Assembly (NCBI GenBank): GCA_018061585.1
Contig: JAGOTU010000001.1
Coordinates: 1-37,767 of the forward strand
From: Minisyncoccota bacterium
GTDB lineage: Bacteria; Patescibacteriota; Minisyncoccia; Phycocordibacterales; UBA2100
Direction of reading: 5' to 3'
Length of the DNA: 37,767 nucleotides
Both the position numbers and the translations under genes were made by a program. Shown here one piece after another: positions 1 through 37,767 of this stretch. A model generated the notes under the pieces. The model was not told where the DNA came from. It did not search any database and saw only the letters and a program-made list of their open reading frames with translations. Numbering within the stretch: the stretch's first letter is position 1; each line of letters opens with the position of its first letter.

Positions 1-52
1 CGATTTCCCCTTCACTATACCCCCCCCTATTTGTGCACCCAATTAACCCGAA

Positions 53-157
53 CATATTCTCGCATTTCCCTACGGCTGAAGCCGAGGGACTTCGCTTGAG
101 TTTATCCGTCCGCTTTAGCGGTACGGGAATGTGAGCCGGTCCGGCAAGGGAATGTTT
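53..157. repeat. Split, degenerate copy of the intergenic dyad element (compare 1036-1070)
   Basis: Left-arm-like CATATTCTCGCATTTC lies at 53-68. Right-arm-like GGAATGTGAG (126-135) and GGAATGTTT (149-157) follow, separated by a ~57-nt hairpin-rich insert instead of the 4-nt spacer. Read by eye; weak. Confidence 0.3.
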
Positions 158-244
158 ATCTAACTCTTGCATTCCAAGCACTTCGTGGCATAGTGCCGGC
201 GGGACGATGGTCCCGCTCTTTCACTCAAACAACAGGAGCCCAAC

Positions 245-970
245 ATGGTTACGACCAGGGGTACTGCTACCAACGTTGAATTCGTGCTCGGCAATGAGCA
301 GATCGATCGCAAAGCCCTCTCCGCCAAGGAGCGGGTCGCGATCGTTCGCGCGATCATTAATGACCTCCCGATCAAATACATGCGCGCCTTCAAATCGCTG
401 AATCAGATTCTGGCTCATGCTGGAACCTATTCACCCGAAAGGTTCGTTCCTTTCGCAATACTCGACCTCCCGATCATTGGAGGTGGCGCGCGGAAGACCA
501 CTCGCGTGAGCGATGTGTATCTGTCGTGTTCGGCGATGGAGGGAGACTTTCCAAACGGTCAACTGAGTGCTGATCAGTGGTATCGCGCACCGCGCTTGCC
601 CTCTGATCTGCCGCACGTTCTCGGAGAGCTCGCACCGATCGCCGCAAAGCATTTGCTGCTTGGCCGCAACAAATGTCTGTACCAGCTCGATGTCACGTGG
701 ATCCCGAAAGTCACGTGGGAGGAGAAATCCATGAGCAGCACGCCGGAGGAATTCTGGTATGAGCTCGACGCCGTGATGAAACTGAAAATGCTCGACGACA
801 GTGATCTGGAGGGCCTGTTTCAGGAGAACGAGTTCGCCGACGCGACTATCTTCAACCTGAACCAGTCGCTTTCGGAAACGATCAACGACGCCGAGGGGCA
901 GGTGCGCCATCTGGCCAATTGTCGTGCCATGCTGCATGGCCGCATGGAGCGGCTCAGTATGGGGTACTGA
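245..970 (+). CDS. Hypothetical protein (241 aa), no family recognised
   Basis: The ATG is preceded by AGGAG (234-238) at 6-nt spacing. Composition is protein-like and a hairpin terminator follows. The overlapping minus ORF 431..997 looks like a shadow frame. Confidence 0.6.
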   Translation: MVTTRGTATNVEFVLGNEQIDRKALSAKERVAIVRAIINDLPIKYMRAFKSLNQILAHAGTYSPERFVPFAILDLPIIGGGARKTTRVSDVYLSCSAMEGDFPNGQLSADQWYRAPRLPSDLPHVLGELAPIAAKHLLLGRNKCLYQLDVTWIPKVTWEEKSMSSTPEEFWYELDAVMKLKMLDDSDLEGLFQENEFADATIFNLNQSLSETINDAEGQVRHLANCRAMLHGRMERLSMGY

Positions 971-995
971 GAGCGATCTCGAATCGCACATAATC

Positions 996-1028
996 AAAGG
1001 CCGCCCGTTTGCTCGGGCGGCCTTTTCC
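996..1028. terminator. Hairpin terminator after 245..970 (bidirectional shape)
   Basis: Stem GGCCGCCCG (999-1007) pairs with CGGGCGGCC (1014-1022). It is flanked by AAA on the left and TTTTCC on the right. Confidence 0.7.
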
Positions 1029-1035
1029 TTTTATA

Positions 1036-1070
1036 CATATTCTCACATTCTTGAGAATGTGAGAATGTTT
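1036..1070 (-). promoter_or_regulatory. Dyad element copy 1 (CATATTCTCACATTC-TTGA-GAATGTGAGAATGTTT), orphan copy in a convergent intergenic zone
   Basis: The core at 1039-1066 is a perfect 12-4-12 inverted repeat. All 35 nt are identical to the copy at 3038-3072. No supported minus-strand gene follows it. Confidence 0.5.
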
Positions 1071-1104
1071 TTCGCACTTTGCTATGCATATAGCTGCACC
1101 GCCA

Positions 1105-1132
1105 AATACAAAACCGGGCGCAGAGCGTCCGG
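1105..1132 (-). terminator. Intrinsic terminator of 1167..1532
   Basis: On the minus strand, hairpin CCGGACGC-TCT-GCGCCCGG (one G-U pair) is followed by TTTTGTATTT. Confidence 0.6.
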
Positions 1133-1166
1133 TTTGGGGCGGAATCGATTCCGCAAAGATCGTGCC

Positions 1167-1532
1167 CTAATAGGTCGGGTTCCTCACGCGCCTCACACAA
1201 CGGCCGTTATGAGTGACATCGTTGAACGGCGCCACACACGCAAGCGTTTGCCTGGATGATGACGAGGCGCTGTAGGTCGCCTTGTAACGACCGTTCGTGC
1301 AGCGCACCTTGAGGGCTTCGAGATCATGTCCGCCGGCGCACGACGCAATCGGAATGATTCCGAGATAGCGAAGTGTAACTTCCTCCCGATCCTGATCCTC
1401 GGACCAGATCGAAAGGGTGTAGACGGTGTTCGCTGCCACTCGACTGTGCGGCGCGATGCTCAGCATCGCCATCAGGAGCGCGAGTGTTGCCATCACGAGC
1501 GAAGCATTCGAGAGCGTAAACAGTTTCCGCAT
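1167..1532 (-). CDS. Small secreted or membrane-anchored hypothetical protein (121 aa)
   Basis: The N-terminus MRKLFTLSNASLVMATLALLMAMLSIA looks like a signal peptide. AAAGGA lies 7 nt upstream of the ATG. A consensus-like promoter lies upstream and a terminator downstream. Confidence 0.6.
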   Translation of the reverse strand: MRKLFTLSNASLVMATLALLMAMLSIAPHSRVAANTVYTLSIWSEDQDREEVTLRYLGIIPIASCAGGHDLEALKVRCTNGRYKATYSASSSSRQTLACVAPFNDVTHNGRCVRRVRNPTY

Positions 1533-1577
1533 CTGATCGTCCTTTGTGAGTGATTCTGGCTGTTAGTGACTGGCTAT

Positions 1578-1606
1578 ATAATACCACATTATTGCAGTAT
1601 GGTCAA
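1578..1606 (-). promoter_or_regulatory. Sigma70-like promoter for 1167..1532
   Basis: The minus strand reads TTGACC (1606-1601), a 17-nt spacer, then TATTAT (1583-1578). This is about 45 nt upstream of the start codon. Confidence 0.5.
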
Positions 1607-1687
1607 TATATGCTACATGGCTTTATACAGCCACACCACAGCCATTTGCCCTGCGTTATATGCATCGCCTTGCGCGCGCTATGCGTC

Positions 1688-2437
1688 CTATATTTTATAT
1701 CCCTCGAATCGCTCGATCCGAATCATCGTCGGAGCAACGCCCATCTTGGCGAGTAAGTCGCGCATTGATGCGACAAACGAGTCTCCACCGACAACAAAGA
1801 ATGCACTCTCCGCATAGTTCGGCGCAGTCTGTCCGATCATATCTGCCGATATTCTCCCCTTCAGTTCACCAGATACCGATTCGCCCGTCATCGTTGGAAT
1901 GAATCGATAATCAGTGTGCTCTGCGGCGTATGATTCGAATTCGGACAAGAACGGGATACTCGACCGGCTGCGATCGGAATGGATGTGTGTGATATCGAGC
2001 GAGCTGTTCTGATGCAAGAGTTCGCGGATAATGCTGCGGAACGGCGTGATCCCTATTCCGCCCGACAACCAGATCTGTGGCCCGGCAGAAGCCTCCCATA
2101 ATGATCCTGACGGATGGCGCACCATGATCGCATCGTTCGGCTTGAGCGCATAACAAGCGTCCTTAAATTTAGAATTGCGCACGCGCATCGCGAGTACGAG
2201 ACTCGCCTCGTATGGGGCGCTCGCTATCGTGAATTCTTTCAGCATCTCCGCATGGATTCCCGGGATCGATACCATCGTGTTCTGTCCTGAGGTAAACGCA
2301 AAATTTTCCGGACGCTCGATGGTAAGCGCCAGCGTGCTGACCGCTACCATCTCGCGGGAGATGACGCGTGTGCGATGAAAGACGTTCGCAGTCTCTCCGA
2401 ACACGAACGCTAATTCCGGAGGTAGTCCCATGCGCAC
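1688..2437 (-). CDS. Ferredoxin-NADP reductase-type FAD/NAD(P)-binding oxidoreductase
   Basis: The size (249 aa) and two-domain layout fit the family, and the NAD-binding motif WLSGGIGITPFRSI is present. It is separated from the upstream GNAT gene by only 3 nt (stop 2441, start 2437), consistent with an operon. Confidence 0.7.
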   Translation of the reverse strand: MRMGLPPELAFVFGETANVFHRTRVISREMVAVSTLALTIERPENFAFTSGQNTMVSIPGIHAEMLKEFTIASAPYEASLVLAMRVRNSKFKDACYALKPNDAIMVRHPSGSLWEASAGPQIWLSGGIGITPFRSIIRELLHQNSSLDITHIHSDRSRSSIPFLSEFESYAAEHTDYRFIPTMTGESVSGELKGRISADMIGQTAPNYAESAFFVVGGDSFVASMRDLLAKMGVAPTMIRIERFEGYKI

Positions 2438-2440
2438 ATA

Positions 2441-3004
2441 TTATCGTATATCACCGGCCCGCTTACCGCGGGGAATGTGGTACATCACCATCTCGCGATC
2501 CTCTCCCCGTCCGTTCTTCTTGTTGAACTCACGATCTACCGTGCCGCCGAGCGATTCCGCTATCTTGCGACTTGATACATTGATCGCAACGACCGGGTAC
2601 TCCAGGTAATCGTAATTGAGATTCTCATCTGCCCAATTTTTGATAGCTGTTACAGCCTCTCTACCATACGCATTCCCGTGCGCAGATTTCTTTATCCATA
2701 TACCGAGTTCCGGCGTGCGGGTGTCGAGCGCATGAATCCCGCCGTTGCCTAAAAACTCGCCGTCTTTCAGGATCGCCATAGCAAGATCCGTCCCGGCGGC
2801 ACGCTCGGCCGTCGTCTTTGCAATGTATTCGTCGGTGTCGGCAATACTTTCGGGCGCCGACGGGAACATGTGCGTGGTGATCTCGGAGGTGAACTCGCGG
2901 AATATGTCTTCGCGATACGCAGGGGTAATAGGCACAAGCGTAAGCCGCTCGCTCGTGATGCGAACAGCCTCCAGATCAAGCTTTCCGTGTTCTTCATCAG
3001 TCAT
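2441..3004 (-). CDS. GNAT-family N-acetyltransferase (RimJ/RimL-like)
   Basis: The 187-aa product has the typical LTLVPIT N-terminal strand and an acetyl-CoA pocket region (NAYGREAVTAIKNWA, INVSSRKIAESLGG). Confidence 0.75.
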   Translation of the reverse strand: MTDEEHGKLDLEAVRITSERLTLVPITPAYREDIFREFTSEITTHMFPSAPESIADTDEYIAKTTAERAAGTDLAMAILKDGEFLGNGGIHALDTRTPELGIWIKKSAHGNAYGREAVTAIKNWADENLNYDYLEYPVVAINVSSRKIAESLGGTVDREFNKKNGRGEDREMVMYHIPRGKRAGDIR

Positions 3005-3037
3005 GGAGCTATCCTAGCACTCCCCCTTTTACAAGCC

Positions 3038-3072
3038 CATATTCTCACATTCTTGAGAATGTGAGAATGTTT
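3038..3072 (-). promoter_or_regulatory. Dyad element copy 2; candidate promoter-operator of the GNAT/oxidoreductase operon
   Basis: The core at 3041-3068 is a perfect 12-4-12 dyad. The minus strand reads TTCTCA-N17-GAATAT. It lies 34 nt upstream of start 3004 and directly after the terminator of the preceding gene. Confidence 0.5.
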
Positions 3073-3073
3073 C

Positions 3074-3110
3074 TATAAAAAACTGCCACCTCGCGTCGTG
3101 TCGAGGTGGC
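3074..3110 (-). terminator. Intrinsic terminator of 3125..3697
   Basis: Stem GCCACCTCG (3085-3093) pairs with CGAGGTGGC (3102-3110). On the minus strand it is followed by AGTTTTTTAT. Confidence 0.75.
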
Positions 3111-3124
3111 ATTGTGGTCGGGTA

Positions 3125-3697
3125 TTATCCGTTCTCCAGCGCACTGATCAAGACCTTCCAGATCCTGATCTCGCATTCCTGACCCATGCGGTCCTGCTCC
3201 ATATATCGTTTGTGTTCCACGCGCTTGTCTGCAGGCAGATCATCAAGAGAGATCGTGGGAATTTCTTCCGCCTCGAGCAGACTCACATGTTCCCGCAGTA
3301 TCTCGATCACCGAACTAAAATCGGTATCAAGTGAGCGTCTATCTATCTTTGCGATCGCGTCGAAGATCTTGTCGATCCCCCGCCTGTGTTCCTGCGCGTT
3401 GAGTATCGCCTGAATGCGGATCTTCTCCGACGATATGGTCGCACGCTCGGCGTGACGACCTAGTTCCACGAACGTATCGCGCGGCTGCTCACCTGCGGCC
3501 TCCGCCATATGACGATCGATGTCTGCTGCTTCCTGTGCCATCCGCATTATCTCGTCCTCATCGGGCGGACCATTCAGTTCTGCATGAAGGCGCTGAATAC
3601 GGCGATTCAAGATGGCGCTCTGTGCGTTGAGTAGCGTCGTGATCGTGATGAGGGCTGCGTACTTGGTATCCGCGATGCGGGGTAGCGACCATTTCAT
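3125..3697 (-). CDS. Hypothetical protein (190 aa), predicted helical/coiled
   Basis: A GGAGAAGGA Shine-Dalgarno sequence lies upstream of the ATG. Composition is protein-like and a terminator follows. No family recognised. Confidence 0.6.
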   Translation of the reverse strand: MKWSLPRIADTKYAALITITTLLNAQSAILNRRIQRLHAELNGPPDEDEIMRMAQEAADIDRHMAEAAGEQPRDTFVELGRHAERATISSEKIRIQAILNAQEHRRGIDKIFDAIAKIDRRSLDTDFSSVIEILREHVSLLEAEEIPTISLDDLPADKRVEHKRYMEQDRMGQECEIRIWKVLISALENG

Positions 3698-3770
3698 CGT
3701 CTGATTCCTTCTCCAACTCTATCTTGTCGCACTATATCCACGACAATATCGCAGTCAACCAGTCAATATT

Positions 3771-3806
3771 CAAAAAGCCGCGGTGCTTGGCACCGCGGCT
3801 TTGTAT
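3771..3806. terminator. Bidirectional hairpin terminator (serves 3829..4191)
   Basis: The hairpin AGCCGCGGTGC-TTG-GCACCGCGGCT spans 3776-3800. It has an A-run on the left and a T-rich tract on the right. Confidence 0.75.
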
Positions 3807-3828
3807 TGGAAGGAGCGTGTTCGTATCG

Positions 3829-4191
3829 CTATGCTGCTTGTTCGGCCGTCGCGCGGCGAGGCGCATAGAGGTCGATGCGGACCTGCGTCATGCGCCGGAT
3901 CCACTCGCGGATGTGCTCGCGAAACGGCAGGTACAGGTACCGCAGCTCGCGGACTTCCATCACGAACATGATGTCGTCGGCAAGCAGCGCACGAAGTCGC
4001 ATTTCATTGTGCTCGCCAAGGAGGATGATCGGCGTCGTCGCTTGCACCAACACGCCGCCCTCGTGGTAGCCCGTGCACCACACGTCCGTGGACAGGCCGC
4101 CCTCGAGCGCATCCTGTTCTGCCTGGGTCCAATCGCCCCCGGTGCGATACAGGATCGTCACCATTTGCTCATCGTCTTTTCCGGTAGACAT
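3829..4191 (-). CDS. Hypothetical protein (120 aa)
   Basis: GGGAGAAGG lies just upstream of the ATG and a terminator lies downstream. The opposite-strand ORF 3724..4224 is Arg-rich and shadow-like. Confidence 0.55.
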   Translation of the reverse strand: MSTGKDDEQMVTILYRTGGDWTQAEQDALEGGLSTDVWCTGYHEGGVLVQATTPIILLGEHNEMRLRALLADDIMFVMEVRELRYLYLPFREHIREWIRRMTQVRIDLYAPRRATAEQAA

Positions 4192-4273
4192 TGCCTTCTC
4201 CCGCTGTCAGTCGATCAATTGTGATACCATCGGTACTATGCCATGTTTCGGCTACAGGTCAAATGAGTCTGGA

Positions 4274-5050
4274 CTACGTCGTAGTCGCCCACCACTTCAG
4301 TTCGCCCGTCTTGTGATGTTCCAGCACACCCCGCGCGACAGTTCCAATCGCATCAGTGCGTTCCGCACATTCCTGTAATACAGGGAGCGCCTCGTCAGTC
4401 TTTTTGCCCATCAATTGTCGGGCCGCCATAAACCTCACAGCAGCATCCTCATTCGAGAGCTTGGGAACAAGCAGACGAAGCTTAGGGTCGCGCTGCTGAA
4501 TTTCGAGGAAGTCGATCGAAATGCGTTCGAAGCGAGCATCAGCCTCCCGCTTATCCTTTGCCATAAAATGCGCGATCACATTCTTGTCGTACCCAGCCAT
4601 GAGCGCGTCGTCGGTCTGGGCGCGATGCCTGGATTCCCGCACGATTGCCGCAGACAAAATGCCGAACATCGCAACTGACGCGAGTGCGCCGACCGCACAG
4701 AGCCCGAGCAATATATACACATTCATCATCGTGTCGGATTCCAGCGTTGTCTGTGTGAATCGCGCGTATTCGAGGCCGTCATTGTATAGATTTGCGGCGG
4801 TCAGCATGCCAAAAAAGGTAGGAAATATGTACGACGGCAGCCATCCGAAATATTTCCACAGGTACCGACCAAAAATGATGATCACAAGCACATCGAGCAC
4901 CATGCTCAAGTAGCTAAGCGGCGACCCAATCGCATACAGCGCATATTGCTCTTCGATAGCTGCGATAACATACGAGATTCCGAACGCTACATAAAAAGAT
5001 TCGCGTTCATAGCGAAGTGTAAGGAACAGACGGTCCAGCTGTTTCCACAT
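4274..5050 (-). CDS. Membrane protein with C-terminal HEAT-like repeat region
   Basis: The N-terminal half has about 4 hydrophobic spans. The C-terminus (NEDAAVRFMAARQLMGKKTDEALPVLQECAE) resembles HEAT/PBS-lyase repeats. It is tightly linked to the upstream small gene. Confidence 0.55.
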   Translation of the reverse strand: MWKQLDRLFLTLRYERESFYVAFGISYVIAAIEEQYALYAIGSPLSYLSMVLDVLVIIIFGRYLWKYFGWLPSYIFPTFFGMLTAANLYNDGLEYARFTQTTLESDTMMNVYILLGLCAVGALASVAMFGILSAAIVRESRHRAQTDDALMAGYDKNVIAHFMAKDKREADARFERISIDFLEIQQRDPKLRLLVPKLSNEDAAVRFMAARQLMGKKTDEALPVLQECAERTDAIGTVARGVLEHHKTGELKWWATTT

Positions 5051-5052
5051 GG

Positions 5053-5319
5053 CTATTTCTCATTGCCCCAGCTCCAGCGCGGCTCCTCGCCGTATGCATA
5101 GCAGAACCGAATGAATCCCATCGTCAGGAACGTGATCGGCAGAACGAAAGTGAACGCGATCTCCCGCGGCGGTGAATTCTCGTCGATCGTGAGTGCGAAT
5201 GCGATGACGGCAACGATATATGCCGCCAGAACCAGCCATCCCTGCCATGTAGCCGGCTCCCATCCCCAGCCGAACCGCCGCCGCTTGAACCAGATCTCTT
5301 TGCCGTTTTGATCCGCCAT
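5053..5319 (-). CDS. Small membrane protein (88 aa)
   Basis: I trimmed the start to the internal ATG at 5319 (MADQNGKEIWFKRRRFGWGW...). The longer ORF upstream looks non-coding. Two hydrophobic spans are present. The start is uncertain, with a GTG alternative 2 codons upstream. Confidence 0.45.
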   Translation of the reverse strand: MADQNGKEIWFKRRRFGWGWEPATWQGWLVLAAYIVAVIAFALTIDENSPPREIAFTFVLPITFLTMGFIRFCYAYGEEPRWSWGNEK

Positions 5320-5422
5320 ATGCACCCACGATACCACCCCTCCTGCGCGCACGCATGAATAATTGACAGTAGGCAGATAGTATTGCACTATACCAACTGC
5401 ACAAGCCACAAGGGAGCACTCA

Positions 5423-5764
5423 ATGTTTGGCCAACGAGCCTGTATACCCATGATCCGTGAGCATGCCGAGATATTCAGGAATATCCTGCGCGACCTCAGC
5501 CTGCACCGGACATTGCGGCCCGGCGGCATCTACATCCCCAAGGATCTGGATACCGAGTCCGACATCGATGAGCTGCTGCGGAAGTACGTCCTCGGTGACC
5601 CAGACGGCGAGTTCATGATCGACGGCTTTGGCATCGATGGCCACGAAGCTGTGATCACATTCGGCAACGTGTCGTTCATGTCCGGCGGCGGCGCATCGCT
5701 CCGATATTCAGTCGTCGGCGTCAGCGTGGACTTTCTGCGCGAGAACATGGTCTTTATGAGCTGA
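5423..5764 (+). CDS. Hypothetical protein (113 aa)
   Basis: AAGGGAG lies 6 nt upstream of the ATG and a terminator hairpin lies downstream. No family recognised. Confidence 0.55.
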   Translation: MFGQRACIPMIREHAEIFRNILRDLSLHRTLRPGGIYIPKDLDTESDIDELLRKYVLGDPDGEFMIDGFGIDGHEAVITFGNVSFMSGGGASLRYSVVGVSVDFLRENMVFMS

Positions 5765-5784
5765 TTCCGGCTCATCCCAACCTC

Positions 5785-5815
5785 AAGCTCGGCATTCGTG
5801 CCGAGCTTTTCGTTT
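5785..5815 (+). terminator. Intrinsic terminator of 5423..5764
   Basis: The hairpin AAGCTCGGCA-TTCG-TGCCGAGCTT is followed by TTCGTTT. Confidence 0.75.
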
Positions 5816-5828
5816 GCAGATAGTTACT

Positions 5829-5860
5829 ACAAACAAAAGGACCGGGCATTGTTGCCCGGT
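5829..5860 (-). terminator. Intrinsic terminator of 5897..6379
   Basis: The hairpin ACCGGGCA-TTGT-TGCCCGGT spans 5841-5860. On the minus strand it is followed by CCTTTTGTTTGT. Confidence 0.75.
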
Positions 5861-5896
5861 CAGGAATGTACTGTTCAATTTCTCGCTTCGGACATA

Positions 5897-6379
5897 TCAG
5901 CCGACGACGACGCCCGTGGCTGTCGCACCACCTTGTGAGCGCTTGATGGCTCCGTAGTCGAATATGAACGGCTTCGCCTCGCCGTGCTCCACATCGTGGA
6001 ACTGGATCTCTCCGAACACTTCGGTGAGAGCGGCGCGAATCGCGCTACCGATCTTCGAGAACTTGGTCGTGTCGCCCTCGGCAATGACATTGCCCGGGGT
6101 GATCCAGAGACGGGTCACGCCTTCCGTACCGCTGAGCTTTTGCACGAACCGCGCGACCTCCTCGCTTTCGAGGCGCGCACGACGAATGTCGGATTCGCGA
6201 AGACCGTTGGTCTTCGCGCCCATCCCCATCGTCGTATATGCGTTGCTCTGCATCGGTATCAGCACGAGCGGCGCGACGCACAGGAACGACAGGCAAACCT
6301 TTGCCGCGCCGCCCTCGCCTCTGCCCATACTGCTCTCGATGGTTCCGGTTACGATCGTCGGTATCTGGCGTCCGGTCAT
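5897..6379 (-). CDS. Hypothetical protein (160 aa)
   Basis: I trimmed the start to the ATG at 6379, which has GGGAG 6 nt upstream (GGGAGAATCGA-ATG). The upstream part of ORF 5897..6502 only translates the repeat element. Confidence 0.6.
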   Translation of the reverse strand: MTGRQIPTIVTGTIESSMGRGEGGAAKVCLSFLCVAPLVLIPMQSNAYTTMGMGAKTNGLRESDIRRARLESEEVARFVQKLSGTEGVTRLWITPGNVIAEGDTTKFSKIGSAIRAALTEVFGEIQFHDVEHGEAKPFIFDYGAIKRSQGGATATGVVVG

Positions 6380-6433
6380 TCGATTCTCCCGAGTTCGGAG
6401 CGCGGGAACTGCTCCCGCCCTCATTACCGACTC

Positions 6434-6500
6434 CACCCTACCCCGCCTCATCAAAATCCGCCATATTATCGACATTCGGAAATCTGTGCTCGTATTCTGC
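6434..6500 (-). repeat. 34-nt exact repeat (6434-6467) joined to a decayed dyad element (about 6461-6500)
   Basis: CACCCTACCCCGCCTCATCAAAATCCGCCATATT is identical to 7929-7962. The following ATCGACATTCGGAAATCTGTGCTCGTATTCTG aligns loosely with the dyad copy at 7957-7991. Confidence 0.6.
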
Positions 6501-6503
6501 AAA

Positions 6504-6534
6504 CAAAAAGCGCCTCGTCATAGAGGCGCTTTTC
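6504..6534 (-). terminator. Intrinsic terminator of 6560..7204
   Basis: The hairpin AGCGCCTC-GTCATA-GAGGCGCT spans 6509-6530. It has T-runs on both strands. Confidence 0.7.
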
Positions 6535-6559
6535 AAGTTTTGAAGAACAGTCCAGTACA

Positions 6560-7204
6560 TCAGGCCGCCACGAACTTGCGTTGATACCGACGAGCGCAGA
6601 GTACGAACATCATTGCCTGCATTACGGCGAAGTAGATGGGCACCAAGGCGCCGGTCACTGTCCATGCCGGGATCGCAGCGACCCCGAACAATCCGCCAAG
6701 GAGGAACATCCCCCATGCAAACATCGACTCGGTCCGAGGATTCTTGATTAGCGGCACCACGATGGCGTACGTACCTACCGAAAACGAGAATATCGTCAGG
6801 TAGATGGCGTAATCCGGGTTTCTGTTGATCGCCCAGACCGCGATCGCAGCAACGACGGAAGCGAGGCAGAGTGTGTCGCGCCTGCACCAATCACTGAATG
6901 CATCTCGCAGACTCCCTGATTCACCACGAAGTTTCGCGATGAGCAGACTCTTGCGAACACACAGACCGATGAGGATCAAAGCACCGACGATGTACGGAAC
7001 CATCTGCCACGATATCTCACCCTTAGTGACCATTACCGCGAAGATCACGATGTCGGTCAGTACCCAGCACACGAAGCCCGAAACCGTCGGACGCGTATCG
7101 TGTACTCCGCCGACCTTCCATGTCTCGATGAAATACGGTATGAACGCGAGCGCGGAAATGACGACAGACAAGATAACGTAGACAAGCTTCTGATCTTCGC
7201 CCAT
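6560..7204 (-). CDS. Polytopic membrane protein (214 aa), family not recognised
   Basis: There are about 6-7 hydrophobic spans. GAGGAG lies 6 nt upstream of the ATG. Confidence 0.6.
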   Translation of the reverse strand: MGEDQKLVYVILSVVISALAFIPYFIETWKVGGVHDTRPTVSGFVCWVLTDIVIFAVMVTKGEISWQMVPYIVGALILIGLCVRKSLLIAKLRGESGSLRDAFSDWCRRDTLCLASVVAAIAVWAINRNPDYAIYLTIFSFSVGTYAIVVPLIKNPRTESMFAWGMFLLGGLFGVAAIPAWTVTGALVPIYFAVMQAMMFVLCARRYQRKFVAA

Positions 7205-7315
7205 AGGCGACTCCTCTCATTGAACCGATGTCTATTACCTGACAGTATTATACCTCAAGACCACGCATTTGTACATATGTCAAGAGGGGCTCAACAGAGC
7301 CTTTCTGTCGATCCA

Positions 7316-7349
7316 CAAAAGAAATACGGCGCGATCAAATGACCGCGCC
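7316..7349 (-). terminator. Intrinsic terminator of the cupin gene
   Basis: Stem GGCGCG (7328-7333) pairs with CGCGCC (7344-7349). On the minus strand it is followed by GTATTTCTTTT. Confidence 0.55.
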
Positions 7350-7366
7350 GCGACTAGTCGGAATCG

Positions 7367-7903
7367 TTATTTCCAGCGCCGCATGAGCGGTCCGTGGGTG
7401 CCATAGAGCGGATCTGCGAGCGGCAGCTTCACGAGCGGCAGATACTTGAGTGCCGTGTTGTAATCGCTCTTCGTTTGCCGTTTCAGATCCCACTTCTGAC
7501 CGTAGGGATACAATCCGGCGACCGTGAAGCGATGATCGCCATTGATCCGCCTGTGCGCGACGCCGGCAGGAATCGCGACCGCGTCTCCCGCGCTCAATCG
7601 GATCTCCTTGCCACCACTGCCGCCGAAACGGATCTCTGCGGAGCCCGAGAGCACGATCAGCATTTCATGCGCAGTACTGTGGTAATGCGTGTAGCGGTAC
7701 ACCGCATTGCTCTCGACCCAGTCAGCACGCCAACGGTTCGTGCTCGCGATAGACGCAAGCGCTTGCTTTGCTGTGTGCTCGGTCTCGTTGATGAACAGAA
7801 CCGCATTGCGGTAGACAACCACCGGAAGTGCCGAGTTCGGTACAACACCGTTGTCGCCGAACAAATATCCCGCAACAGTGACCTCGTTGGATATCTTGAT
7901 CAT
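7367..7903 (-). CDS. Cupin-domain protein, YjlB-like
   Basis: The cupin core reads HYHSTAHEMLIVLSGSAEIRFGG...GDAVAIPAGVAH. I chose the ATG at 7903 because AAGGGAG lies 7 nt upstream. The ORF-track GTG at 7909 is too close to the Shine-Dalgarno sequence. Confidence 0.7.
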   Translation of the reverse strand: MIKISNEVTVAGYLFGDNGVVPNSALPVVVYRNAVLFINETEHTAKQALASIASTNRWRADWVESNAVYRYTHYHSTAHEMLIVLSGSAEIRFGGSGGKEIRLSAGDAVAIPAGVAHRRINGDHRFTVAGLYPYGQKWDLKRQTKSDYNTALKYLPLVKLPLADPLYGTHGPLMRRWK

Positions 7904-7928
7904 GACCACTCTCCCTTAAATCTGCTGA

Positions 7929-7962
7929 CACCCTACCCCGCCTCATCAAAATCCGCCATATT
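7929..7962 (-). repeat. 34-nt exact repeat (twin of 6434-6467), probable shared 5' leader
   Basis: The sequence is identical base for base to 6434-6467. It lies between the dyad element and the cupin Shine-Dalgarno sequence. Confidence 0.7.
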
Positions 7963-7991
7963 TTCACATTCAGAAGTATGTGAGAATGTTT
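7957..7991 (-). promoter_or_regulatory. Dyad element copy 3; candidate promoter-operator of the cupin gene
   Basis: The core at 7960-7987 (ATTTTCACATTC-AGAA-GTATGTGAGAAT) has 2 arm mismatches to the consensus plus a different 4-nt spacer. The minus strand reads TTCTCA-N17-AAATAT. It follows the dapD terminator. Confidence 0.45.
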
Positions 7992-7992
7992 C

Positions 7993-8024
7993 CATAAAGA
8001 ATGGCCGCTCGGATGAGCGGCCAT
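7993..8024 (-). terminator. Terminator hairpin after dapD
   Basis: Stem ATGGCCGCT (8001-8009) pairs with AGCGGCCAT (8016-8024). The T-tract is weak (TCTTTAT). Confidence 0.55.
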
Positions 8025-8049
8025 GTGATCGCGATCGTCAGGTACTTGA

Positions 8050-9192
8050 TCAAGTCTCGTGCAGTTCAGCGTTGAGCATCGTCTTGTTCTTGCGCCGTAG
8101 CATTTTCACCGCGCCGCACTTGCTGTCACGAATGAAGAGCATTTCATTCTGTCCGGAAAGCGTTTCTGCTTTCACGAAACTCCCGTCCTCGAGCTGCACC
8201 GGCATGCCTGCAGTTACATAGAGTCCGGCTTCCACGGTGCAGTAGTCACCGAGCGTGATCCCGACGCCAGAGTTCGCTCCAATGAGGCACTTCTTGCCGA
8301 CAGTGATCACCTCTTTGCCACCTCCTGACATCGTTCCCATGATCGATGCGCCACCGCCGATATCCGTCCCTTCTTTCACGAACACGCCCGCCGACACACG
8401 ACCTTCGATCATGTTGGGTCCTTCGCAACCGGCATTGAAGTTGACGAACCCTTCGTGCATCACGACCGTGCCCTCGCCAAGATGTGCGCCGAGTCGTACG
8501 CGACTTGCGTCGGCAATTCGGACCTTGGACGGGGCCACGTAATCCAGCATTCGCGGGAACTTGTCCCGCGCATGGATCATGAGCGGGTGCCTTGTGTACC
8601 CGGCTTGGATCTGACGCGACATCAGGTCTTCTTCGGCGATCGGCCCTTCGTTGGACCAGATATTGTTCGGCAGATTGTCGAACACACCGTCGAGCTTGAT
8701 ACCATGCGGCTTCACGAGCCGATGACTCAAAAGATGCAGACGAAGATACGCATCCGGCACCGTAAGGCTGCCGCGATCCGTCTCCCCCGCCCCGATGAAC
8801 GTGACCACACACACCTTGTTACCCGACATCGCGCCATCGCCCGCACGACGAATCAGTGTTGCGCGGATGTTTCGGATGATGTCGATGTTCGGATGCGGCG
8901 CGGCGTCGTCCGCCAGCCAGTCAAAGTGGGTCAGAATATCCGTAAGCATTTTTACGCCCACATCCGGATACACGATGTTCCCGGTCTTGTAGCCAAGCAC
9001 CGCCGCGAGTACTGCAGCCGTGCCGTGATTGGTCCCGTAGTTCGGATGCGGATACAAAGTGTCCAACGTCCTTCCTTCGCTGCTTTTGGTGGCGAGTCCG
9101 ACACCAAAGGCAAGCGGACGTGCGTACACCCCCTTGGCTTCGAATCCCGTCACGAACGCATCGAATGCAGCTTTTGTCGCTATCTTGGCCAT
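8050..9192 (-). CDS. dapD: 2,3,4,5-tetrahydropyridine-2,6-dicarboxylate N-succinyltransferase (long, Pseudomonas-type DapD)
   Basis: It shows strong similarity, from memory, to P. aeruginosa DapD (LHLLSHRLVKPHG, VRIADxxRVRLGAxxGEGTxVMHEGFVNFNAGxEGPxMIEGRVSAGVFV, hexapeptide repeats). I trimmed the start to the ATG at 9192, which has GGAGG 6 nt upstream. Confidence 0.85.
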   Translation of the reverse strand: MAKIATKAAFDAFVTGFEAKGVYARPLAFGVGLATKSSEGRTLDTLYPHPNYGTNHGTAAVLAAVLGYKTGNIVYPDVGVKMLTDILTHFDWLADDAAPHPNIDIIRNIRATLIRRAGDGAMSGNKVCVVTFIGAGETDRGSLTVPDAYLRLHLLSHRLVKPHGIKLDGVFDNLPNNIWSNEGPIAEEDLMSRQIQAGYTRHPLMIHARDKFPRMLDYVAPSKVRIADASRVRLGAHLGEGTVVMHEGFVNFNAGCEGPNMIEGRVSAGVFVKEGTDIGGGASIMGTMSGGGKEVITVGKKCLIGANSGVGITLGDYCTVEAGLYVTAGMPVQLEDGSFVKAETLSGQNEMLFIRDSKCGAVKMLRRKNKTMLNAELHET

Positions 9193-9263
9193 CAATTTCC
9201 TCCCAGAACAAGCCGCGAGAAACAATACTCCTCGCCCCATTTCAGTCAATCAGGCCCTTATAA

Positions 9264-9291
9264 CAAAAGACCCCGCGAACGGGGTCTTTTG
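9264..9291. terminator. Bidirectional terminator after 9307..9864
   Basis: The hairpin AGACCCCG-CGAA-CGGGGTCT is flanked by AAAA on one side and TTTT on the other. Confidence 0.8.
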
Positions 9292-9306
9292 CAACATACG
9301 GAATGT

Positions 9307-9864
9307 TTACTTTGTCTTGGCTTTTGTAGCCTTCTTTGCCTTTGGAGTTTTCACTGCCTTCTCAACCGCTTCTGCAAGGTCTTCGGTTACCTCGATCGGC
9401 GCTGCAGCATCCGCTTTCGGAGCACTCATAGATTCGATCGCACTCACCAGACGATCCAGCTTTGAGTTCAGGATCTCGAGCTGCTTCAGCACAGGTCCGT
9501 TGTCGGTCTTCGGGAACTCTGCACGGGTCGTCGCTGCAGGACCGAATTCACGCTTCGGGAAGCGATCATTCGACTGGAACCGGTCGCCTGCACGTCCACG
9601 GGTATCGGTGTCGCCTGTTTTAACGAAGCAGTTCCGGCAGAATACCGGCTTGCCGTTGACCGGACGAAACGGTACTTCGCACTCATTTCCGCACTTGCTG
9701 CAGATCGCCTTGTGGAGGGTCGTGGAACGATCGTCGCCACGTGAATCACTTCGGTCTGCCCAGTTCTTCTTTGGGAAGCCCGGCTTTCCGCCCTGTCCGC
9801 CGAATGACGGCTTACCGCCTGTAAATCGCTTCGGTCCCCCGCCGCGTCCTTTGAAATCTGCCAT
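9307..9864 (-). CDS. CxxC-x17-CxxC zinc-ribbon protein with RGG-rich N-terminus and Lys-rich C-terminus
   Basis: CSKC-(17 aa)-CRNC matches the CxxC-x17-CxxC domain spacing exactly. The flanking tracts are RGG/GGKP-rich (N-terminal) and KAKKATKAKTK (C-terminal). No Shine-Dalgarno sequence was seen upstream. Confidence 0.7.
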   Translation of the reverse strand: MADFKGRGGGPKRFTGGKPSFGGQGGKPGFPKKNWADRSDSRGDDRSTTLHKAICSKCGNECEVPFRPVNGKPVFCRNCFVKTGDTDTRGRAGDRFQSNDRFPKREFGPAATTRAEFPKTDNGPVLKQLEILNSKLDRLVSAIESMSAPKADAAAPIEVTEDLAEAVEKAVKTPKAKKATKAKTK

Positions 9865-9934
9865 ATGGGAGGAGTCTGTCAGACTATTGACAAAATAGCA
9901 AGGAAATTGCCAAATCGGCGTTTTTCATCCTGTG

Positions 9935-9971
9935 TACAAAAAATCGACGCGGCCACTGATGGTCGCGTCGA
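9935..9971 (-). terminator. Intrinsic terminator of the HD-domain gene
   Basis: Stem TCGACGCG (9944-9951) pairs with CGCGTCGA (9964-9971). On the minus strand it is followed by TTTTTTGTAC. Confidence 0.75.
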
Positions 9972-9996
9972 ATAGTGGTAACTGATCACCCTCGGA

Positions 9997-10653
9997 TCAG
10001 TGGACAGTGAGAACTCCCTCGCTGTAGAGCGCTTGGACGAATTCCGTACGGTCGTCATTGTACTCAATCATCTTCTTTTTGATCTCGAGACCGGAAAGCG
10101 TCCCGTGCCGGGTGTTCGGCCGGTGGAGCGCATCGTACACATCGGCCATCGAGAGGATGCGTCCGTGCCTGTAGATCAGATCCTGTGTCGCATTCGCAAA
10201 ATTATGCAGCGGACGCGGCATGCGTTTTGGATAGCCGTTGGCCTGGAATCGATGATGCCAGAGCATGATCCCGCCGGAAAAATCGAACCGGCCGCGGATC
10301 ATGCGGTACCCGTCGACCACGTGCCTGCGCACGAGCCGTTCGTCCTCGCGCGTCCAGCCGTCGACCTTGCCGAGCACTTCGATCGGCACCTGCACTTTGC
10401 CGATGTCGTGAAGCGCCCCCGCGAACAAGAGCGCCCGCTCATCGAGCCCTCCCCAGAGCCGTCCCATTCCGCGCGCAATGATCGCAACGCGAAGTGAATG
10501 CATGTAGTGAGCGCGGTAGACCGGATGCTTGTCGCGAAGCGGGCCCATCATAACGAGGGCGTCGTTCACGTCTTCCGGTTTTGCTCCATCCTTGGCACAG
10601 AGCGCCTCGAAGGTGTCGAGTAGTTCCTGTTCGGTCGCTGTTTGCAGTCCCAT
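9997..10653 (-). CDS. HD-domain (HD-GYP-like) phosphohydrolase
   Basis: The motifs HSLRVA...GALHDIGK...HH...GYP...ADVYDAL are present. I trimmed the start to the ATG at 10653, which has GGAGG 7 nt upstream. The longer ORF would overlap the upstream gene. Confidence 0.75.
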   Translation of the reverse strand: MGLQTATEQELLDTFEALCAKDGAKPEDVNDALVMMGPLRDKHPVYRAHYMHSLRVAIIARGMGRLWGGLDERALLFAGALHDIGKVQVPIEVLGKVDGWTREDERLVRRHVVDGYRMIRGRFDFSGGIMLWHHRFQANGYPKRMPRPLHNFANATQDLIYRHGRILSMADVYDALHRPNTRHGTLSGLEIKKKMIEYNDDRTEFVQALYSEGVLTVH

Positions 10654-10687
10654 GTGGCGTCCTCCTGCGCCGACAATGATACAGAAC

Positions 10688-12187
10688 TCAGCGCGTGTCA
10701 AACGAATTCGCAGACAGAACGGCCGCTGGTTCCGGCACGTTTGTAAGCGCCCGTGCCGCATTCTTTCGTGACAACGTCTGTGACTGCCACGGTAAAACTT
10801 TCCGTACTTGCTGCGCTCGCTTCTGGAGATTCTCTGTAATGAGGGTCGTACTTGCCGTGTCCACGATCGCCGCTGCCCGAATGAGTTCCGGCACTGCATC
10901 TTCGGAAAGCGTAGTGATGTGTTCCACGTCGATCTTCCCTGTTGCCTCGTAGCGGGCGATGTTCTTGGATGCGATATATGCATCCGGATTCAAGAGGTTC
11001 ATCGCGGCGACGAACAGCGCCACGGACAGGAACGTGCGCAGCGCGAATGTTTCGTTGCGGATATCGATGAATATTTTATAAAGCAGTGACACGAACGTGA
11101 TCGCAAGCAGGATCACGAACGCATGACTATACAATCTGAGCGTCGTAAATCCGTACACCGATTCGTATAAATAGATCTTGTAGAACGATGAGGTCATCAC
11201 CAAGAGCACAAGTGTAACCAAAGATGCACTCAAACTCTTGAATGCCGGCGAGTGCGCTGCACCGCGGTCGATGAACTGCTCGGTGATCATGAGCACCAGC
11301 CATGCGAGCACACACACCACATTGAGTTCAAAGAATCCTCGTCGTGCATATTCCGCATACGTGAGCCCTTGGGATGCGATGTAGTCGGTTCCTCCAAAAA
11401 AGTATGATGCCTGCACCGCGACGAATGCAGCGAACACTGCGGTCACCGAACCGAGCAATATCATCACCTCGATAGTGCCCAGCTTTTTGACCGACGTCGC
11501 GAACATGTCGCTCACGGTCGAGTGCGCCCCCATCGCATACGAGTAGGCACCGATTAGCATTGCAGCTACGCCGATATCGATGAGAATACGGATCGGATAT
11601 TCCGAATCAAAGAACGGTGTATTGAAGAGTGCGGTAAAGAAACGTTCGAATGTAGGGTCGGCCGAGGCGAACAATGCAAGCAGAATAACGACCACGGGGA
11701 GCGCCATCGCGATCCCGCGAATGATCTGTATCGCACTCTCACGATTCTTGGGCTTACCGGCCGCCATAACTCCGGAGACCGACTTCAGCATAGGATCCAA
11801 ATACTGGATCGGCGGGAATACGAGTCTCAGATAATCGATGACACTCATGCTCGTGATACTCGCGCGCACATTCACTTCTGCGATCAGAAGTGCGAGTCCG
11901 ATTACTGCACCGATATTAAGCACGATCAACAGTTCGTTGGCACGCACGCCCACCATCGCCGCAAAAAATAGTGCGCCCACAAGCAGGAGCGCCACATCAG
12001 TGCGGAGCTTCTTGGCCTGAATAATGGTGACCGCGGCATATGCGAGCACCATCGAAAGTATAAAAAGACTGAATCCGATACCAGGAACCTTTTCCCAGAG
12101 CAGGTAGTCGAACAGAAATCCGAGGATGAGTGAGAGACCGACGATCGCAGCCGCCGACTTGAGGGGCAATGGAGGATTCGTACCCAT
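10688..12187 (-). CDS. Large polytopic membrane protein, DUF4153/DUF4173-like
   Basis: The 499-aa product has more than 10 hydrophobic spans and an N-terminal LLWEKVPGIGFSLF motif typical of that family. The family call is from memory. I chose the start at 12187 because the ORF-track start at 12271 lies inside the upstream terminator hairpin. Confidence 0.6.
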   Translation of the reverse strand: MGTNPPLPLKSAAAIVGLSLILGFLFDYLLWEKVPGIGFSLFILSMVLAYAAVTIIQAKKLRTDVALLLVGALFFAAMVGVRANELLIVLNIGAVIGLALLIAEVNVRASITSMSVIDYLRLVFPPIQYLDPMLKSVSGVMAAGKPKNRESAIQIIRGIAMALPVVVILLALFASADPTFERFFTALFNTPFFDSEYPIRILIDIGVAAMLIGAYSYAMGAHSTVSDMFATSVKKLGTIEVMILLGSVTAVFAAFVAVQASYFFGGTDYIASQGLTYAEYARRGFFELNVVCVLAWLVLMITEQFIDRGAAHSPAFKSLSASLVTLVLLVMTSSFYKIYLYESVYGFTTLRLYSHAFVILLAITFVSLLYKIFIDIRNETFALRTFLSVALFVAAMNLLNPDAYIASKNIARYEATGKIDVEHITTLSEDAVPELIRAAAIVDTASTTLITENLQKRAQQVRKVLPWQSQTLSRKNAARALTNVPEPAAVLSANSFDTR

Positions 12188-12228
12188 ATAAATCCAACCT
12201 ATCACAGCACTACAGCGGGGCAACCAGG

Positions 12229-12260
12229 CCAAAAAAAGATGCCCGGCGTTGCCGGGCATC
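12229..12260 (-). terminator. Intrinsic terminator of the AAA-CYTH gene
   Basis: The hairpin GATGCCCGGC-GTT-GCCGGGCATC spans 12238-12260. On the minus strand it is followed by TTTTTTTGG. Confidence 0.85.
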
Positions 12261-12278
12261 AAAATAAGCAATCAGTCT

Positions 12279-13397
12279 TTACGCAGCGAGCGCCGCTTTC
12301 GCCATAGCGGCATTGCTCCATTCGGGCAAATGCGTCACGTCCTCGACGATCCAGCCGTCAGGCATGCTGATCACTTCGGAGAGGTCGTTCATCTCGACCT
12401 CGAGCTTCACGATGCCGAGCGATTTCCACGGTTCGGACTTGTAGATATCCACTTCGAAGGTGCGGTCTGCAAATGGAAACCGATACCGTGTCTTCAGTAT
12501 CGTCCGTCGCGTGGGATCAGCATCCCCCAGAAACTCCTCATACTGCTCAAGCGTGAGCGGCGGATATTTCGGCTCCGTCACGCTGCCCACCACTCCCGTG
12601 TCAGACTTGTGCGTGTAGTGATACGACGTCTCACCTTCGAGCGTTTCCGAACGAACGCGACGAGCACCGGTGTCGACGCCATGCGGATTCAGATACGTCT
12701 GCACGATTTCGATCATTGCCGCGTCACGCGGAATGAACGCCATCGTGAAGTTCTTGATGAGGAACCTTCGTTCGTTCTCGAGCGGTATCGGCATATGCAG
12801 AACCCTTCCTAATGCGCGCTTGGCGCGTTGCATTTTCGTCTTGAAGTCAGTCGAATTATCGATGACCGACAAGTGCGGATGTCCACGCCATGCGTGGCGC
12901 GAAGCCGTATCGAGCACACGCGCCTGTTCGATCCCCTCTGTCCTCGTCGTGCTGTTCTCCAGCGACTCCTGCGTGTAGAACGCTTCGGCACCGTCTGCTG
13001 CTGTGACCAGATGAATCACCATCAGGTACCCCAGCATCAACTGTACTCGATTCGTCCCGCGCTCGTGTAGCAATTGCGCGAACATTTCTTCGCCGCAATA
13101 TGCTTCGCAATCCGGAGCGCCGCGGTCCACCAAGAGCACGGCCTTCTGGATCCCGCTCTTGAGTATGACCGCTTTGTATCTGCGGATGCGCGCCTCATTC
13201 GCTCGGAGTACGCGCCGCTGGAATGCTTCGATACCGAGGTCCCACGGAGTTACTCCCGCATTGATCAGTATTGTTGCCGCTTCGGGTACTACGATCGCAA
13301 TGATCCCAAACCGCAGGAGCCACTCGATGACCTCCTTCATAAACGATGATTTCCCCGCACACGGGCCGCCACTTATGGCTATCAACGGTATGTACAT
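12279..13397 (-). CDS. Fusion protein: N-terminal P-loop NTPase (AAA_28/NadR-kinase-like) + C-terminal CYTH (triphosphate tunnel metalloenzyme) domain
   Basis: The Walker A motif SGGPCAGKSS lies at the N-terminus. The CYTH signature ExExK-like LENERRFLIK begins at about aa 207 of the ORF, followed by beta-rich repeats. I chose the ATG at 13397 (GAGGGAG with 6-nt spacing) rather than 13403. Confidence 0.7.
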   Translation of the reverse strand: MYIPLIAISGGPCAGKSSFMKEVIEWLLRFGIIAIVVPEAATILINAGVTPWDLGIEAFQRRVLRANEARIRRYKAVILKSGIQKAVLLVDRGAPDCEAYCGEEMFAQLLHERGTNRVQLMLGYLMVIHLVTAADGAEAFYTQESLENSTTRTEGIEQARVLDTASRHAWRGHPHLSVIDNSTDFKTKMQRAKRALGRVLHMPIPLENERRFLIKNFTMAFIPRDAAMIEIVQTYLNPHGVDTGARRVRSETLEGETSYHYTHKSDTGVVGSVTEPKYPPLTLEQYEEFLGDADPTRRTILKTRYRFPFADRTFEVDIYKSEPWKSLGIVKLEVEMNDLSEVISMPDGWIVEDVTHLPEWSNAAMAKAALAA

Positions 13398-13462
13398 TCG
13401 CATCTCCCTCAGAGATCACACCTGCCGCGATACTACCAAATACCATACGCGCCGCCATACAA

Positions 13463-13488
13463 GCAAAAAACGCGCCGGGTGGCGCGTT
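13463..13488 (-). terminator. Intrinsic terminator of 13524..13775
   Basis: On the minus strand, the hairpin AACGCGCC-GGGT-GGCGCGTT is followed by TTTTTTGC. Confidence 0.8.
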
Positions 13489-13523
13489 GTACGGATCGAA
13501 TCGGCTTCGATGCGGTCGGATTG

Positions 13524-13775
13524 TCAGATCCAGAATCGGCGTCCGCGATACTCGAACGCTGGGATCCAGAACAGCTTCTGAAATCGTGCGGGCGGCGTGG
13601 GCCGCTCTGGTCGCCGAGCGACAGCGTTGTGCTCGGCGAGCGACGACTGTGACCTCAGGTCGTCGACCTTTTCGACAGCCGGCTTCGCTTTGCGTTCCTT
13701 TCCGACTCCCTTCTCGTACATCTGCCCGAACCCGACGATCGTGATAAGCGCCGCTCCGAATACCAACACCTTCAT
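13524..13775 (-). CDS. Small membrane-anchored or secreted protein (83 aa)
   Basis: The ATG at 13775 has GGAGG 6 nt upstream. The N-terminus MKVLVFGAALITIVGFG is hydrophobic. Confidence 0.55.
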   Translation of the reverse strand: MKVLVFGAALITIVGFGQMYEKGVGKERKAKPAVEKVDDLRSQSSLAEHNAVARRPERPTPPARFQKLFWIPAFEYRGRRFWI

Positions 13776-13857
13776 ACTCGACCTCCCCTGCTGCATAGAA
13801 CCGATCGATTCTCCCGTTCCACGATGTCACGAGAGGAAAGATGCGTCAACGCACGAG

Positions 13858-14637
13858 TTACGGCGAGATCAAGACCGGGTTATCAGTTTCCGGATGTACC
13901 GAATGATCATCCGGGTCCGGCAATGGTCCGATCCATGTTCCGTAATAGTAGATCGTGTCCTCGTCCTTGGCATCGATCACAACTGTACCCGTTCCGTCAG
14001 GATCAGGGACGGTCGTTTCGTGAAATGTTTGGAATGAGCCGGGGTCAGCGCCGGGAATGACGGCGACTGTACCCGTGCAGTTGCCGGTAGCATCACACGT
14101 TGTCGTTATGACATACACGTTCTCGTCGTCTTTCGCGTAGGTCGGACTGAGCACCTGAAACGATCCGGGGTCTGCTCCCTGCAGCACTGTGATCTCGGAG
14201 CCGCTGAAAAAATACACGTTCTGCGAGTCTATATAGAATGCCGGCATCGTTCCCCCGCCGGAGGAGTTCGATTTTCTACCGGACTCAAGTTCACCGGTGA
14301 TCGGCACTTTGTGAAAGGTCTTTGCGTCCGCGATGTCGGCTTTGATGTAGCGATATGTTTCGTTACCGTTCTCATCCACCCCGGCACTCATCCGGAAATA
14401 GAAATTTCCCTCCGATTGAAAAAAATTCTCGTCGAACGATACGTATGATTGCGCTCGCGTTTGCTCACCGCTCGTCTCTTCGGTTTGTGCGGGCATTACA
14501 GGGACAGGATCGGCAAGCTCCTTGGTGCTGAACGTACCGACGAATGAATAACCTATATATAGAACGACCGCCCCGCCCACAAGCGCGACGACAACAGGAA
14601 TACCTACTCCTCCCCTCTCGGACCAATTACGACGCAT
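13858..14637 (-). CDS. DKNYY-family protein with N-terminal membrane anchor
   Basis: GADPGSFQ...(YAKDDENVY / IDSQNVYFF) units are repeated, as in DKNYY repeats. A transmembrane segment GIPVVVALVGGAVVLYIGYSFV is present. I trimmed the start to the ATG at 14637. Confidence 0.6.
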   Translation of the reverse strand: MRRNWSERGGVGIPVVVALVGGAVVLYIGYSFVGTFSTKELADPVPVMPAQTEETSGEQTRAQSYVSFDENFFQSEGNFYFRMSAGVDENGNETYRYIKADIADAKTFHKVPITGELESGRKSNSSGGGTMPAFYIDSQNVYFFSGSEITVLQGADPGSFQVLSPTYAKDDENVYVITTTCDATGNCTGTVAVIPGADPGSFQTFHETTVPDPDGTGTVVIDAKDEDTIYYYGTWIGPLPDPDDHSVHPETDNPVLISP

Positions 14638-14708
14638 ACAAAAAGTATAGCGTGCGCGACGCCGGGTTTGGCGCGGCCGTACGCATCTGTGTGCGTAGCG
14701 AATATCGC

Positions 14709-14746
14709 CACATAACAATGGCGGCGCAACTCATCGTTGCGCCGCC
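14709..14746 (-). terminator. Hairpin after the purH-like gene
   Basis: The hairpin GGCGGCGCAAC-TCATC-GTTGCGCCGCC spans 14720-14746. On the minus strand it is followed by ATTGTTATG, which is only moderately T-rich. Confidence 0.5.
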
Positions 14747-14767
14747 TATTCTCGAAGAGCACGGATC

Positions 14768-15385
14768 TCAGATCTTGCCGTTCTGCGAGCGAATGTACGC
14801 CGCGATCGCCATGTCGTAGTGCGCACACATGTTGTACGCGGCATGCATGAGCTTTCTACGGAACGCGAGCGTCGTGCCGCCGTTCATCACGATCTGTGCA
14901 ATGATCTCCTTGTACTGCTCCGGCGAGGTCACGACCGCGACATAGTCGTGGTTCTTGGCCGCAGCACGGATCATCGCAGGGCCGCCGATGTCGATGTTCT
15001 CGACGGCGGTATCCCAGGTCGTGCCCGGCTTCGCTACCGTCTTTTCGAACGGATACAGGTTCCCGACCAGAAGATCGATTGGTCGTATGCCAAGCTCCCG
15101 TGCACGCGCAACGTCATCTCTGTTGTCGCGGCGGTACAGAAGTCCGCCGTGAACCAAGGGATGCAGGGTCTTCAGTCGTCCATCGAAGCATTCCGGAAAA
15201 CGGGTCACGTCCGCAACGTCGGTGACCTGAATCTTCCCATCGCGGAGCATCGTTGCTGTTCCGCCGGTCGACCAGATGTCGACGCCGCGGTTGGCAAAAA
15301 AATCCATGAACGGTAGCAGGTCGCTCTTGTCGGAGACAGACACGAGGACCCGATTGACGGGAACAACGTGTTCGGATGGCTGCAT
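14768..15385 (-). CDS. purH: Stand-alone IMP cyclohydrolase (MGS-like N-terminal domain of PurH); no AICAR formyltransferase domain
   Basis: It aligns to E. coli PurH residues ~1-200 (VLVSVSDK, STGGTA, DGRVKTLHP-like FDGRLKTLHPLVHGG, NLYPF, ENIDIGGPAMIRAAAKNH). It ends with a clean stop at the interdomain linker. The ATG at 15385 has GGGAG 8 nt upstream. Confidence 0.8.
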   Translation of the reverse strand: MQPSEHVVPVNRVLVSVSDKSDLLPFMDFFANRGVDIWSTGGTATMLRDGKIQVTDVADVTRFPECFDGRLKTLHPLVHGGLLYRRDNRDDVARARELGIRPIDLLVGNLYPFEKTVAKPGTTWDTAVENIDIGGPAMIRAAAKNHDYVAVVTSPEQYKEIIAQIVMNGGTTLAFRRKLMHAAYNMCAHYDMAIAAYIRSQNGKI

Positions 15386-15501
15386 CGCACACTCTCCCTT
15401 GTTTGACAATCGTTCTTAACCGCTGGCAGCCTACACTGCCTCGTATCAGATTTCCAGCATAGTTCGACCCCGGCACGCATGCGCGCCGGGGTCGTGATCT
15501 G

Positions 15502-16335
15502 TCATGCCGCTTCTTGCCACGGCACAAAGAGCTGATCAAATTGCTTAAAGTCCATGTTGGCGAGCTCACCGGGACCGAAGTCCTGCATGCGCTTACCGCC
15601 ATACTTGTTGAACTGATGCGTGTGCAGAAAGTCGATGAACGCAACCATGGACTGTCTACCGGTCCGGATCGTTTCATCATTGGCGACAACACGATGACAC
15701 AGTCCCTTGAGCTTGCACTGCGAGCGATGCTGCAGATTCATGCTGGGAAAGATAATGGTGTGATCGTGATCGACCGGCCACTCGTGCCACGATCCGTCGT
15801 GACCGAAGTACTGTCCGCCCTGCGCGCTCTCGTAGAGATGCAGAGTGAATCCGCCGCGATCGACGTGCTCTGCAGCCATGATCGGTCTCCCGGGACGATA
15901 GTTCAGGAACCGGAACGTCCATTCGTGTCCCGATTCCGCAACGTCACTGGCAAAGCCCGGCATATCGTATTCATTCTCGCAATCGCGCGCGAATTGCACA
16001 ACGTGCGGCATCACTGCATCGATCAACACATCGACGGCATGCACGAATCTGACGGCTGCGCGGTCCTGCACGGTGTCAGCTTGCACGAGCAGTGCGGGCA
16101 TGTTGCGCTTGATCAGATGGAAGAGCTCTTTGTCGTCGCTCTTGGGTCCATCATCCTTGCGCAACATGTAGCCGTGGTCCTTGATGCGATCGCCGCCCGA
16201 GAGCTTTGCTTTCTCGTCGTACGGAAGATCACAGAAGCGTTTCCACGCAACCATCGCGTCTTCCACCTGTCGACGCAACTGCGTCGGATACTGCAGCGTG
16301 ACGAATCCGTCGGTTCTTAGCTTGGCGACCTGCAT
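15502..16335 (-). CDS. 2-oxoglutarate/Fe(II)-dependent oxygenase (isopenicillin-N-synthase-like family)
   Basis: An HxD...H facial triad is present in context (AEHVDRGGFTLH ... GLCHRVV). The length of 277 aa fits the family. Confidence 0.65.
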   Translation of the reverse strand: MQVAKLRTDGFVTLQYPTQLRRQVEDAMVAWKRFCDLPYDEKAKLSGGDRIKDHGYMLRKDDGPKSDDKELFHLIKRNMPALLVQADTVQDRAAVRFVHAVDVLIDAVMPHVVQFARDCENEYDMPGFASDVAESGHEWTFRFLNYRPGRPIMAAEHVDRGGFTLHLYESAQGGQYFGHDGSWHEWPVDHDHTIIFPSMNLQHRSQCKLKGLCHRVVANDETIRTGRQSMVAFIDFLHTHQFNKYGGKRMQDFGPGELANMDFKQFDQLFVPWQEAA

Positions 16336-16442
16336 CGCTACTCTCCATGTATTGAGACCTTTGCCTGTCCCGATGGTAGCAGGAGCATTGGGGCGCTATC
16401 CCCACCTTGAATTCTCGGGAGTTTGTGGCCTAATGCGTCCGC

Positions 16443-16480
16443 GTTAAAAATAATGACCGCTCGCAGTTCGCGAGCGGTCA
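16443..16480 (-). terminator. Intrinsic terminator of guaA
   Basis: Stem TGACCGCTCGC (16454-16464) pairs with GCGAGCGGTCA (16470-16480). On the minus strand it is followed by TTATTTTTAAC. Confidence 0.8.
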
Positions 16481-16505
16481 TGTATCGTTCCTACCTGATG
16501 TGAAT

Positions 16506-18125
16506 CTATCCCCACTCAATTGTGGAGAACGGTTTATCGCTGGTGCGATACACCACGGCACCGCAACCTTTCACTTCGTTTCCGATGCGTCGACTCGCAC
16601 GCTTGATGAGCCACCACGGCAGCTCTGCGGCCTGCGCTGTAAAGCCGTTAACGCTCCACACCGACCACAATGCGATCACGAGCCCGCTTCCGCCCTCGTC
16701 GCCTTTCGTCGACGTGTGTTCGGATTTTGTGACCACCGCGCCCGCCTGCCATACTTTTTCGTAATAGCCGGCGCGACGAAGCTCCTCGATCCAGATACCG
16801 TCGGCCTTTCTGCTCATCGCGAGCTTTTTCTCTGTGATCTCGCCTTCGTTTCGAACTGCCTGTCCCGGACCCGGGAACGGATGCCGGGAAAGCAATACTT
16901 CCGGGACACTGATCTCGCGCCCTATGTCACGTGCGCTGTCTTTCACGCAATCGACAAGCGGGAGAAGCTCGGGAAGGTAAAATCCCAGGTTCGTATTGTG
17001 ATGCAATTTGATCACAGATTTACGCGCCCCGGAGTCGTGCCCGCCACCGCTTTCGGAGATGTCGGTGTAAAGGGTGCCTTGGCAGATATGGGTCGCACCG
17101 ATCCTCTTGGCAATCGCTTCGAGGATTGGCTTATACACACTGCGCATGGCAATACGTTTCCCACGCATATCTTCGATACCTTTGAACGCTTCCAAGAATT
17201 CGGTAGTCGCGTCCACGATCTCGAGCGTGAGCCACTCCTGATCGCGGAAGTATTTCAGCACGAACTCTTCGTCGTCCGGACGATCGATGCCGCGTATGTA
17301 TACCGCATGCACCTTGCCTTTGCCGAGCTTCGCTTTTTTGAGCAGATACGCACACACCGACGAGTCAGAACCGCCAGATAGCGCGAGCAGTACCGTGCCG
17401 TCGCCGACGGTCTGTCGAATTTCCCGGATCTTACGATGCGCAACGCTTTTTACCGGATATCGATTCTTGGCTTTGCAGATCCTGAACACGAAGTTCGAGA
17501 ATATGTTCGGGCCGTGGATCGTTTCGGATACCTCCGGATGGAACTGCACACCGTACAGTATCCGCTGGAACTCACCGGCGGCCATCACACGATGACATTC
17601 ACCCGTCGGGCGAAAGCCGTCGCTGCGGATCTTGGCGATCTCGCTGATCTCGTCGCCATGACTCTGCAGTACAGTCATATTCCGGGGACATCCGACAAAT
17701 AGCGCGCTCCGCTCTCGCACCATGTCGTGAACACCGAATTGGTGATCGCCGGTTTTCACCTGCAAGCCGATCCATTTGGCCCACATTTGAAAGCTGAGAC
17801 AGATTCCGAGGTACGGGACACGGTTGTCCAGACACCACGCGAAGATCGCATCATCGAACGGCGGCGGCTCCGTATCAACTGAGCCGGGTCCGCCGGACCC
17901 GATAATGCCCGTCGGTTTGAGGGCAGCGACATCCGCGACCCTGACCGTGGCCGGATCCGCCACAAGGCAGAACACGCCGAGCTTTGCGATCTGCTGATAG
18001 ATCAGGTGATCGGTTTGACTGCCCATGGCGAAAAGCAGAAAGACCTCCTTCGTACGGCGAACTTTCATTTCTTCGGCAATAGCGGCCAGTGCGTCCGGAG
18101 TAGCTTTTTTGAAGGTGTCGAGCAT
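16506..18125 (-). CDS. guaA: GMP synthase (glutamine-hydrolysing)
   Basis: A GATase-1 domain, the PP-loop SGGSDSSV and the C-terminal dimerisation motif (...STIEWG end) are present. I trimmed the start to the ATG at 18125, which has AAGGAG 8 nt upstream. Confidence 0.9.
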   Translation of the reverse strand: MLDTFKKATPDALAAIAEEMKVRRTKEVFLLFAMGSQTDHLIYQQIAKLGVFCLVADPATVRVADVAALKPTGIIGSGGPGSVDTEPPPFDDAIFAWCLDNRVPYLGICLSFQMWAKWIGLQVKTGDHQFGVHDMVRERSALFVGCPRNMTVLQSHGDEISEIAKIRSDGFRPTGECHRVMAAGEFQRILYGVQFHPEVSETIHGPNIFSNFVFRICKAKNRYPVKSVAHRKIREIRQTVGDGTVLLALSGGSDSSVCAYLLKKAKLGKGKVHAVYIRGIDRPDDEEFVLKYFRDQEWLTLEIVDATTEFLEAFKGIEDMRGKRIAMRSVYKPILEAIAKRIGATHICQGTLYTDISESGGGHDSGARKSVIKLHHNTNLGFYLPELLPLVDCVKDSARDIGREISVPEVLLSRHPFPGPGQAVRNEGEITEKKLAMSRKADGIWIEELRRAGYYEKVWQAGAVVTKSEHTSTKGDEGGSGLVIALWSVWSVNGFTAQAAELPWWLIKRASRRIGNEVKGCGAVVYRTSDKPFSTIEWG

Positions 18126-18144
18126 TTCGATGACTCCTTGTAGA

Positions 18145-18169
18145 ACAAAAAATGCAGCCGTATGGCTGC
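18145..18169 (-). terminator. Short terminator after the histidine kinase gene
   Basis: On the minus strand, the hairpin GCAGCC-GTAT-GGCTGC is followed by ATTTTTTGT. The stem is only 6 bp. Confidence 0.5.
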
Positions 18170-18212
18170 CTCCTGCCGCGCACAATACGCGCCCGTACGC
18201 AGGGCGCAATAT

Positions 18213-20294
18213 TTACAAAGTGTTCAATATGGCGAGTACTTCGGTGATGCTCACGGGCTTTGTGAGGTGGTAATTGAAACCCGAAACGATCGCCTCTGAT
18301 TTGTCGGAATCCTGTCCGTATCCGGTAAGTGCGATGAGTATAGGCTGCTTGCCCCCATGTGACCGGATCTTGCGGGCAACCTCGTGCCCCGACATATCCG
18401 GCAAACCAATATCAAGAAGCACCACCTGCGGCATAAAATCATGCAGTGCAACGAGCGCACTTTTACCATCGTGCGCCGTCTGCACCATGTGTCCATGGTG
18501 CGCGAGAAGCCGCTCCATGCCGATGGCCGCCGCTTCGTTGTCGTCGACAACAAGAATGCGCTTCGTGCCTGTAGCGGTGAGTGTGTTCACGGCCGGTGTC
18601 GCGGTAACAGTTGCCGGCACCGGAACGATCGGTAGCAGAATTGTGAATGTGCTGCCTCTCCCCTCGCCTAAGCTATGTGCCGTGATCGTGCCGCCATGCA
18701 TCTCCACTATCTGACGCGAAAGGAAGAGGCCGATGCCGATACCGGCGGCGCGAGAAGACGCAAGTGATAGTTGCTGGAACGGCGAAAAGATCTCTTCAAG
18801 ACGTTCGGGTGGAATACCCACACCGCTGTCCTTGATCGCGATCACTAAATTGTGCCCGTCTACGGTGGCAAGGACTTCTACCTCGGTACCCTCGGGGGAA
18901 TATTTGGAGGAATTATTGAGCAAGTTACCGATCACCTGCTCCATACGGAGCGAGTCGACGAACAACGGCACCGGCTCGCTGGGTAGCCACACACGAATAG
19001 TCTGCATTTTATGTGCACGCAATAACTCCGTCGCGTTGACCGAATGGTCAATGATCTCTTTCAGATCCGCACGCTCGGGTACAACATCGAATTTCCGCTC
19101 GGTAATGCGCGCAACATCCAAGAGGTCGTCGAGCAAGCGGCGCATACCGAATGTCTGTTGCTCTGCACGTGCGATCATCGCTGTGGATTGCCCTACCGTG
19201 ACCTCCATCTTGAGGACTTCGAGCGTACTGACGACCGTCGCGAGCGGATTGCGAAGTTCATGTGCGAGGATCGCAATGAACTCATTCTTTGCACTATCGT
19301 TCGCAGCAAGCTGTTTTGTGATCTCTTCCAGTTCAGAGACTTTTGTATTGAGATGTAGTTCAGCCTGACGACGCTCTTCTGCAAGTACAAAGAACTGCAA
19401 GAATATCGGAGCCAACAAAATGATGAACAATTCGTCGGCGAATATTTGCCGTGCGAGCGGCGTGTCGCCGGGGCTTGCTACGATGCTCCCAAGGATACCC
19501 AATACAGAGAGGATCATAAGCGCACTCGTGTTCATACGAGCGTCGAAACGGAATGCGATCCAGATATGTGTGATGCAGAGGAGGAAGATAAAGGCGAAGA
19601 CAAGTGAAGGGATACTTATCCAAAACAGCGCATAGATAGAAAGTATTAGCAGTCCAAACGCCGCGACCGCTTCCGCGCGTTGATTGCGCTTGATCGGCCA
19701 CGAGCGAGCGGAAGACCAGGCGGTTATAAATGGGGTGAAAATTACGATCCCGAAGACCCCGCCGGCCCACGTGCGACTGAAGTTGAGCCACGCACTGTCC
19801 CGAAGCGTATCAAAGTAGACCTGTCCGACCGTGCTTATTATCGGGGCGATCGCGGCGATCACGAATGAGAATCCGACGATCGTAACCACATCCCTCGTTC
19901 GTTGGACACTGCCGTCGGAGCCCGTGCTCAGCAGGATCCATGCACCGATGAGCGGCTGCACTGTGTGCCCGACTGTCGAGAACGCCAGGTTCGTAAGCGG
20001 TACATCAATGCTCAGTGTTAGGATGGACCCGACATGAGCGAGCGCTATAGGTACCCACATACGATTCCCCTTCAGGAGTACGGCAGCGATCGCAATCCCG
20101 GCTGGAGCCCAGATAAGGGCCGGGGAGGTATCCAGCGTATAGAGGATGTATTGAGCAAGTTTTGCGGTTGCAAAATAGCCGAGAAATACTACGACGTCGG
20201 CTTTCCATTCGCGGTCGGTGATCGTGCGGAGCACGCGGGAGAGGGGTCCATGTGCGGCTGTGCGCTGCATATGTTTAGAAATCGCATAATACAC
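18213..20294 (-). CDS. Hybrid sensor histidine kinase: MASE1-like membrane domain + HisKA + HATPase_c + receiver
   Basis: The H-box AHELRNPL is present, along with N/G boxes (GIGIGLFLSRQIVEMHGGTI) and a C-terminal receiver (ILVVDDNE...LLDIGLPDMSG...K). The N-terminal ~300 aa is polytopic. Confidence 0.85.
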   Translation of the reverse strand: MYYAISKHMQRTAAHGPLSRVLRTITDREWKADVVVFLGYFATAKLAQYILYTLDTSPALIWAPAGIAIAAVLLKGNRMWVPIALAHVGSILTLSIDVPLTNLAFSTVGHTVQPLIGAWILLSTGSDGSVQRTRDVVTIVGFSFVIAAIAPIISTVGQVYFDTLRDSAWLNFSRTWAGGVFGIVIFTPFITAWSSARSWPIKRNQRAEAVAAFGLLILSIYALFWISIPSLVFAFIFLLCITHIWIAFRFDARMNTSALMILSVLGILGSIVASPGDTPLARQIFADELFIILLAPIFLQFFVLAEERRQAELHLNTKVSELEEITKQLAANDSAKNEFIAILAHELRNPLATVVSTLEVLKMEVTVGQSTAMIARAEQQTFGMRRLLDDLLDVARITERKFDVVPERADLKEIIDHSVNATELLRAHKMQTIRVWLPSEPVPLFVDSLRMEQVIGNLLNNSSKYSPEGTEVEVLATVDGHNLVIAIKDSGVGIPPERLEEIFSPFQQLSLASSRAAGIGIGLFLSRQIVEMHGGTITAHSLGEGRGSTFTILLPIVPVPATVTATPAVNTLTATGTKRILVVDDNEAAAIGMERLLAHHGHMVQTAHDGKSALVALHDFMPQVVLLDIGLPDMSGHEVARKIRSHGGKQPILIALTGYGQDSDKSEAIVSGFNYHLTKPVSITEVLAILNTL

Positions 20295-20393
20295 GTTTGG
20301 TCACGGGATTCTAGATGTCGCAACGCAGCCGGACGGGCCCTAGAAATTCTCAAAAAAATCCGTATAATCCTGTGCACAGAGAGGAATACAGAG

Positions 20394-20465
20394 GGCCCTA
20401 TCGTCTATCGGTTAGGACACATCCTTCTCAAGGATGGAAGCGGAGTTCGACTCTCCGTAGGGTCA
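20394..20465 (+). tRNA. tRNA-Glu (anticodon CTC)
   Basis: A cloverleaf was folded by hand: acceptor GGCCCTA/TAGGGTC, anticodon stem CATCC/GGATG with loop TTCTCAA, and T-arm CGGAG-TTCGACT-CTCCG. No CCA is encoded. Confidence 0.85.
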
Positions 20466-20520
20466 AAGCAAAAGCATTGGAGACTGCAAAAGCAGTCTCT
20501 TTTGCTTTGACCCTACGGAG
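20453..20520 (+). repeat. 22-bp perfect inverted repeat that includes the last 13 nt of tRNA-Glu, with a nested hairpin
   Basis: CTCCGTAGGGTCAAAGCAAAAG (20453-20474) is the exact reverse complement of 20499-20520. An inner hairpin GAGACTGC-AAAA-GCAGTCTC lies at 20480-20499. Confidence 0.85.
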
Positions 20521-20529
20521 GAAGGGGTC

Positions 20530-20583
20530 GGGAAACCTGTCTGGTTTCCCGTGGAGGAAGGTTGGGAAAACCGTGGGTTTCCC
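20530..20583 (+). repeat. Two tandem GGAGGAAGG + hairpin units (double-hairpin repeat, copy A)
   Basis: The hairpins are GGGAAACC-TGTCT-GGTTTCCC (20530-20550) and GGGAAAACC-GT-GGGTTTCCC (20564-20583). They are related to 26119-26186. Confidence 0.6.
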
Positions 20584-20599
20584 AGGCCGTAAGGGTCAA
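20581..20599 (+). repeat. Direct near-copy 1 of the tRNA-Glu 3' end
   Basis: CCCAGGCCGTAAGGGTCAA compares with the tRNA 3' end CCGTAGGGTCAA (20455-20466). Confidence 0.6.
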
Positions 20600-20674
20600 C
20601 CAAATATTTCCGAACGGCGGCGAGGAAATTATTGTGGCTCACATAAAAACGCAGTGTCAGCTTCCATAGAGTGT

Positions 20675-20693
20675 CCCAGTCCGTAAGGGTCAA
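20675..20693 (+). repeat. Direct near-copy 2 of the tRNA-Glu 3' end
   Basis: CCCAGTCCGTAAGGGTCAA matches copy 1 at 18 of 19 positions. Confidence 0.6.
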
Positions 20694-20789
20694 AGATAAT
20701 ATTCGACGACCGCGAAATAGTATGCGTCGCCGAATCGAATGCGTTGATATACATGATGAGTCAGTGAGGAGTTCGCGGCCGGCGTGACG

Positions 20790-20829
20790 CAAACAAACAG
20801 CCCCGAGCATTGCTCGGGGCCTTGTTTCG
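20790..20829. terminator. Bidirectional terminator (serves 20843..21091)
   Basis: The hairpin GCCCCGAGC-ATTG-CTCGGGGC spans 20800-20820. It has T-rich tracts on both strands. Confidence 0.75.
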
Positions 20830-20842
20830 AAGGAACAGATCG

Positions 20843-21091
20843 TCAGATTGCTTTGTACTCGGGGTTACTGTTCCAGAGCCCTTTGTTGGCGACATGGGCA
20901 ATGATGCCTGCTTGGGTCACGAAGCTGTGCTCTTCAAAATCGTGAGCGCAGCTTGCGATGACGCTCCGTGCGGCATCGACAACGTTCTCCGGCGAGAAAT
21001 CGGCAACAAGCTCGCCGACCATAAGTCTCCCTTTCGGCAGGTTCAACACATCTTCGGGCGTCGAGTTTTCGGTGACTTTCATCGAGATCAT
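20843..21091 (-). CDS. Hypothetical protein (82 aa), last gene of the arsR operon
   Basis: The ATG at 21091 has AAGGGGA 5 nt upstream. No family recognised. Confidence 0.5.
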   Translation of the reverse strand: MISMKVTENSTPEDVLNLPKGRLMVGELVADFSPENVVDAARSVIASCAHDFEEHSFVTQAGIIAHVANKGLWNSNPEYKAI

Positions 21092-21136
21092 GGAATTCCC
21101 CTTCGGTCTGGAACACGTGAGCAGGGTCAATGGTCG

Positions 21137-21643
21137 CTACGCTGCGCCGACAAACGGAAGTTTTTTCCGCAATACCTTGAGCGCTTCAACGGAATCAAAG
21201 AACAGATCTGCGACAGTGTCCGCCGACACCTTGAGGAACGATGTGCCCGTGACCACGATCACGCACTCGTCGCCCTCGACTTCGATGTTCCAGCCGGACT
21301 CTGTATAGACGGACCGAGCCATTCGACGCACATCCGATTGCAGCGCCTCCGTGAGATCGCGCACTTCGTTCGGAACGAACCACCGCGCAATGCGTTCGAT
21401 CATACCGCGCTTCACCTCGTCGGTGAGCTCGCCATGTGACGTGATGCGCATACGCGCACCCTCCTTTTGTGTCGCAGCAATTGCGCGAAGCGACATCGGG
21501 ATCGCAATGCCGAGCGCGGTGCTCATCAGTTTCTCCTTGTACGGCACGACCTTGAACGCCATGCCGACAACGAATGGCAGCGGCGCAGCGATGGCTGCGA
21601 GCACCGCCTTGATCAAGTCGTCACTCGGAACGTATTCGCTCAC
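21137..21643 (-). CDS. Hypothetical protein (168 aa), middle gene of the arsR operon
   Basis: The GTG start has GGAGG 6 nt upstream. No family recognised. Confidence 0.55.
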   Translation of the reverse strand: MSEYVPSDDLIKAVLAAIAAPLPFVVGMAFKVVPYKEKLMSTALGIAIPMSLRAIAATQKEGARMRITSHGELTDEVKRGMIERIARWFVPNEVRDLTEALQSDVRRMARSVYTESGWNIEVEGDECVIVVTGTSFLKVSADTVADLFFDSVEALKVLRKKLPFVGAA

Positions 21644-21715
21644 GTAGTACCTCCCCTGTATGAATTTTTAACCGCCGATACTATGTAACAGATTCCTTAT
21701 CTTGTAAAGTGACTG

Positions 21716-22021
21716 CTATTCCCCCTTCTCGGGCTTGAGCGCAGAGAACTCATCGATGAATTTCATAAATATCTTGCCGTAACGCGAGAGCTTGTGGTGC
21801 ACATCACGGCCCTCGTGCACCTTTTCGATAAGGCCCGCAAGCGCGAGCCGACGGGTATGTTCGGATACGGTCTTGATGTTCGCTTTGAGGCCGTCTGCGA
21901 TCGCGACGAGCGACATGCCCGGACTCTTGCGTATAAGGAACAGGATCCGAATGCGTGTGTGATTCGCGACACCTTTGAAGTGCCGTTCCAGCTTCTTGGG
22001 GCCTTTAGTTGCGAGCGCCAT
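21716..22021 (-). CDS. ArsR/SmtB-family winged-helix transcriptional regulator
   Basis: The 101-aa product has FKGVANHTRIRILFLI...MSLVAIADGLKANIKTVSEHTRRLALAGLI, the typical ArsR HTH core. Confidence 0.8.
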   Translation of the reverse strand: MALATKGPKKLERHFKGVANHTRIRILFLIRKSPGMSLVAIADGLKANIKTVSEHTRRLALAGLIEKVHEGRDVHHKLSRYGKIFMKFIDEFSALKPEKGE

Positions 22022-22026
22022 CCGTA

Positions 22027-22060
22027 CATATTCTCACATTCTTGAGAATATGAGAATGTT
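22027..22060 (-). promoter_or_regulatory. Dyad element copy 4, abutting the arsR start codon
   Basis: The core at 22030-22057 (ATTCTCACATTC-TTGA-GAATATGAGAAT) has one mismatch. The minus strand reads TTCTCA-N17-GAATAT, followed by GTACGG and then the arsR ATG. Confidence 0.55.
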
Positions 22061-22082
22061 CTCGACAAAAAAATGGCGGTCG

Positions 22083-22640
22083 CTACACATGAGCGTCCGC
22101 CGCATTTATTGCAAGCGATGGAAAGAACGTGCGCACCGTCTCTTCCGCTATCAACTCCGCATTCTCTGTGTGTTCCCATAGATCATGGAAGTGGTTCGCA
22201 TGATTGCGGATGTGTCGAACGGCGTTCGGATGTTTCGTTCCCCACCACACAAGCCCGTCGCTCAGTCCCTGAAAGCTGAGCACCGGCGCACTCACACATT
22301 TCGCGTGGAAGATGTGCGTGCAGATCCCAAAGAAGAACCTGTGCGGAGCATGCACTGTAGTAATGCCGACCACCCGCGATCGATACATAAGCGACTGCAT
22401 CGCGCATGCGAGTACACCACCCAGGCTATGTCCGACTATCAACAGGTCTTCGCCGTCGTCGTATTTTTCCGCAATCCGTTTTGTAAATGACCGGAATCTT
22501 CCGATCTCGCGCAACTTACATCCCGGCTCGGTCTCCACGTGGAACGTGGCCTCCGGTAGTCGTTTCTCGAATGCCGCACGGATCTGGTCCCAAATCAATT
22601 CAGGATCGGTCATGAGGCCGCTCACCATGAGTATCTTCAT
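22083..22640 (-). CDS. Alpha/beta-hydrolase (lipase/esterase-like)
   Basis: The nucleophile elbow GHSLGG is present. I trimmed the start to the ATG at 22640 (AAGGGA upstream). The product is 185 aa. Confidence 0.65.
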   Translation of the reverse strand: MKILMVSGLMTDPELIWDQIRAAFEKRLPEATFHVETEPGCKLREIGRFRSFTKRIAEKYDDGEDLLIVGHSLGGVLACAMQSLMYRSRVVGITTVHAPHRFFFGICTHIFHAKCVSAPVLSFQGLSDGLVWWGTKHPNAVRHIRNHANHFHDLWEHTENAELIAEETVRTFFPSLAINAADAHV

Positions 22641-22732
22641 TACTATTCCCTTCACCTCAAAGCTGCGGGGTTTATCCCATGCATTGAACCCCCGGTCAAC
22701 GCACACGGGCCTCGAATGTCGTAGAATGGGGC

Positions 22733-23605
22733 ATGCTCGATGCGCTGCGCCAGTACGTTCTCCCAATTCTGTTCGCCACTCTTGTCCTCCTGGGCTTTTC
22801 TGCCTATGGGGCGCAGAAAGCCACGGTCGTCGCGTTCGAGCGGCCTGTGCCTACCTACGAACAGGTGGTGGAGAAAGAAGTCCTCATGTCGAACCCTGAC
22901 GAACTCCTGCCGGATCTGGTGCCCATGCCGGCAACGGATCTAAAAATTGCCGAGGCAGAGAACGGAGACCTCCGTCTTCTGTTCAGCACTACGTATCTCA
23001 ATCAGGGTCGCGGCACACTTGAGCTTCGTGCCGACCCGAAAACAGCGGGCGTACGCGCGGATATCGATCGCGATGTCTTGCAGCGCATCTATTTCAAGGA
23101 CGGCGGTTCCCGCGATAAGGTCGTCGGGAACTTTTTGTGGCATCAGACGCATCTGCACTACCACTATCAGGATTTCATCGTGTACGATCTCGCCGTTGAG
23201 GGCGGCGAGAATCTGGAGGACCTCAGCGGAATCCTCCAGAAATCAACATTTTGTTTGCGAGACATCAGCCGAATACTCTCGCCAGTCGAGGGAAAAAAGG
23301 AAGAGGCCACATACAAGATCTGCGGTAAGGAATTGCAAGGAGTTTCTGTCGGCTGGGGGGATACGTACTATTTCGATTATCCGGATCAGGCGCTCAATAT
23401 CGAGAGTCTACCGTCAGGTACATATCGCCTCACCTTTATTGCCAATCCCGAGCGTCGCCTGGATGAGCTCGCATACTCCAATAACACAAGCTACGTGATC
23501 TTCAATTACGACCGCGAGAAACGCACGGTAGAGGTCACCAAGGAGTTCCCTGAGAACCTGCCCGAGATAGAGCATGTGCACTTGGACGACCCGTTCGGCT
23601 TGTAG
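22733..23605 (+). CDS. Lysyl-oxidase-like copper amine oxidase family protein, membrane-anchored or secreted
   Basis: The motifs LPDLVP, NxGxGxLELR, a His-rich copper site WHQTHLHYH, FCLRD, QGVSVGWGDTYY and ELAYSNN match the Lysyl_oxidase domain pattern. The match is from memory. The N-terminus has a hydrophobic anchor. Confidence 0.65.
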   Translation: MLDALRQYVLPILFATLVLLGFSAYGAQKATVVAFERPVPTYEQVVEKEVLMSNPDELLPDLVPMPATDLKIAEAENGDLRLLFSTTYLNQGRGTLELRADPKTAGVRADIDRDVLQRIYFKDGGSRDKVVGNFLWHQTHLHYHYQDFIVYDLAVEGGENLEDLSGILQKSTFCLRDISRILSPVEGKKEEATYKICGKELQGVSVGWGDTYYFDYPDQALNIESLPSGTYRLTFIANPERRLDELAYSNNTSYVIFNYDREKRTVEVTKEFPENLPEIEHVHLDDPFGL

Positions 23606-23617
23606 CATACTCTCCCC

Positions 23618-24742
23618 ATGACAAAAATATTCATTGCGCTGATCGGGTTCGTTCTTCTTATTTACGGCGCACTCGTTCTCATCTCCCCGAGCGAGACACC
23701 GGCCACCACCGATCCGGGTTCTGCGACCACAACAACGACGGGAAGCACGCCCGTTGCGGAGCCGGTCGTGATAGCCGACGAACTCGCGATCCCGTGGGAC
23801 ATCGCGTTCTTGCAAGACGGCTCGTACTTAGTCACTGAGCGTCCGGGAGACGTGCTACACATCTCATCAAACGGGAGTACAACTCGTATAAAGATCTCCA
23901 CGGGCGTTGCCGGTGAAGGAGGGCTCCTGGGCCTGGTATTACACCCGGATTATGCGCGAAACCATTTTGTATATGTGTATATGTCCGAAAAAGCGGGAAC
24001 CATCACATCAAATCGTGTAGTTCGATACACCTACGAGGATGAAAAACTTGACTCCGCAAAAGAGATCATCAAGGGTATCCCGGGCGCGCTGTATCATGAC
24101 GGCGGTCGCATGGAATTCGGACCGGACGGAAAACTCTATATAACGACGGGAGACGCGACACGAGGCGCGCTCGCGCAAGACAAGTCATCGCTCGCCGGTA
24201 AGATACTACGATTGAATGACGATGGAACTATTCCCTCAGACAACCCGTTCGACACTGCAGTGTATTCCTACGGTCATCGAAATCCGCAAGGTCTCGCATG
24301 GGATGAGAGTGGTCAGCTTTGGGAAACCGAACACGGACCGACCGGTGAGGCCGGAAAATGCTGCCGTGACGAGATCAACAAGATCGTCAAAGGCGGCAAC
24401 TACGGCTGGCCGACGATCATCGGTGATGAGAAAGCTGAGGGGCTCATCAGTCCCGCATGGCACTCGGGAGACGACACGTGGGCACCGGCGAGCCTTGTAT
24501 ATCATGACGGCGCATTGTATTTCGGAGGACTCATCGGTACGTCTGTATACAAAGCCACCCTCTCTGATGGAGCGATCAAGTCACTCGACTCATATACCGA
24601 CGGGGAGTACGGACGAATTCGCACGATCCGCAAAGGACCCGACAGTATGTTCTACATTACGACAAGTAACACTGACGGCCGCGGACGGTCGCTCCCCCAC
24701 GATGACCGGATCATTCGCTTCGACCCGCGATCATTCGAATAG
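23618..24742 (+). CDS. PQQ-dependent (soluble) sugar dehydrogenase, GSDH/YliI-like beta-propeller
   Basis: The motifs PWDIAFLxDG, GEGGLLGLVLHPDY, HDGGRMEFGPDGKLYITTGD, YSYGHRNPQGLAWD and GGNYGWP are present. The N-terminus has a membrane anchor or signal. Confidence 0.8.
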   Translation: MTKIFIALIGFVLLIYGALVLISPSETPATTDPGSATTTTTGSTPVAEPVVIADELAIPWDIAFLQDGSYLVTERPGDVLHISSNGSTTRIKISTGVAGEGGLLGLVLHPDYARNHFVYVYMSEKAGTITSNRVVRYTYEDEKLDSAKEIIKGIPGALYHDGGRMEFGPDGKLYITTGDATRGALAQDKSSLAGKILRLNDDGTIPSDNPFDTAVYSYGHRNPQGLAWDESGQLWETEHGPTGEAGKCCRDEINKIVKGGNYGWPTIIGDEKAEGLISPAWHSGDDTWAPASLVYHDGALYFGGLIGTSVYKATLSDGAIKSLDSYTDGEYGRIRTIRKGPDSMFYITTSNTDGRGRSLPHDDRIIRFDPRSFE

Positions 24743-24745
24743 CGC

Positions 24746-26071
24746 CTAGCGCTCCTTCCACTCGCTATCCATTCGCACAAGTAGTTCGTCGGCGCGCATT
24801 GGTTCCGCCATTATCTCGAGCACAGTTCTTTCCATTCGCATACTCTGCGAGCCCTTAACGAGAACGACGTCGCCGGGCTTGAGGTCACGTTCCAACTCTT
24901 TCCCCGCGCGTTCTGCCTCGTCCATTTCGTACTGCATGATCTTTGCATCTTTCATTCCGGCGTCGAGCGCGCTTTCTGCAACGAGACGCGAACGGAATCC
25001 GACAGTGCGGAGCATGTCTGCGGTCTCGGCAACGCGCTCCCCTACATGCTTATGCGCCTCAGATGAATAGCGGCCGAGTTCAAGCATGTCGCCGAGTACA
25101 GCGATCTTTCGTTTGCCTTTGACCATTTTCAGGGTGTCCAGTGCGGCAAGAACTGCTGTGGGAGACGAGTTGTAGGTGTCATCAATGATGACCGTGCCCT
25201 TGATACCCGGTAGAACACGAACGCGCCCTGGGGGCGGATCCCACTTGGAAATTGCGGCGGCTGCAACATCGGTATCGATACCGATCACTTCTGCAACTGC
25301 GAGCGCCGCAGTTGCTGCATAGACGCGTGGGCGCCCGAGTGCGTGGTGTACGATCATCGGAACGGTCTCCCCTTTACGCATTATTTTGAACTGCATACCA
25401 TTCGGCATGTCATTCTCATACAATATTTCCTCGCCGAACGCAGCGTAAGAATTCTGTTGATCGAATCCGTATGTGAGTGACGTACCGCGAAAAGAATTCT
25501 GCAGCATACGCATTCGCGCTTCGTCGCCGTTGAGTATCAGCGTGCCGCCCGGTTTCAGGTGATCAGCGAGTTCGCGCTTTTCCTTGAGGACTTCGCCCGG
25601 AGAATTAAAATACTCTACGTGTACCGGAATATCAGGAACGCCGGTTATGACTGAGATGTCAGGTCGCAACCACACAGCGATACGGCGAATGTCTCCCGGA
25701 CGGTCGGCGCCGACCTCAAGCACGAGCCATTTCGGATACGTGCGCGCAAAAATTACAAAAAACCCCTGCACCATATTGCTCAGCCACTTCCACGGGTCAT
25801 TCCAGCCGGTCTCGAGCCCGAGGATAGTGAGCGGTACACCGAATTCACTATTGAAGCTCTTTGCACTTTTGCGCACATGCAGCTCTCCCGAAAGAGCCGC
25901 ATAAATAGCGTCCTTTGTCGTGGTCTTACCTACGGAGCCCGTAACAGCGACGATCGATGGCTTATGACGAAGCAGTACCGCTCGTGCCTCGAGCGTGAGT
26001 ATATAGACAACGACAGACCTGAGAAACGCGACCATAATGGTGTCTATCCTACCAGATTTTTTACGGAGCAT
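24746..26071 (-). CDS. murF: UDP-N-acetylmuramoyl-tripeptide--D-alanyl-D-alanine ligase (short-form MurF)
   Basis: The Mur ligase P-loop TGSVGKTTT plus central and C-terminal domains are present. The start is uncertain: ATG 26071 (441 aa) directly follows a 16-bp hairpin with no Shine-Dalgarno sequence. The alternative is ATG 26035. Confidence 0.8.
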   Translation of the reverse strand: MLRKKSGRIDTIMVAFLRSVVVYILTLEARAVLLRHKPSIVAVTGSVGKTTTKDAIYAALSGELHVRKSAKSFNSEFGVPLTILGLETGWNDPWKWLSNMVQGFFVIFARTYPKWLVLEVGADRPGDIRRIAVWLRPDISVITGVPDIPVHVEYFNSPGEVLKEKRELADHLKPGGTLILNGDEARMRMLQNSFRGTSLTYGFDQQNSYAAFGEEILYENDMPNGMQFKIMRKGETVPMIVHHALGRPRVYAATAALAVAEVIGIDTDVAAAAISKWDPPPGRVRVLPGIKGTVIIDDTYNSSPTAVLAALDTLKMVKGKRKIAVLGDMLELGRYSSEAHKHVGERVAETADMLRTVGFRSRLVAESALDAGMKDAKIMQYEMDEAERAGKELERDLKPGDVVLVKGSQSMRMERTVLEIMAEPMRADELLVRMDSEWKER

Positions 26072-26072
26072 C

Positions 26073-26107
26073 GCGCATTCAAACCGATCCAATCGGTTTG
26101 AATGCGC
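26073..26107. repeat. 35-nt palindrome (16-bp stem, 3-nt loop) abutting the murF ATG
   Basis: The sequence is GCGCATTCAAACCGAT-CCA-ATCGGTTTGAATGCGC. Confidence 0.8.
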
Positions 26108-26118
26108 AGGAAAAGGGT

Positions 26119-26186
26119 CGGAAAAACGTAGTTTTTCCGTGTAGGAGAGCAGTGAGCGAAGCGAGCGTTGAGAACCGTGGGTTCTC
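26119..26186. repeat. Double-hairpin repeat, copy B
   Basis: The hairpins are CGGAAAAAC-GTA-GTTTTTCCG (26119-26139) and GAGAACC-GTG-GGTTCTC (26170-26186). The flanks align with 20520-20583. Confidence 0.6.
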
Positions 26187-26225
26187 AAAAGGTGATGAAT
26201 TCTGGCCAGGCCAGAATTCATCACC
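26186..26225 (-). terminator. Very strong hairpin + T-run after ftsI, overlapping its stop codon
   Basis: The perfect palindrome GGTGATGAATTCTGGCC-A-GGCCAGAATTCATCACC spans 26191-26225. On the minus strand it is followed by TTTTGAG. Confidence 0.7.
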
Positions 26226-27936
26226 TGTCTGGTGGGATATCGTAGTAATTGATCAAAAATTTTGCGAGATCATCGAACGGCTGCGCGAGTGTGGCAGACG
26301 CGAACTCCGCACCATGCGGCTCTACCGTGAACAGGAAGACGATCAGCTTCGGATCCTGTGCCGGGAAGTAGCCGAAGAACGAGTGGAGGAATCTGTCCTC
26401 GTAATACCCTCGTCCGGGAACGGCGATCTGAGCCGTACCTGTTTTTGCTGCGATGGAATAGTGCTCCATCTTGTATTTGCCGTTCAACAGTGCCTCGTCG
26501 AACACGGTCGTGAGCATTTCGCTCACCGTACGCGCCGTCTCAGATTTTAAGACCTGAATCGACGACGATGCTGCGATCTCGCGCGTAATGCCGCTTTCGT
26601 AGCGGACAGCGGTGACGACGTGCGGATTCGGAAGCATCCCGCCGTTGGCGAGGGCTGATAGCGCTCGCGTCATGGCAATGGGAGAAACAGATACCCCCTG
26701 ACCGAACGAAGCGGCGGCGTAATTCACGTCAGGCGACCGGCCCTCACCAAGTGTGGAAATATCTCCCGTAACTTCGTTCGGCAGGTCGATGCCGGTCTTT
26801 GAACCGAACCCGAATGCTCGCATGTAGTCTGTGAATACCGGGTGCGTCATTTTGTCCGTGATGAACGTGACTCCAAGGTTCAACGACTGATTCAAGACCT
26901 CCTGCATCGGGACCGTGTGTCTTGCTTTGCGATCGTAATTACAGATCGTCTTGGTGCTGCGCTCGATGCAACCGGCGTCGTAATAGGTCGTCGCGGGAGT
27001 GATAGCACCGGAATCTATTCCGACAGCAACCGTGATGGGTTTCATAATAGAGCCGAGTTCATAGCGACCCTCTACGAGAGGATTCCCGAATACGGACGGG
27101 TCGTCCACAGTATTGTACGAATTCGGGTCGAATCCCGGCCGCATACCGAGTGCACGTATCTCCCCCGTGCGCGGATCCATGACTATCCCTCCTGCAATTT
27201 TTGGAGAGTATGTCGACATGACCCCGTCGAGCACCTTTTCTAGTTCCGCCTGAGCCGCCGGTTCGATCGACGTGATGATGTCACCCTGCCGGCCTTCAGT
27301 ATCACGACTGAGTAGTGCACCGACATTCGCAAAGATCTCTGCGAATGGATTCACATACAGCCCCGTCGTCGTTTCGATCAGTGTTGATTCGAACTGTCGT
27401 TCAAGTCCGTATACCCCGACCCGCTTATCGCCCTTGAATCCCACGAACCCGACCGCCTGTGCGGCCAGATGTCCGCCGGGATATGTTCGCCATTGATCTT
27501 GAACCAAGAGAACTCCCTTGATCTTGAGCGCGCGTATCTTTTTTGCCGCGTCGTCGCTCACGCGAAACGCGATCTCTTCATACGGATCGTCTACACGCTT
27601 GATACTTGTGTCATAGCGCTCCCTGTCGATCTTAGTGATCGCATTCATGGATTCGTATGCCCGCTCCGGGTCTGCAATATCGCCGGGCGTTATGGCTATT
27701 CGATACCCTGACTGCATCACTGCCGCTGCAACGAGTGCACCGTCCTTGGTCGTAAAGTAAATGTTGCCGCGATTGAGCGTATCGGGACTTTGTTCCACGT
27801 ATTGTGCCGTCGCGCTACGCCGATATGCCTCACCGCGTGCTATTTGTAATACATAGAGCCGTGCCACCAAGAGCACTGCGATACCAATGAAAAAAACGCC
27901 GATCAGGCGTGTACGAAATGCGATGTTAGATCTCAT
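26221..27936 (-). CDS. ftsI: Class B penicillin-binding protein (FtsI-type transpeptidase)
   Basis: It has an N-terminal transmembrane segment, a PBP dimerisation domain and a transpeptidase domain. It sits after rsmH and the ftsL-like gene. Confidence 0.8.
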   Translation of the reverse strand: MRSNIAFRTRLIGVFFIGIAVLLVARLYVLQIARGEAYRRSATAQYVEQSPDTLNRGNIYFTTKDGALVAAAVMQSGYRIAITPGDIADPERAYESMNAITKIDRERYDTSIKRVDDPYEEIAFRVSDDAAKKIRALKIKGVLLVQDQWRTYPGGHLAAQAVGFVGFKGDKRVGVYGLERQFESTLIETTTGLYVNPFAEIFANVGALLSRDTEGRQGDIITSIEPAAQAELEKVLDGVMSTYSPKIAGGIVMDPRTGEIRALGMRPGFDPNSYNTVDDPSVFGNPLVEGRYELGSIMKPITVAVGIDSGAITPATTYYDAGCIERSTKTICNYDRKARHTVPMQEVLNQSLNLGVTFITDKMTHPVFTDYMRAFGFGSKTGIDLPNEVTGDISTLGEGRSPDVNYAAASFGQGVSVSPIAMTRALSALANGGMLPNPHVVTAVRYESGITREIAASSSIQVLKSETARTVSEMLTTVFDEALLNGKYKMEHYSIAAKTGTAQIAVPGRGYYEDRFLHSFFGYFPAQDPKLIVFLFTVEPHGAEFASATLAQPFDDLAKFLINYYDIPPDR

Positions 27937-27947
27937 AGAGCGCCCCG

Positions 27948-28292
27948 CTAAATAGCATTGCGCTCTATTGTATCAGCCGTTTCAGCTGCCGCTGTAGCAC
28001 CCGGGCGGTACACGTAGTCTGTATCTGATAGCTCCGAAAGACCGAGGCTCGAACCCGTTTGTGGGGTTACCGCTGCAGAAAGTTGAAAGTACTGTTTCTC
28101 AAGTGACGCAATGGAACTCTGGAGCGAAACACTAGAGCGCGAGGCTTCTTTGCGGGCGATGATATTGAGGACAGATGCGCCGACAAAATACAGATACCCG
28201 CACAAGATGACACCGAGCAATGCAAAAAGCACGCGGAATGCGACCCGTTCGAATGAGTACTCGACCGTCAATGCTTGAATGTGTTTGTTCAT
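27948..28292 (-). CDS. FtsL-like single-pass cell-division protein (114 aa)
   Basis: It has one transmembrane segment followed by a coiled region. Its ATG overlaps the rsmH stop (ATGA at 28292-28289). The call rests on position and topology only. Confidence 0.5.
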   Translation of the reverse strand: MNKHIQALTVEYSFERVAFRVLFALLGVILCGYLYFVGASVLNIIARKEASRSSVSLQSSIASLEKQYFQLSAAVTPQTGSSLGLSELSDTDYVYRPGATAAAETADTIERNAI

Positions 28293-29281
28293 ATTTTTTC
28301 TATAACGCGTAATTTGGCACTGCGTGAACGAGGGTTTTCTTTTACCTCCCCCTCGCTTGGCGTTATGGGCCGGCGAGTGATCAGGTTGCCCTGACCGTCG
28401 CGTGCCCATTCCGCAAAACGATGCTTTACGATCCTGTCCTCTGAGCTGTGGAACGAGATGATGGCGAGCCTTCCTCCAGCTTTCAGGAGCGACCACGCGG
28501 CTTCCATTCCCGCCTTCAATGCGCCGAACTCGTCGTTGACCGCTATACGCAAGGCCTGAAACGACTTCGTGGCCGGATGGATCTTGCCGTGACGATACGC
28601 AGCCGGTACGGCTGCACGTATGATCTCTGCGAGCTGACGAGCGGTCTGTATGCGGGAATTCGCGCGTTCGCGAACAATACGCTCCGCAATACGCCTGGAA
28701 TATCGCTCCTCGCCGAATCCGAACAAAATGTCGCTGATCGATTCTTCTGACCAGTCATTGACGATGGTTTCCGCCGTTAGTGTCGCGTTCTTGGAATACG
28801 ACATTGATAGCGGTTCATCGGTCTGGAACGAGAATCCCCGTCCGGCACTTAGTTGGAATTGTGACCATCCGAGATCGAACAGCACTTTGTCTACCTCCTG
28901 AATGCGCACACTTGCGAGCGCATTCTTGAGATTCCGGAAGTTGTCGTTGATCAGGAGCACGGTCGGCCCGTCGCCGGTAAGGGGGACGGGCGAACCATTG
29001 TCTCCGGGAGCCTGGGCATCCGCCAACATATCGCGAGCGCGGCTGACGGCATCTGAATCGGCGTCGACTCCTATCAGGGTGCCGCCTGTGCCTAGCTGCT
29101 TAGCGATTGCGAGCGCATGTCCCGCGCCCCCAAGCGTGCCGTCTACGACGACATCGTTCTTTCTCAACGAAAGCTGTTCCACTGCCTCGTGTAAAAGAAC
29201 TGTTCGATGCCCATCTGAGGTTCGAGCAACAGATGATGACGGCATCGAGTTGCTGGAGGATTGTGAGCGTCGCGTGCGCAT
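28289..29281 (-). CDS. rsmH: 16S rRNA (cytosine1402-N4)-methyltransferase RsmH/MraW
   Basis: The motifs HRTVLLHEAV, DGTLGGAGH, ISFHSSEDRIVK and NPRSRSAKLRV are present. I chose the ATG at 29281; GGAGG lies 13 nt upstream, so the start is somewhat uncertain. Confidence 0.85.
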   Translation of the reverse strand: MRTRRSQSSSNSMPSSSVARTSDGHRTVLLHEAVEQLSLRKNDVVVDGTLGGAGHALAIAKQLGTGGTLIGVDADSDAVSRARDMLADAQAPGDNGSPVPLTGDGPTVLLINDNFRNLKNALASVRIQEVDKVLFDLGWSQFQLSAGRGFSFQTDEPLSMSYSKNATLTAETIVNDWSEESISDILFGFGEERYSRRIAERIVRERANSRIQTARQLAEIIRAAVPAAYRHGKIHPATKSFQALRIAVNDEFGALKAGMEAAWSLLKAGGRLAIISFHSSEDRIVKHRFAEWARDGQGNLITRRPITPSEGEVKENPRSRSAKLRVIEKI

Positions 29282-29318
29282 GACTATCAAAATTCCTCCA
29301 GCAGCTCGAAGCCACCGA

Positions 29319-29753
29319 TTAGAGAGCGCCGATCTCACCGAGTTTCTCGGCAAGAGCATCGGCCTGCTTCTCAATACGGGCTTTGTAGGTGTTCCAGCGT
29401 GTCGCGTCCCAGATCTCGACTCGATCTGACACTCCGGCGAAAACAACGTCTTTCTTCAATCCCGCGAACTGCACCTGGTGCATCGGGATGAGAATACGTC
29501 CCGCAGCGTCGACTTCGACCTCTGCGGCACCGGAAAGAATGAAGCGGTTGAATCCTCGTGTATCGGCCTGTGCAAAAGAAAGTTCCTGGAGCTTCGCAGC
29601 TACCTTTTCCCATTCTTTGCGCGAGTAAACGAACAAGCAGTTATCGAGTCCGCGCGTCATCACGACTTTTTTGCCGAGATCAGTGCGAAAGGATTTGGGA
29701 AGCGAAATTCGCTTCTTTTCATCCAGACTGTGTTCGTATTCGCCGATATACAT
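29319..29753 (-). CDS. mraZ: Transcriptional regulator MraZ
   Basis: It has two SpoVT/AbrB-like halves (DEKKRISLPKSFR and DAAGRILIP). It is 144 aa and is the first gene of the division block. Confidence 0.9.
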   Translation of the reverse strand: MYIGEYEHSLDEKKRISLPKSFRTDLGKKVVMTRGLDNCLFVYSRKEWEKVAAKLQELSFAQADTRGFNRFILSGAAEVEVDAAGRILIPMHQVQFAGLKKDVVFAGVSDRVEIWDATRWNTYKARIEKQADALAEKLGEIGAL

Positions 29754-29810
29754 AGGGTTTCAGACACTCATTCCGCGGAAGTGACCAGCAACTAGACTAT
29801 CCGCTGGTTT

Positions 29811-29855
29811 CCCACTTTTTCCCACTGAATAAGAGTATATACCACTATACCCCAC
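29811..29855 (-). promoter_or_regulatory. Phased GTGGG boxes: candidate MraZ operator
   Basis: On the minus strand, GTGGG occurs at 29855-29851, GTGG at 29845-29842, and GTGGG at 29825-29821 and 29815-29811. Spacing is 10 nt within each pair. The boxes lie 58-100 nt upstream of the mraZ ATG. Confidence 0.55.
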
Positions 29856-29886
29856 TGCATCACAGTTATCCACACGGTACTGCATA

Positions 29887-29914
29887 GGAAAACCGCGCCC
29901 CGGGCGCGGTTTTT
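29887..29914. terminator. Bidirectional terminator after 29935..30435
   Basis: The hairpin ACCGCGCC-CCG-GGCGCGGT is flanked by AAAA on one side and TTTT on the other. Confidence 0.8.
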
Positions 29915-29934
29915 CCCTCCGTATCAGCGCCGGA

Positions 29935-30435
29935 TCAGGCTTCGACCAGATCCATCTCTCGGATGTGTTCCTGCACGATGTCAGGAAGCTGTTCGGCCAA
30001 CCAATTTGCCATATCGATCTCGTCTTTGAGAATGTCGGCACAAACCGAGGCCGTCTCTGTATCGTCCAATGCTTCGGCTGCTGCGATGATCGCCGTATAT
30101 GATGCGATCTCAAAATGCTCTGCCGCGTAGGATGCCATGGCGTTCTTTACCAGACTGTCATGCGGCAAGCTTGCCATCACCCCTTTGGCGGCGTTGGCCA
30201 TTTGCATCAGGATATCTTTTCCGCCTGACGCGTCTGTCTTGTGGCGCTTGAGACACCCTTCGACCTTGGTCGCATGAGAGCGAGTCTCTTGTAAGTGATC
30301 TTTTAGCCGCGCCTGTATATCAGGCTTGTCCTCGGTCTCCGCAACCTGCTTCTCGAGAGTCGTGATCAGACCCATTTCCATTGCGTGCGCATCACGAAGC
30401 CACGCAAGATACATATTTTTTTGTTCTTCGTTCAT
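29935..30435 (-). CDS. Ferritin-like DUF892 (YciE/YciF-type) protein
   Basis: The N-terminus MNEEQKNMYLAWLRDAHAMEMG... and the four-helix pattern (HLQETRSHATKVEGCL, AAEHFEIASY) fit the family. I trimmed the start to the ATG at 30435. Confidence 0.65.
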   Translation of the reverse strand: MNEEQKNMYLAWLRDAHAMEMGLITTLEKQVAETEDKPDIQARLKDHLQETRSHATKVEGCLKRHKTDASGGKDILMQMANAAKGVMASLPHDSLVKNAMASYAAEHFEIASYTAIIAAAEALDDTETASVCADILKDEIDMANWLAEQLPDIVQEHIREMDLVEA

Positions 30436-30557
30436 ACGATTATTTATTACCAATAATGATCGATGCAGTATGTAAATGTGCGCGTGATATGAATATGAAA
30501 ACGCAACAGTATAAACCGCGCGAAGCGCGAGGTTAGCGCATTGCAACACGCGATCGT

Positions 30558-30893
30558 CTACAGTGTCTTTAGGAATTCACTACGAACCGCAGCGTAGTAC
30601 TCGGCGCGCTCTTTGCAGAGTTCATTGAATTCGTCCGGGCTTCCGTCGAATTCCTGCACATCAAGGAGATCATCTCGTAGTTCGAGCAGCTCCTGAGAGG
30701 ACACTTCCTGGTCTGATGACTCGAGTCGCTCGATCTCTGCCTGAATTGCTGTCTCCAGATTCGTCTTTCGTTCTTCAATTGATGCCTCGGCAAAGCGCGA
30801 GGAGTCCCATAACTCGATACGGTGACCGAGTAATGCCAGAGTCTCTCTATCAATGGGATCGATCTTTTTTGATTCTCGCGGCTTCTCTATCAT
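30558..30893 (-). CDS. Hypothetical acidic helical protein (111 aa)
   Basis: I trimmed the start to the ATG at 30893. No family recognised. Confidence 0.45.
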   Translation of the reverse strand: MIEKPRESKKIDPIDRETLALLGHRIELWDSSRFAEASIEERKTNLETAIQAEIERLESSDQEVSSQELLELRDDLLDVQEFDGSPDEFNELCKERAEYYAAVRSEFLKTL

Positions 30894-31002
30894 AGCGAAA
30901 TGGTAACAGATGTATCTCTCCACAGAAATAGCCGGGTACAGGCGTTTGTATGTCCGGAAAATAAAGTCAGCCAACACTTCGTGTTGTCCTCGTTATTTTT
31001 TG

Positions 31003-31073
31003 TGGACCTACGGGGAGTCGAACCCCGACCTGTTCCATGCCATGGAACCGTTCTACCGCTATACTATAGGCCC
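31003..31073 (-). tRNA. tRNA-Ala (anticodon GGC)
   Basis: Hand-folded: acceptor GGGCCTA/TAGGTCC with the G3:U70 identity pair, anticodon loop ATGGCAT, and T-arm CGGGG-TTCGACT-CCCCG. The D-stem has a mismatch. No CCA is encoded. Confidence 0.75.
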
Positions 31074-31196
31074 GTTCGCTCTGCATCCTATCAAATACAC
31101 GGGTCGATTCAAAAGCTGTGCGCACAACCCTTAATTGACGTCATCATTCATGACGTCTACACTCGAACGACTACTCGAATAGATGTATATATTTTC

Positions 31197-33356
31197 ATGC
31201 AACGAAACAGTTACCGGATCGTGACCGCTGTACTTGTGACGTCTGTCATTACCACTCTAGTGTGGCTCATTCTACCGGCAACGCCTGCCGCTGCGCTCGG
31301 TGAGAACAATAGTGAACTGGATATTACATTTATTAGCCAGGGGTATTCGGATTTCGGCATCTTTCATTCGGATGTGCAGCGCTTTACCGAACATCTGCTC
31401 GCGATCGAACCTTTCAAAAGCCGAACTTCCCAGATCACGGTGCGTTCCGTCGACAATACGATAGACCTCATCTGCGGCACTGCGGGTTCCGTACCGGAAT
31501 GTAATCAGGCCAATGCGATCGCGGCGGTCGAGGCGAGTGGCACACCCTACGACAAGATAGTCGTACTGTGGAACAGTCCGCAGAATTCGGGAGGACGTGC
31601 GAAAACAACAGTCGCAACCGTGTATAACGGCGCCGACGGACACAAGACCTTTGTCCACGAGTTCGGTCACCTGCTCGGCCAAATGCGCGATGAATACACT
31701 GCCATACAGGGATCAGGTGCCATGTCCGGCTCATATGAAGGCAACTGCTATATGGGTTTGCCGCCAGCCTCCGCATGGCAGAGCGTGGCGTTGCGTGACT
31801 ACGGTATGGGGTGCATCTTCGCCAACTGGGCGCGGCCCTCGAAGAACAGTATTATGTTCAACCCGTACACCTCGACGTACTTTGACGTTGTGTCTCAGAG
31901 CATGCTCAATCAACAGTTCGACCTCTATGCGGGACCGTACTCTGACACGATTGCGCCGTCCGTAACTATTGTCGACCCTGTCGCGTCGTCGACAGTCTCC
32001 GGAAGAGTCACTATCACGTCGGCGATCTCAGATAACTCTGGCATCGTACGGGCGGAGCTTTGGAAAGACGGCGTTCACTACACGACCGGATACGATGCGC
32101 CCTTCAGCTTTACGTGGGACCCTGCGCTCAATGACCATTCGTCACATACTTTCCAAGTTCGTGCGTACGACGTTGCGGGCAATAGCGGGATCTCGGAGAC
32201 TGTCACAGTGAACATAGACGGCGGTGTGGCCGATACCGAAAAACCGATGGTGTACATGGTATCCCCCGGCAATGGTGCAGTGGTCTACGGCACGAGCAGC
32301 ATACAGCTCTACGTGACCGACAATTCAGAATCCTTGGGGACAGCGTACTTCTATGTCGATGGATCTCTGGTCGGCACCGATACCACCGCACCGTTTACCT
32401 TTAGCTGGGCGACGACGAATTACGCACAAGGATCGCACATGCTGCACGCATTCGCATATGATCTGGCCGGCAACTATGGGGTCACATCTCCCGTGACAGT
32501 GACAGTGGATAATGTCGCTCCGACTATCACGCTCACAAACCCGGTGAACGGCGCCGTGCTTTCGGGAACTACCACAATGCAGGCCGTCGCGTCAGACGAT
32601 CCCGGTCCGCTCTCGCGAGTTGAATTCGTACTCGATGGAAATGGTGTCGCCATCGATACGATCGCCCCGTATGAATTCCAATGGGATACCAAGACAGTGC
32701 TGAACGGTCAACATACGCTGTTCGCGCGAGCGTACGATGCTGCGCGATACACCGACACCGCTCTCGTGACCGTGACCGTACAGAACAATCCGCCTGATAC
32801 AACGAATCCAACGGTCTCGATCTCGTCCCCGACGCAAGGCGCAACGATCCAGGGCACATCGACCGTGACAGTCGCCGCGAGCGACAATATAGCCGTCACC
32901 AAGGTAGAGCTCTATCGAGACGGCGTACTGAGCGATACGGATCTCTCGTCGCCGTTCAGTTTCTTGTGGGATACAAAAACTGTGATGAACGGCGTTCATT
33001 CACTTGTCGCCAAGGCGTTCGACGCTGCCGGCAATACTGCTTCGAGCACCTCTCGCTCGGTAACGGTAAGTAATCCCGACACCACCCCGCCCTCCGTTAC
33101 CATAAGCGCGCCCCTGAACGGCGCGACCGTGCCGAGGCGCACGAATGTGACGATCCAAGCGACAGCGTCGGACAACGTCGCCATACAAAAAGTGCAGTTC
33201 TACGTCGGAACGACGCTCAAATGCACCGACACGACGCTACCGTATTCATGCGTGTGGAAAACGCCGTCGACCCAAGGCGCGCAAACGCTCAAGGCTACTG
33301 CAACTGATACATCCAACAATACAAAAACGACGCAGATCTCTGTGAACGTCAATTAG
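31197..33356 (+). CDS. Secreted M64-like zinc metallopeptidase fused to five tandem Ig-like domains
   Basis: A signal or anchor is present (IVTAVLVTSVITTLVWLILPATPAAA). The HEFGHLLGQMRDEY motif (HEFGH at 31656-31670) resembles peptidase M64. From about nt 31950 there are five ~93-aa repeats (PxVxIxxPxxGAxVxG...APFxFxWDT...GxHxLxAxAxDxAGN). The ORF-track N-terminus (30900-31196) just reads through the tRNA. Confidence 0.7.
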   Translation: MQRNSYRIVTAVLVTSVITTLVWLILPATPAAALGENNSELDITFISQGYSDFGIFHSDVQRFTEHLLAIEPFKSRTSQITVRSVDNTIDLICGTAGSVPECNQANAIAAVEASGTPYDKIVVLWNSPQNSGGRAKTTVATVYNGADGHKTFVHEFGHLLGQMRDEYTAIQGSGAMSGSYEGNCYMGLPPASAWQSVALRDYGMGCIFANWARPSKNSIMFNPYTSTYFDVVSQSMLNQQFDLYAGPYSDTIAPSVTIVDPVASSTVSGRVTITSAISDNSGIVRAELWKDGVHYTTGYDAPFSFTWDPALNDHSSHTFQVRAYDVAGNSGISETVTVNIDGGVADTEKPMVYMVSPGNGAVVYGTSSIQLYVTDNSESLGTAYFYVDGSLVGTDTTAPFTFSWATTNYAQGSHMLHAFAYDLAGNYGVTSPVTVTVDNVAPTITLTNPVNGAVLSGTTTMQAVASDDPGPLSRVEFVLDGNGVAIDTIAPYEFQWDTKTVLNGQHTLFARAYDAARYTDTALVTVTVQNNPPDTTNPTVSISSPTQGATIQGTSTVTVAASDNIAVTKVELYRDGVLSDTDLSSPFSFLWDTKTVMNGVHSLVAKAFDAAGNTASSTSRSVTVSNPDTTPPSVTISAPLNGATVPRRTNVTIQATASDNVAIQKVQFYVGTTLKCTDTTLPYSCVWKTPSTQGAQTLKATATDTSNNTKTTQISVNVN

Positions 33357-33366
33357 CGTAGGGCGA

Positions 33367-33870
33367 TCAGATCGCCTGCGGATCCTCTATGGTCGGTGGC
33401 GTTGCCAAGCACTGACTTAGTCTGTCGGACTGGGTCCATCCGCACTTGCCGTCGGCCTGAACCTCACACGACGCTTCCCGGTAGCATGCATACTCGGGTC
33501 GGAATTCACATGTGGATACCCCGCCGCCTGCGGCAGCCTCTTCTGCAGATATGCAGAGCTGCATAGAGCATCCGGAGATCGCGCAACCATTCGCCACAAT
33601 ACCTGTTTGCGGAGGCGGCATCTGAACCGACTGTGTGTCATTGGAAAATGTGCGGCCATCAGGTGTCGCACACTGCTCGGGATACGACTCCATGATCGGA
33701 TACCCCGCCTCTTTGCATTCCTGGAAGGTGGCTATGGCGTACATCCTTTGTTGGCTCGCGATGTTCGAAAGTGACAGCAGAAGCCCTGCTATAAGAGCGA
33801 GCACGACCGCAACGCCGATAAGAGTCGCTATGCTTGACTGTTTTTTAGTGGCTTCGTTTTCCATGCTCAT
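33367..33870 (-). CDS. Membrane-anchored protein with C-terminal eight-cysteine domain
   Basis: It has a transmembrane segment (IATLIGVAVVLALIAGLLLSL). A Cys pair occurs in FQECKEAGYPIMESYPEQC. Eight further Cys lie in GCAISGCSMQLC...STCEF..YACY..ASCE..GKCGW...SQC. The start could be the second ATG (33864). Confidence 0.6.
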   Translation of the reverse strand: MSMENEATKKQSSIATLIGVAVVLALIAGLLLSLSNIASQQRMYAIATFQECKEAGYPIMESYPEQCATPDGRTFSNDTQSVQMPPPQTGIVANGCAISGCSMQLCISAEEAAAGGGVSTCEFRPEYACYREASCEVQADGKCGWTQSDRLSQCLATPPTIEDPQAI

Positions 33871-33909
33871 ATTGTATCAAACGCATACAGTGACATGTAC
33901 TTACATCTA

Positions 33910-34065
33910 TCGGGCCGCCGGGGAGCGGCGTGACTCACTAAACTCGCAAGCTCGTTAAGTGGTCACTGCCCTGGCTCGCGGTCGCTGCGCGACATCGCTC
34001 CGCCTTTCGATCCCCGACGCATAGCACGCAGGTGCTATGCTTCGACGTCATTCACTTCGTTCATG
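33910..34065 (-). other. tRNA-Pro(GGG) trailer module: inverted T-arm copy + direct copy of the tRNA 3' end
   Basis: TCGGGCCGCCGGGGA (33910-33924) is identical to 34066-34080, the last 15 nt of the tRNA. The 16-mer CGGCGTGACTCACTAA lies at 33926-33941. An inverted T-loop/T-stem TTCGATCCCCG lies at 34006-34016. There is no ORF. Confidence 0.6.
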
Positions 34066-34136
34066 TCGGGCCGCCGGGGATCGAACCCGGTCTACATGAC
34101 CCCCAGCCATGCGTACTACCGGTATACTACGGCCCG
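34066..34136 (-). tRNA. tRNA-Pro (anticodon GGG)
   Basis: Hand-folded: acceptor CGGGCCG/CGGCCCG, D-stem GTAT/GTAC, anticodon stem CATGG/TCATG with loop CTGGGGG, and T-arm CCGGG-TTCGATC-CCCGG. No CCA is encoded. Confidence 0.8.
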
Positions 34137-34221
34137 TAGTGAGCAGTAATATTAAAGCTTGCTTCAATATTATGCGAATGCCCGGGCCGCACGAATGTTG
34201 GGCCCGTTTGGCGACAAGATA

Positions 34222-34234
34222 TTTTGTCGGGCTG
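34222..34234 (-). repeat. Direct copy of the 3' acceptor strand + trailer of tRNA-Pro(CGG)
   Basis: TTTTGTCGGGCTG (34222-34234) is identical to 34298-34310. It lies 76 nt downstream of the tRNA end, in the Pro-Pro spacer. Confidence 0.5.
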
Positions 34235-34302
34235 ATTGGGTGAGGAGCGAGTTTGCGTAGCTCCGCAAGACCCGTCTACACGCTTGCAATGAAATCTTTT
34301 TG

Positions 34303-34373
34303 TCGGGCTGCTGGGAATCGAACCCAGTCTACACGCACCCGAAGCGTGCGTACTACCGGTATACTACAGCCCG
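34303..34373 (-). tRNA. tRNA-Pro (anticodon CGG)
   Basis: Hand-folded: acceptor CGGGCTG/CAGCCCG, anticodon stem CACGC/GCGTG with loop TTCGGGT, and T-arm CTGGG-TTCGATT-CCCAG. Confidence 0.8.
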
Positions 34374-34473
34374 GCAAAAAGACTCCATGCAATGCTTTGC
34401 CGACTTGCCCGGCAAAAAACCTCATCGCTCGAGTATCCTAACAAAGAAAATAACGGTTGAAAAATAACGAGTG

Positions 34474-34547
34474 TGCACCATTCAGGATTCGAACCTGAGA
34501 CCTTTCGAATGTGAATCGAACGCTCTAACCAACTGAGCTAATGGTGC
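34474..34547 (-). tRNA. tRNA-Val (anticodon CAC)
   Basis: Hand-folded: acceptor GCACCAT/ATGGTGC, D-arm GCTC-AGTTGGTTA-GAGC, anticodon loop TTCACAT, and T-arm TCAGG-TTCGAAT-CCTGA. Confidence 0.85.
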
Positions 34548-34642
34548 GTTCGGAGAATAATACTGTATGCGTCCCCCAGCGCAAAAGTCAGCGTTTCGCT
34601 TGACCTTGACTTTATACTGATAGTGTGGCTATATAGCGTTCT

Positions 34643-35125
34643 ATGGTAATCGTACCCACCTGGATGCGCGTTGCGCTGGCCTCGGGCATTTGCTTTGCCG
34701 CAGGTGCTATTTCTGCGCTATATATGACACCCCAGTCTCTCGGCTGGTTCGACTCTTTGGATCGCCCGGTCTTCTTTGCGATGCCGCTACCGGTCATCTT
34801 TTTCGTCCTTGTAGTTTCCTACGCACTCATGTCATTGGCATCGAGTCTTATGTGGATACATGATCCGAAACCGTGGGACTTCCGCGGGTGGATGCCTCTC
34901 TTTTTTACGCACCTATTAATGCAGATGGGGTGGCTCATCCTATTGTTCGCCTACAATGTCGTATTCTTGTCGATGCTCATCGCATTTGTGCTTGCCACAT
35001 ACGTATTCATCCTTACTGCCGCGGCCTGGCAGCGACACAAGATCGCCTTCTGGCTTTTGCTCGCATACCTAGCCTGGACGCTGTACGCGCTCGGCATGAA
35101 TATCGCGATCTGGACGTTGAACTAA
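34643..35125 (+). CDS. tspO: TspO/MBR-family (tryptophan-rich sensory protein-like) membrane protein
   Basis: The 160-aa product has 5 hydrophobic spans. The motif WFDSLDRPVFF...YALMSLA resembles the TspO pattern WY..L.KP.w.PP...Y..M..A. Confidence 0.55.
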   Translation: MVIVPTWMRVALASGICFAAGAISALYMTPQSLGWFDSLDRPVFFAMPLPVIFFVLVVSYALMSLASSLMWIHDPKPWDFRGWMPLFFTHLLMQMGWLILLFAYNVVFLSMLIAFVLATYVFILTAAAWQRHKIAFWLLLAYLAWTLYALGMNIAIWTLN

Positions 35126-35131
35126 ACTACA

Positions 35132-35338
35132 TGTGGACCTGGGGGGAATCGGCGTGACTCACTAAGCGGCGAAAGGAATCGGTCAAGCGCTCGGTTTTGC
35201 GTCGTCACGCAATACCTCCGCCTGACCACGCTCGGGCATCCCCATCTACTGATGGGTCCCCAGCCCTCGCCTTCGATTCCCCCAAACCCCTACAAAAATA
35301 TAGTCGCCCACCGCTTCGCGATGTCCTCGTTATTTTTG
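35132..35338 (-). other. tRNA-Ala(CGC) trailer module: inverted T-arm copy + direct copy of the tRNA 3' end
   Basis: TGTGGACCTGGGGGGAATCG (35132-35151) is identical to 35337-35356. The 16-mer CGGCGTGACTCACTAA lies at 35150-35165. An inverted T-loop/T-stem TTCGATTCCCCC lies at 35272-35283. There is no credible ORF. Confidence 0.6.
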
Positions 35339-35409
35339 TGGACCTGGGGGGAATCGAACCCCCGCCTCCGCAATGCGAATGCGGTGTAATACCACTTTAC
35401 TACAGGCCC
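35339..35409 (-). tRNA. tRNA-Ala (anticodon CGC)
   Basis: Hand-folded: acceptor GGGCCTG/CAGGTCC with G3:U70, D-arm GTAA-AGTGGTA-TTAC, anticodon stem CCGCA/TGCGG with loop TTCGCAT, and T-arm GGGGG-TTCGATT-CCCCC. Confidence 0.85.
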
Positions 35410-35436
35410 TTGGTGGAAAATTTTATACCACCAATG

Positions 35437-35469
35437 CTAAAAAGAAAACTCCGCTTTCGCGGAGTTTTC
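35437..35469 (-). terminator. Intrinsic terminator of greA
   Basis: On the minus strand, the hairpin GAAAACTCCGC-TTTC-GCGGAGTTTTC is followed by TTTTTAG. Confidence 0.8.
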
Positions 35470-35483
35470 TTTCACTTGATCAG

Positions 35484-35951
35484 CTATTTTATATTGACGA
35501 TCTTGTACTTCTGCTGGCCTTTGGGGGTCTCAAAAGTGAATGTGTCCCCTTTCTTCTTTTCCATAAGCGCGCTTCCGAGCGGTGAGAGGTGCGAGATCTT
35601 TCGCTCCTGCATATTTGCTTCCGCCGAACCCACGATCTCGTAGGTATGCTCGTCCTTTTCGCCCTGTTTCTGGATGGTGACGAAGTTACCGAGAGAAACC
35701 GTGTTGCCTTTGGTGTGCTCGATGATGCGTGCGTGCGATAGCTGTTCCTCGATCACGCGAATGCGATCTTCGGTCGCAGCCTGCAGATTGCGGGCCTCCT
35801 CGTATTCGGCGTTCTCAGAAAGATCGCCAAGCGAACGGGCGTATTCCAACTGCTCCGCGATCTCGCGGCGTCGGACGGTCTTAAGATGTTCCAGCTCAGT
35901 CGTCAGTTCGTCGAACTTCTCCTTGCTCAAATAGTTTGTTTCGTCTGCCAT
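35484..35951 (-). CDS. greA: Transcription elongation factor GreA
   Basis: It has an N-terminal coiled coil (LEHLKTVRRREIAEQLEYARSLGDLSENAEYEEA) and a C-terminal FKBP-like domain. I trimmed the start to the ATG at 35951 (155 aa). Confidence 0.9.
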   Translation of the reverse strand: MADETNYLSKEKFDELTTELEHLKTVRRREIAEQLEYARSLGDLSENAEYEEARNLQAATEDRIRVIEEQLSHARIIEHTKGNTVSLGNFVTIQKQGEKDEHTYEIVGSAEANMQERKISHLSPLGSALMEKKKGDTFTFETPKGQQKYKIVNIK

Positions 35952-36016
35952 ATATTGGATTGCGCGCATTATACAGTAGAACCCGTCACCCACAATGTGG
36001 GAAACTTTTTGCACCC

Positions 36017-37735
36017 TTAGTCAATGTACTCCGGATGCTCCCGTACGAGCCAATAAAAGAACGGCTGCAGGCCCGGTGCAGCACCGGAATTCGTACCGGC
36101 CGGTGCCTTTTCGAGCACAACAGCGTATGCATATTTCGGATTATCTGCCGGCCAGTACCCTACAGACCACGAGTTCATGTACTCGTTATTCGACCCGAGC
36201 TGTGCAGTGCCGGTCTTTGCAGCGATCTTGATACCCGCAATATTGAGCGACTTCACCGTGGCATCGTGTCTGTCAGAAACGACTGCCATGCGCATTCCTT
36301 CCCGGGCGACCTTAAAGTAGGCCTCGGGAATGTCGATCTTACGGAATTCCGGCGTCGACGATGCGATGAGTTGCGGCTTTAAAAGCTTGCCGCTGTTGGC
36401 GATCGCGGCCGTGAATCGCACGGCTTGCAGCGGAGTGATCTGGAATCCGAACTGACCGATCGATGTATGGTATGTGTTTCCGATACGCCACGGATCATCC
36501 GCGCCGAATATCTTTTCCTTCCACTCAGGAGTAGGAATGATCCCCTCGACCTCCCCCTTTAGGTCGATACCTGTTCGCTCCGACATTCCAAAGAGTCTTG
36601 AGTACTCATCGATCTTGGATATCCCAAGACCCTTTTGTCCGGCGAATCCTCCGCCGATCGTATAAAAATACTCGTCGGACGATACGGCAATGGCAGTACG
36701 CATATCCACCCATCCGTGAACGGTCCAGTCACGGAAGATCGACGGCTGATCCGGATTATACGGATTCGGTAGGACGATCTGGCCGGTCGAGAGAATGCTC
36801 TTCTCCGGCGAAATAATACCCTCCTGTAAAGCGGCGATGGCAAAGACAGGTTTTACGATAGACCCCGGGGTGTACAAGCCACCCACCGCTCGATTGAGCA
36901 TCGGGGAACGCGCGCTCTGTGACACGGACCGAACGATCTCATTATTACCGTCGGTGAATGCCTGGTTGTCGTATTCCGGAAAGCTTGTGAGCGCGAGCAG
37001 CTCCCCCGTACGAACGTCCATAATGACCGCTGCCCCGCCCTTGAATCCCATTTTTTCTGCATGCGCTGCCAAAATAGTATTCAACTGACTCTGCACATCT
37101 GAATCGATGGAAAGATACAAATTTTCACCCTGAACAGCGGGAGAAACGATGTTTTCTCGTTCAATTTTGCCGAGCGCATCGGATTCGATCATGCGGCTAC
37201 CATTCGTACCCGCCAGACGATCATCGTACGCGAGCTCAAGCCCTGACACTCCGGAATAGTCTTCTCGCCACCACTGACCACGCGCATCGGCTTTCGGATA
37301 CTGCACAAAGCCAAGTACGTGCGACATACCGGGGCGTGTCGTGTACTTGCGAAGCGCATATGTTGAGCCTTCTTTGACAGCCTCGTGCGGAGTCTCGGTC
37401 GACGATGCATTCGTCGCCGTGATCCCATCCCGGAGTGACTCCGTCGAAGTCGATACGTCTAGTGCGTTCTCGTTCCACGCGAGCTCCCTGCCCGTACGGT
37501 CGTACACGATGCCGCGGGTCGCGAATATCACTGATCGCGACAGTGTATTGTTGACCGAAATATTCTGGTACGTTGCACCCTGTGCTACTTGCAGCGAAAA
37601 AGCGCGGTACCCGAAACCGAGAGAGACCAACACAAAGACCGCACCCACAGCGAATATCGCGCGATTGGCTACCGGACGCTCAACTCTCCCCTCGAACGAG
37701 GCCGCGTTGAACTCCGGAAGATTCGAAGAATCCAA
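36017..37735 (-). CDS. mrdA: Class B penicillin-binding protein 2-like transpeptidase; the 5' end may extend beyond the window
   Basis: It has a transmembrane segment, a PBP dimerisation domain and a transpeptidase domain (RGIVYDRTGRELAWN...). The ORF-track start is a TTG at 37735. The frame stays open to the window edge (37765), so the true start is unresolved. Confidence 0.7.
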   Translation of the reverse strand: MDSSNLPEFNAASFEGRVERPVANRAIFAVGAVFVLVSLGFGYRAFSLQVAQGATYQNISVNNTLSRSVIFATRGIVYDRTGRELAWNENALDVSTSTESLRDGITATNASSTETPHEAVKEGSTYALRKYTTRPGMSHVLGFVQYPKADARGQWWREDYSGVSGLELAYDDRLAGTNGSRMIESDALGKIERENIVSPAVQGENLYLSIDSDVQSQLNTILAAHAEKMGFKGGAAVIMDVRTGELLALTSFPEYDNQAFTDGNNEIVRSVSQSARSPMLNRAVGGLYTPGSIVKPVFAIAALQEGIISPEKSILSTGQIVLPNPYNPDQPSIFRDWTVHGWVDMRTAIAVSSDEYFYTIGGGFAGQKGLGISKIDEYSRLFGMSERTGIDLKGEVEGIIPTPEWKEKIFGADDPWRIGNTYHTSIGQFGFQITPLQAVRFTAAIANSGKLLKPQLIASSTPEFRKIDIPEAYFKVAREGMRMAVVSDRHDATVKSLNIAGIKIAAKTGTAQLGSNNEYMNSWSVGYWPADNPKYAYAVVLEKAPAGTNSGAAPGLQPFFYWLVREHPEYID

Positions 37736-37767
37736 AAAGATCTCTTCGGGCGCGATCTCGTGGATCG

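What the first reader, a model, noticed from the sequence alone, without database searches (positions are those of the whole stretch)
1036..22060. Recurrent 35-bp dyad-symmetric intergenic element: candidate promoter-operator shared by an ArsR-family regulator and several other transcription units
Seen in the sequence:
- CATATTCTCACATTC-TTGA-GAATGTGAGAATGTTT occurs identically at 1036-1070 and 3038-3072.
- It recurs with 1 mismatch at 22027-22060.
- At 7957-7991 it recurs with 2 arm mismatches and a different spacer.
- A decayed copy lies at about 6461-6500 and a split copy at 53-157.
- The core is a perfect 12-4-12 inverted repeat.
- Four copies share one orientation. Each lies directly after the terminator hairpin of the preceding minus-strand gene and 6-80 nt upstream of the next minus-strand start: GNAT 3004, cupin 7903, unknown 6379, arsR 22021.
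- On the minus strand the good copies read TTCTCA-N17-(G/A)AATAT. This is a sigma70-like -35/-10 pair with one hexamer in each arm. The flanks (ATAT versus ATGT) break the symmetry towards the minus strand.

Established knowledge: ArsR/SmtB repressors bind roughly 12-2-12 dyads that overlap their own promoters.

Inference: this is the operator of the ArsR-like protein at 21716-22021. It would define a small regulon: GNAT plus a ferredoxin-reductase-like oxidoreductase, a YjlB-like cupin, a 160-aa unknown, and the arsR operon with two unknowns.
Basis: partly seen in the sequence, partly recalled or inferred. Interest (0 to 1): 0.62.

Follow-up and report, generated by a model that had tools for sequence, protein, structure and literature searches.

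The report
Dispersed palindromic operator of a CPR repressor
The repeated 35-bp palindrome is the local form of a 32-bp sequence kept almost letter-for-letter across the Patescibacteria (CPR); it brackets the gene of a small ArsR-type DNA-binding protein and is most likely that protein's binding site, but it has also been copied around genomes like a tiny mobile element, even in-frame into ordinary genes.

Summary
There are four clear copies (1036, 3038, 7957, 22027), one decayed copy and one split copy, against none expected by chance.

The element is not private to this contig. Its core ACATTCT-C-ACATTCT-NN-AGAATGT-G-AGAATGT recurs exactly in at least 119 genome loci of 28-71% GC. Nearly all are CPR/Patescibacteria.

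The link to the ArsR-like gene (21716-22021) is strongly supported:
- Its homologues are the top neighbour family, found in 20 of 120 loci.
- Of 80 loci chosen by the protein alone, 49 carry the palindrome both upstream and on the stop codon. Most of the rest carry diverged variants.
- Upstream copies overlap the gene's own promoter, which predicts a leaderless mRNA and autorepression.

The "small regulon" reading is only partly supported:
- Neighbouring genes are heterogeneous.
- 11-16% of copies lie between convergent genes.
- Solo copies show no -10 enrichment.
- At least 8 copies sit in-frame inside conserved genes (YchF, TspO, UvrC and others).
- Copies within one genome share the variable centre dinucleotide.

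My best reading is an autoregulatory operator that also spreads as a very small palindromic repeat, resembling REP and RPE elements. In this window it lands at promoter positions. I could not test binding or transcript ends. I found no prior description.

The parts
22027..22060 (-). Palindrome copy overlapping the promoter of the ArsR-like gene (operator). The -10-like GAATAT is at 22028-22033 and the -35-like TTCTCA at 22051-22056, both on the minus strand. TG lies one base upstream of the -10.
   Evidence: The same 'type B' layout (outer arm GAGAATAT or GAGAGTAT, ATG 6-7 nt later) is seen in L120, L124-L138 and others.
21716..22021 (-). Gene for a 101-aa ArsR/SmtB-fold winged-helix protein, the proposed cognate repressor. 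The ATG lies 6 nt after the palindrome, so the mRNA is probably leaderless.
   Evidence: Pfam HTH_24, MarR, HTH_20 and HTH_5. NCBIfam ArsR/SmtB, below cut-off. AlphaFold pLDDT 87.7. Foldseek matches CzrA, CadC, SmtB and HlyU at TM 0.7-0.77. 5693 homologue clusters, named only as Patescibacteria wHTH.
3038..3072 (-). Palindrome copy 33 nt upstream of the GNAT gene start (3004) and downstream of the terminator of gene 3125-3697.
7957..7991 (-). Palindrome copy (2 arm mismatches, centre AGAA) 53 nt upstream of the cupin gene start (7903).
1036..1070 (.). Palindrome copy between convergent genes (245-970 on +, 1167-1532 on -). It is an orphan copy with no gene start on either side.
6436..6500 (-). 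Decayed copy plus the 30-nt leader it shares with the 7957 copy, upstream of the 160-aa gene starting at 6379.
   Evidence: Alignment A7.
53..157 (.). Split, degenerate copy. The arms are separated by about 55 nt of GC-rich hairpins, and 13 nt are inserted within the right arm.
   Evidence: Sequence. A related strain has an intact copy here (the X6 joint from 3072 to 184).
3084..3111 (-). Intrinsic-terminator-like hairpin of gene 3125-3697, immediately before the 3038 copy.
8001..8024 (-). Intrinsic-terminator-like hairpin of gene 8050-9249, immediately before the 7957 copy.
996..1025 (+). GC-rich terminator hairpin of gene 245-970, adjacent to the 1036 copy.
2441..3004 (-). GNAT acetyltransferase gene, followed by the NAD-binding oxidoreductase gene 1688-2437. 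This is a candidate target unit of the 3038 copy.
7367..7903 (-). Cupin gene, the candidate target of the 7957 copy.
5897..6379 (-). 160-aa protein with no Pfam match, downstream of the decayed copy.

Best explanation
The element is the local version of a 32-40-bp palindrome conserved across the CPR. The consensus is (AAnA)-ACATTCT-C-ACATTCT-NN-AGAATGT-G-AGAATGT-(TnTT), that is four 7-bp half-sites. It is the DNA binding site of a small ArsR/SmtB-fold winged-helix protein, encoded in this window at 21716-22021.

At the regulator's own gene the palindrome covers the -35 and spacer region, and in this lineage also the -10, of a promoter that gives a leaderless mRNA. The protein therefore most likely represses its own transcription. 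A second copy normally sits on the gene's stop codon.

The same palindrome has also been copied to other places: intergenic regions of every type, and in-frame into coding sequence. The copying process is unknown and leaves no target duplication. Copies within one genome stay alike.

A copy that lands between a terminator and a gene start would put that gene under the same repressor. The copies at 3038, 7957 and the decayed 6461 are placed this way. In this genome the outer arm carries a -10-like GAATAT that points at those genes. The resulting 'regulon' is lineage-specific and accidental rather than a conserved functional set.

Shown: the sequence conservation, the bidirectional protein-palindrome linkage, the promoter overlap, the in-frame copies and the within-genome similarity. 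Inferred: physical binding, repression, promoter activity of the solo copies and mobility.
For: Conservation: at least 119 genome loci hold the exact core at 28-71% GC.

Linkage from palindrome to protein: homologues of the wHTH are the top neighbour family, in 20 of 120 loci; the next family is in 9.

Linkage from protein to palindrome: of 80 metagenome loci picked by the protein alone, 49 have the palindrome both upstream and at the stop, and 14 have it clearly on one side only. Most of the 14 loci with no match carry diverged palindromes of the same build on both sides.

Promoter overlap: in 63 loci the upstream copy is followed either by a TGnTATAAT-like box and an ATG 7-10 nt later, or has GAGAATAT/GAGAGTAT in its outer arm with the ATG 6-7 nt later. 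A -10-like hexamer is present at 60% of these copies.

Fold: ArsR/SmtB. The recognition helix KTISEHTRRL is nearly invariant. One clade with the changed half-site ACAAACT has TIGEH and GK substitutions.

Dispersal: in-frame copies lie in YchF (two different positions), TspO, UvrC, a histidine kinase, HhH-GPD, Dus and MPG. Intergenic type is close to baseline. Copies within a locus share the centre dinucleotide in 79% of pairs against 38% expected, with 0 of 2000 permutations reaching this.

DNA level rather than RNA level: arm mismatches show no G.U bias on the sense strand, 33 against 37.

In the window, copies follow separate terminators.
Against: No binding or transcript data exist. No RNA reads for this organism were found.

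Solo copies in general are not promoter-linked, and their neighbours are functionally heterogeneous. Regulation of the window's GNAT, cupin and unknown genes therefore rests on position alone.

The generic sigma-70 scan does not call TTCTCA-N17-GAATAT.

The test of whether the AT-variant arm faces gene starts gives only a trend: 14 starts to 6 ends, against 11 to 10 on the other side.

Flank positions beyond the core covary. At least 3 extra pairs are present in 36% of copies against 3% of controls. A plain duplex operator does not predict this.

The role of the copy on the stop codon is unexplained.

No enzyme for copying the element was found, and there is no target-site duplication.

No conserved Cys or His sensing site is evident in the protein, so the signal is unknown.
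Confidence: 0.6

Rival explanations
1. The palindrome is primarily a selfish repeat of the REP/REPIN or RPE type. The wHTH gene, bracketed by two copies as a RAYT gene is by REPs, serves the element by binding its hairpin or cruciform form to help it be copied or kept. Regulation of neighbouring genes would be incidental or absent.
For: - The gene is flanked by copies on both sides in most loci.
- In-frame copies lie in conserved genes.
- Intergenic placement is near random.
- Copies within a genome are alike.
- Flanking pairs extend the hairpin.
- Solo copies lack -10 boxes.
- An ArsR-type protein, HlyU, is known to act on a cruciform-forming palindrome (PMC10325908).
Against: - The protein is an 88-101-aa ArsR fold with no nuclease or transposase domain.
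- The upstream copy is placed precisely over the gene's own promoter in 63 loci, which is the signature of an autoregulated repressor.
- Copy number appears to be tens per genome rather than hundreds. This is a rough inference from 20 of 119 loci holding the gene and 0-4 extra copies per 6-20 kb.
- The REP 5' tags GTAG and CGTC are absent.
- The sequence is conserved across a super-phylum, unlike REPs.
Confidence: 0.17
2. The palindromes are crossover sites for a site-specific recombinase. The 12-15-bp inverted arms around a 2-bp centre resemble serine-recombinase sites. On this view they delimit exchangeable gene cassettes, and the wHTH gene is the commonest cassette.
For: - The build is 15-2-15, with a centre dinucleotide that varies between genomes but is shared within a genome.
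- Arrays of gene-palindrome-gene occur in L156, L145, L090 and the window.
- Neighbours are small accessory enzymes such as NUDIX, GNAT, DUF3795 and glycosylases.
- One contig of a related strain diverges exactly at the edge of the 3038 copy (weak, with only a 22-nt anchor).
Against: - No resolvase-like or XerD-like gene was found in 1.16 Mb of flanking DNA, and none among the recurrent neighbour families.
- Solo in-frame copies carry no cargo.
- There are none in 2.9 million viral contigs.
- The promoter overlap at the wHTH gene is not explained.
Confidence: 0.07
3. The element acts as an RNA hairpin: a bidirectional terminator, a stabiliser or a processing site.
For: - The 32-nt RNA folds at -18.9 kcal/mol.
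- Many copies lie 0-30 nt after stop codons, including between convergent genes.
- Flanking pairs lengthen the stem.
- The terminator scan calls the 1036 copy.
Against: - Mismatches show no G.U bias on the sense strand.
- Only 23% of copies have a T-run.
- 12-15% lie between divergent genes.
- In the window each copy follows a separate GC-rich terminator.
- Rfam has no match.
- Invariance of the stem sequence across 28-71% GC is not needed for a hairpin.
Confidence: 0.06
4. The protein-palindrome pairs are chromosome-organisation sites, analogous to parS/ParB, Noc/NBS or MatP/matS, rather than gene-specific operators.
For: - The palindrome is conserved across a whole super-phylum, as parS is.
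- Copies are tolerated inside genes.
- There are tens of copies, clustered in some regions: 6 in the first 22 kb of the window and 5 in 6 kb of L156.
- There is partial synteny of the gene with the dcw cluster.
Against: - There is no partner ATPase or other conserved neighbour.
- The ArsR fold and the promoter overlap fit a repressor.
- Several 20-kb neighbourhoods hold only the two gene-flanking copies.
Confidence: 0.05

Closest known systems
ArsR/SmtB-family autorepressors with 12-2-12 inverted-repeat operators (SmtB, CzrA, CadC)
   Same: The fold matches: Foldseek TM 0.7-0.77 to CzrA, CadC and SmtB. Both are small homodimer-type wHTH proteins. Both have a long inverted repeat with a 2-bp centre overlapping the regulator's own promoter. 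The 12-2-12 operator build of this family is from my own knowledge.
   Different: No metal-site ligands of the alpha3N or alpha5 type are conserved. The operator is identical across a super-phylum. A second copy sits on the stop codon. Copies are dispersed, including inside genes. There is no linked resistance or transport operon.
HlyU (ArsR-type wHTH) acting on a cruciform-forming palindrome in Vibrio (PMC10325908)
   Same: Both are ArsR-fold proteins; HlyU is among the Foldseek matches. Both involve a perfect palindrome with hairpin potential in an intergenic region. HlyU offers a possible reason why stem-extending flanks covary.
   Different: HlyU de-represses a single locus. Here the site overlaps the regulator's own promoter and is multi-copy. 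Cruciform formation was not tested.
REP/REPIN elements with their RAYT genes (PMC3733652)
   Same: Both are 20-40-bp palindromes, mostly extragenic and multi-copy. In both, a single-copy gene is flanked by the repeats and there is no target-site duplication.
   Different: There is no GTAG or CGTC tag. The flanked gene is a wHTH, not a Y1 HUH transposase. Copy number is far lower. The sequence is conserved across phylum-level lineages rather than being species-specific.
Rickettsia palindromic elements (RPE) and other small repeats inserted in-frame in genes (PMC1779305, PMC10969869)
   Same: Both are palindromic repeats found in-frame in conserved protein-coding genes, in loops and variable regions. 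Only the two frames without a stop codon are used.
   Different: RPEs are about 100-150 bp, restricted to one genus, and have no known cognate DNA-binding protein. This element is 32-40 bp and linked to a specific wHTH.

Membership tests
ArsR/SmtB repressor-operator pair | The regulator has the ArsR/SmtB winged-helix fold (alpha1-alpha2-alpha3-alphaR-beta1-beta2-alpha5). | tested here: met
   Pfam HTH_5, HTH_20 and HTH_24. PDB sequence hits to ArsR-family chains with E-values of 1e-3 to 1e-1. The AlphaFold model shows H-H-H-H-E-E-H with pLDDT 87.7. Foldseek matches CzrA, CadC, SmtB, ArsR and HlyU. The NCBIfam ArsR/SmtB model scores 40.8 bits, below its 55-bit cut-off.
ArsR/SmtB repressor-operator pair | An inverted-repeat operator overlaps the regulator's own promoter. 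| tested here: met
   Sixty-three loci have the palindrome immediately upstream of, or containing, the -10, with the ATG 6-10 nt after the -10. Window: 22027-22060 against the ATG at 22021.
ArsR/SmtB repressor-operator pair | The protein physically binds the operator and is released by an inducer. | not testable with these tools
   This needs EMSA, DAP-seq or footprinting. Only co-occurrence and one clade-level co-variation are available.
ArsR/SmtB repressor-operator pair | A conserved metal- or thiol-sensing site is present (alpha3N Cys or alpha5 His/Asp). | tested here: not met
   Invariant columns hold no Cys. The one frequent Cys (the C in 'CNFKT') is replaced by G, A, S or V in many members, and is A in the window protein. 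Alpha5 has no conserved His or Asp.
REP/REPIN-RAYT | A short imperfect palindrome, extragenic and in high copy number. | tested here: inconclusive
   It is palindromic and mostly extragenic. Copy number appears to be tens per genome: 0-4 extra copies per 6-20 kb. No whole-genome census was possible.
REP/REPIN-RAYT | A GTAG or CGTC tetranucleotide tag at one end. | tested here: not met
   The consensus ends are AAnA-ACATTCT ... AGAATGT-TnTT.
REP/REPIN-RAYT | An associated Y1 HUH transposase (RAYT) gene flanked by the repeats. | tested here: not met
   The flanked gene is a wHTH. No transposase-like family is among the recurrent neighbours.
MITE | Terminal inverted repeats plus a target-site duplication. 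| tested here: not met
   No direct repeats of 3-7 nt above control were found at either the core or the extended boundaries in 172 copies.
RPE-like in-frame palindromic insert | The palindromic repeat is found in-frame within conserved protein-coding genes. | tested here: met
   YchF twice at different positions. TspO twice at the same loop. UvrC, a histidine kinase, HhH-GPD, Dus and MPG, with Pfam domains spanning the insert.
Intrinsic terminator | A GC-rich stem followed by a U-tract at gene 3' ends. | tested here: not met
   The stem is AT-rich. TTTT is present within 9 nt in only 40 of 173 copies. Copies also lie between divergent genes. In the window, separate terminators precede the copies.
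Integron attC or recombinase crossover site | A linked integrase or recombinase, and R/L boxes (GTTRRRY for attC). | tested here: not met
   There is no GTTRRRY at the ends. No resolvase-like or XerD-like ORF was found in 1.16 Mb of loci. A distant recombinase cannot be excluded.
Rfam RNA family | A match to a curated covariance model. | tested here: not met
   Only tRNAs reach the gathering score in the window.

The most novel reading that the evidence does not exclude
The wHTH gene and its palindrome form a self-propagating 'mobile operator' module that has persisted across the whole Patescibacteria and has occasionally reached Planctomycetota and Verrucomicrobiota. In this reading the small non-catalytic DNA-binding protein recognises the duplex or cruciform form of the palindrome. 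It is needed for the palindrome's copying or retention, so a bacterial transcription factor and its binding site would behave as a co-evolving genetic symbiont. This would be analogous to REPIN-RAYT but without a transposase, and it would continually rewire which genes the factor controls.
Probability: 0.2. Interest if true: 0.85.

Novelty: new variant of a known kind. Interest (0 to 1): 0.66.

Why it matters
CPR/Patescibacteria are a large, mostly uncultured part of bacterial diversity. They have tiny genomes and very few recognisable regulators.

- A repressor-operator pair kept nearly invariant across the super-phylum would be one of their few predictable regulatory circuits. It would give a ready-made part (operator, repressor and leaderless promoter) for the genetic systems now being developed for Saccharibacteria.
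- The same sequence spreading as a 32-bp repeat, even into coding regions, would be a compact bacterial example of a transcription-factor binding site propagating like a mobile element.
- The exact 32-mer is also a practical marker for CPR DNA in metagenomic bins. Hits in MAGs labelled Gammaproteobacteria, Clostridia, Bacteroidales or Pacearchaeota may flag mis-binning. Hits in true high-GC Planctomycetota contigs may flag transfer.

Tried and rejected
- **Rfam scan of the window:** only tRNAs.
- **Literature:** exact-sequence and keyword searches found no description of the motif or of this CPR regulator. The library lacks most subscription journals.
- **RNA evidence:** metatranscriptomes from the same studies hold none of this contig. 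Transcript starts and ends could therefore not be mapped.
- **DNA contigs of related strains:** no clean 'empty site' lacking a copy. They showed only extra flanks joined to the element and one weak joint at its edge.
- **Target-site duplication:** none.
- **Phage origin:** 0 palindromes and 1 wHTH homologue in the viral contigs.
- **RNA-hairpin selection:** no G.U bias.
- **Conserved regulon:** rejected. Start-facing and end-facing neighbours are both heterogeneous.
- **Orientation test of the AT-variant arm towards gene starts:** a trend only.
- **A decayed 3' copy at the stop of the window's own wHTH gene:** the alignment score is not above background, with 533 of 2000 random segments scoring as high. 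This gene appears to lack the usual second copy.
- **The generic promoter scan:** does not call the element.
- **First structure job:** It was repeated with database proteins.

Full report
**1. The observation**

A search for ATTCTCACATTC-N4-GAATGTGAGAAT with up to 3 mismatches finds four sites in the window. They are at 1039-1066 and 3041-3068 (exact), 7960-7987 (2 mismatches) and 22030-22057 (1 mismatch). None is expected in shuffled sequence.

Reading the sequence confirms the identical 35-mers at 1036-1070 and 3038-3072 and the altered centre at 7957-7991. It also shows a decayed copy near 6461 that shares a further 30-nt flank with the 7957 copy, and a split copy at 53-157.

Terminator-like hairpins lie just before the copies on the minus strand, at 3084-3111 and 8001-8024. 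Another lies at 996-1025. One near 22068-22096 is seen by eye only.

One detail differs from the finding. The 1036 copy lies between convergent genes, so it precedes no gene.

**2. The element is not private to this contig**

The window is contig JAHZTO010001895.1 of a wastewater metagenome assembly.

Almost all are Patescibacteria/CPR MAGs: Saccharibacteria and many Parcubacteria lineages.

It is ACATTCT-C-ACATTCT-NN-AGAATGT-G-AGAATGT, that is four 7-mers in a 15-2-15 palindrome. It is identical in genomes of 28% to 71% GC. Weaker symmetric flanks (AAnA ... TnTT) follow.

A few hits lie in true high-GC Planctomycetota contigs, one of them a 5.97-Mb contig. There the AT-rich 32-mer stands alone in GC-rich DNA.

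Rfam has no family for it. Searches of the held literature, including the exact sequence, found no description.

**3. Link to the ArsR-like protein**

I clustered all ORFs of the 119 loci plus the window. The most recurrent family by far is the homologue of the window's gene 21716-22021, found in 20 of 120 sources. The next family is found in 9.

The reverse test is stronger. I picked 80 metagenome loci by the protein alone (alignment A1):
- 49 carry the palindrome (6 or fewer of 30 mismatches) both within 200 nt upstream and at the stop codon.
- 14 clearly carry it on one side only.
- 14 have no match.

Most of those 14 carry diverged palindromes of the same build, with the same variant on both sides of the gene. 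The usual downstream copy supplies the last codons: TTC TCA CAT TCT TGA/TAA reads FSHS-stop.

The protein has these properties:
- It is 88-101 aa long.
- It hits the HTH_5, HTH_20, HTH_24 and MarR models.
- It hits only distant ArsR-family chains in the PDB.
- It models confidently (pLDDT 87.7) as H-H-H-H-E-E-H.
- It superposes on CzrA, CadC, SmtB, ArsR, HlyU and SqrR at TM about 0.7-0.77.

The family has thousands of members, named only 'winged helix-turn-helix ... Patescibacteria'. The recognition helix (KTISEHTRRL) is nearly invariant, matching the invariance of the DNA.

One clade whose inner half-site is ACAAACT has TIGEH, and a Lys in the wing. This is suggestive co-variation, but it represents only one event.

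No conserved Cys or His sensing site is evident.

**4. Position at the regulator's own promoter**

I aligned 63 loci at the upstream copy. Two layouts appear:
- **Type A.** The palindrome is followed within 2-12 nt by a TGnTATAAT-like box, and the ATG comes 7-10 nt after that.
- **Type B.** The outer arm reads GAGAATAT or GAGAGTAT and the ATG follows 6-7 nt later, so the -10 lies inside the arm. The window, L120, L124-L138 and others have this layout.

Both layouts predict a leaderless mRNA and an operator covering the -35 and spacer region, and in type B also the -10. This is the classic layout of an autorepressor.

The -10 is at 22028-22033, TG lies one base upstream of it, and the ATG is at 22021.

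A good -10-like hexamer lies within 25 nt of 60% of these copies.

**5. The copies do not define a conserved regulon and behave as a dispersed repeat**

For 251 copies with 4 or fewer mismatches:
- **Heterogeneous neighbours.** Genes whose starts face a copy fall into 110 Pfam families among 116 proteins. The commonest are NUDIX (5), GNAT (4), DUF3795 (3) and HhH-GPD (3). End-facing genes are equally mixed.
- **Near-random placement.** Intergenic regions with a copy are 74% tandem, 11% convergent and 15% divergent. The baseline in the same loci is 69%, 16% and 15%.
- **No promoter link.** Solo copies beside gene starts have a -10-like hexamer no more often than those beside gene ends (21% against 19%).
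- **In-frame copies.** Copies sit in-frame in conserved genes:
  - YchF at two different positions in two genomes.
  - TspO at the same loop in two genomes.
  - UvrC, a histidine kinase, an HhH-GPD glycosylase, Dus and MPG, with Pfam domains spanning the insert.
  - Only the two stop-free frames are used (HSHILxNVRM and TFSHSxECENV).
- **Extra conservation inside a gene.** In the two TspO genes the 32 nt are 91% identical, against 68% for the rest of the gene.
- **Within-genome similarity.** Copies in one locus share the otherwise variable centre dinucleotide in 79% of pairs, against 38% by permutation. None of 2000 permutations reaches this. In the window a copy plus its 30-nt leader has been duplicated as a unit.

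These features point to copying within genomes or concerted evolution. That is the behaviour of a small mobile or self-copying repeat.

Copy number seems modest, on the order of tens per genome. This is a rough inference from 20 of 119 loci holding the gene and 0-4 extra copies per 6-20 kb.

**6. How it might be copied is open**

- There is no target-site duplication.
- No resolvase-like or XerD-like gene appears in 1.16 Mb of flanks.
- No transposase-like family is among the recurrent neighbours.
- The element is not on phage contigs.

Positions just outside the core covary so as to lengthen the palindrome. At least 3 extra pairs are present in 36% of copies, against 3% of controls. Mismatches within the arms, however, show no preference for G.U on the sense strand (33 against 37), and only 23% of copies have a T-run.

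This argues against an RNA hairpin or terminator role. It favours something at the DNA level, either a cruciform or hairpin form or template-switch 'correction' of quasi-palindromes.

One ArsR-type protein, HlyU, is known to act on a cruciform-forming palindrome (PMC10325908).

**7. What this means for the window**

The copy at 22027-22060 is very probably the autoregulatory operator and promoter of the ArsR-like gene.

The copies at 3038 and 7957, and the decayed one at 6461, lie after independent terminators. They sit 33-81 nt before the GNAT/oxidoreductase unit, the cupin gene and the 160-aa gene. Their GAATAT arm points at those genes.

If the protein binds them, they would act as repressible promoters or roadblocks. 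This rests on position only.

The 1036 copy (convergent context) and the split copy at 53-157 look like bystanders.

The across-genome test of whether the AT-variant arm faces gene starts gives only a trend: 14 starts to 6 ends, against 11 to 10 on the other side.

Unlike most relatives, the window's wHTH gene has no recognisable second copy at its stop.

No RNA data exist for this organism.

**8. Comparison with known systems and verdict**

The element works like an ArsR/SmtB autorepressor with a 12-2-12-type operator. By fold and by promoter overlap it qualifies as a member of that family. It lacks the known sensing sites, and binding is untested.

Its dispersal resembles REP/REPIN-RAYT (a gene flanked by palindromes, no target duplication) and Rickettsia RPEs (in-frame copies). 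It fails the defining features of REP (tag, RAYT), MITE (target duplication), attC and intrinsic terminators.

I rate it a new variant of a known kind: an operator-repressor pair whose operator is conserved across a super-phylum and also propagates as a 32-bp repeat.

It is too narrow about the regulon, and it misses the element's breadth and its repeat-like behaviour.

Noticed in passing
L024:1029-1060; L033:1248-1279; L064; L102:7479-7510; L027:1145-1176: Perfect or near-perfect copies of the AT-rich palindrome stand alone in GC-rich (61-71%) Planctomycetota/Phycisphaerae contigs. One of these is a 5.97-Mb contig. No wHTH homologue lies within the 8-kb loci. This could reflect transfer from CPR or independent retention.
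   Followed up: partly
L007, L034, L035, L059, L060, L063 (genome-contig hits): Copies occur in low-GC contigs of MAGs labelled Bacteroidales, Gammaproteobacteria, Clostridia, Bdellovibrionales and Pacearchaeota. These may be mis-binned CPR contigs, and the 32-mer could serve as a binning check.
   Followed up: no
window 6436-6467 and 7932-7962: A 30-nt stretch (CCCTACCCCGCCTCATCAAAATCCGCCATATT) between the palindrome and the gene start is shared by two copies. The element plus a leader was therefore duplicated as a unit.
   Followed up: yes
window 53-157: The split copy has about 55 nt of GC-rich nested hairpins in its centre and a 13-nt insert within the right arm. A contig of a related strain (run X6) appears to carry an intact copy at this place.
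   Followed up: partly
window 20394-20465, 31003-31073, 34066-34547, 35339-35409: There are six tRNA genes, four of them clustered at 34.0-35.4 kb. The one at 31003-31073 (-) overlaps the 5' part of the long + strand ORF 30900-33356, whose real start is probably further downstream.
   Followed up: no
window 22733-24742: A lysyl-oxidase-like gene and a glucose/sorbosone dehydrogenase gene lie on the + strand between the wHTH region and a dcw-type cluster (Mur ligase, PBP, RsmH, MraZ at about 24.7-31 kb). This is unusual cargo for a CPR genome.
   Followed up: no
L122-L132, L202, window 21716-27936: There is partial synteny. The wHTH gene lies directly after a penicillin-binding-protein gene in 12 metagenome loci. 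It lies a few genes downstream of PBP and Mur ligase in a Moranbacteria contig and in the window.
   Followed up: partly
L173, L182, L192, L200: A clade whose palindrome has the inner half-site ACAAACT (not ACATTCT) has TIGEH instead of TISEH in the recognition helix and GK instead of GR in the wing. This may be protein-DNA co-variation.
   Followed up: partly
L196:5739-6263 and L050:2689-3207: Two TspO genes (63% amino-acid identity) carry the palindrome in-frame at the same loop. The 32 nt are 91% identical, against 68% for the rest of the gene.
   Followed up: yes
L026:1322-1360, L037:7829-7866, L065:5345-5386: Some copies have a third 8-bp unit (GAGAATGT repeated three times) on one arm. 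The arms can therefore grow by unit duplication.
   Followed up: no
window 3074-3772 (run X4): One contig of a related strain leaves the window sequence exactly at the right edge of the 3038 copy and rejoins at 3772, skipping gene 3125-3697. It is anchored by only 22 nt, so the evidence is weak.
   Followed up: no

Follow-up and report, generated by a model that had tools for sequence, protein, structure and literature searches.

Small structured modules with copies of the adjacent tRNA 3′ end follow tRNA genes in Patescibacteria

Introduction

Elements that integrate into tRNA genes carry an att identity block, which starts in the T-loop and ends at the end of the tRNA. A circular single strand that integrates through a folded hairpin, as in CTX phage with XerCD and in integron cassettes, yields the order target copy (X), cargo, inverted copy (X′), loop and second target copy. 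The mitochondrial retroplasmids Mauriceville and Varkud of Neurospora are small plasmids with a tRNA-like 3′ structure, which pick up tRNA sequence and integrate at tRNA genes by homology; they are kilobases long and encode a reverse transcriptase.

Here, a 156-nt unit behind the tRNA-Pro(GGG) gene of a Minisyncoccota bacterium is analyzed together with its relatives. The window is the whole 37,767-nt stretch of contig JAGOTU010000001.1 that was analyzed. The unit belongs to an apparently undescribed family of small, protein-free, tightly folded DNA/RNA units. Literature searches returned no description of such modules. In this study they occur only directly after tRNA genes of candidate-phyla-radiation bacteria.

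Results

The module behind tRNA-Pro(GGG)

All features of this module are on the minus strand, and every coordinate of the original prediction is confirmed. The tRNA-Pro(GGG) gene occupies positions 34065–34136 according to ARAGORN and 34066–34136 according to the Rfam tRNA model (52.4 bits). Its last 15–17 nt (34065–34080) constitute the proximal X. As the original prediction held, the 15-mer TCGGGCCGCCGGGGA at 34066–34080 has an exact second copy at 33910–33924; by chance, about 7e-5 exact 15-mer repeats at this spacing of 156 nt would be expected in the window. The distal copy, TCCCCGGCGGCCCGA (repeat family D6), is the 3′ arm of the module and ends at the discriminator. It matches its own tRNA at 15 of 16 positions, against a mean of 8.5 for other tRNAs. 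The 156-nt unit contains no ORF.

The proximal X is followed by the trailer h1a, ATGAACGAAGTGAATGACGTCGAA (34041–34064), with the motif AACGA(A/G), which is recurrent in tRNA trailers of these genomes. h1a is identical at 22 of 24 positions to the trailer of the relative L058. Its first 18 nt are present again in L060, and 16 of them in L005, which has no module. A hairpin, Hx (CGAAGCATAGCAC-CTGC-GTGCTATGCGTCG, 34015–34044, inverted repeat I4), lies immediately 5′ of the inverted arm. Hx shows compensatory changes in L058 and L060, and its CTGC loop is also seen in other module copies. The predicted order of tRNA, spacer, inverted arm, core and direct copy is correct, with the refinement that the "spacer" belongs to the repeated unit.

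The inverted T-arm TTCGATCCCCG is found where it was predicted, at 34006–34016 and preceded by CGCCT, and is an inverted copy of the T-loop and the T-stem 3′ strand. Read on the minus strand, this 5′ arm, X′, is CGGGGATCGAA, the exact reverse complement of T-loop positions 54–60 plus four bases of the T-stem 3′ strand. It forms helix 1 of the consensus structure; the corresponding pair I3 is 14 nt long and 93% complementary.

Between the two arms is the type A core (33926–34005), a three-way junction based on alignment A2 and RNAalifold. It includes the junction GAAAGGCGGAG, the variable hairpin P2 (about 33977–33997), the segment CGAGCCAGGGCAGTGACCACTTA (33956–33978), the P3 apex (33942–33955) and the terminal 16-mer TTAGTGAGTCACGCCG (33926–33941). 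Pairing of GGCGTGAC (33927–33934) with GTCAC-T-GCC (33962–33970) had been proposed from the sequence, and each of 12 family members (12/12) keeps these pairs unchanged. The core scores 112–120 bits in covariance models. The junction nucleotide 33925, at tRNA position 58, is C in the module and A in the tRNA; it is variable between copies, and L058 has the same A-to-C difference.

The sibling module behind tRNA-Ala(CGC)

A second module (35128–35337, minus strand; D5, I6) follows tRNA-Ala(CGC) (35338–35409). Its parts, all on the minus strand, are h1 (35284–35337), X′ (35272–35283), a type B core with the terminal 16-mer at 35150–35165, and the distal X (35134–35151). It scores 29.6 and 35.7 bits in covariance models. 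The 16-mer CGGCGTGACTCACTAA is indeed present at both 33926–33941 and 35150–35165. The two modules were said to have the same architecture; this is true of the junction motifs, the terminal 16-mer and the arms, whereas the core subtype differs. It was also said that chance hardly explains them. Two copies of the 16-mer are by themselves weakly significant, as 3 of 100 shuffles also reach two matches at up to 3 mismatches, and it is the evidence from the whole family that excludes chance.

Distribution and linkage to tRNA genes

The genome scan found 29 exact matches to the 16-mer. The extended core accompanies 13 of them, each in a MAG of Patescibacteria. A same-strand tRNA gene lies upstream of 10 of the 13, and the other three are too near the edge of their locus to test. 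The remaining 16 matches are without the extended core and are chance matches. The 16-mer with its core is thus linked to tRNA genes, as predicted. The covariance model finds 55 copies in 257 kb of Patescibacteria DNA. Every testable copy (51/51) has a same-strand tRNA gene upstream, typically 30–65 nt away; the other four are at locus edges. Across all model matches, the host tRNAs represent 24 anticodons and 13 amino acids. In the sampled loci, a module stands behind 47 of the 72 tRNA genes.

The arms fit the neighboring tRNA. Comparison of the 3′ arm with the host tRNA gives 9–16 matches in 16 positions for 20 distinct modules, against a mean of 7–9 for non-cognate tRNAs. These core copies and arm matches support the idea of a shared core with ends specific to the host tRNA. 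The outer parts of the arms are decayed in many copies. The direct copy X extends from T-loop position 57–59 to one base beyond the discriminator. This is the boundary pattern of an att identity block and is counted in favor of integration. The end of the distal X can be located in 13 copies; in 11 of these, the sequence after it differs from the one after the proximal X.

Structure of the core and strand preference

The core is a covarying three-way junction with several subtypes. In alignment A3, 93% of cells are paired, compared with 73% in shuffles and 29–40% when the partners are slid. The core helices contain 18 G-U pairs versus 4 A-C pairs, and the arms contain 19 versus 18. The wobble pairs favor the tRNA-sense strand. 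The fold of this strand has z = −3.3 (RNA) or −3.6 (DNA), and that of the antisense strand z = −1.6.

In several copies, a hairpin separates the acceptor and T-stem portions of X′, which gives a tRNA-like topology. X′ also pairs with the discriminator and the next base in several copies (L046, L051), and three of four long-arm alanine copies (L008, L030, L009/L016) have A3-U70 instead of G3-U70. These two features indicate that the structure is not a chargeable tRNA or a classical tRNA mimic. Derivation of X′ from the tRNA's own 5′ strands does not fit, because X′ is complementary to the T-loop and mostly carries A3 instead of G3.

Arrays, turnover and age

Behind tRNA-Trp of L036, identical 172-nt units are arranged in tandem. 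Compound arrays, in which X punctuates and each unit has its own h1, are seen in L011, L053/L055, L028 and L040 and in the tRNA-Glu trailer of the window. In the tRNA-Trp array, the repeat also includes 34 nt of genomic trailer past X, which speaks against a mature tRNA as the origin of X and places that duplication at the DNA level.

The modules change among syntenic relatives. At Pro(GGG), the window and L058 have type A, L060 has another core, L057 has an inverted core, and L005 and L008 have no module. At Ala(CGC), type B in the window corresponds to type A in L012 and to a further subtype (type C) in L057, and L058 and L008 have no module. At Ser(TGA), there is a module in L041, an empty site in L049 and an X...X footprint alone in L047. 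L060 keeps h1, Hx, X′ and X around its different core, so the unit exchanged there is not the whole unit that is proposed below.

The Pro(GGG) modules of the window and L058 share 93.6% identity across 156 nt, in which loops and trailer are counted, and show compensatory changes in Hx and P2. Between the same two loci, GreA and TspO agree at only 45–47% of third codon positions. This age mismatch is counted in favor of mobility. The tRNA can be 100% identical between diverged genomes with unalignable flanks, and the similarity of L009 to L016 and of L008 to L005 is confined to the tRNA and the module. Across genomes, the P2 variants go with the identity of the tRNA, a pattern that is compatible with vertical inheritance too.

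Searches for known families, enzymes and free copies

With Rfam 15 at gathering thresholds, tRNAs are the sole matches. At E-values up to 10 in 33850–35450, the core is unmatched, and the weak matches overlap tRNAs or tRNA-like arms. A simple scan of 33700–35600 for promoters and terminators revealed nothing over the shuffled background. The window contains no recombinase, transposase or reverse transcriptase; Pfam assigned its 30 ORFs to housekeeping genes (the dcw cluster, GreA, TspO, GMP synthase and others), without a recombinase. In an all-against-all comparison of 602 ORFs from 33 module-bearing loci, the recurrent clusters are syntenic housekeeping genes alone, with no recombinase family. 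A full-length element with an integrase between X and the core was not seen in about 60 loci. IMG/VR searched with the 16-mer, the type A core pattern and the type B motif gave two chance matches, and a blastn search with the module in GenBank phages and PLSDB plasmids gave none; no free, circular, viral or plasmid copy was found in these phage, plasmid and IMG/VR collections.

Several known RNA types were considered and rejected. A T-box would be at the wrong position and has no Rfam match. The modules do have a GAAA junction, as in hammerhead and other small ribozymes, but both CUGAUGA and an Rfam match are lacking. A fragment of a group I or II intron was dropped for want of matching motifs.

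Discussion

A possible non-autonomous insertion element

The reading we prefer, with a probability of about 45%, is that the 156-nt Pro(GGG) unit is one of a family of small non-coding, non-autonomous elements that home to the T-loop/3′ end of tRNA genes in Patescibacteria. The mobile unit would consist of X as a replacement tRNA 3′ end, h1 as a short and often terminator-like trailer, X′ as the inverted X, and the three-way-junction core. Recombination inside the T-loop/X segment would join the X of the element to the tRNA body, so that the tRNA stays intact, and would leave the original tRNA 3′ end at the far side, giving X-h1-X′-core-X. The observed order agrees with the product expected from a folded circular single strand and is counted in favor of integration. 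The exclusive linkage to tRNA genes, the arms fitted to the host tRNA, the arrays, the turnover among relatives and the conserved single-strand structure are shown by the data and also count for this reading. In the tRNA-sense single strand, X′ would pair with X and the stem would reproduce the duplex target with the core on top. By analogy with CTX-phage attP(+)/dif and integron attC, we infer that this folded hairpin is probably the recombination site. The enzyme would act in trans. The intermediate would be circular or single-stranded, and the crossover would lie in the T-loop.

Some facts stand against such an element. The window has no mobility enzyme, and only syntenic housekeeping families recur near modules. 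Free, circular, viral or plasmid copies were not found in the collections searched. The h1 sequence at tRNAs without a module, the exchange of less than the whole proposed unit in L060 and the agreement of P2 variants with tRNA identity also weigh against it. The reading gives no account of how one core gained matched X and X′ for 24 tRNAs, and the strong conservation could reflect a host function.

Alternative explanations

The main rival, which is quite possible although we lean away from it, is a structured RNA useful to the host and transcribed with or just after its tRNA. The X′:X helix might serve as an entry for RNase III or RNase P, a processing signal that frees the tRNA 3′ trailer; the structure might also be a terminator, a protective cap, or a sensor or decoy of the cognate acceptor/T helix. 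In that case, transfer to new tRNAs would have been a rare event of the past. Much of the evidence agrees with this: the strong covariation of the three-way junction, the excess of G-U over A-C on the tRNA-sense strand, the fixed position and orientation relative to the tRNA, and modules behind 47 of 72 tRNA genes in small, streamlined genomes. The compensatory changes in Hx and P2 between the window and L058, the 93.6% identity despite saturated synonymous sites, the tracking of tRNA type by P2 variants, the tRNA-like topology formed by the hairpin inside X′ in several copies and the lack of a mobility gene among the loci also agree with it. However, the modules are dispensable and turn over fast: at a given tRNA, closely related genomes can lack the module or have a different or inverted one. 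The extra X in each unit of tandem and compound arrays has no obvious rationale for an RNA, the outer arms decay without compensation, and a helix need not copy the adjacent tRNA. The pairing of X′ and the A3-U70 pair exclude a chargeable tRNA or classical mimic, the simple scan shows no promoter or terminator, and homologous cores behind 24 tRNAs still demand a copying mechanism.

If copying needs no dedicated enzyme, natural transformation and homologous recombination might spread the modules. The highly conserved tRNA gene would provide homology on the left and the terminal X a short stretch of it on the right. Insertion would be precise without a recombinase, and X′ and the core would serve another purpose. 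DNA uptake is presumably common among these bacteria, no recombinase is associated with the modules, and X stops exactly where the homology between donor and recipient would. The fully identical tRNAs within unalignable flanks, and the similarity of L009/L016 and L008/L005 limited to tRNA and module, point in the same direction. We nevertheless regard this as improbable: a right arm of 15–17 nt is very short for RecA-type recombination, and the inverted arm, the conserved core structure and the transfer of the core to new tRNA species are left without an account. The inverted arm likewise remains unaccounted for if the modules are ordinary scars, that is, attL/attR remnants of integrase-bearing prophages or islands in tRNA genes that were later mostly deleted. 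Integration of this kind classically leaves a direct repeat of the tRNA 3′ end that begins in the T-loop, and L047 Ser(TGA) has a bare X...X footprint. Random deletion would not, however, spare one covarying core of 80–130 nt, with unchanged spacing and orientation, after 24 tRNA species in many genomes, and there is no integrase fragment or other phage gene and no match in the phage collections. Scars are therefore a very improbable origin. A target duplication of the casposon type was also rejected: Cas1 is absent, and the inverted arm is not explained.

Comparison with known systems

The modules resemble the CTX-type elements (IMEX, XerCD/dif) in several ways. In both, the inverted target-like copies of a folded strand form a mimic of the duplex target; target copy, cargo, inverted copy, loop and target copy follow in the same order; tandem and mixed arrays occur at one site; and the enzyme is not borne by the element. 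In contrast, the modules target the tRNA T-loop/3′ end rather than dif, are geneless and about 110–200 nt long, and have a conserved three-way junction as the loop. Their arms are rewritten for at least 24 targets, and the role of Xer, known for the CTX type, is putative here.

Integron attC sites are also imperfect palindromes used as folded single strands, with structure more important than sequence, a variable center and strand asymmetry, and cassette arrays are punctuated by a recombination site as well. The resemblance is in the possible way of working, not in membership: the modules have no R/L boxes (RYYYAAC/GTTRRRY; none in alignments A2 and A4), IntI gene or attI, their arms are sequences of the adjacent tRNA, and their cargo is a short trailer alone. 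With prophages, ICEs and islands that target tRNA genes, they share the replacement tRNA 3′ end, the identity block from T-loop to end, and the displaced end as a direct repeat. A direct repeat of the tRNA 3′ end bounds the Pro unit and 20 modules. Unlike elements with tyrosine integrases, the modules lack an integrase and kilobase cargo, have an extra inverted copy and a structured core, and use one core family for many tRNA species.

MITEs and REPIN/BIME are similarly small, non-coding, hairpin-forming, multicopy and intergenic, form mosaic arrays and are presumed to move in trans. The inverted arms of the modules copy each target, whereas those of MITEs are constant, and the duplication is 15–20 nt of tRNA sequence. 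Unlike MITEs and REPIN, the modules are found only at tRNA 3′ ends, their core is a three-way junction and not a simple hairpin, and no parent insertion sequence (none occurs in the loci) or RAYT is known for them. Unlike the Neurospora retroplasmids, the modules are known without a reverse transcriptase or an RNA intermediate. The geometry of the modules, a conserved scaffold followed by a 15–17-nt segment identical to the target, is similar to that of the omega-RNA of IS200/IS605, the TnpB/IscB guide RNA. This candidate was rejected because there is no tnpB/iscB, insertion-sequence end, HEARO or related Rfam match, and the complementary 5′ arm would mask the guide. The bridge RNA of IS110, in which two internal loops pair with adjacent halves of target and donor, was rejected as well: in the modules, a single target segment is represented in both arms, which form a helix together, and there is no recombinase.

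It is possible, though less likely than not, that the modules represent a new class of mobile element, in which a base-paired target copy (X′:X) on a three-way-junction scaffold chooses the target, is re-addressed to at least 24 tRNA genes, and is moved, geneless, as ssDNA or RNA by a host or unlinked enzyme. Mobile modules would amount to a site-specific insertion system of very small size, with a scaffold of about 100 nt and a stem address of 10–18 bp rewritten for two dozen tRNA genes, and their enzyme could yield a new kind of re-addressable integration tool. This would also show how streamlined Patescibacteria genomes put up with selfish DNA, since the element would repair the tRNA into which it inserts. 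Should the modules instead be host RNAs, they would make up a tRNA-linked class of non-coding RNA that is widespread and unannotated in a little-studied bacterial radiation, and would bear on tRNA maturation in organisms with reduced RNase sets. In either case the family merits modeling and annotation, and it accounts for many cases in these MAGs where a tRNA seems to be partially duplicated, as well as for some assembly breaks.

The trailer h1 is not confined to tRNAs with a module. tRNA-Ala(GGC) of the window has no module yet carries a full h1, and the module-less Pro(GGG) of L005 still has the first 18 nt of h1, identical at 16 of 18 positions. Either the hairpin was secondarily deleted at these sites, or the module inserts behind a native h1. 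The h1 trailers of different tRNAs (Ala, Gly, His) have AAAAATAACGAG...CGACTATATTTTT in common, which fits h1 being carried by the element.

The Module behind tRNA-Pro(GGG)

The window is an ordinary chromosomal stretch with the dcw cluster and the genes for GreA, TspO, GMP synthase, and a histidine kinase. None of its six tRNA genes encodes CCA. Behind tRNA-Pro(GGG), on the minus strand, the parts of the original prediction are all found where they were placed. The last 15 nt of the tRNA (34066–34080) are present again at 33910–33924, the T-loop and T-stem are present as an inverted copy at 34006–34016, and the 16-mer that ends the core is seen at both 33926–33941 and 35150–35165. The pairing of GTCAC-T-GCC with GGCGTGAC is also confirmed. 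On the tRNA strand, the 160 nt 3' of tRNA-Pro(GGG) fold at -66.3 kcal/mol (z = -3.3; z = -3.6 with DNA parameters), with the inverted copy and the terminal direct copy paired as the closing stem. The opposite strand folds more weakly (z = -1.6).

The order of the unit on the tRNA strand is as follows. The tRNA ends with X, which spans from T-loop position 57–59 to the discriminator or one base past it. The trailer h1 (~25–55 nt) is often composed of an A-tract, a hairpin, and a T-tract, with a recurrent AACGAG motif. It is followed by the 5' arm X', the junction GAA(A)G-N-CGGAG, the variable hairpin P2, the motif CGAG-N-C-R-GGG, and the long hairpin P3. A second direct copy of X, the 3' arm, ends the unit. 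The core subtypes A, B, C, and C' share the junction motifs and a three-way-junction plan. The Pro module has a type A core, and the Ala(CGC) module has a type B core with the same terminal 16-mer. A hairpin with a CTGC loop, Hx, lies just 5' of, or within, X' in the Pro module and several others. CTGC-tetraloop hairpins with covarying stems recur in trailers or next to inverted arms (34015–34044 of the window, and many Patescibacteria loci, among them L008, L009, L046, L051, and L058).

Distribution of the Modules

A scan of one genome per GTDB species revealed 29 loci with exact matches to the 16-mer. The extended core GAGCCAGGGCAGTGACCACTTA...TTAGTGAGTCACGCCG is present at 13 of them, all from Patescibacteria MAGs. 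The remaining 16 loci, without the extended core, are chance matches. The expected linkage to tRNA genes holds for the copies with the extended core: 10 of the 13 have a same-strand tRNA gene within ~300 nt upstream, and the other three are at locus edges. A JGI metagenome scan with a core motif independent of the 16-mer yielded 23 loci, ~19 of them true, and all of these ~19 carry the 16-mer or a one-base variant. Two covariance models built from the genome and metagenome copies, R1 and R2, whose E-values are rough, detect 55 copies in 257 kb of sequence. A same-strand tRNA gene is present upstream of all 51 testable copies, usually at a distance of 30–65 nt, and the remaining four are no more than 108 nt from the end of their locus. 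At least one module is present behind 47 of 72 tRNA genes in the sampled loci, a proportion biased upward because the comparative sequence consists of short loci around pattern matches. The host tRNAs represent 24 anticodons and 13 amino acids (Ala, Arg, Val, Glu, Gly, Ser, Trp, Tyr, Leu, His, Thr, Phe, and Pro). No module-like sequence was matched in Rfam 15, GenBank phages, PLSDB plasmids, or IMG/VR, and no description of such modules was found in the literature searched.

Arms and Core Structure

The central claim, that the arms follow the host tRNA, is supported by 20 distinct type A modules. Their 3' arms match their own tRNAs at 9–16 of 16 positions, against a mean of 7–9 and a maximum of 13 for non-cognate tRNAs, and the 5' arms behave in the same way. 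X' is the Watson-Crick complement of X, including the complement of the T-loop. Alanine copies have A3-U70 in place of G3-U70 in L008, L030, L009, and L016, and G3 is kept in L005. In L046 and L051, the pairing of X' extends to the discriminator. The T-loop complement, A3-U70, and the pairing of the discriminator show that X' is an inverted copy of X, not copied from the 5' strands of the tRNA itself. Many copies have lost the outer, acceptor part of one arm, or show its decay, without a compensating change in the other arm. G-U and A-C mismatches are equally frequent in the arms (19 vs 18).

RNAalifold predicts the core as a three-way junction with P1 formed by the arms, P2 closed by GGC/GCC, and an invariant lower stem of P3, GGC-A-GTGAC/GTCAC-GCC. 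Compensatory changes are seen in 14 of 31 pairs with only 12 sequences, and both-side changes in 29 of 31 pairs with 37 sequences. In the alignment of these 37 distinct sequences, pairing is seen in 93% of cells, against 73% in shuffles (0 of 500 reach the observed value), and sliding the partners by 1–3 columns lowers this to 29–40%; the alignment was fitted to the model and is biased towards the structure, and an independent MAFFT alignment agrees. The excess of G-U over A-C in the core helices (18 vs 4) points to the tRNA-sense strand as the folding strand, either as RNA or as single-stranded DNA.

Arrays and Turnover

Behind tRNA-Trp, a series of related metagenome contigs contains head-to-tail repeats of the complete 172-nt unit (h1, X', core, and X), with a different number of copies in L036 than in L034/L048. 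This array (L036 1–400; L034, L038, L044, L048, and L054) extends past contig ends, and tandem module arrays are a probable cause of breaks in the assembly of these MAGs. Compound arrays contain successive different subtypes, each closed by another X (L011, L028, L040, L053/L055, L047, and L008), and their later units have their own terminator-like h1. The trailer of tRNA-Glu(CTC) at 20466–20800 (+) of the window, undetected by the covariance models, is a compound array in which copies of the tRNA 3' end separate the elements. It starts with the tRNA 3' end CCGTAGGGTCA and a hairpin, followed by a perfect inverted copy (~20501–20520) and a twin-hairpin "type D" element (~20522–20585) that is 87–92% identical to copies in L016, L057, and L028. 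The second 3'-end copy (~20598) is followed by a remnant resembling the P3 hairpin of type C, and the third is at ~20681.

The same tRNA sites differ in their occupancy between relatives. The syntenic relatives L057, L058, and L060 were retrieved via homologues (75–78% identity) of a 167-aa protein encoded next to the Pro module. The tRNA-Pro(GGG) site has a type A module in the window and L058, an inverted core in L057, a different core with the same h1, Hx, X', and X in L060, and no module in L005 and L008. The tRNA-Ala(CGC) site is occupied by type B in the window, type A in L012, and type C in L057, and is empty in L058 and L008. The tRNA-Ala(GGC) site has type A in L008 and L005. Here the window keeps only the h1 trailer at 30950–31001 (-), AAAAAATAACGAGGACA...GACTTTATTTTCCGGAC, which is near-identical to the h1 found in L008 behind Ala(GGC) genes that do carry a module; with neither X' nor core nor distal X following it, the site looks as if its hairpin had been lost. 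In another clade, the tRNA-Ser(TGA) site carries a module in L041, none in L049, and only a bare X-9 nt-X footprint in L047.

The Pro modules of the window and L058 are 93.6% identical over 156 nt, including unpaired loops and the trailer. They share an A-to-C difference at position 58, and of the few differences in Hx and P2, most are compensatory. Between the two genomes, GreA and TspO agree at only 45–47% of third codon positions, and the other tRNA spacers are wholly different in length and sequence. Either nearly every base of the module would be under tRNA-like constraint, or the copies would be far more recent than the genomes. Likewise, L009 and L016 resemble each other only in the tRNA and the module, as do L008 and L005. 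Between the window and its closest relatives, L057, L058, and L060, the block of tRNA-Val(CAC), tRNA-Pro(CGG), and tRNA-Pro(GGG) at 34065–34547 differs in its orientation with respect to the flanking TspO and 167-aa genes, and the modules remain joined to their own tRNAs.

Possible Origin of the Modules

The modules may be mobile units composed of X, h1, X', and the core, which integrate by crossover within the T-loop/X segment. We favor this reading tentatively, with a probability of about 0.45. Signs of mobility are seen in the tandem and compound arrays, the turnover at the same tRNAs, and the close identity of the Pro modules of two diverged genomes. The X of the element would complete the tRNA, its h1 would terminate the transcript, and the displaced original X would stay at the far end of the unit. 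Such a crossover would explain the start of the repeat in the T-loop and its stop at the tRNA end, and also the observed difference between the sequences downstream of the proximal and the distal X. An element-borne h1 would explain the likeness between trailers of different tRNAs, and repeated insertion would explain the X-punctuated arrays. Against this, h1 is kept at the module-less site of L005 and behind tRNA-Ala(GGC) of the window, which requires secondary deletion of the hairpin. Such deletion is plausible, given the known tendency of long inverted repeats to be deleted. The core of L060, changed between unchanged flanking parts, also stands against it and could come from inter-element recombination or differential loss from a compound array. 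The reading also does not account for the rewriting of X and X' for a new tRNA. No enzyme for the movement is seen in the window or recurrently near modules, and no free form of the module is seen.

It is quite possible instead that the modules are RNAs useful to the host, such as processing or termination signals or tRNA-related sensors, as their structure, fixed position, conservation, and abundance in streamlined genomes would suggest. However, they are dispensable, rapidly replaced, and found in arrays, and their arms have decayed. A host function gives no reason why a helix should copy the adjacent tRNA, and a copying mechanism is still required for homologous cores behind 24 tRNA species. 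Spread without an enzyme, in which transformation and homologous recombination would use the tRNA and X as homology arms, is rather unlikely; it accounts for the missing recombinase but leaves X' and the core unexplained. Scars of ordinary integrase-bearing elements are very improbable, since they cannot account for a shared covarying core at a fixed distance. These readings are not mutually exclusive. As a speculation, the element may be retained because X', antisense to the tRNA 3' end, could disturb the folding of the tRNA if only the distal X were lost.

For the mobile unit, we infer three further points. The order X-cargo-X'-loop-X could be the product of a circular single strand that integrates via a folded hairpin mimicking a duplex target. 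Integration of single strands through hairpin sites is an established mechanism of CTX phage at dif and, in principle, of integron cassettes. A single-stranded intermediate would fit the structural constraint on the sense strand and a unit too short for a relaxed double-stranded circle. The invariant lower stem of P3 and the junction, stacked on the arm helix, would be natural candidates for the surface recognized by an enzyme.

The likely way of working is closest to the hairpin-site integration of CTX/IMEX and attC. The modules share the "bring your own tRNA 3' end" habit with tRNA-integrating islands, and resemble MITEs and REPINs in size and the absence of genes, but they fail the defining features of each of these systems. 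As they also match no Rfam family, we rate the module family as categorically new, with an inferred mechanism and a putative enzyme.

Other Observations

The 167-aa eight-cysteine protein (33367–33870 (-)) shows a weak match to PF27854 and has >300 homologues, apparently mostly in Patescibacteria. An 818-aa protein (30900–33356 (+)) shows a partial match to M64 peptidase and has five Ig-like repeats of the Big_7 type. Neither gene recurs beside modules outside the syntenic relatives.

MAG taxonomy is given here as labelled by the submitters. The MAGs of L008, L011, L028, L030, and L057, labelled Candidatus Saccharibacteria, share gene order with the window contig, and the 167-aa protein of L057 is 78% identical to that of the window. 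Some labels are probably wrong, because the window contig is labelled Pacebacteria at NCBI, yet has this gene order in common with Saccharibacteria-labelled MAGs.

A mini-module that differs from the main modules lies between tRNA-Pro(CGG) and tRNA-Pro(GGG) at 34221–34290 (-). It consists of a direct copy of the variable loop and the 5' strand of the T-stem, GTGTAGACGGG, a ~30-nt hairpin replacing the T-loop, and CCCAATCAGCCCGAC. It is kept in L057 (3463–3508) with compensatory changes, GGAGC/GCTCC vs GGCGC/GCGCC.

Follow-up and report, generated by a model that had tools for sequence, protein, structure and literature searches.

A 205-nt gene-free segment behind the tRNA-Ala(CGC) gene has, in our estimate, an even chance of being a chimeric copy of a small, non-coding and non-autonomous mobile element that belongs to a family residing in the tRNA and tmRNA tails of Kaiserbacteria/Paceibacterota. 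The segment lies in a stretch of 37,767 nt, all of which was analyzed and which is referred to as the window. The family exists, and its copies show a common bracket anatomy, a fold with covariation and strand specificity, presence/absence patterns bounded by repeats, and tandem copies. We infer that the elements move by recombination at a repeated segment, X, and are active as a folded single strand, of either DNA or RNA.

A sequence-only reading of the window had noticed that the 3' end of tRNA-Ala(CGC) recurs downstream of the gene. This 20-nt direct repeat is real. TGTGGACCTGGGGGGAATCG has two exact copies in the window (35132-35151 and 35337-35356), far above chance, as none is expected from 100 shuffles. 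The copy at 35337-35356 consists of the final 18 nt of the tRNA and the trailer CA. The other copy follows the stop codon of tspO (ORF 34643-35125, Pfam TspO_MBR) after 6 nt, as had been described, and the inverted T-arm copy TTCGATTCCCCC at 35272-35283 is also exact. The module consists of the following parts.

35338 to 35409, minus strand: tRNA-Ala(CGC), the host gene (ARAGORN; Rfam tRNA, 70.3 bits).
35337 to 35356, minus strand: host segment X, which begins at C56 of the T loop and includes the discriminator and CA (direct repeat).
35292 to 35336, minus strand: spacer S, AAAAAUAACGAGGACAUCGCGAAGCGGUGGGCGACUAUAUUUUUGU, with the hairpin CAUCGC-GAA-GCGGUG at 35309-35323.
35284 to 35293, minus strand: weak anti-strand X'a (GUAGGGGUUU), an imperfect partner of the acceptor 3' copy CAGGUCCAC when the complete trailer is folded with RNAfold.
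35274 to 35283, minus strand: 5' strand of P1 (X'b), GGGGGAAUCG (inverted repeat; fold).
35234 to 35266, minus strand: core domain I, GGGC-UGGGGA-CCCAUC-AGUA-GAUGGG-GAU-GCCC, flanked by GCGA/GAGC junctions (fold).
35181 to 35227, minus strand: core domain II, GGUCAGGCG-GA-GGUAUUGCGU-GACG-ACGCAAAACC-GAG-CGCUUGACC (fold).
35172 to 35285, minus strand: type-E module, as delimited by its match to the family's covariance model R1 (25.6 bits, E = 0.0056).
35175 to 35181, minus strand: the type-E module's own P1 3' strand, CGAUUCC (R1 match).
35150 to 35174, minus strand: 25-nt remnant of the 3' end of an A1-type module, UUUCGCCGCUUAGUGAGUCACGCCG, containing a 16-mer shared with the module behind tRNA-Pro(GGG).
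35132 to 35151, minus strand: second X copy, CGAUUCCCCCCAGGUCCACA, which bounds the unit at its 3' end, at a distance of 6 nt from the tspO stop.

The second X copy comprises the T loop from C56, the T-stem 3' strand, the acceptor 3' strand, the discriminator and CA. X'b is the inverse of T-loop positions 56-60 and of the T-stem 3' strand; in the X'a region, relatives have 7-12 perfect pairs. On the minus strand, the module folds with -75.6 kcal/mol (z = -5.4). Two previously proposed helices, the closing stem GGGGGAAUCG/CGAUUCCCCC and the hairpin CCCAUC-AGUA-GAUGGG (35241-35256, inside core domain I), are present in the minimum-free-energy and the centroid folds. The proposed pairing of GCGTGAC (35152-35158) with GTCACGC (35204-35210) is absent from the fold; the orthologous modules at loci L067 and L018 support a local hairpin within domain II instead (UUGCGU-GACG-ACGCAA). 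GCGTGAC is part of the 25-nt remnant, which stems from a second module type and which both L067 and L018 lack. This remnant is bounded by the repeated CGAUUCC, and the window copy is therefore considered chimeric. The 16-mer within it, CGGCGTGACTCACTAA, had correctly been assigned to both the Ala and the Pro(GGG) modules (exact at 35150 and 33926). Domain I is kept, with sequence changes, in L067, L055 and L004, and the helices of domain II are retained in L067 despite a different sequence. Spacer S is homologous to the trailer of tRNA-Ala(GGC) (below 31002), where its hairpin has compensatory changes (CAACAC-GAA-GUGUUG); no consensus terminator was scored in spacer S. The module is not the 5' leader of a downstream gene, as it faces a convergent gene.

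The window contains four such elements, behind Ala(CGC), Pro(GGG), Pro(CGG) and Glu(CTC). The latter two tRNAs are also bracketed, which had been overlooked in the sequence-only reading.

33910 to 34064, minus strand: A1-type module behind tRNA-Pro(GGG) (34065-34136) (repeat, fold, R1).
34221 to 34283, minus strand: family-B remnant behind tRNA-Pro(CGG) (34302-34373), with a partial copy of that tRNA's own end (repeats, fold).
20466 to 20700, plus strand: trailer of tRNA-Glu(CTC) (20394-20465) (-63.8 kcal/mol, z = -4.75).

The Pro(GGG) module consists of a spacer with the motif GAACGAAGUGA, the CUGC hairpin H0 (34020-34041), the 5' strand of P1 (34008-34016), the core (33926-34007) and the X copy UCCCCGGCGGCCCGA (33910-33924), so that it ends in the 3' end of its own tRNA (TCGGGCCGCCGGGGA, 33910-33924). 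It is matched by R1 at 33918-34019 (33 bits, E = 9e-5) and folds with -51.3 kcal/mol (opposite strand: -42.2). The Pro(CGG) remnant, GCGUGUAGAC-GGG-[30-nt hairpin insert replacing the T loop]-CCCA-AUCAGCCCGACAAAA, is a deletion derivative of the type seen at L043 and L080. The Glu(CTC) trailer carries a terminator hairpin, a two-hairpin core, and an X copy (CCGUAAGGGUCA, 20586-20597) with another copy near 20686. Its X' (UGACCCUACGGAG, 20508-20520) forms a 21-bp palindrome with the tRNA end and trailer. As had been noted, there is no integrase in the window: none of its 30 ORFs codes for a recombinase.

The covariance model R1 was built from relatives and used to search 1.19 Mb of Kaiserbacteria/Paceibacterota DNA. 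These sequences were selected by the presence of GreA rather than by the motif, and the loci are tRNA-rich. The search returned 53 copies, every one of which is located 12-209 nt downstream of a tRNA on the same strand. A motif scan of metagenomes added well over 80 further copies, which cover about 20 amino-acid tRNA types and tmRNA. A same-strand upstream tRNA was found for 87 of the 124 metagenome matches; about 25 of the others are at contig edges or behind tmRNA. The family is thus exclusively linked to tRNA/tmRNA tails, in sense orientation. The suggested search for further tRNAs followed by copies of their own 3' ends gave hundreds of cases with about 20 tRNA specificities and tmRNA. 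An assembly artefact is ruled out, because the same architecture recurs in more than 150 independent assemblies. The family is large and apparently undescribed, and its hosts are Kaiserbacteria-type (CPR) bacteria. Full-text literature searches on structured RNAs, tRNA-like and mobile elements of CPR bacteria, Patescibacteria, Parcubacteria and Kaiserbacteria, and on miniature integrative elements, yielded no description of such modules. When the window and nine loci were compared to Rfam 15 at gathering and permissive thresholds, only tRNA and tmRNA were matched, and the modules themselves did not rise above noise. The sub-threshold matches to tmRNA_permuted (23-33 bits; gathering score 47), which extend over the tRNA end and the spacer, reflect only the order of tRNA 3' end, spacer and complementary 5' strand, and this identity was rejected. 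A scan of IMG/VR with the 5' core motif gave 12 matches, all due to chance and within coding DNA, so that, at least for this motif, there is no sign of a phage-borne parent.

Several other identities were also rejected. A split, permuted or intron-containing tRNA does not apply because a complete tRNA is always located upstream. A retroviral-type primer-binding site does not apply because the copy has the genomic trailer CA, and has CCA only where CCA is encoded. The absence of a reverse transcriptase speaks against a retron, and hammerhead or other known ribozymes are dismissed as there are neither core motifs nor Rfam matches.

The layout of the modules is constant: a tRNA with X, a spacer, X', a two-domain core, and X again. 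X begins at C56 of the T loop, includes the discriminator and takes in 1-3 further nt; its exact Watson-Crick inverse, X', is often interrupted by a CUGC hairpin (H0). In 61 of the 87 metagenome modules, the 13-nt 3' end of the host tRNA is copied with at most two mismatches (mostly none). Exact copies of tRNA ends outside of tRNA genes were collected for 435 tRNAs, and 88 of the 91 copies are found 0-400 nt downstream. Identity begins exactly at C56 in 46 of 74 cases, with the tRNA-specific nucleotides 59-60 being included, and the acceptor copy is paired to X'a in 37 of 61. Tailoring to the host is also evident from X'b, where column 9/105 covaries with tRNA nucleotide 59 family-wide. Loci L123 and L180 differ at this nucleotide, and X'b and the X copy follow in both. 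In L103 and L194, X' tracks the tRNA rather than the decayed copy, so that the X':copy helix is not always kept. The repeat has a length of 18-21 nt, in some copies up to about 80 nt. Its left end is fixed at C56, and its right limit varies from 1 to 65 nt past the discriminator. T-type copies are perfect palindromes of 20-30 bp, with the right arm after the U tract.

The stem formed by X' and X spans the discriminator and trailer, and the core takes the place of the T loop, which is absent. In Ala modules, as judged by eye without a formal count, X'a is mostly a perfect complement, which results in A3:U70 rather than G3.U70. The module segments are called neither by ARAGORN nor by the Rfam tRNA model. 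Modules resemble tRNA-like domains (tmRNA TLD, permuted tmRNA, minihelix) in having an acceptor-like stem of at least 7 bp stacked on a T-stem-like helix. They differ by the missing T loop, by A3:U70 usually replacing G3.U70, and by a helix that includes discriminator and trailer. Thus, the stem mimics the DNA duplex or forms a long helix, and does not imitate a tRNA. It had been proposed that the module may be an RNA which mimics the T arm and the acceptor 3' strand; the stem itself, a Watson-Crick duplex of the gene end, is retained from this proposal, but tRNA mimicry is not.

In the core, which folds on one strand only, two hairpin domains are joined in a three-way junction; it has tandem G.A loops, and its loop sequences are fixed. 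The loops of the modules are CUGC, AGCA and GACG, which are neither GNRA nor UNCG. When all subfamilies were aligned with MAFFT, only P1 and P2 emerged, and the structure is clear only within subfamily A2. For this subfamily, 22 of the 32 pairs have compensatory changes, and the suggested check for covariation of the paired segments thus gave a strongly positive result. Cells that can pair amount to 94%, compared to 35-41% after sliding the partners, and none of 500 shuffles reached the observed values. The sense (tRNA) strand folds better in 61 of 61 copies, with a mean advantage of 8 kcal/mol. By our own tally of pair types, core helices contain about 10 G.U cells versus 3 A.C cells. Many nucleotides of the core, including its junctions, are invariant. 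Those that are also unpaired are more reminiscent of a functional RNA or of a site bound by protein than of an integron attC, the sequence of which is poorly conserved beyond short terminal boxes.

Presence and absence were both found at orthologous Ala sites, between species. The tRNA-Ala(CGC) gene directly adjoins tspO in L014 and L035, while a spacer, module and X are found with the same flank in L022, L024, L033, L034 and the window. One orthologous site holds different core types in different species. The known empty sites are from other species. An exact-protein look-up of TspO, made as a strain-level comparison, returned only the source contig (GCA_020049755.1) and a 729-nt fragment, and no pair of empty and occupied sites at the strain level was seen in it. 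Exact tandem units occur in L195 and L202; extra pieces past the last X are units truncated at their 3' end, not at their 5' end, and 3' truncation is found in most truncated units. Two loci from one metagenome, L164 (Pro-UGG) and L194 (Ser-GCU), have cores that are 100% identical over about 115 nt while their brackets are locus-specific. These cores probably belong to one genome. Gene conversion among resident copies can also produce identical cores in locus-specific brackets, without transposition. The same repeats flank kilobase-scale gene cargo at two loci, L207 (HATPase_c_3 and a C5 methylase) and L133. No recombinase is encoded in either cargo, and the 205-nt unit of the window is too small for one. 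The sequence-only reading had named a lack of further copies and of covariation, or an ordinary conserved spacer without empty-site polymorphism, as observations that would speak against it. What was found are further copies, covariation, and both empty and occupied sites. Its proposal of a miniature gene-less family mobilized in trans is supported with respect to a family with different tRNA fragments, to empty and occupied sites, and to tandems; the mobilization in trans is putative.

The cargo loci and the repeats might also indicate decayed integrase islands or prophage remnants, with attL and attR left after an interior deletion and without function or mobility of their own. This explanation is already disfavoured, and we consider it highly improbable. 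The direct repeat has the required form, since one that spans a tRNA/tmRNA gene from its T loop to its 3' end is reportedly the classical signature of P4-type integrases, and plain partial tRNA copies without an insert do exist (L002, L003, L018, L076), as do cargo islands with the same repeats. Random deletion, however, would not leave a conserved core of 100-130 nt with 22 covarying pairs at about 20 tRNAs. An inverse copy of each tRNA end is not accounted for either, and the identical cores at two tRNAs of one metagenome and the lack of modules in IMG/VR by the 5' core motif also argue against it. The attL/attR signature that had been pointed out earlier, if taken as a plain integrase remnant, leaves unexplained the structured and strand-specific core, the tailored inverse copy and the approximately 20 targets per core family.

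The fold may instead act at the RNA level, as a cis-acting structured RNA in the tRNA 3' trailer (a three-segment switch or a processing module). This is possible, but the chances are rather against it. X' would pair with either the tRNA 3' end or the downstream X, and the core would be the sensor or protein-binding domain that makes the choice, the output being maturation or decay of the tRNA precursor or of a read-through RNA. In a variant, the X':X helix would be a handle for RNase III or RNase P/Z, which would set free a stable small RNA that consists of the core. Duplication would account for the spread of the elements. Alternative pairing requires just such a triple identity (tRNA function fixes X, X' is the perfect complement including discriminator and trailer, and the copy is the same as X), and it is kept in the diverged relatives L123 and L180. 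This explanation is also consistent with the stability of the sense strand in 61 of 61 copies, with the tandem G.A motifs and the many invariant junction nucleotides, and with the excess of G.U over A.C cells. No terminator or promoter was predicted between the tRNAs of the window and their modules, so that co-transcription is possible there. Across the family, 28 of 61 copies are located behind a canonical terminator-like hairpin, which counts against an RNA function; with about half of the copies in this position, neither "always co-transcribed" nor "never transcribed" is a clean description. A terminator after the X copy was found in 6 of the 34 modules without a spacer terminator versus 15 of the 25 with one, which does not discriminate between the models. 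The perfect T-type palindromes with a right arm past the U tract, loops that are neither GNRA nor UNCG, and the behavior of X' in L103 and L194 also do not fit. If the module were a regulator, one would expect particular tRNAs to retain it, and the patchy distribution among sister species, the tandem arrays and the several unrelated cores within the same bracket therefore count against this function as well.

Known RNA systems share some of these features. As in attenuator and riboswitch platforms and in T-box leaders, there are two identical flanks, each of which can pair with the segment between them (1:2 vs 2:3), this segment is next to a conserved folded domain with G.A motifs, and there is tRNA specificity. 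Modules, however, are located behind a tRNA gene and not in front of an ORF, they are not followed by a regulated gene, and, unlike in T-boxes, pairing involves 18-20 nt of the tRNA 3' end and not the anticodon and NCCA. Guide RNAs of mobile elements (TnpB reRNA, CAST homing crRNA, IS110 bridge RNA) also have a scaffold that is followed by an 18-20 nt target-identical 3' segment, and CAST homing guides also match tRNA genes. Modules differ from these in that there is no effector gene, the "guide" has its pairing partner at the 5' end of the scaffold, and the unit is 12-60 nt from its target rather than within a transposon.

The combination of a fixed left limit (C56) and a variable right limit (1-65 nt) would also be expected from a SINE-like retroelement, for which a read-through module RNA would be copied by a reverse transcriptase encoded elsewhere. 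Priming would occur at a bottom-strand nick (T55|C56), where the 3' end of the element, ...CCGA(U/A)U, could pair with T-loop DNA. An imprecise second nick in the top strand further downstream would yield a duplication with one fixed and one variable end. The 3' end of the element does mimic T-loop positions 56-60, the fold is RNA-like and strand-specific, and the window copy contains a 5'-truncated A1 remnant with a short CGAUUCC repeat. We nevertheless regard this as improbable. There is no reverse transcriptase among the ORFs of the window or in the cargo islands, the pieces past the last X are truncated at the 3' and not at the 5' end, terminators are found upstream of half of the copies, and the target-tailored X' is left unexplained.

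For the mobile element which we favor, the bracket would be an address: the folded X':X would rebuild the duplex of the 3' end of the target tRNA. Recombination between the X of the element and that of a tRNA would insert or remove a whole unit (spacer, X', core and one X). The left limit of the exchange would be T55|C56, within the TCGA palindrome of the T loop, and the enzyme would be supplied in trans and recognize a generic T arm. The tRNA would be left intact and the repeat could be reused, which would explain the tandem arrays and the occasional cargo. This model has weak points. Between unlike tRNAs, a conservative crossover within X would leave a tRNA that is chimeric and dead, the model gives no account of how X' is re-tailored at a new tRNA, and, in contrast to a fixed att core, the repeat ends at varying positions on its right side. 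The invariant unpaired nucleotides of the core and the alternative of gene conversion also count against it, and neither circular nor excised forms were seen.

The proposed element resembles P4-type tyrosine-integrase islands and their derivatives without an integrase (CIMEs). These also target the 3' part of tRNA/tmRNA genes and leave the tRNA intact, have a direct repeat from the T loop to just past the gene end, and show tandem accretion, occasional cargo and assumed mobilization in trans. As in classical attL/attR islands, a direct repeat flanks the module next to an intact tRNA, and occupied and empty sites exist between species. In contrast to such islands, modules are 110-200 nt long and gene-less, their core is conserved and structured, and the target end is present as an inverse copy. 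One module core family serves about 20 tRNA species and tmRNA, while integrases are normally restricted to a single target; the repeat varies in its right limit, and no recombinase is found inside or beside the unit. Modules also share traits with MITEs, REPINs and other small palindromic repeats, being small, gene-less, multi-copy, hairpin-forming and non-autonomous. However, their terminal inverted repeats equal the local target and differ between loci, they occur only behind tRNA/tmRNA genes and in one orientation, and, unlike in MITEs, the duplication is long (18-21 nt or more) rather than short and of fixed length.

Integron cassettes and the attP(+) hairpin of CTX phage (a Xer-dependent IMEX) have the same order of X, content, X', variable structured center and X. 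They also share a strand-specific fold with a stem that rebuilds a duplex recombination site, arrays (for modules: L195, L202, L133, L207), and homogeneity of cores within a genome. Like attC sites, modules have a strand-specific imperfect hairpin at the 3' end of each unit. They lack attI, a Pc promoter and IntI, and there is no intI in the window. They also lack R''/R' boxes (RYYYAAC/GTTRRRY) and dif-like sites. Their stem is the sequence of each host tRNA, the sequence of the center is strongly conserved, and most "cassettes" are empty. By analogy, it is tempting to speculate about a CPR tRNA-tail cassette system, in which folded X'-core-X would be recombined at T55|C56 by a generic recombinase that recognizes the T arm and acts in trans, a programmable target-copying hairpin replacing attC. 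Such a system would be able to accumulate empty units and, from time to time, to take up genes for defence or other functions (L207, L133). We propose this tentatively.

tRNA and tmRNA genes are classic landing pads of mobile DNA, and the known users have their own integrase and one target each. Here, in a major lineage that is uncultivated and has tiny genomes, a single gene-less structured family is found in the tails of tmRNA and of essentially all tRNA species, and each element has an inverse and a direct copy tailored to its target. If the elements move as proposed, there would be an unknown trans-acting enzyme for a generic T arm, and a recombination site that copies its target and is thus programmable. 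A fold that works as RNA would represent the first switch on tRNA maturation to be encoded in a trailer; a three-segment bracket that gates the maturation of individual tRNAs would be as unprecedented as the cassette system. In both cases, the modules are a conserved and structured nucleic acid, abundant at 53 copies per 1.19 Mb of GreA-anchored, tRNA-rich loci, for which Rfam has no family. Because they give rise to pseudo-tRNA fragments and spurious ORFs, they matter for how CPR genomes are annotated, and they are a potential marker for strain-level variation.

The module behind tRNA-Ala(CGC) ends in a copy of the 3' end of its own tRNA gene. Of the window's six tRNAs, four (Ala(CGC), Pro(GGG), Pro(CGG) and Glu(CTC)) carry brackets of this kind. 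Relevant features of the window include:

35338-35409, minus strand: tRNA-Ala(CGC)
34221-34283: partial self-copy of tRNA-Pro(CGG), behind that tRNA, with a 30-nt hairpin in place of the T loop
31002-31073, minus strand: tRNA-Ala(GGC), with its trailer at 30940-31001
20466-20700: trailer of tRNA-Glu(CTC), with the palindromic "T-type" layout

The exact 20-mer TGTGGACCTGGGGGGAATCG has only two occurrences, 35132-35151 and 35337-35356, where none is expected by chance. On the tRNA strand it reads CGAUUCCCCCCAGGUCCA followed by CA, and so covers the gene end from C56 of the T loop, through the 3' strands of T stem and acceptor, to the discriminator and two trailer bases. This direct copy had been described in the sequence-only reading, as had an inverse T-arm copy (35272-35283), a 16-mer common to this module and that behind tRNA-Pro(GGG) (at 33926 and 35150), and the location of the distal copy 6 nt from the tspO stop; all were confirmed, the sequence matches being exact. 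The tRNA-Pro(GGG) module likewise terminates in an exact copy of its own tRNA's 3' end (33910-33924). The proposed hairpin at 35241-35256 and the closing stem both appear in the predicted fold (-75.6 kcal/mol, z = -5.4, for the minus strand; -67.2 for the plus strand). The proposed pairing of 35152-35158 with 35204-35210 is unsupported; orthologous modules have a local hairpin there. The window copy is chimeric: behind a type-E core with its own CGAUUCC end come the terminal 25 nt of an A1 core and a second CGAUUCC, which runs on into the copy of the tRNA end. A 148-aa TTG ORF (35197-35643, plus strand) crosses module and tRNA and is presumably spurious.

The modules share a general order. The tRNA ends in a segment here called X and is followed by a spacer (S), the first half of the inverse of X (X'a), a hairpin (H0), the second half (X'b), a two-domain core and X again. 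The spacer carries an intrinsic-terminator-like hairpin in 28 of 61 copies and the motif UGAACGAAGUGAG in many others. X'a is complementary to the acceptor 3' strand plus discriminator and one or two trailer bases, X'b to the T-stem 3' strand and T-loop positions 56-60. In H0 the stem covaries and the loop, CUGC, is conserved. The two hairpin domains of the core have conserved junctions (GAA(A/C)G(G/C)CGGAGC ... GCGAG(C/G)C(A/G)G(G/U)G ...). The T-type layout is found behind the window tRNA-Glu and in four loci of relatives (L006, L007, L015, L027). Here, a perfect 20-30 bp palindrome is built from the tRNA end, its trailer, a CUGC or terminator hairpin, the inverse trailer and the inverse tRNA end; behind it come a core of the same kind and a short copy (e.g., CCACAAA). 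One bracket accommodates several unrelated cores (types A1, A2, E, B, C, G and a mini-hairpin). The mini-unit GGA-UGUCGUG-CGNAGA-CACGACG-CCACAAAA, which recurs in the tRNA-Ala trailers of L010, L025 and L079, combines this bracket with a minimal core: an inverse tRNA end, a single hairpin, and a copy of tRNA end and trailer. The tRNA-Pro trailers of L002, L003, L018 and L076 hold plain, coreless partial tRNA copies with an intact T loop, which start in the variable region or the T arm, reach to the 3' end and lie behind a small hairpin. They may represent landing pads or precursors, or be left over from another class of integration.

In the window's tRNA-Glu(CTC) trailer, a terminator hairpin is followed by an exact inverse of the tRNA's last 13 nt and trailer, then by a core with two hairpins and by two direct 3'-end copies. 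The tRNA's own 3' end and trailer form, with their inverses, a 21-bp perfect palindrome around the terminator hairpin. The core differs from the others (hairpins GGGAAACC.../GGGAAAACC..., then two copies of CCGUAAGGGUCAA), and L006 has a similar core start, GAAAGGGGUCGGGAAAAC. The tRNA-Ala(GGC) trailer (CAAAAAAUAACGAGGACAACACGAAGUGUUGGCUGACUUUAUUUUCC-GGACAUAC) is homologous to the tRNA-Ala(CGC) spacer, a small GAA-loop hairpin showing compensatory changes, and looks like a coreless unit truncated after about 55 nt. Its terminal GGACAUAC resembles the start of the L055 anti-strand GGACCUAC. An 818-aa Big_7/Peptidase_M64-like ORF (30900-33356, plus strand) has its listed start upstream of tRNA-Ala(GGC) and reads across that tRNA, so its true start must be later.

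The repeat has one fixed limit. In 46 of 74 exact copies, identity with the tRNA starts exactly at C56 and includes the tRNA-specific positions 59-60; the preceding base is C or G where the tRNA has T55. On the right, identity usually ends 1-3 nt past the discriminator and includes CCA where it is gene-encoded. At about ten loci it continues for 9-65 nt and repeats the beginning of S, H0 or sometimes the core, a further unit truncated at its 3' end; whole units are repeated in L195 and L202. X' is a perfect Watson-Crick complement, mostly giving A3:U70 in the Ala modules inspected, and matches the tRNA's X rather than the deletion-bearing copy in L103 and L194. It also covers discriminator and trailer. 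The stem therefore reproduces the duplex of the gene end, not a tRNA.

Covariation supports the fold. An alignment of A2-type copies from 13 or more tRNA types has 32 predicted pairs, 22 with compensatory double changes; 94.3% of its cells are paired versus 35-41% when partners are slid, and none of 500 shuffles reached the observed values. The closing stem on the X'b side (P1) covaries with the host tRNA, T-loop nucleotide 59 included. It is very improbable that the modules are inert remnants of ordinary islands: a conserved, covarying core and a tailored inverse copy contradict this. In all 61 modules the tRNA-sense strand folds more stably than its complement (mean 8.0 kcal/mol), in part because of conserved tandem G.A loops; folding with RNA energies cannot tell RNA from single-stranded DNA. 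By our own tally, core helices have about 10 G.U cells versus 3 A.C cells. None of the hairpin loops is of the GNRA or UNCG type; they read CUGC, AGCA and GACG. The modules match no family in an Rfam search.

All sequence data are metagenome-assembled. By exact match of the TspO protein, the window was assigned to contig JAHZTO010001895.1 of GCA_020049755.1. A GreA-anchored scan of GTDB genomes gave 80 loci, and the named lineages are all CPR (Candidatus Kaiserbacteria, Paceibacterota, Parcubacteria, Patescibacteria, Nomurabacteria and, by TPA label, Saccharibacteria). Behind 40 of their tRNAs (Ala, Pro, Arg, Val), within 70-250 nt and outside other tRNAs, lies a copy of the tRNA's own last 14 nt. 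A metagenome scan with a degenerate core motif returned at least 120 contigs. Among the 124 motif matches listed, 87 have a same-strand tRNA ending at most about 250 nt upstream, covering about 20 amino-acid specificities, and in 61 of these 87 the host's 13-nt 3' end follows the core, mostly without mismatch. The remaining 37 listed matches comprise about 12 chance matches in coding DNA and otherwise real modules at contig edges or behind tmRNA. Modules behind tmRNA (ssrA) occur in L121, L150, L178, L190 and L093, bracketed by a copy of the tmRNA 3' end (...GUCUCCACA); Rfam confirmed the tmRNA in L178 and L121. A covariance model (R1), built from 23 A2-type copies, was run on 1.19 Mb, the window plus the 80 GreA-anchored loci, whose choice did not depend on the motif. 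There were 53 matches at E <= 0.1, with rough E-values from a shortened calibration. All but one of these sit 12-209 nt downstream of a same-strand ARAGORN tRNA, and the 53rd sits behind an N-masked tRNA-Val; the window modules behind tRNA-Ala(CGC) and tRNA-Pro(GGG) are both among them. Runs of N mask tRNA genes in some contig records (L015 at 13190-13340, L069), which concealed this tRNA-Val and part of one module. Since A1, E, B, C and G cores have no models of their own, the copy numbers given are minimum values.

The tRNA-Ala(CGC)/tspO junction exists in two states. The tRNA adjoins the tspO stop in L014 and L035, these empty sites being from other species and not other strains, while spacer, module and X precede the same tspO flank in the window and in L022, L024, L033 and L034, with a core type that varies by species. 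There are also signs that cores are exchanged between host tRNAs: on two contigs of one metagenome, those behind tRNA-Pro(UGG) (L164) and tRNA-Ser(GCU) (L194) are 100% identical over about 115 nt, with locus-specific S, X'a, H0 and X. A cis-acting RNA, in which X' toggles under core control between the tRNA 3' end and a decoy copy, or its helix is a processing handle, would neatly account for the triple identity and the sense-strand fold. We consider it possible but doubtful, as it fits poorly with a family in which half of the copies have terminators in front, the T-type is palindromic, the distribution is patchy and many cores are unrelated. Species differ in how tRNA-Ala(CGC) and the Val-Pro-Pro block are oriented with respect to GreA (L003, L006, L007 and others versus window 34065-35409): both are co-directional with GreA in the window, L006 has the block inverted, and L003 has tRNA-Ala(CGC) convergent with GreA. 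Rearrangements seem to have their breakpoints at tRNA genes that bear these inverted and direct repeats.

For 435 tRNAs, exact copies of the 13-nt end outside tRNA genes number 88 at 0-400 nt downstream, two at >1 kb and one upstream. The two distant copies enclose cargo. In L207 (tRNA-Gln at 201-272; X at 259, 437 and 3607), an HATPase_c_3 protein and a C5 DNA (cytosine) methylase lie between an A2 and a C-type module. In L133, the cargo is an ORF of 440 aa that has a hydrophobic segment at its N terminus and matches nothing in Pfam. No recombinase, transposase or reverse transcriptase was found in these islands or in the window, in agreement with the earlier statement that the window has no integrase. 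A SINE-like, target-primed mechanism would fit a repeat with one fixed and one variable limit and an element whose 3' end resembles the T loop; it is improbable, lacking a reverse transcriptase and leaving X' unaccounted for.

For the mechanism, we favour, at about an even chance, a non-autonomous element that recombines through X, its folded strand presenting the target duplex, and is moved in trans. It would recombine with the tRNA gene with a left exchange limit between T55 and C56, in the TCGA palindrome of the T loop; the folded single strand X'-core-X would present the target as a duplex copy, and a putative enzyme encoded elsewhere would recognize the generic T arm and move the element. 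This would explain the exclusive location, the orientation, the intact tRNA, the tandem units, the same-repeat cargo, the perfect-complement stem, and the fact that a circular form (S-X'-core-X) would be a rod with nearly all bases paired. It leaves unexplained the retailoring of X' for a new tRNA, the many invariant unpaired core bases, and the variable right repeat limit. The searchable literature yielded no description of these modules. In working, integrative elements of tRNA genes are nearest, the module being such an element stripped to its attachment region, but these have an integrase and a single target, and the module has neither. In layout, integron cassettes (attC) and the folded CTX phage attP are nearest, but the module lacks R boxes, attI and intI; it also lacks the conserved terminal inverted repeats of MITEs and belongs to none of the Rfam families. 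Its kind, a non-autonomous element targeting tRNA genes, is already known; the chance that its mechanism is categorically new is considerable, though well below even. Location, bracket, fold, and gain and loss together require a non-coding element tied to tRNA and tmRNA tails which is mobile, or at least often gained, lost and exchanged, and to which the bracket gives the identity of its host.
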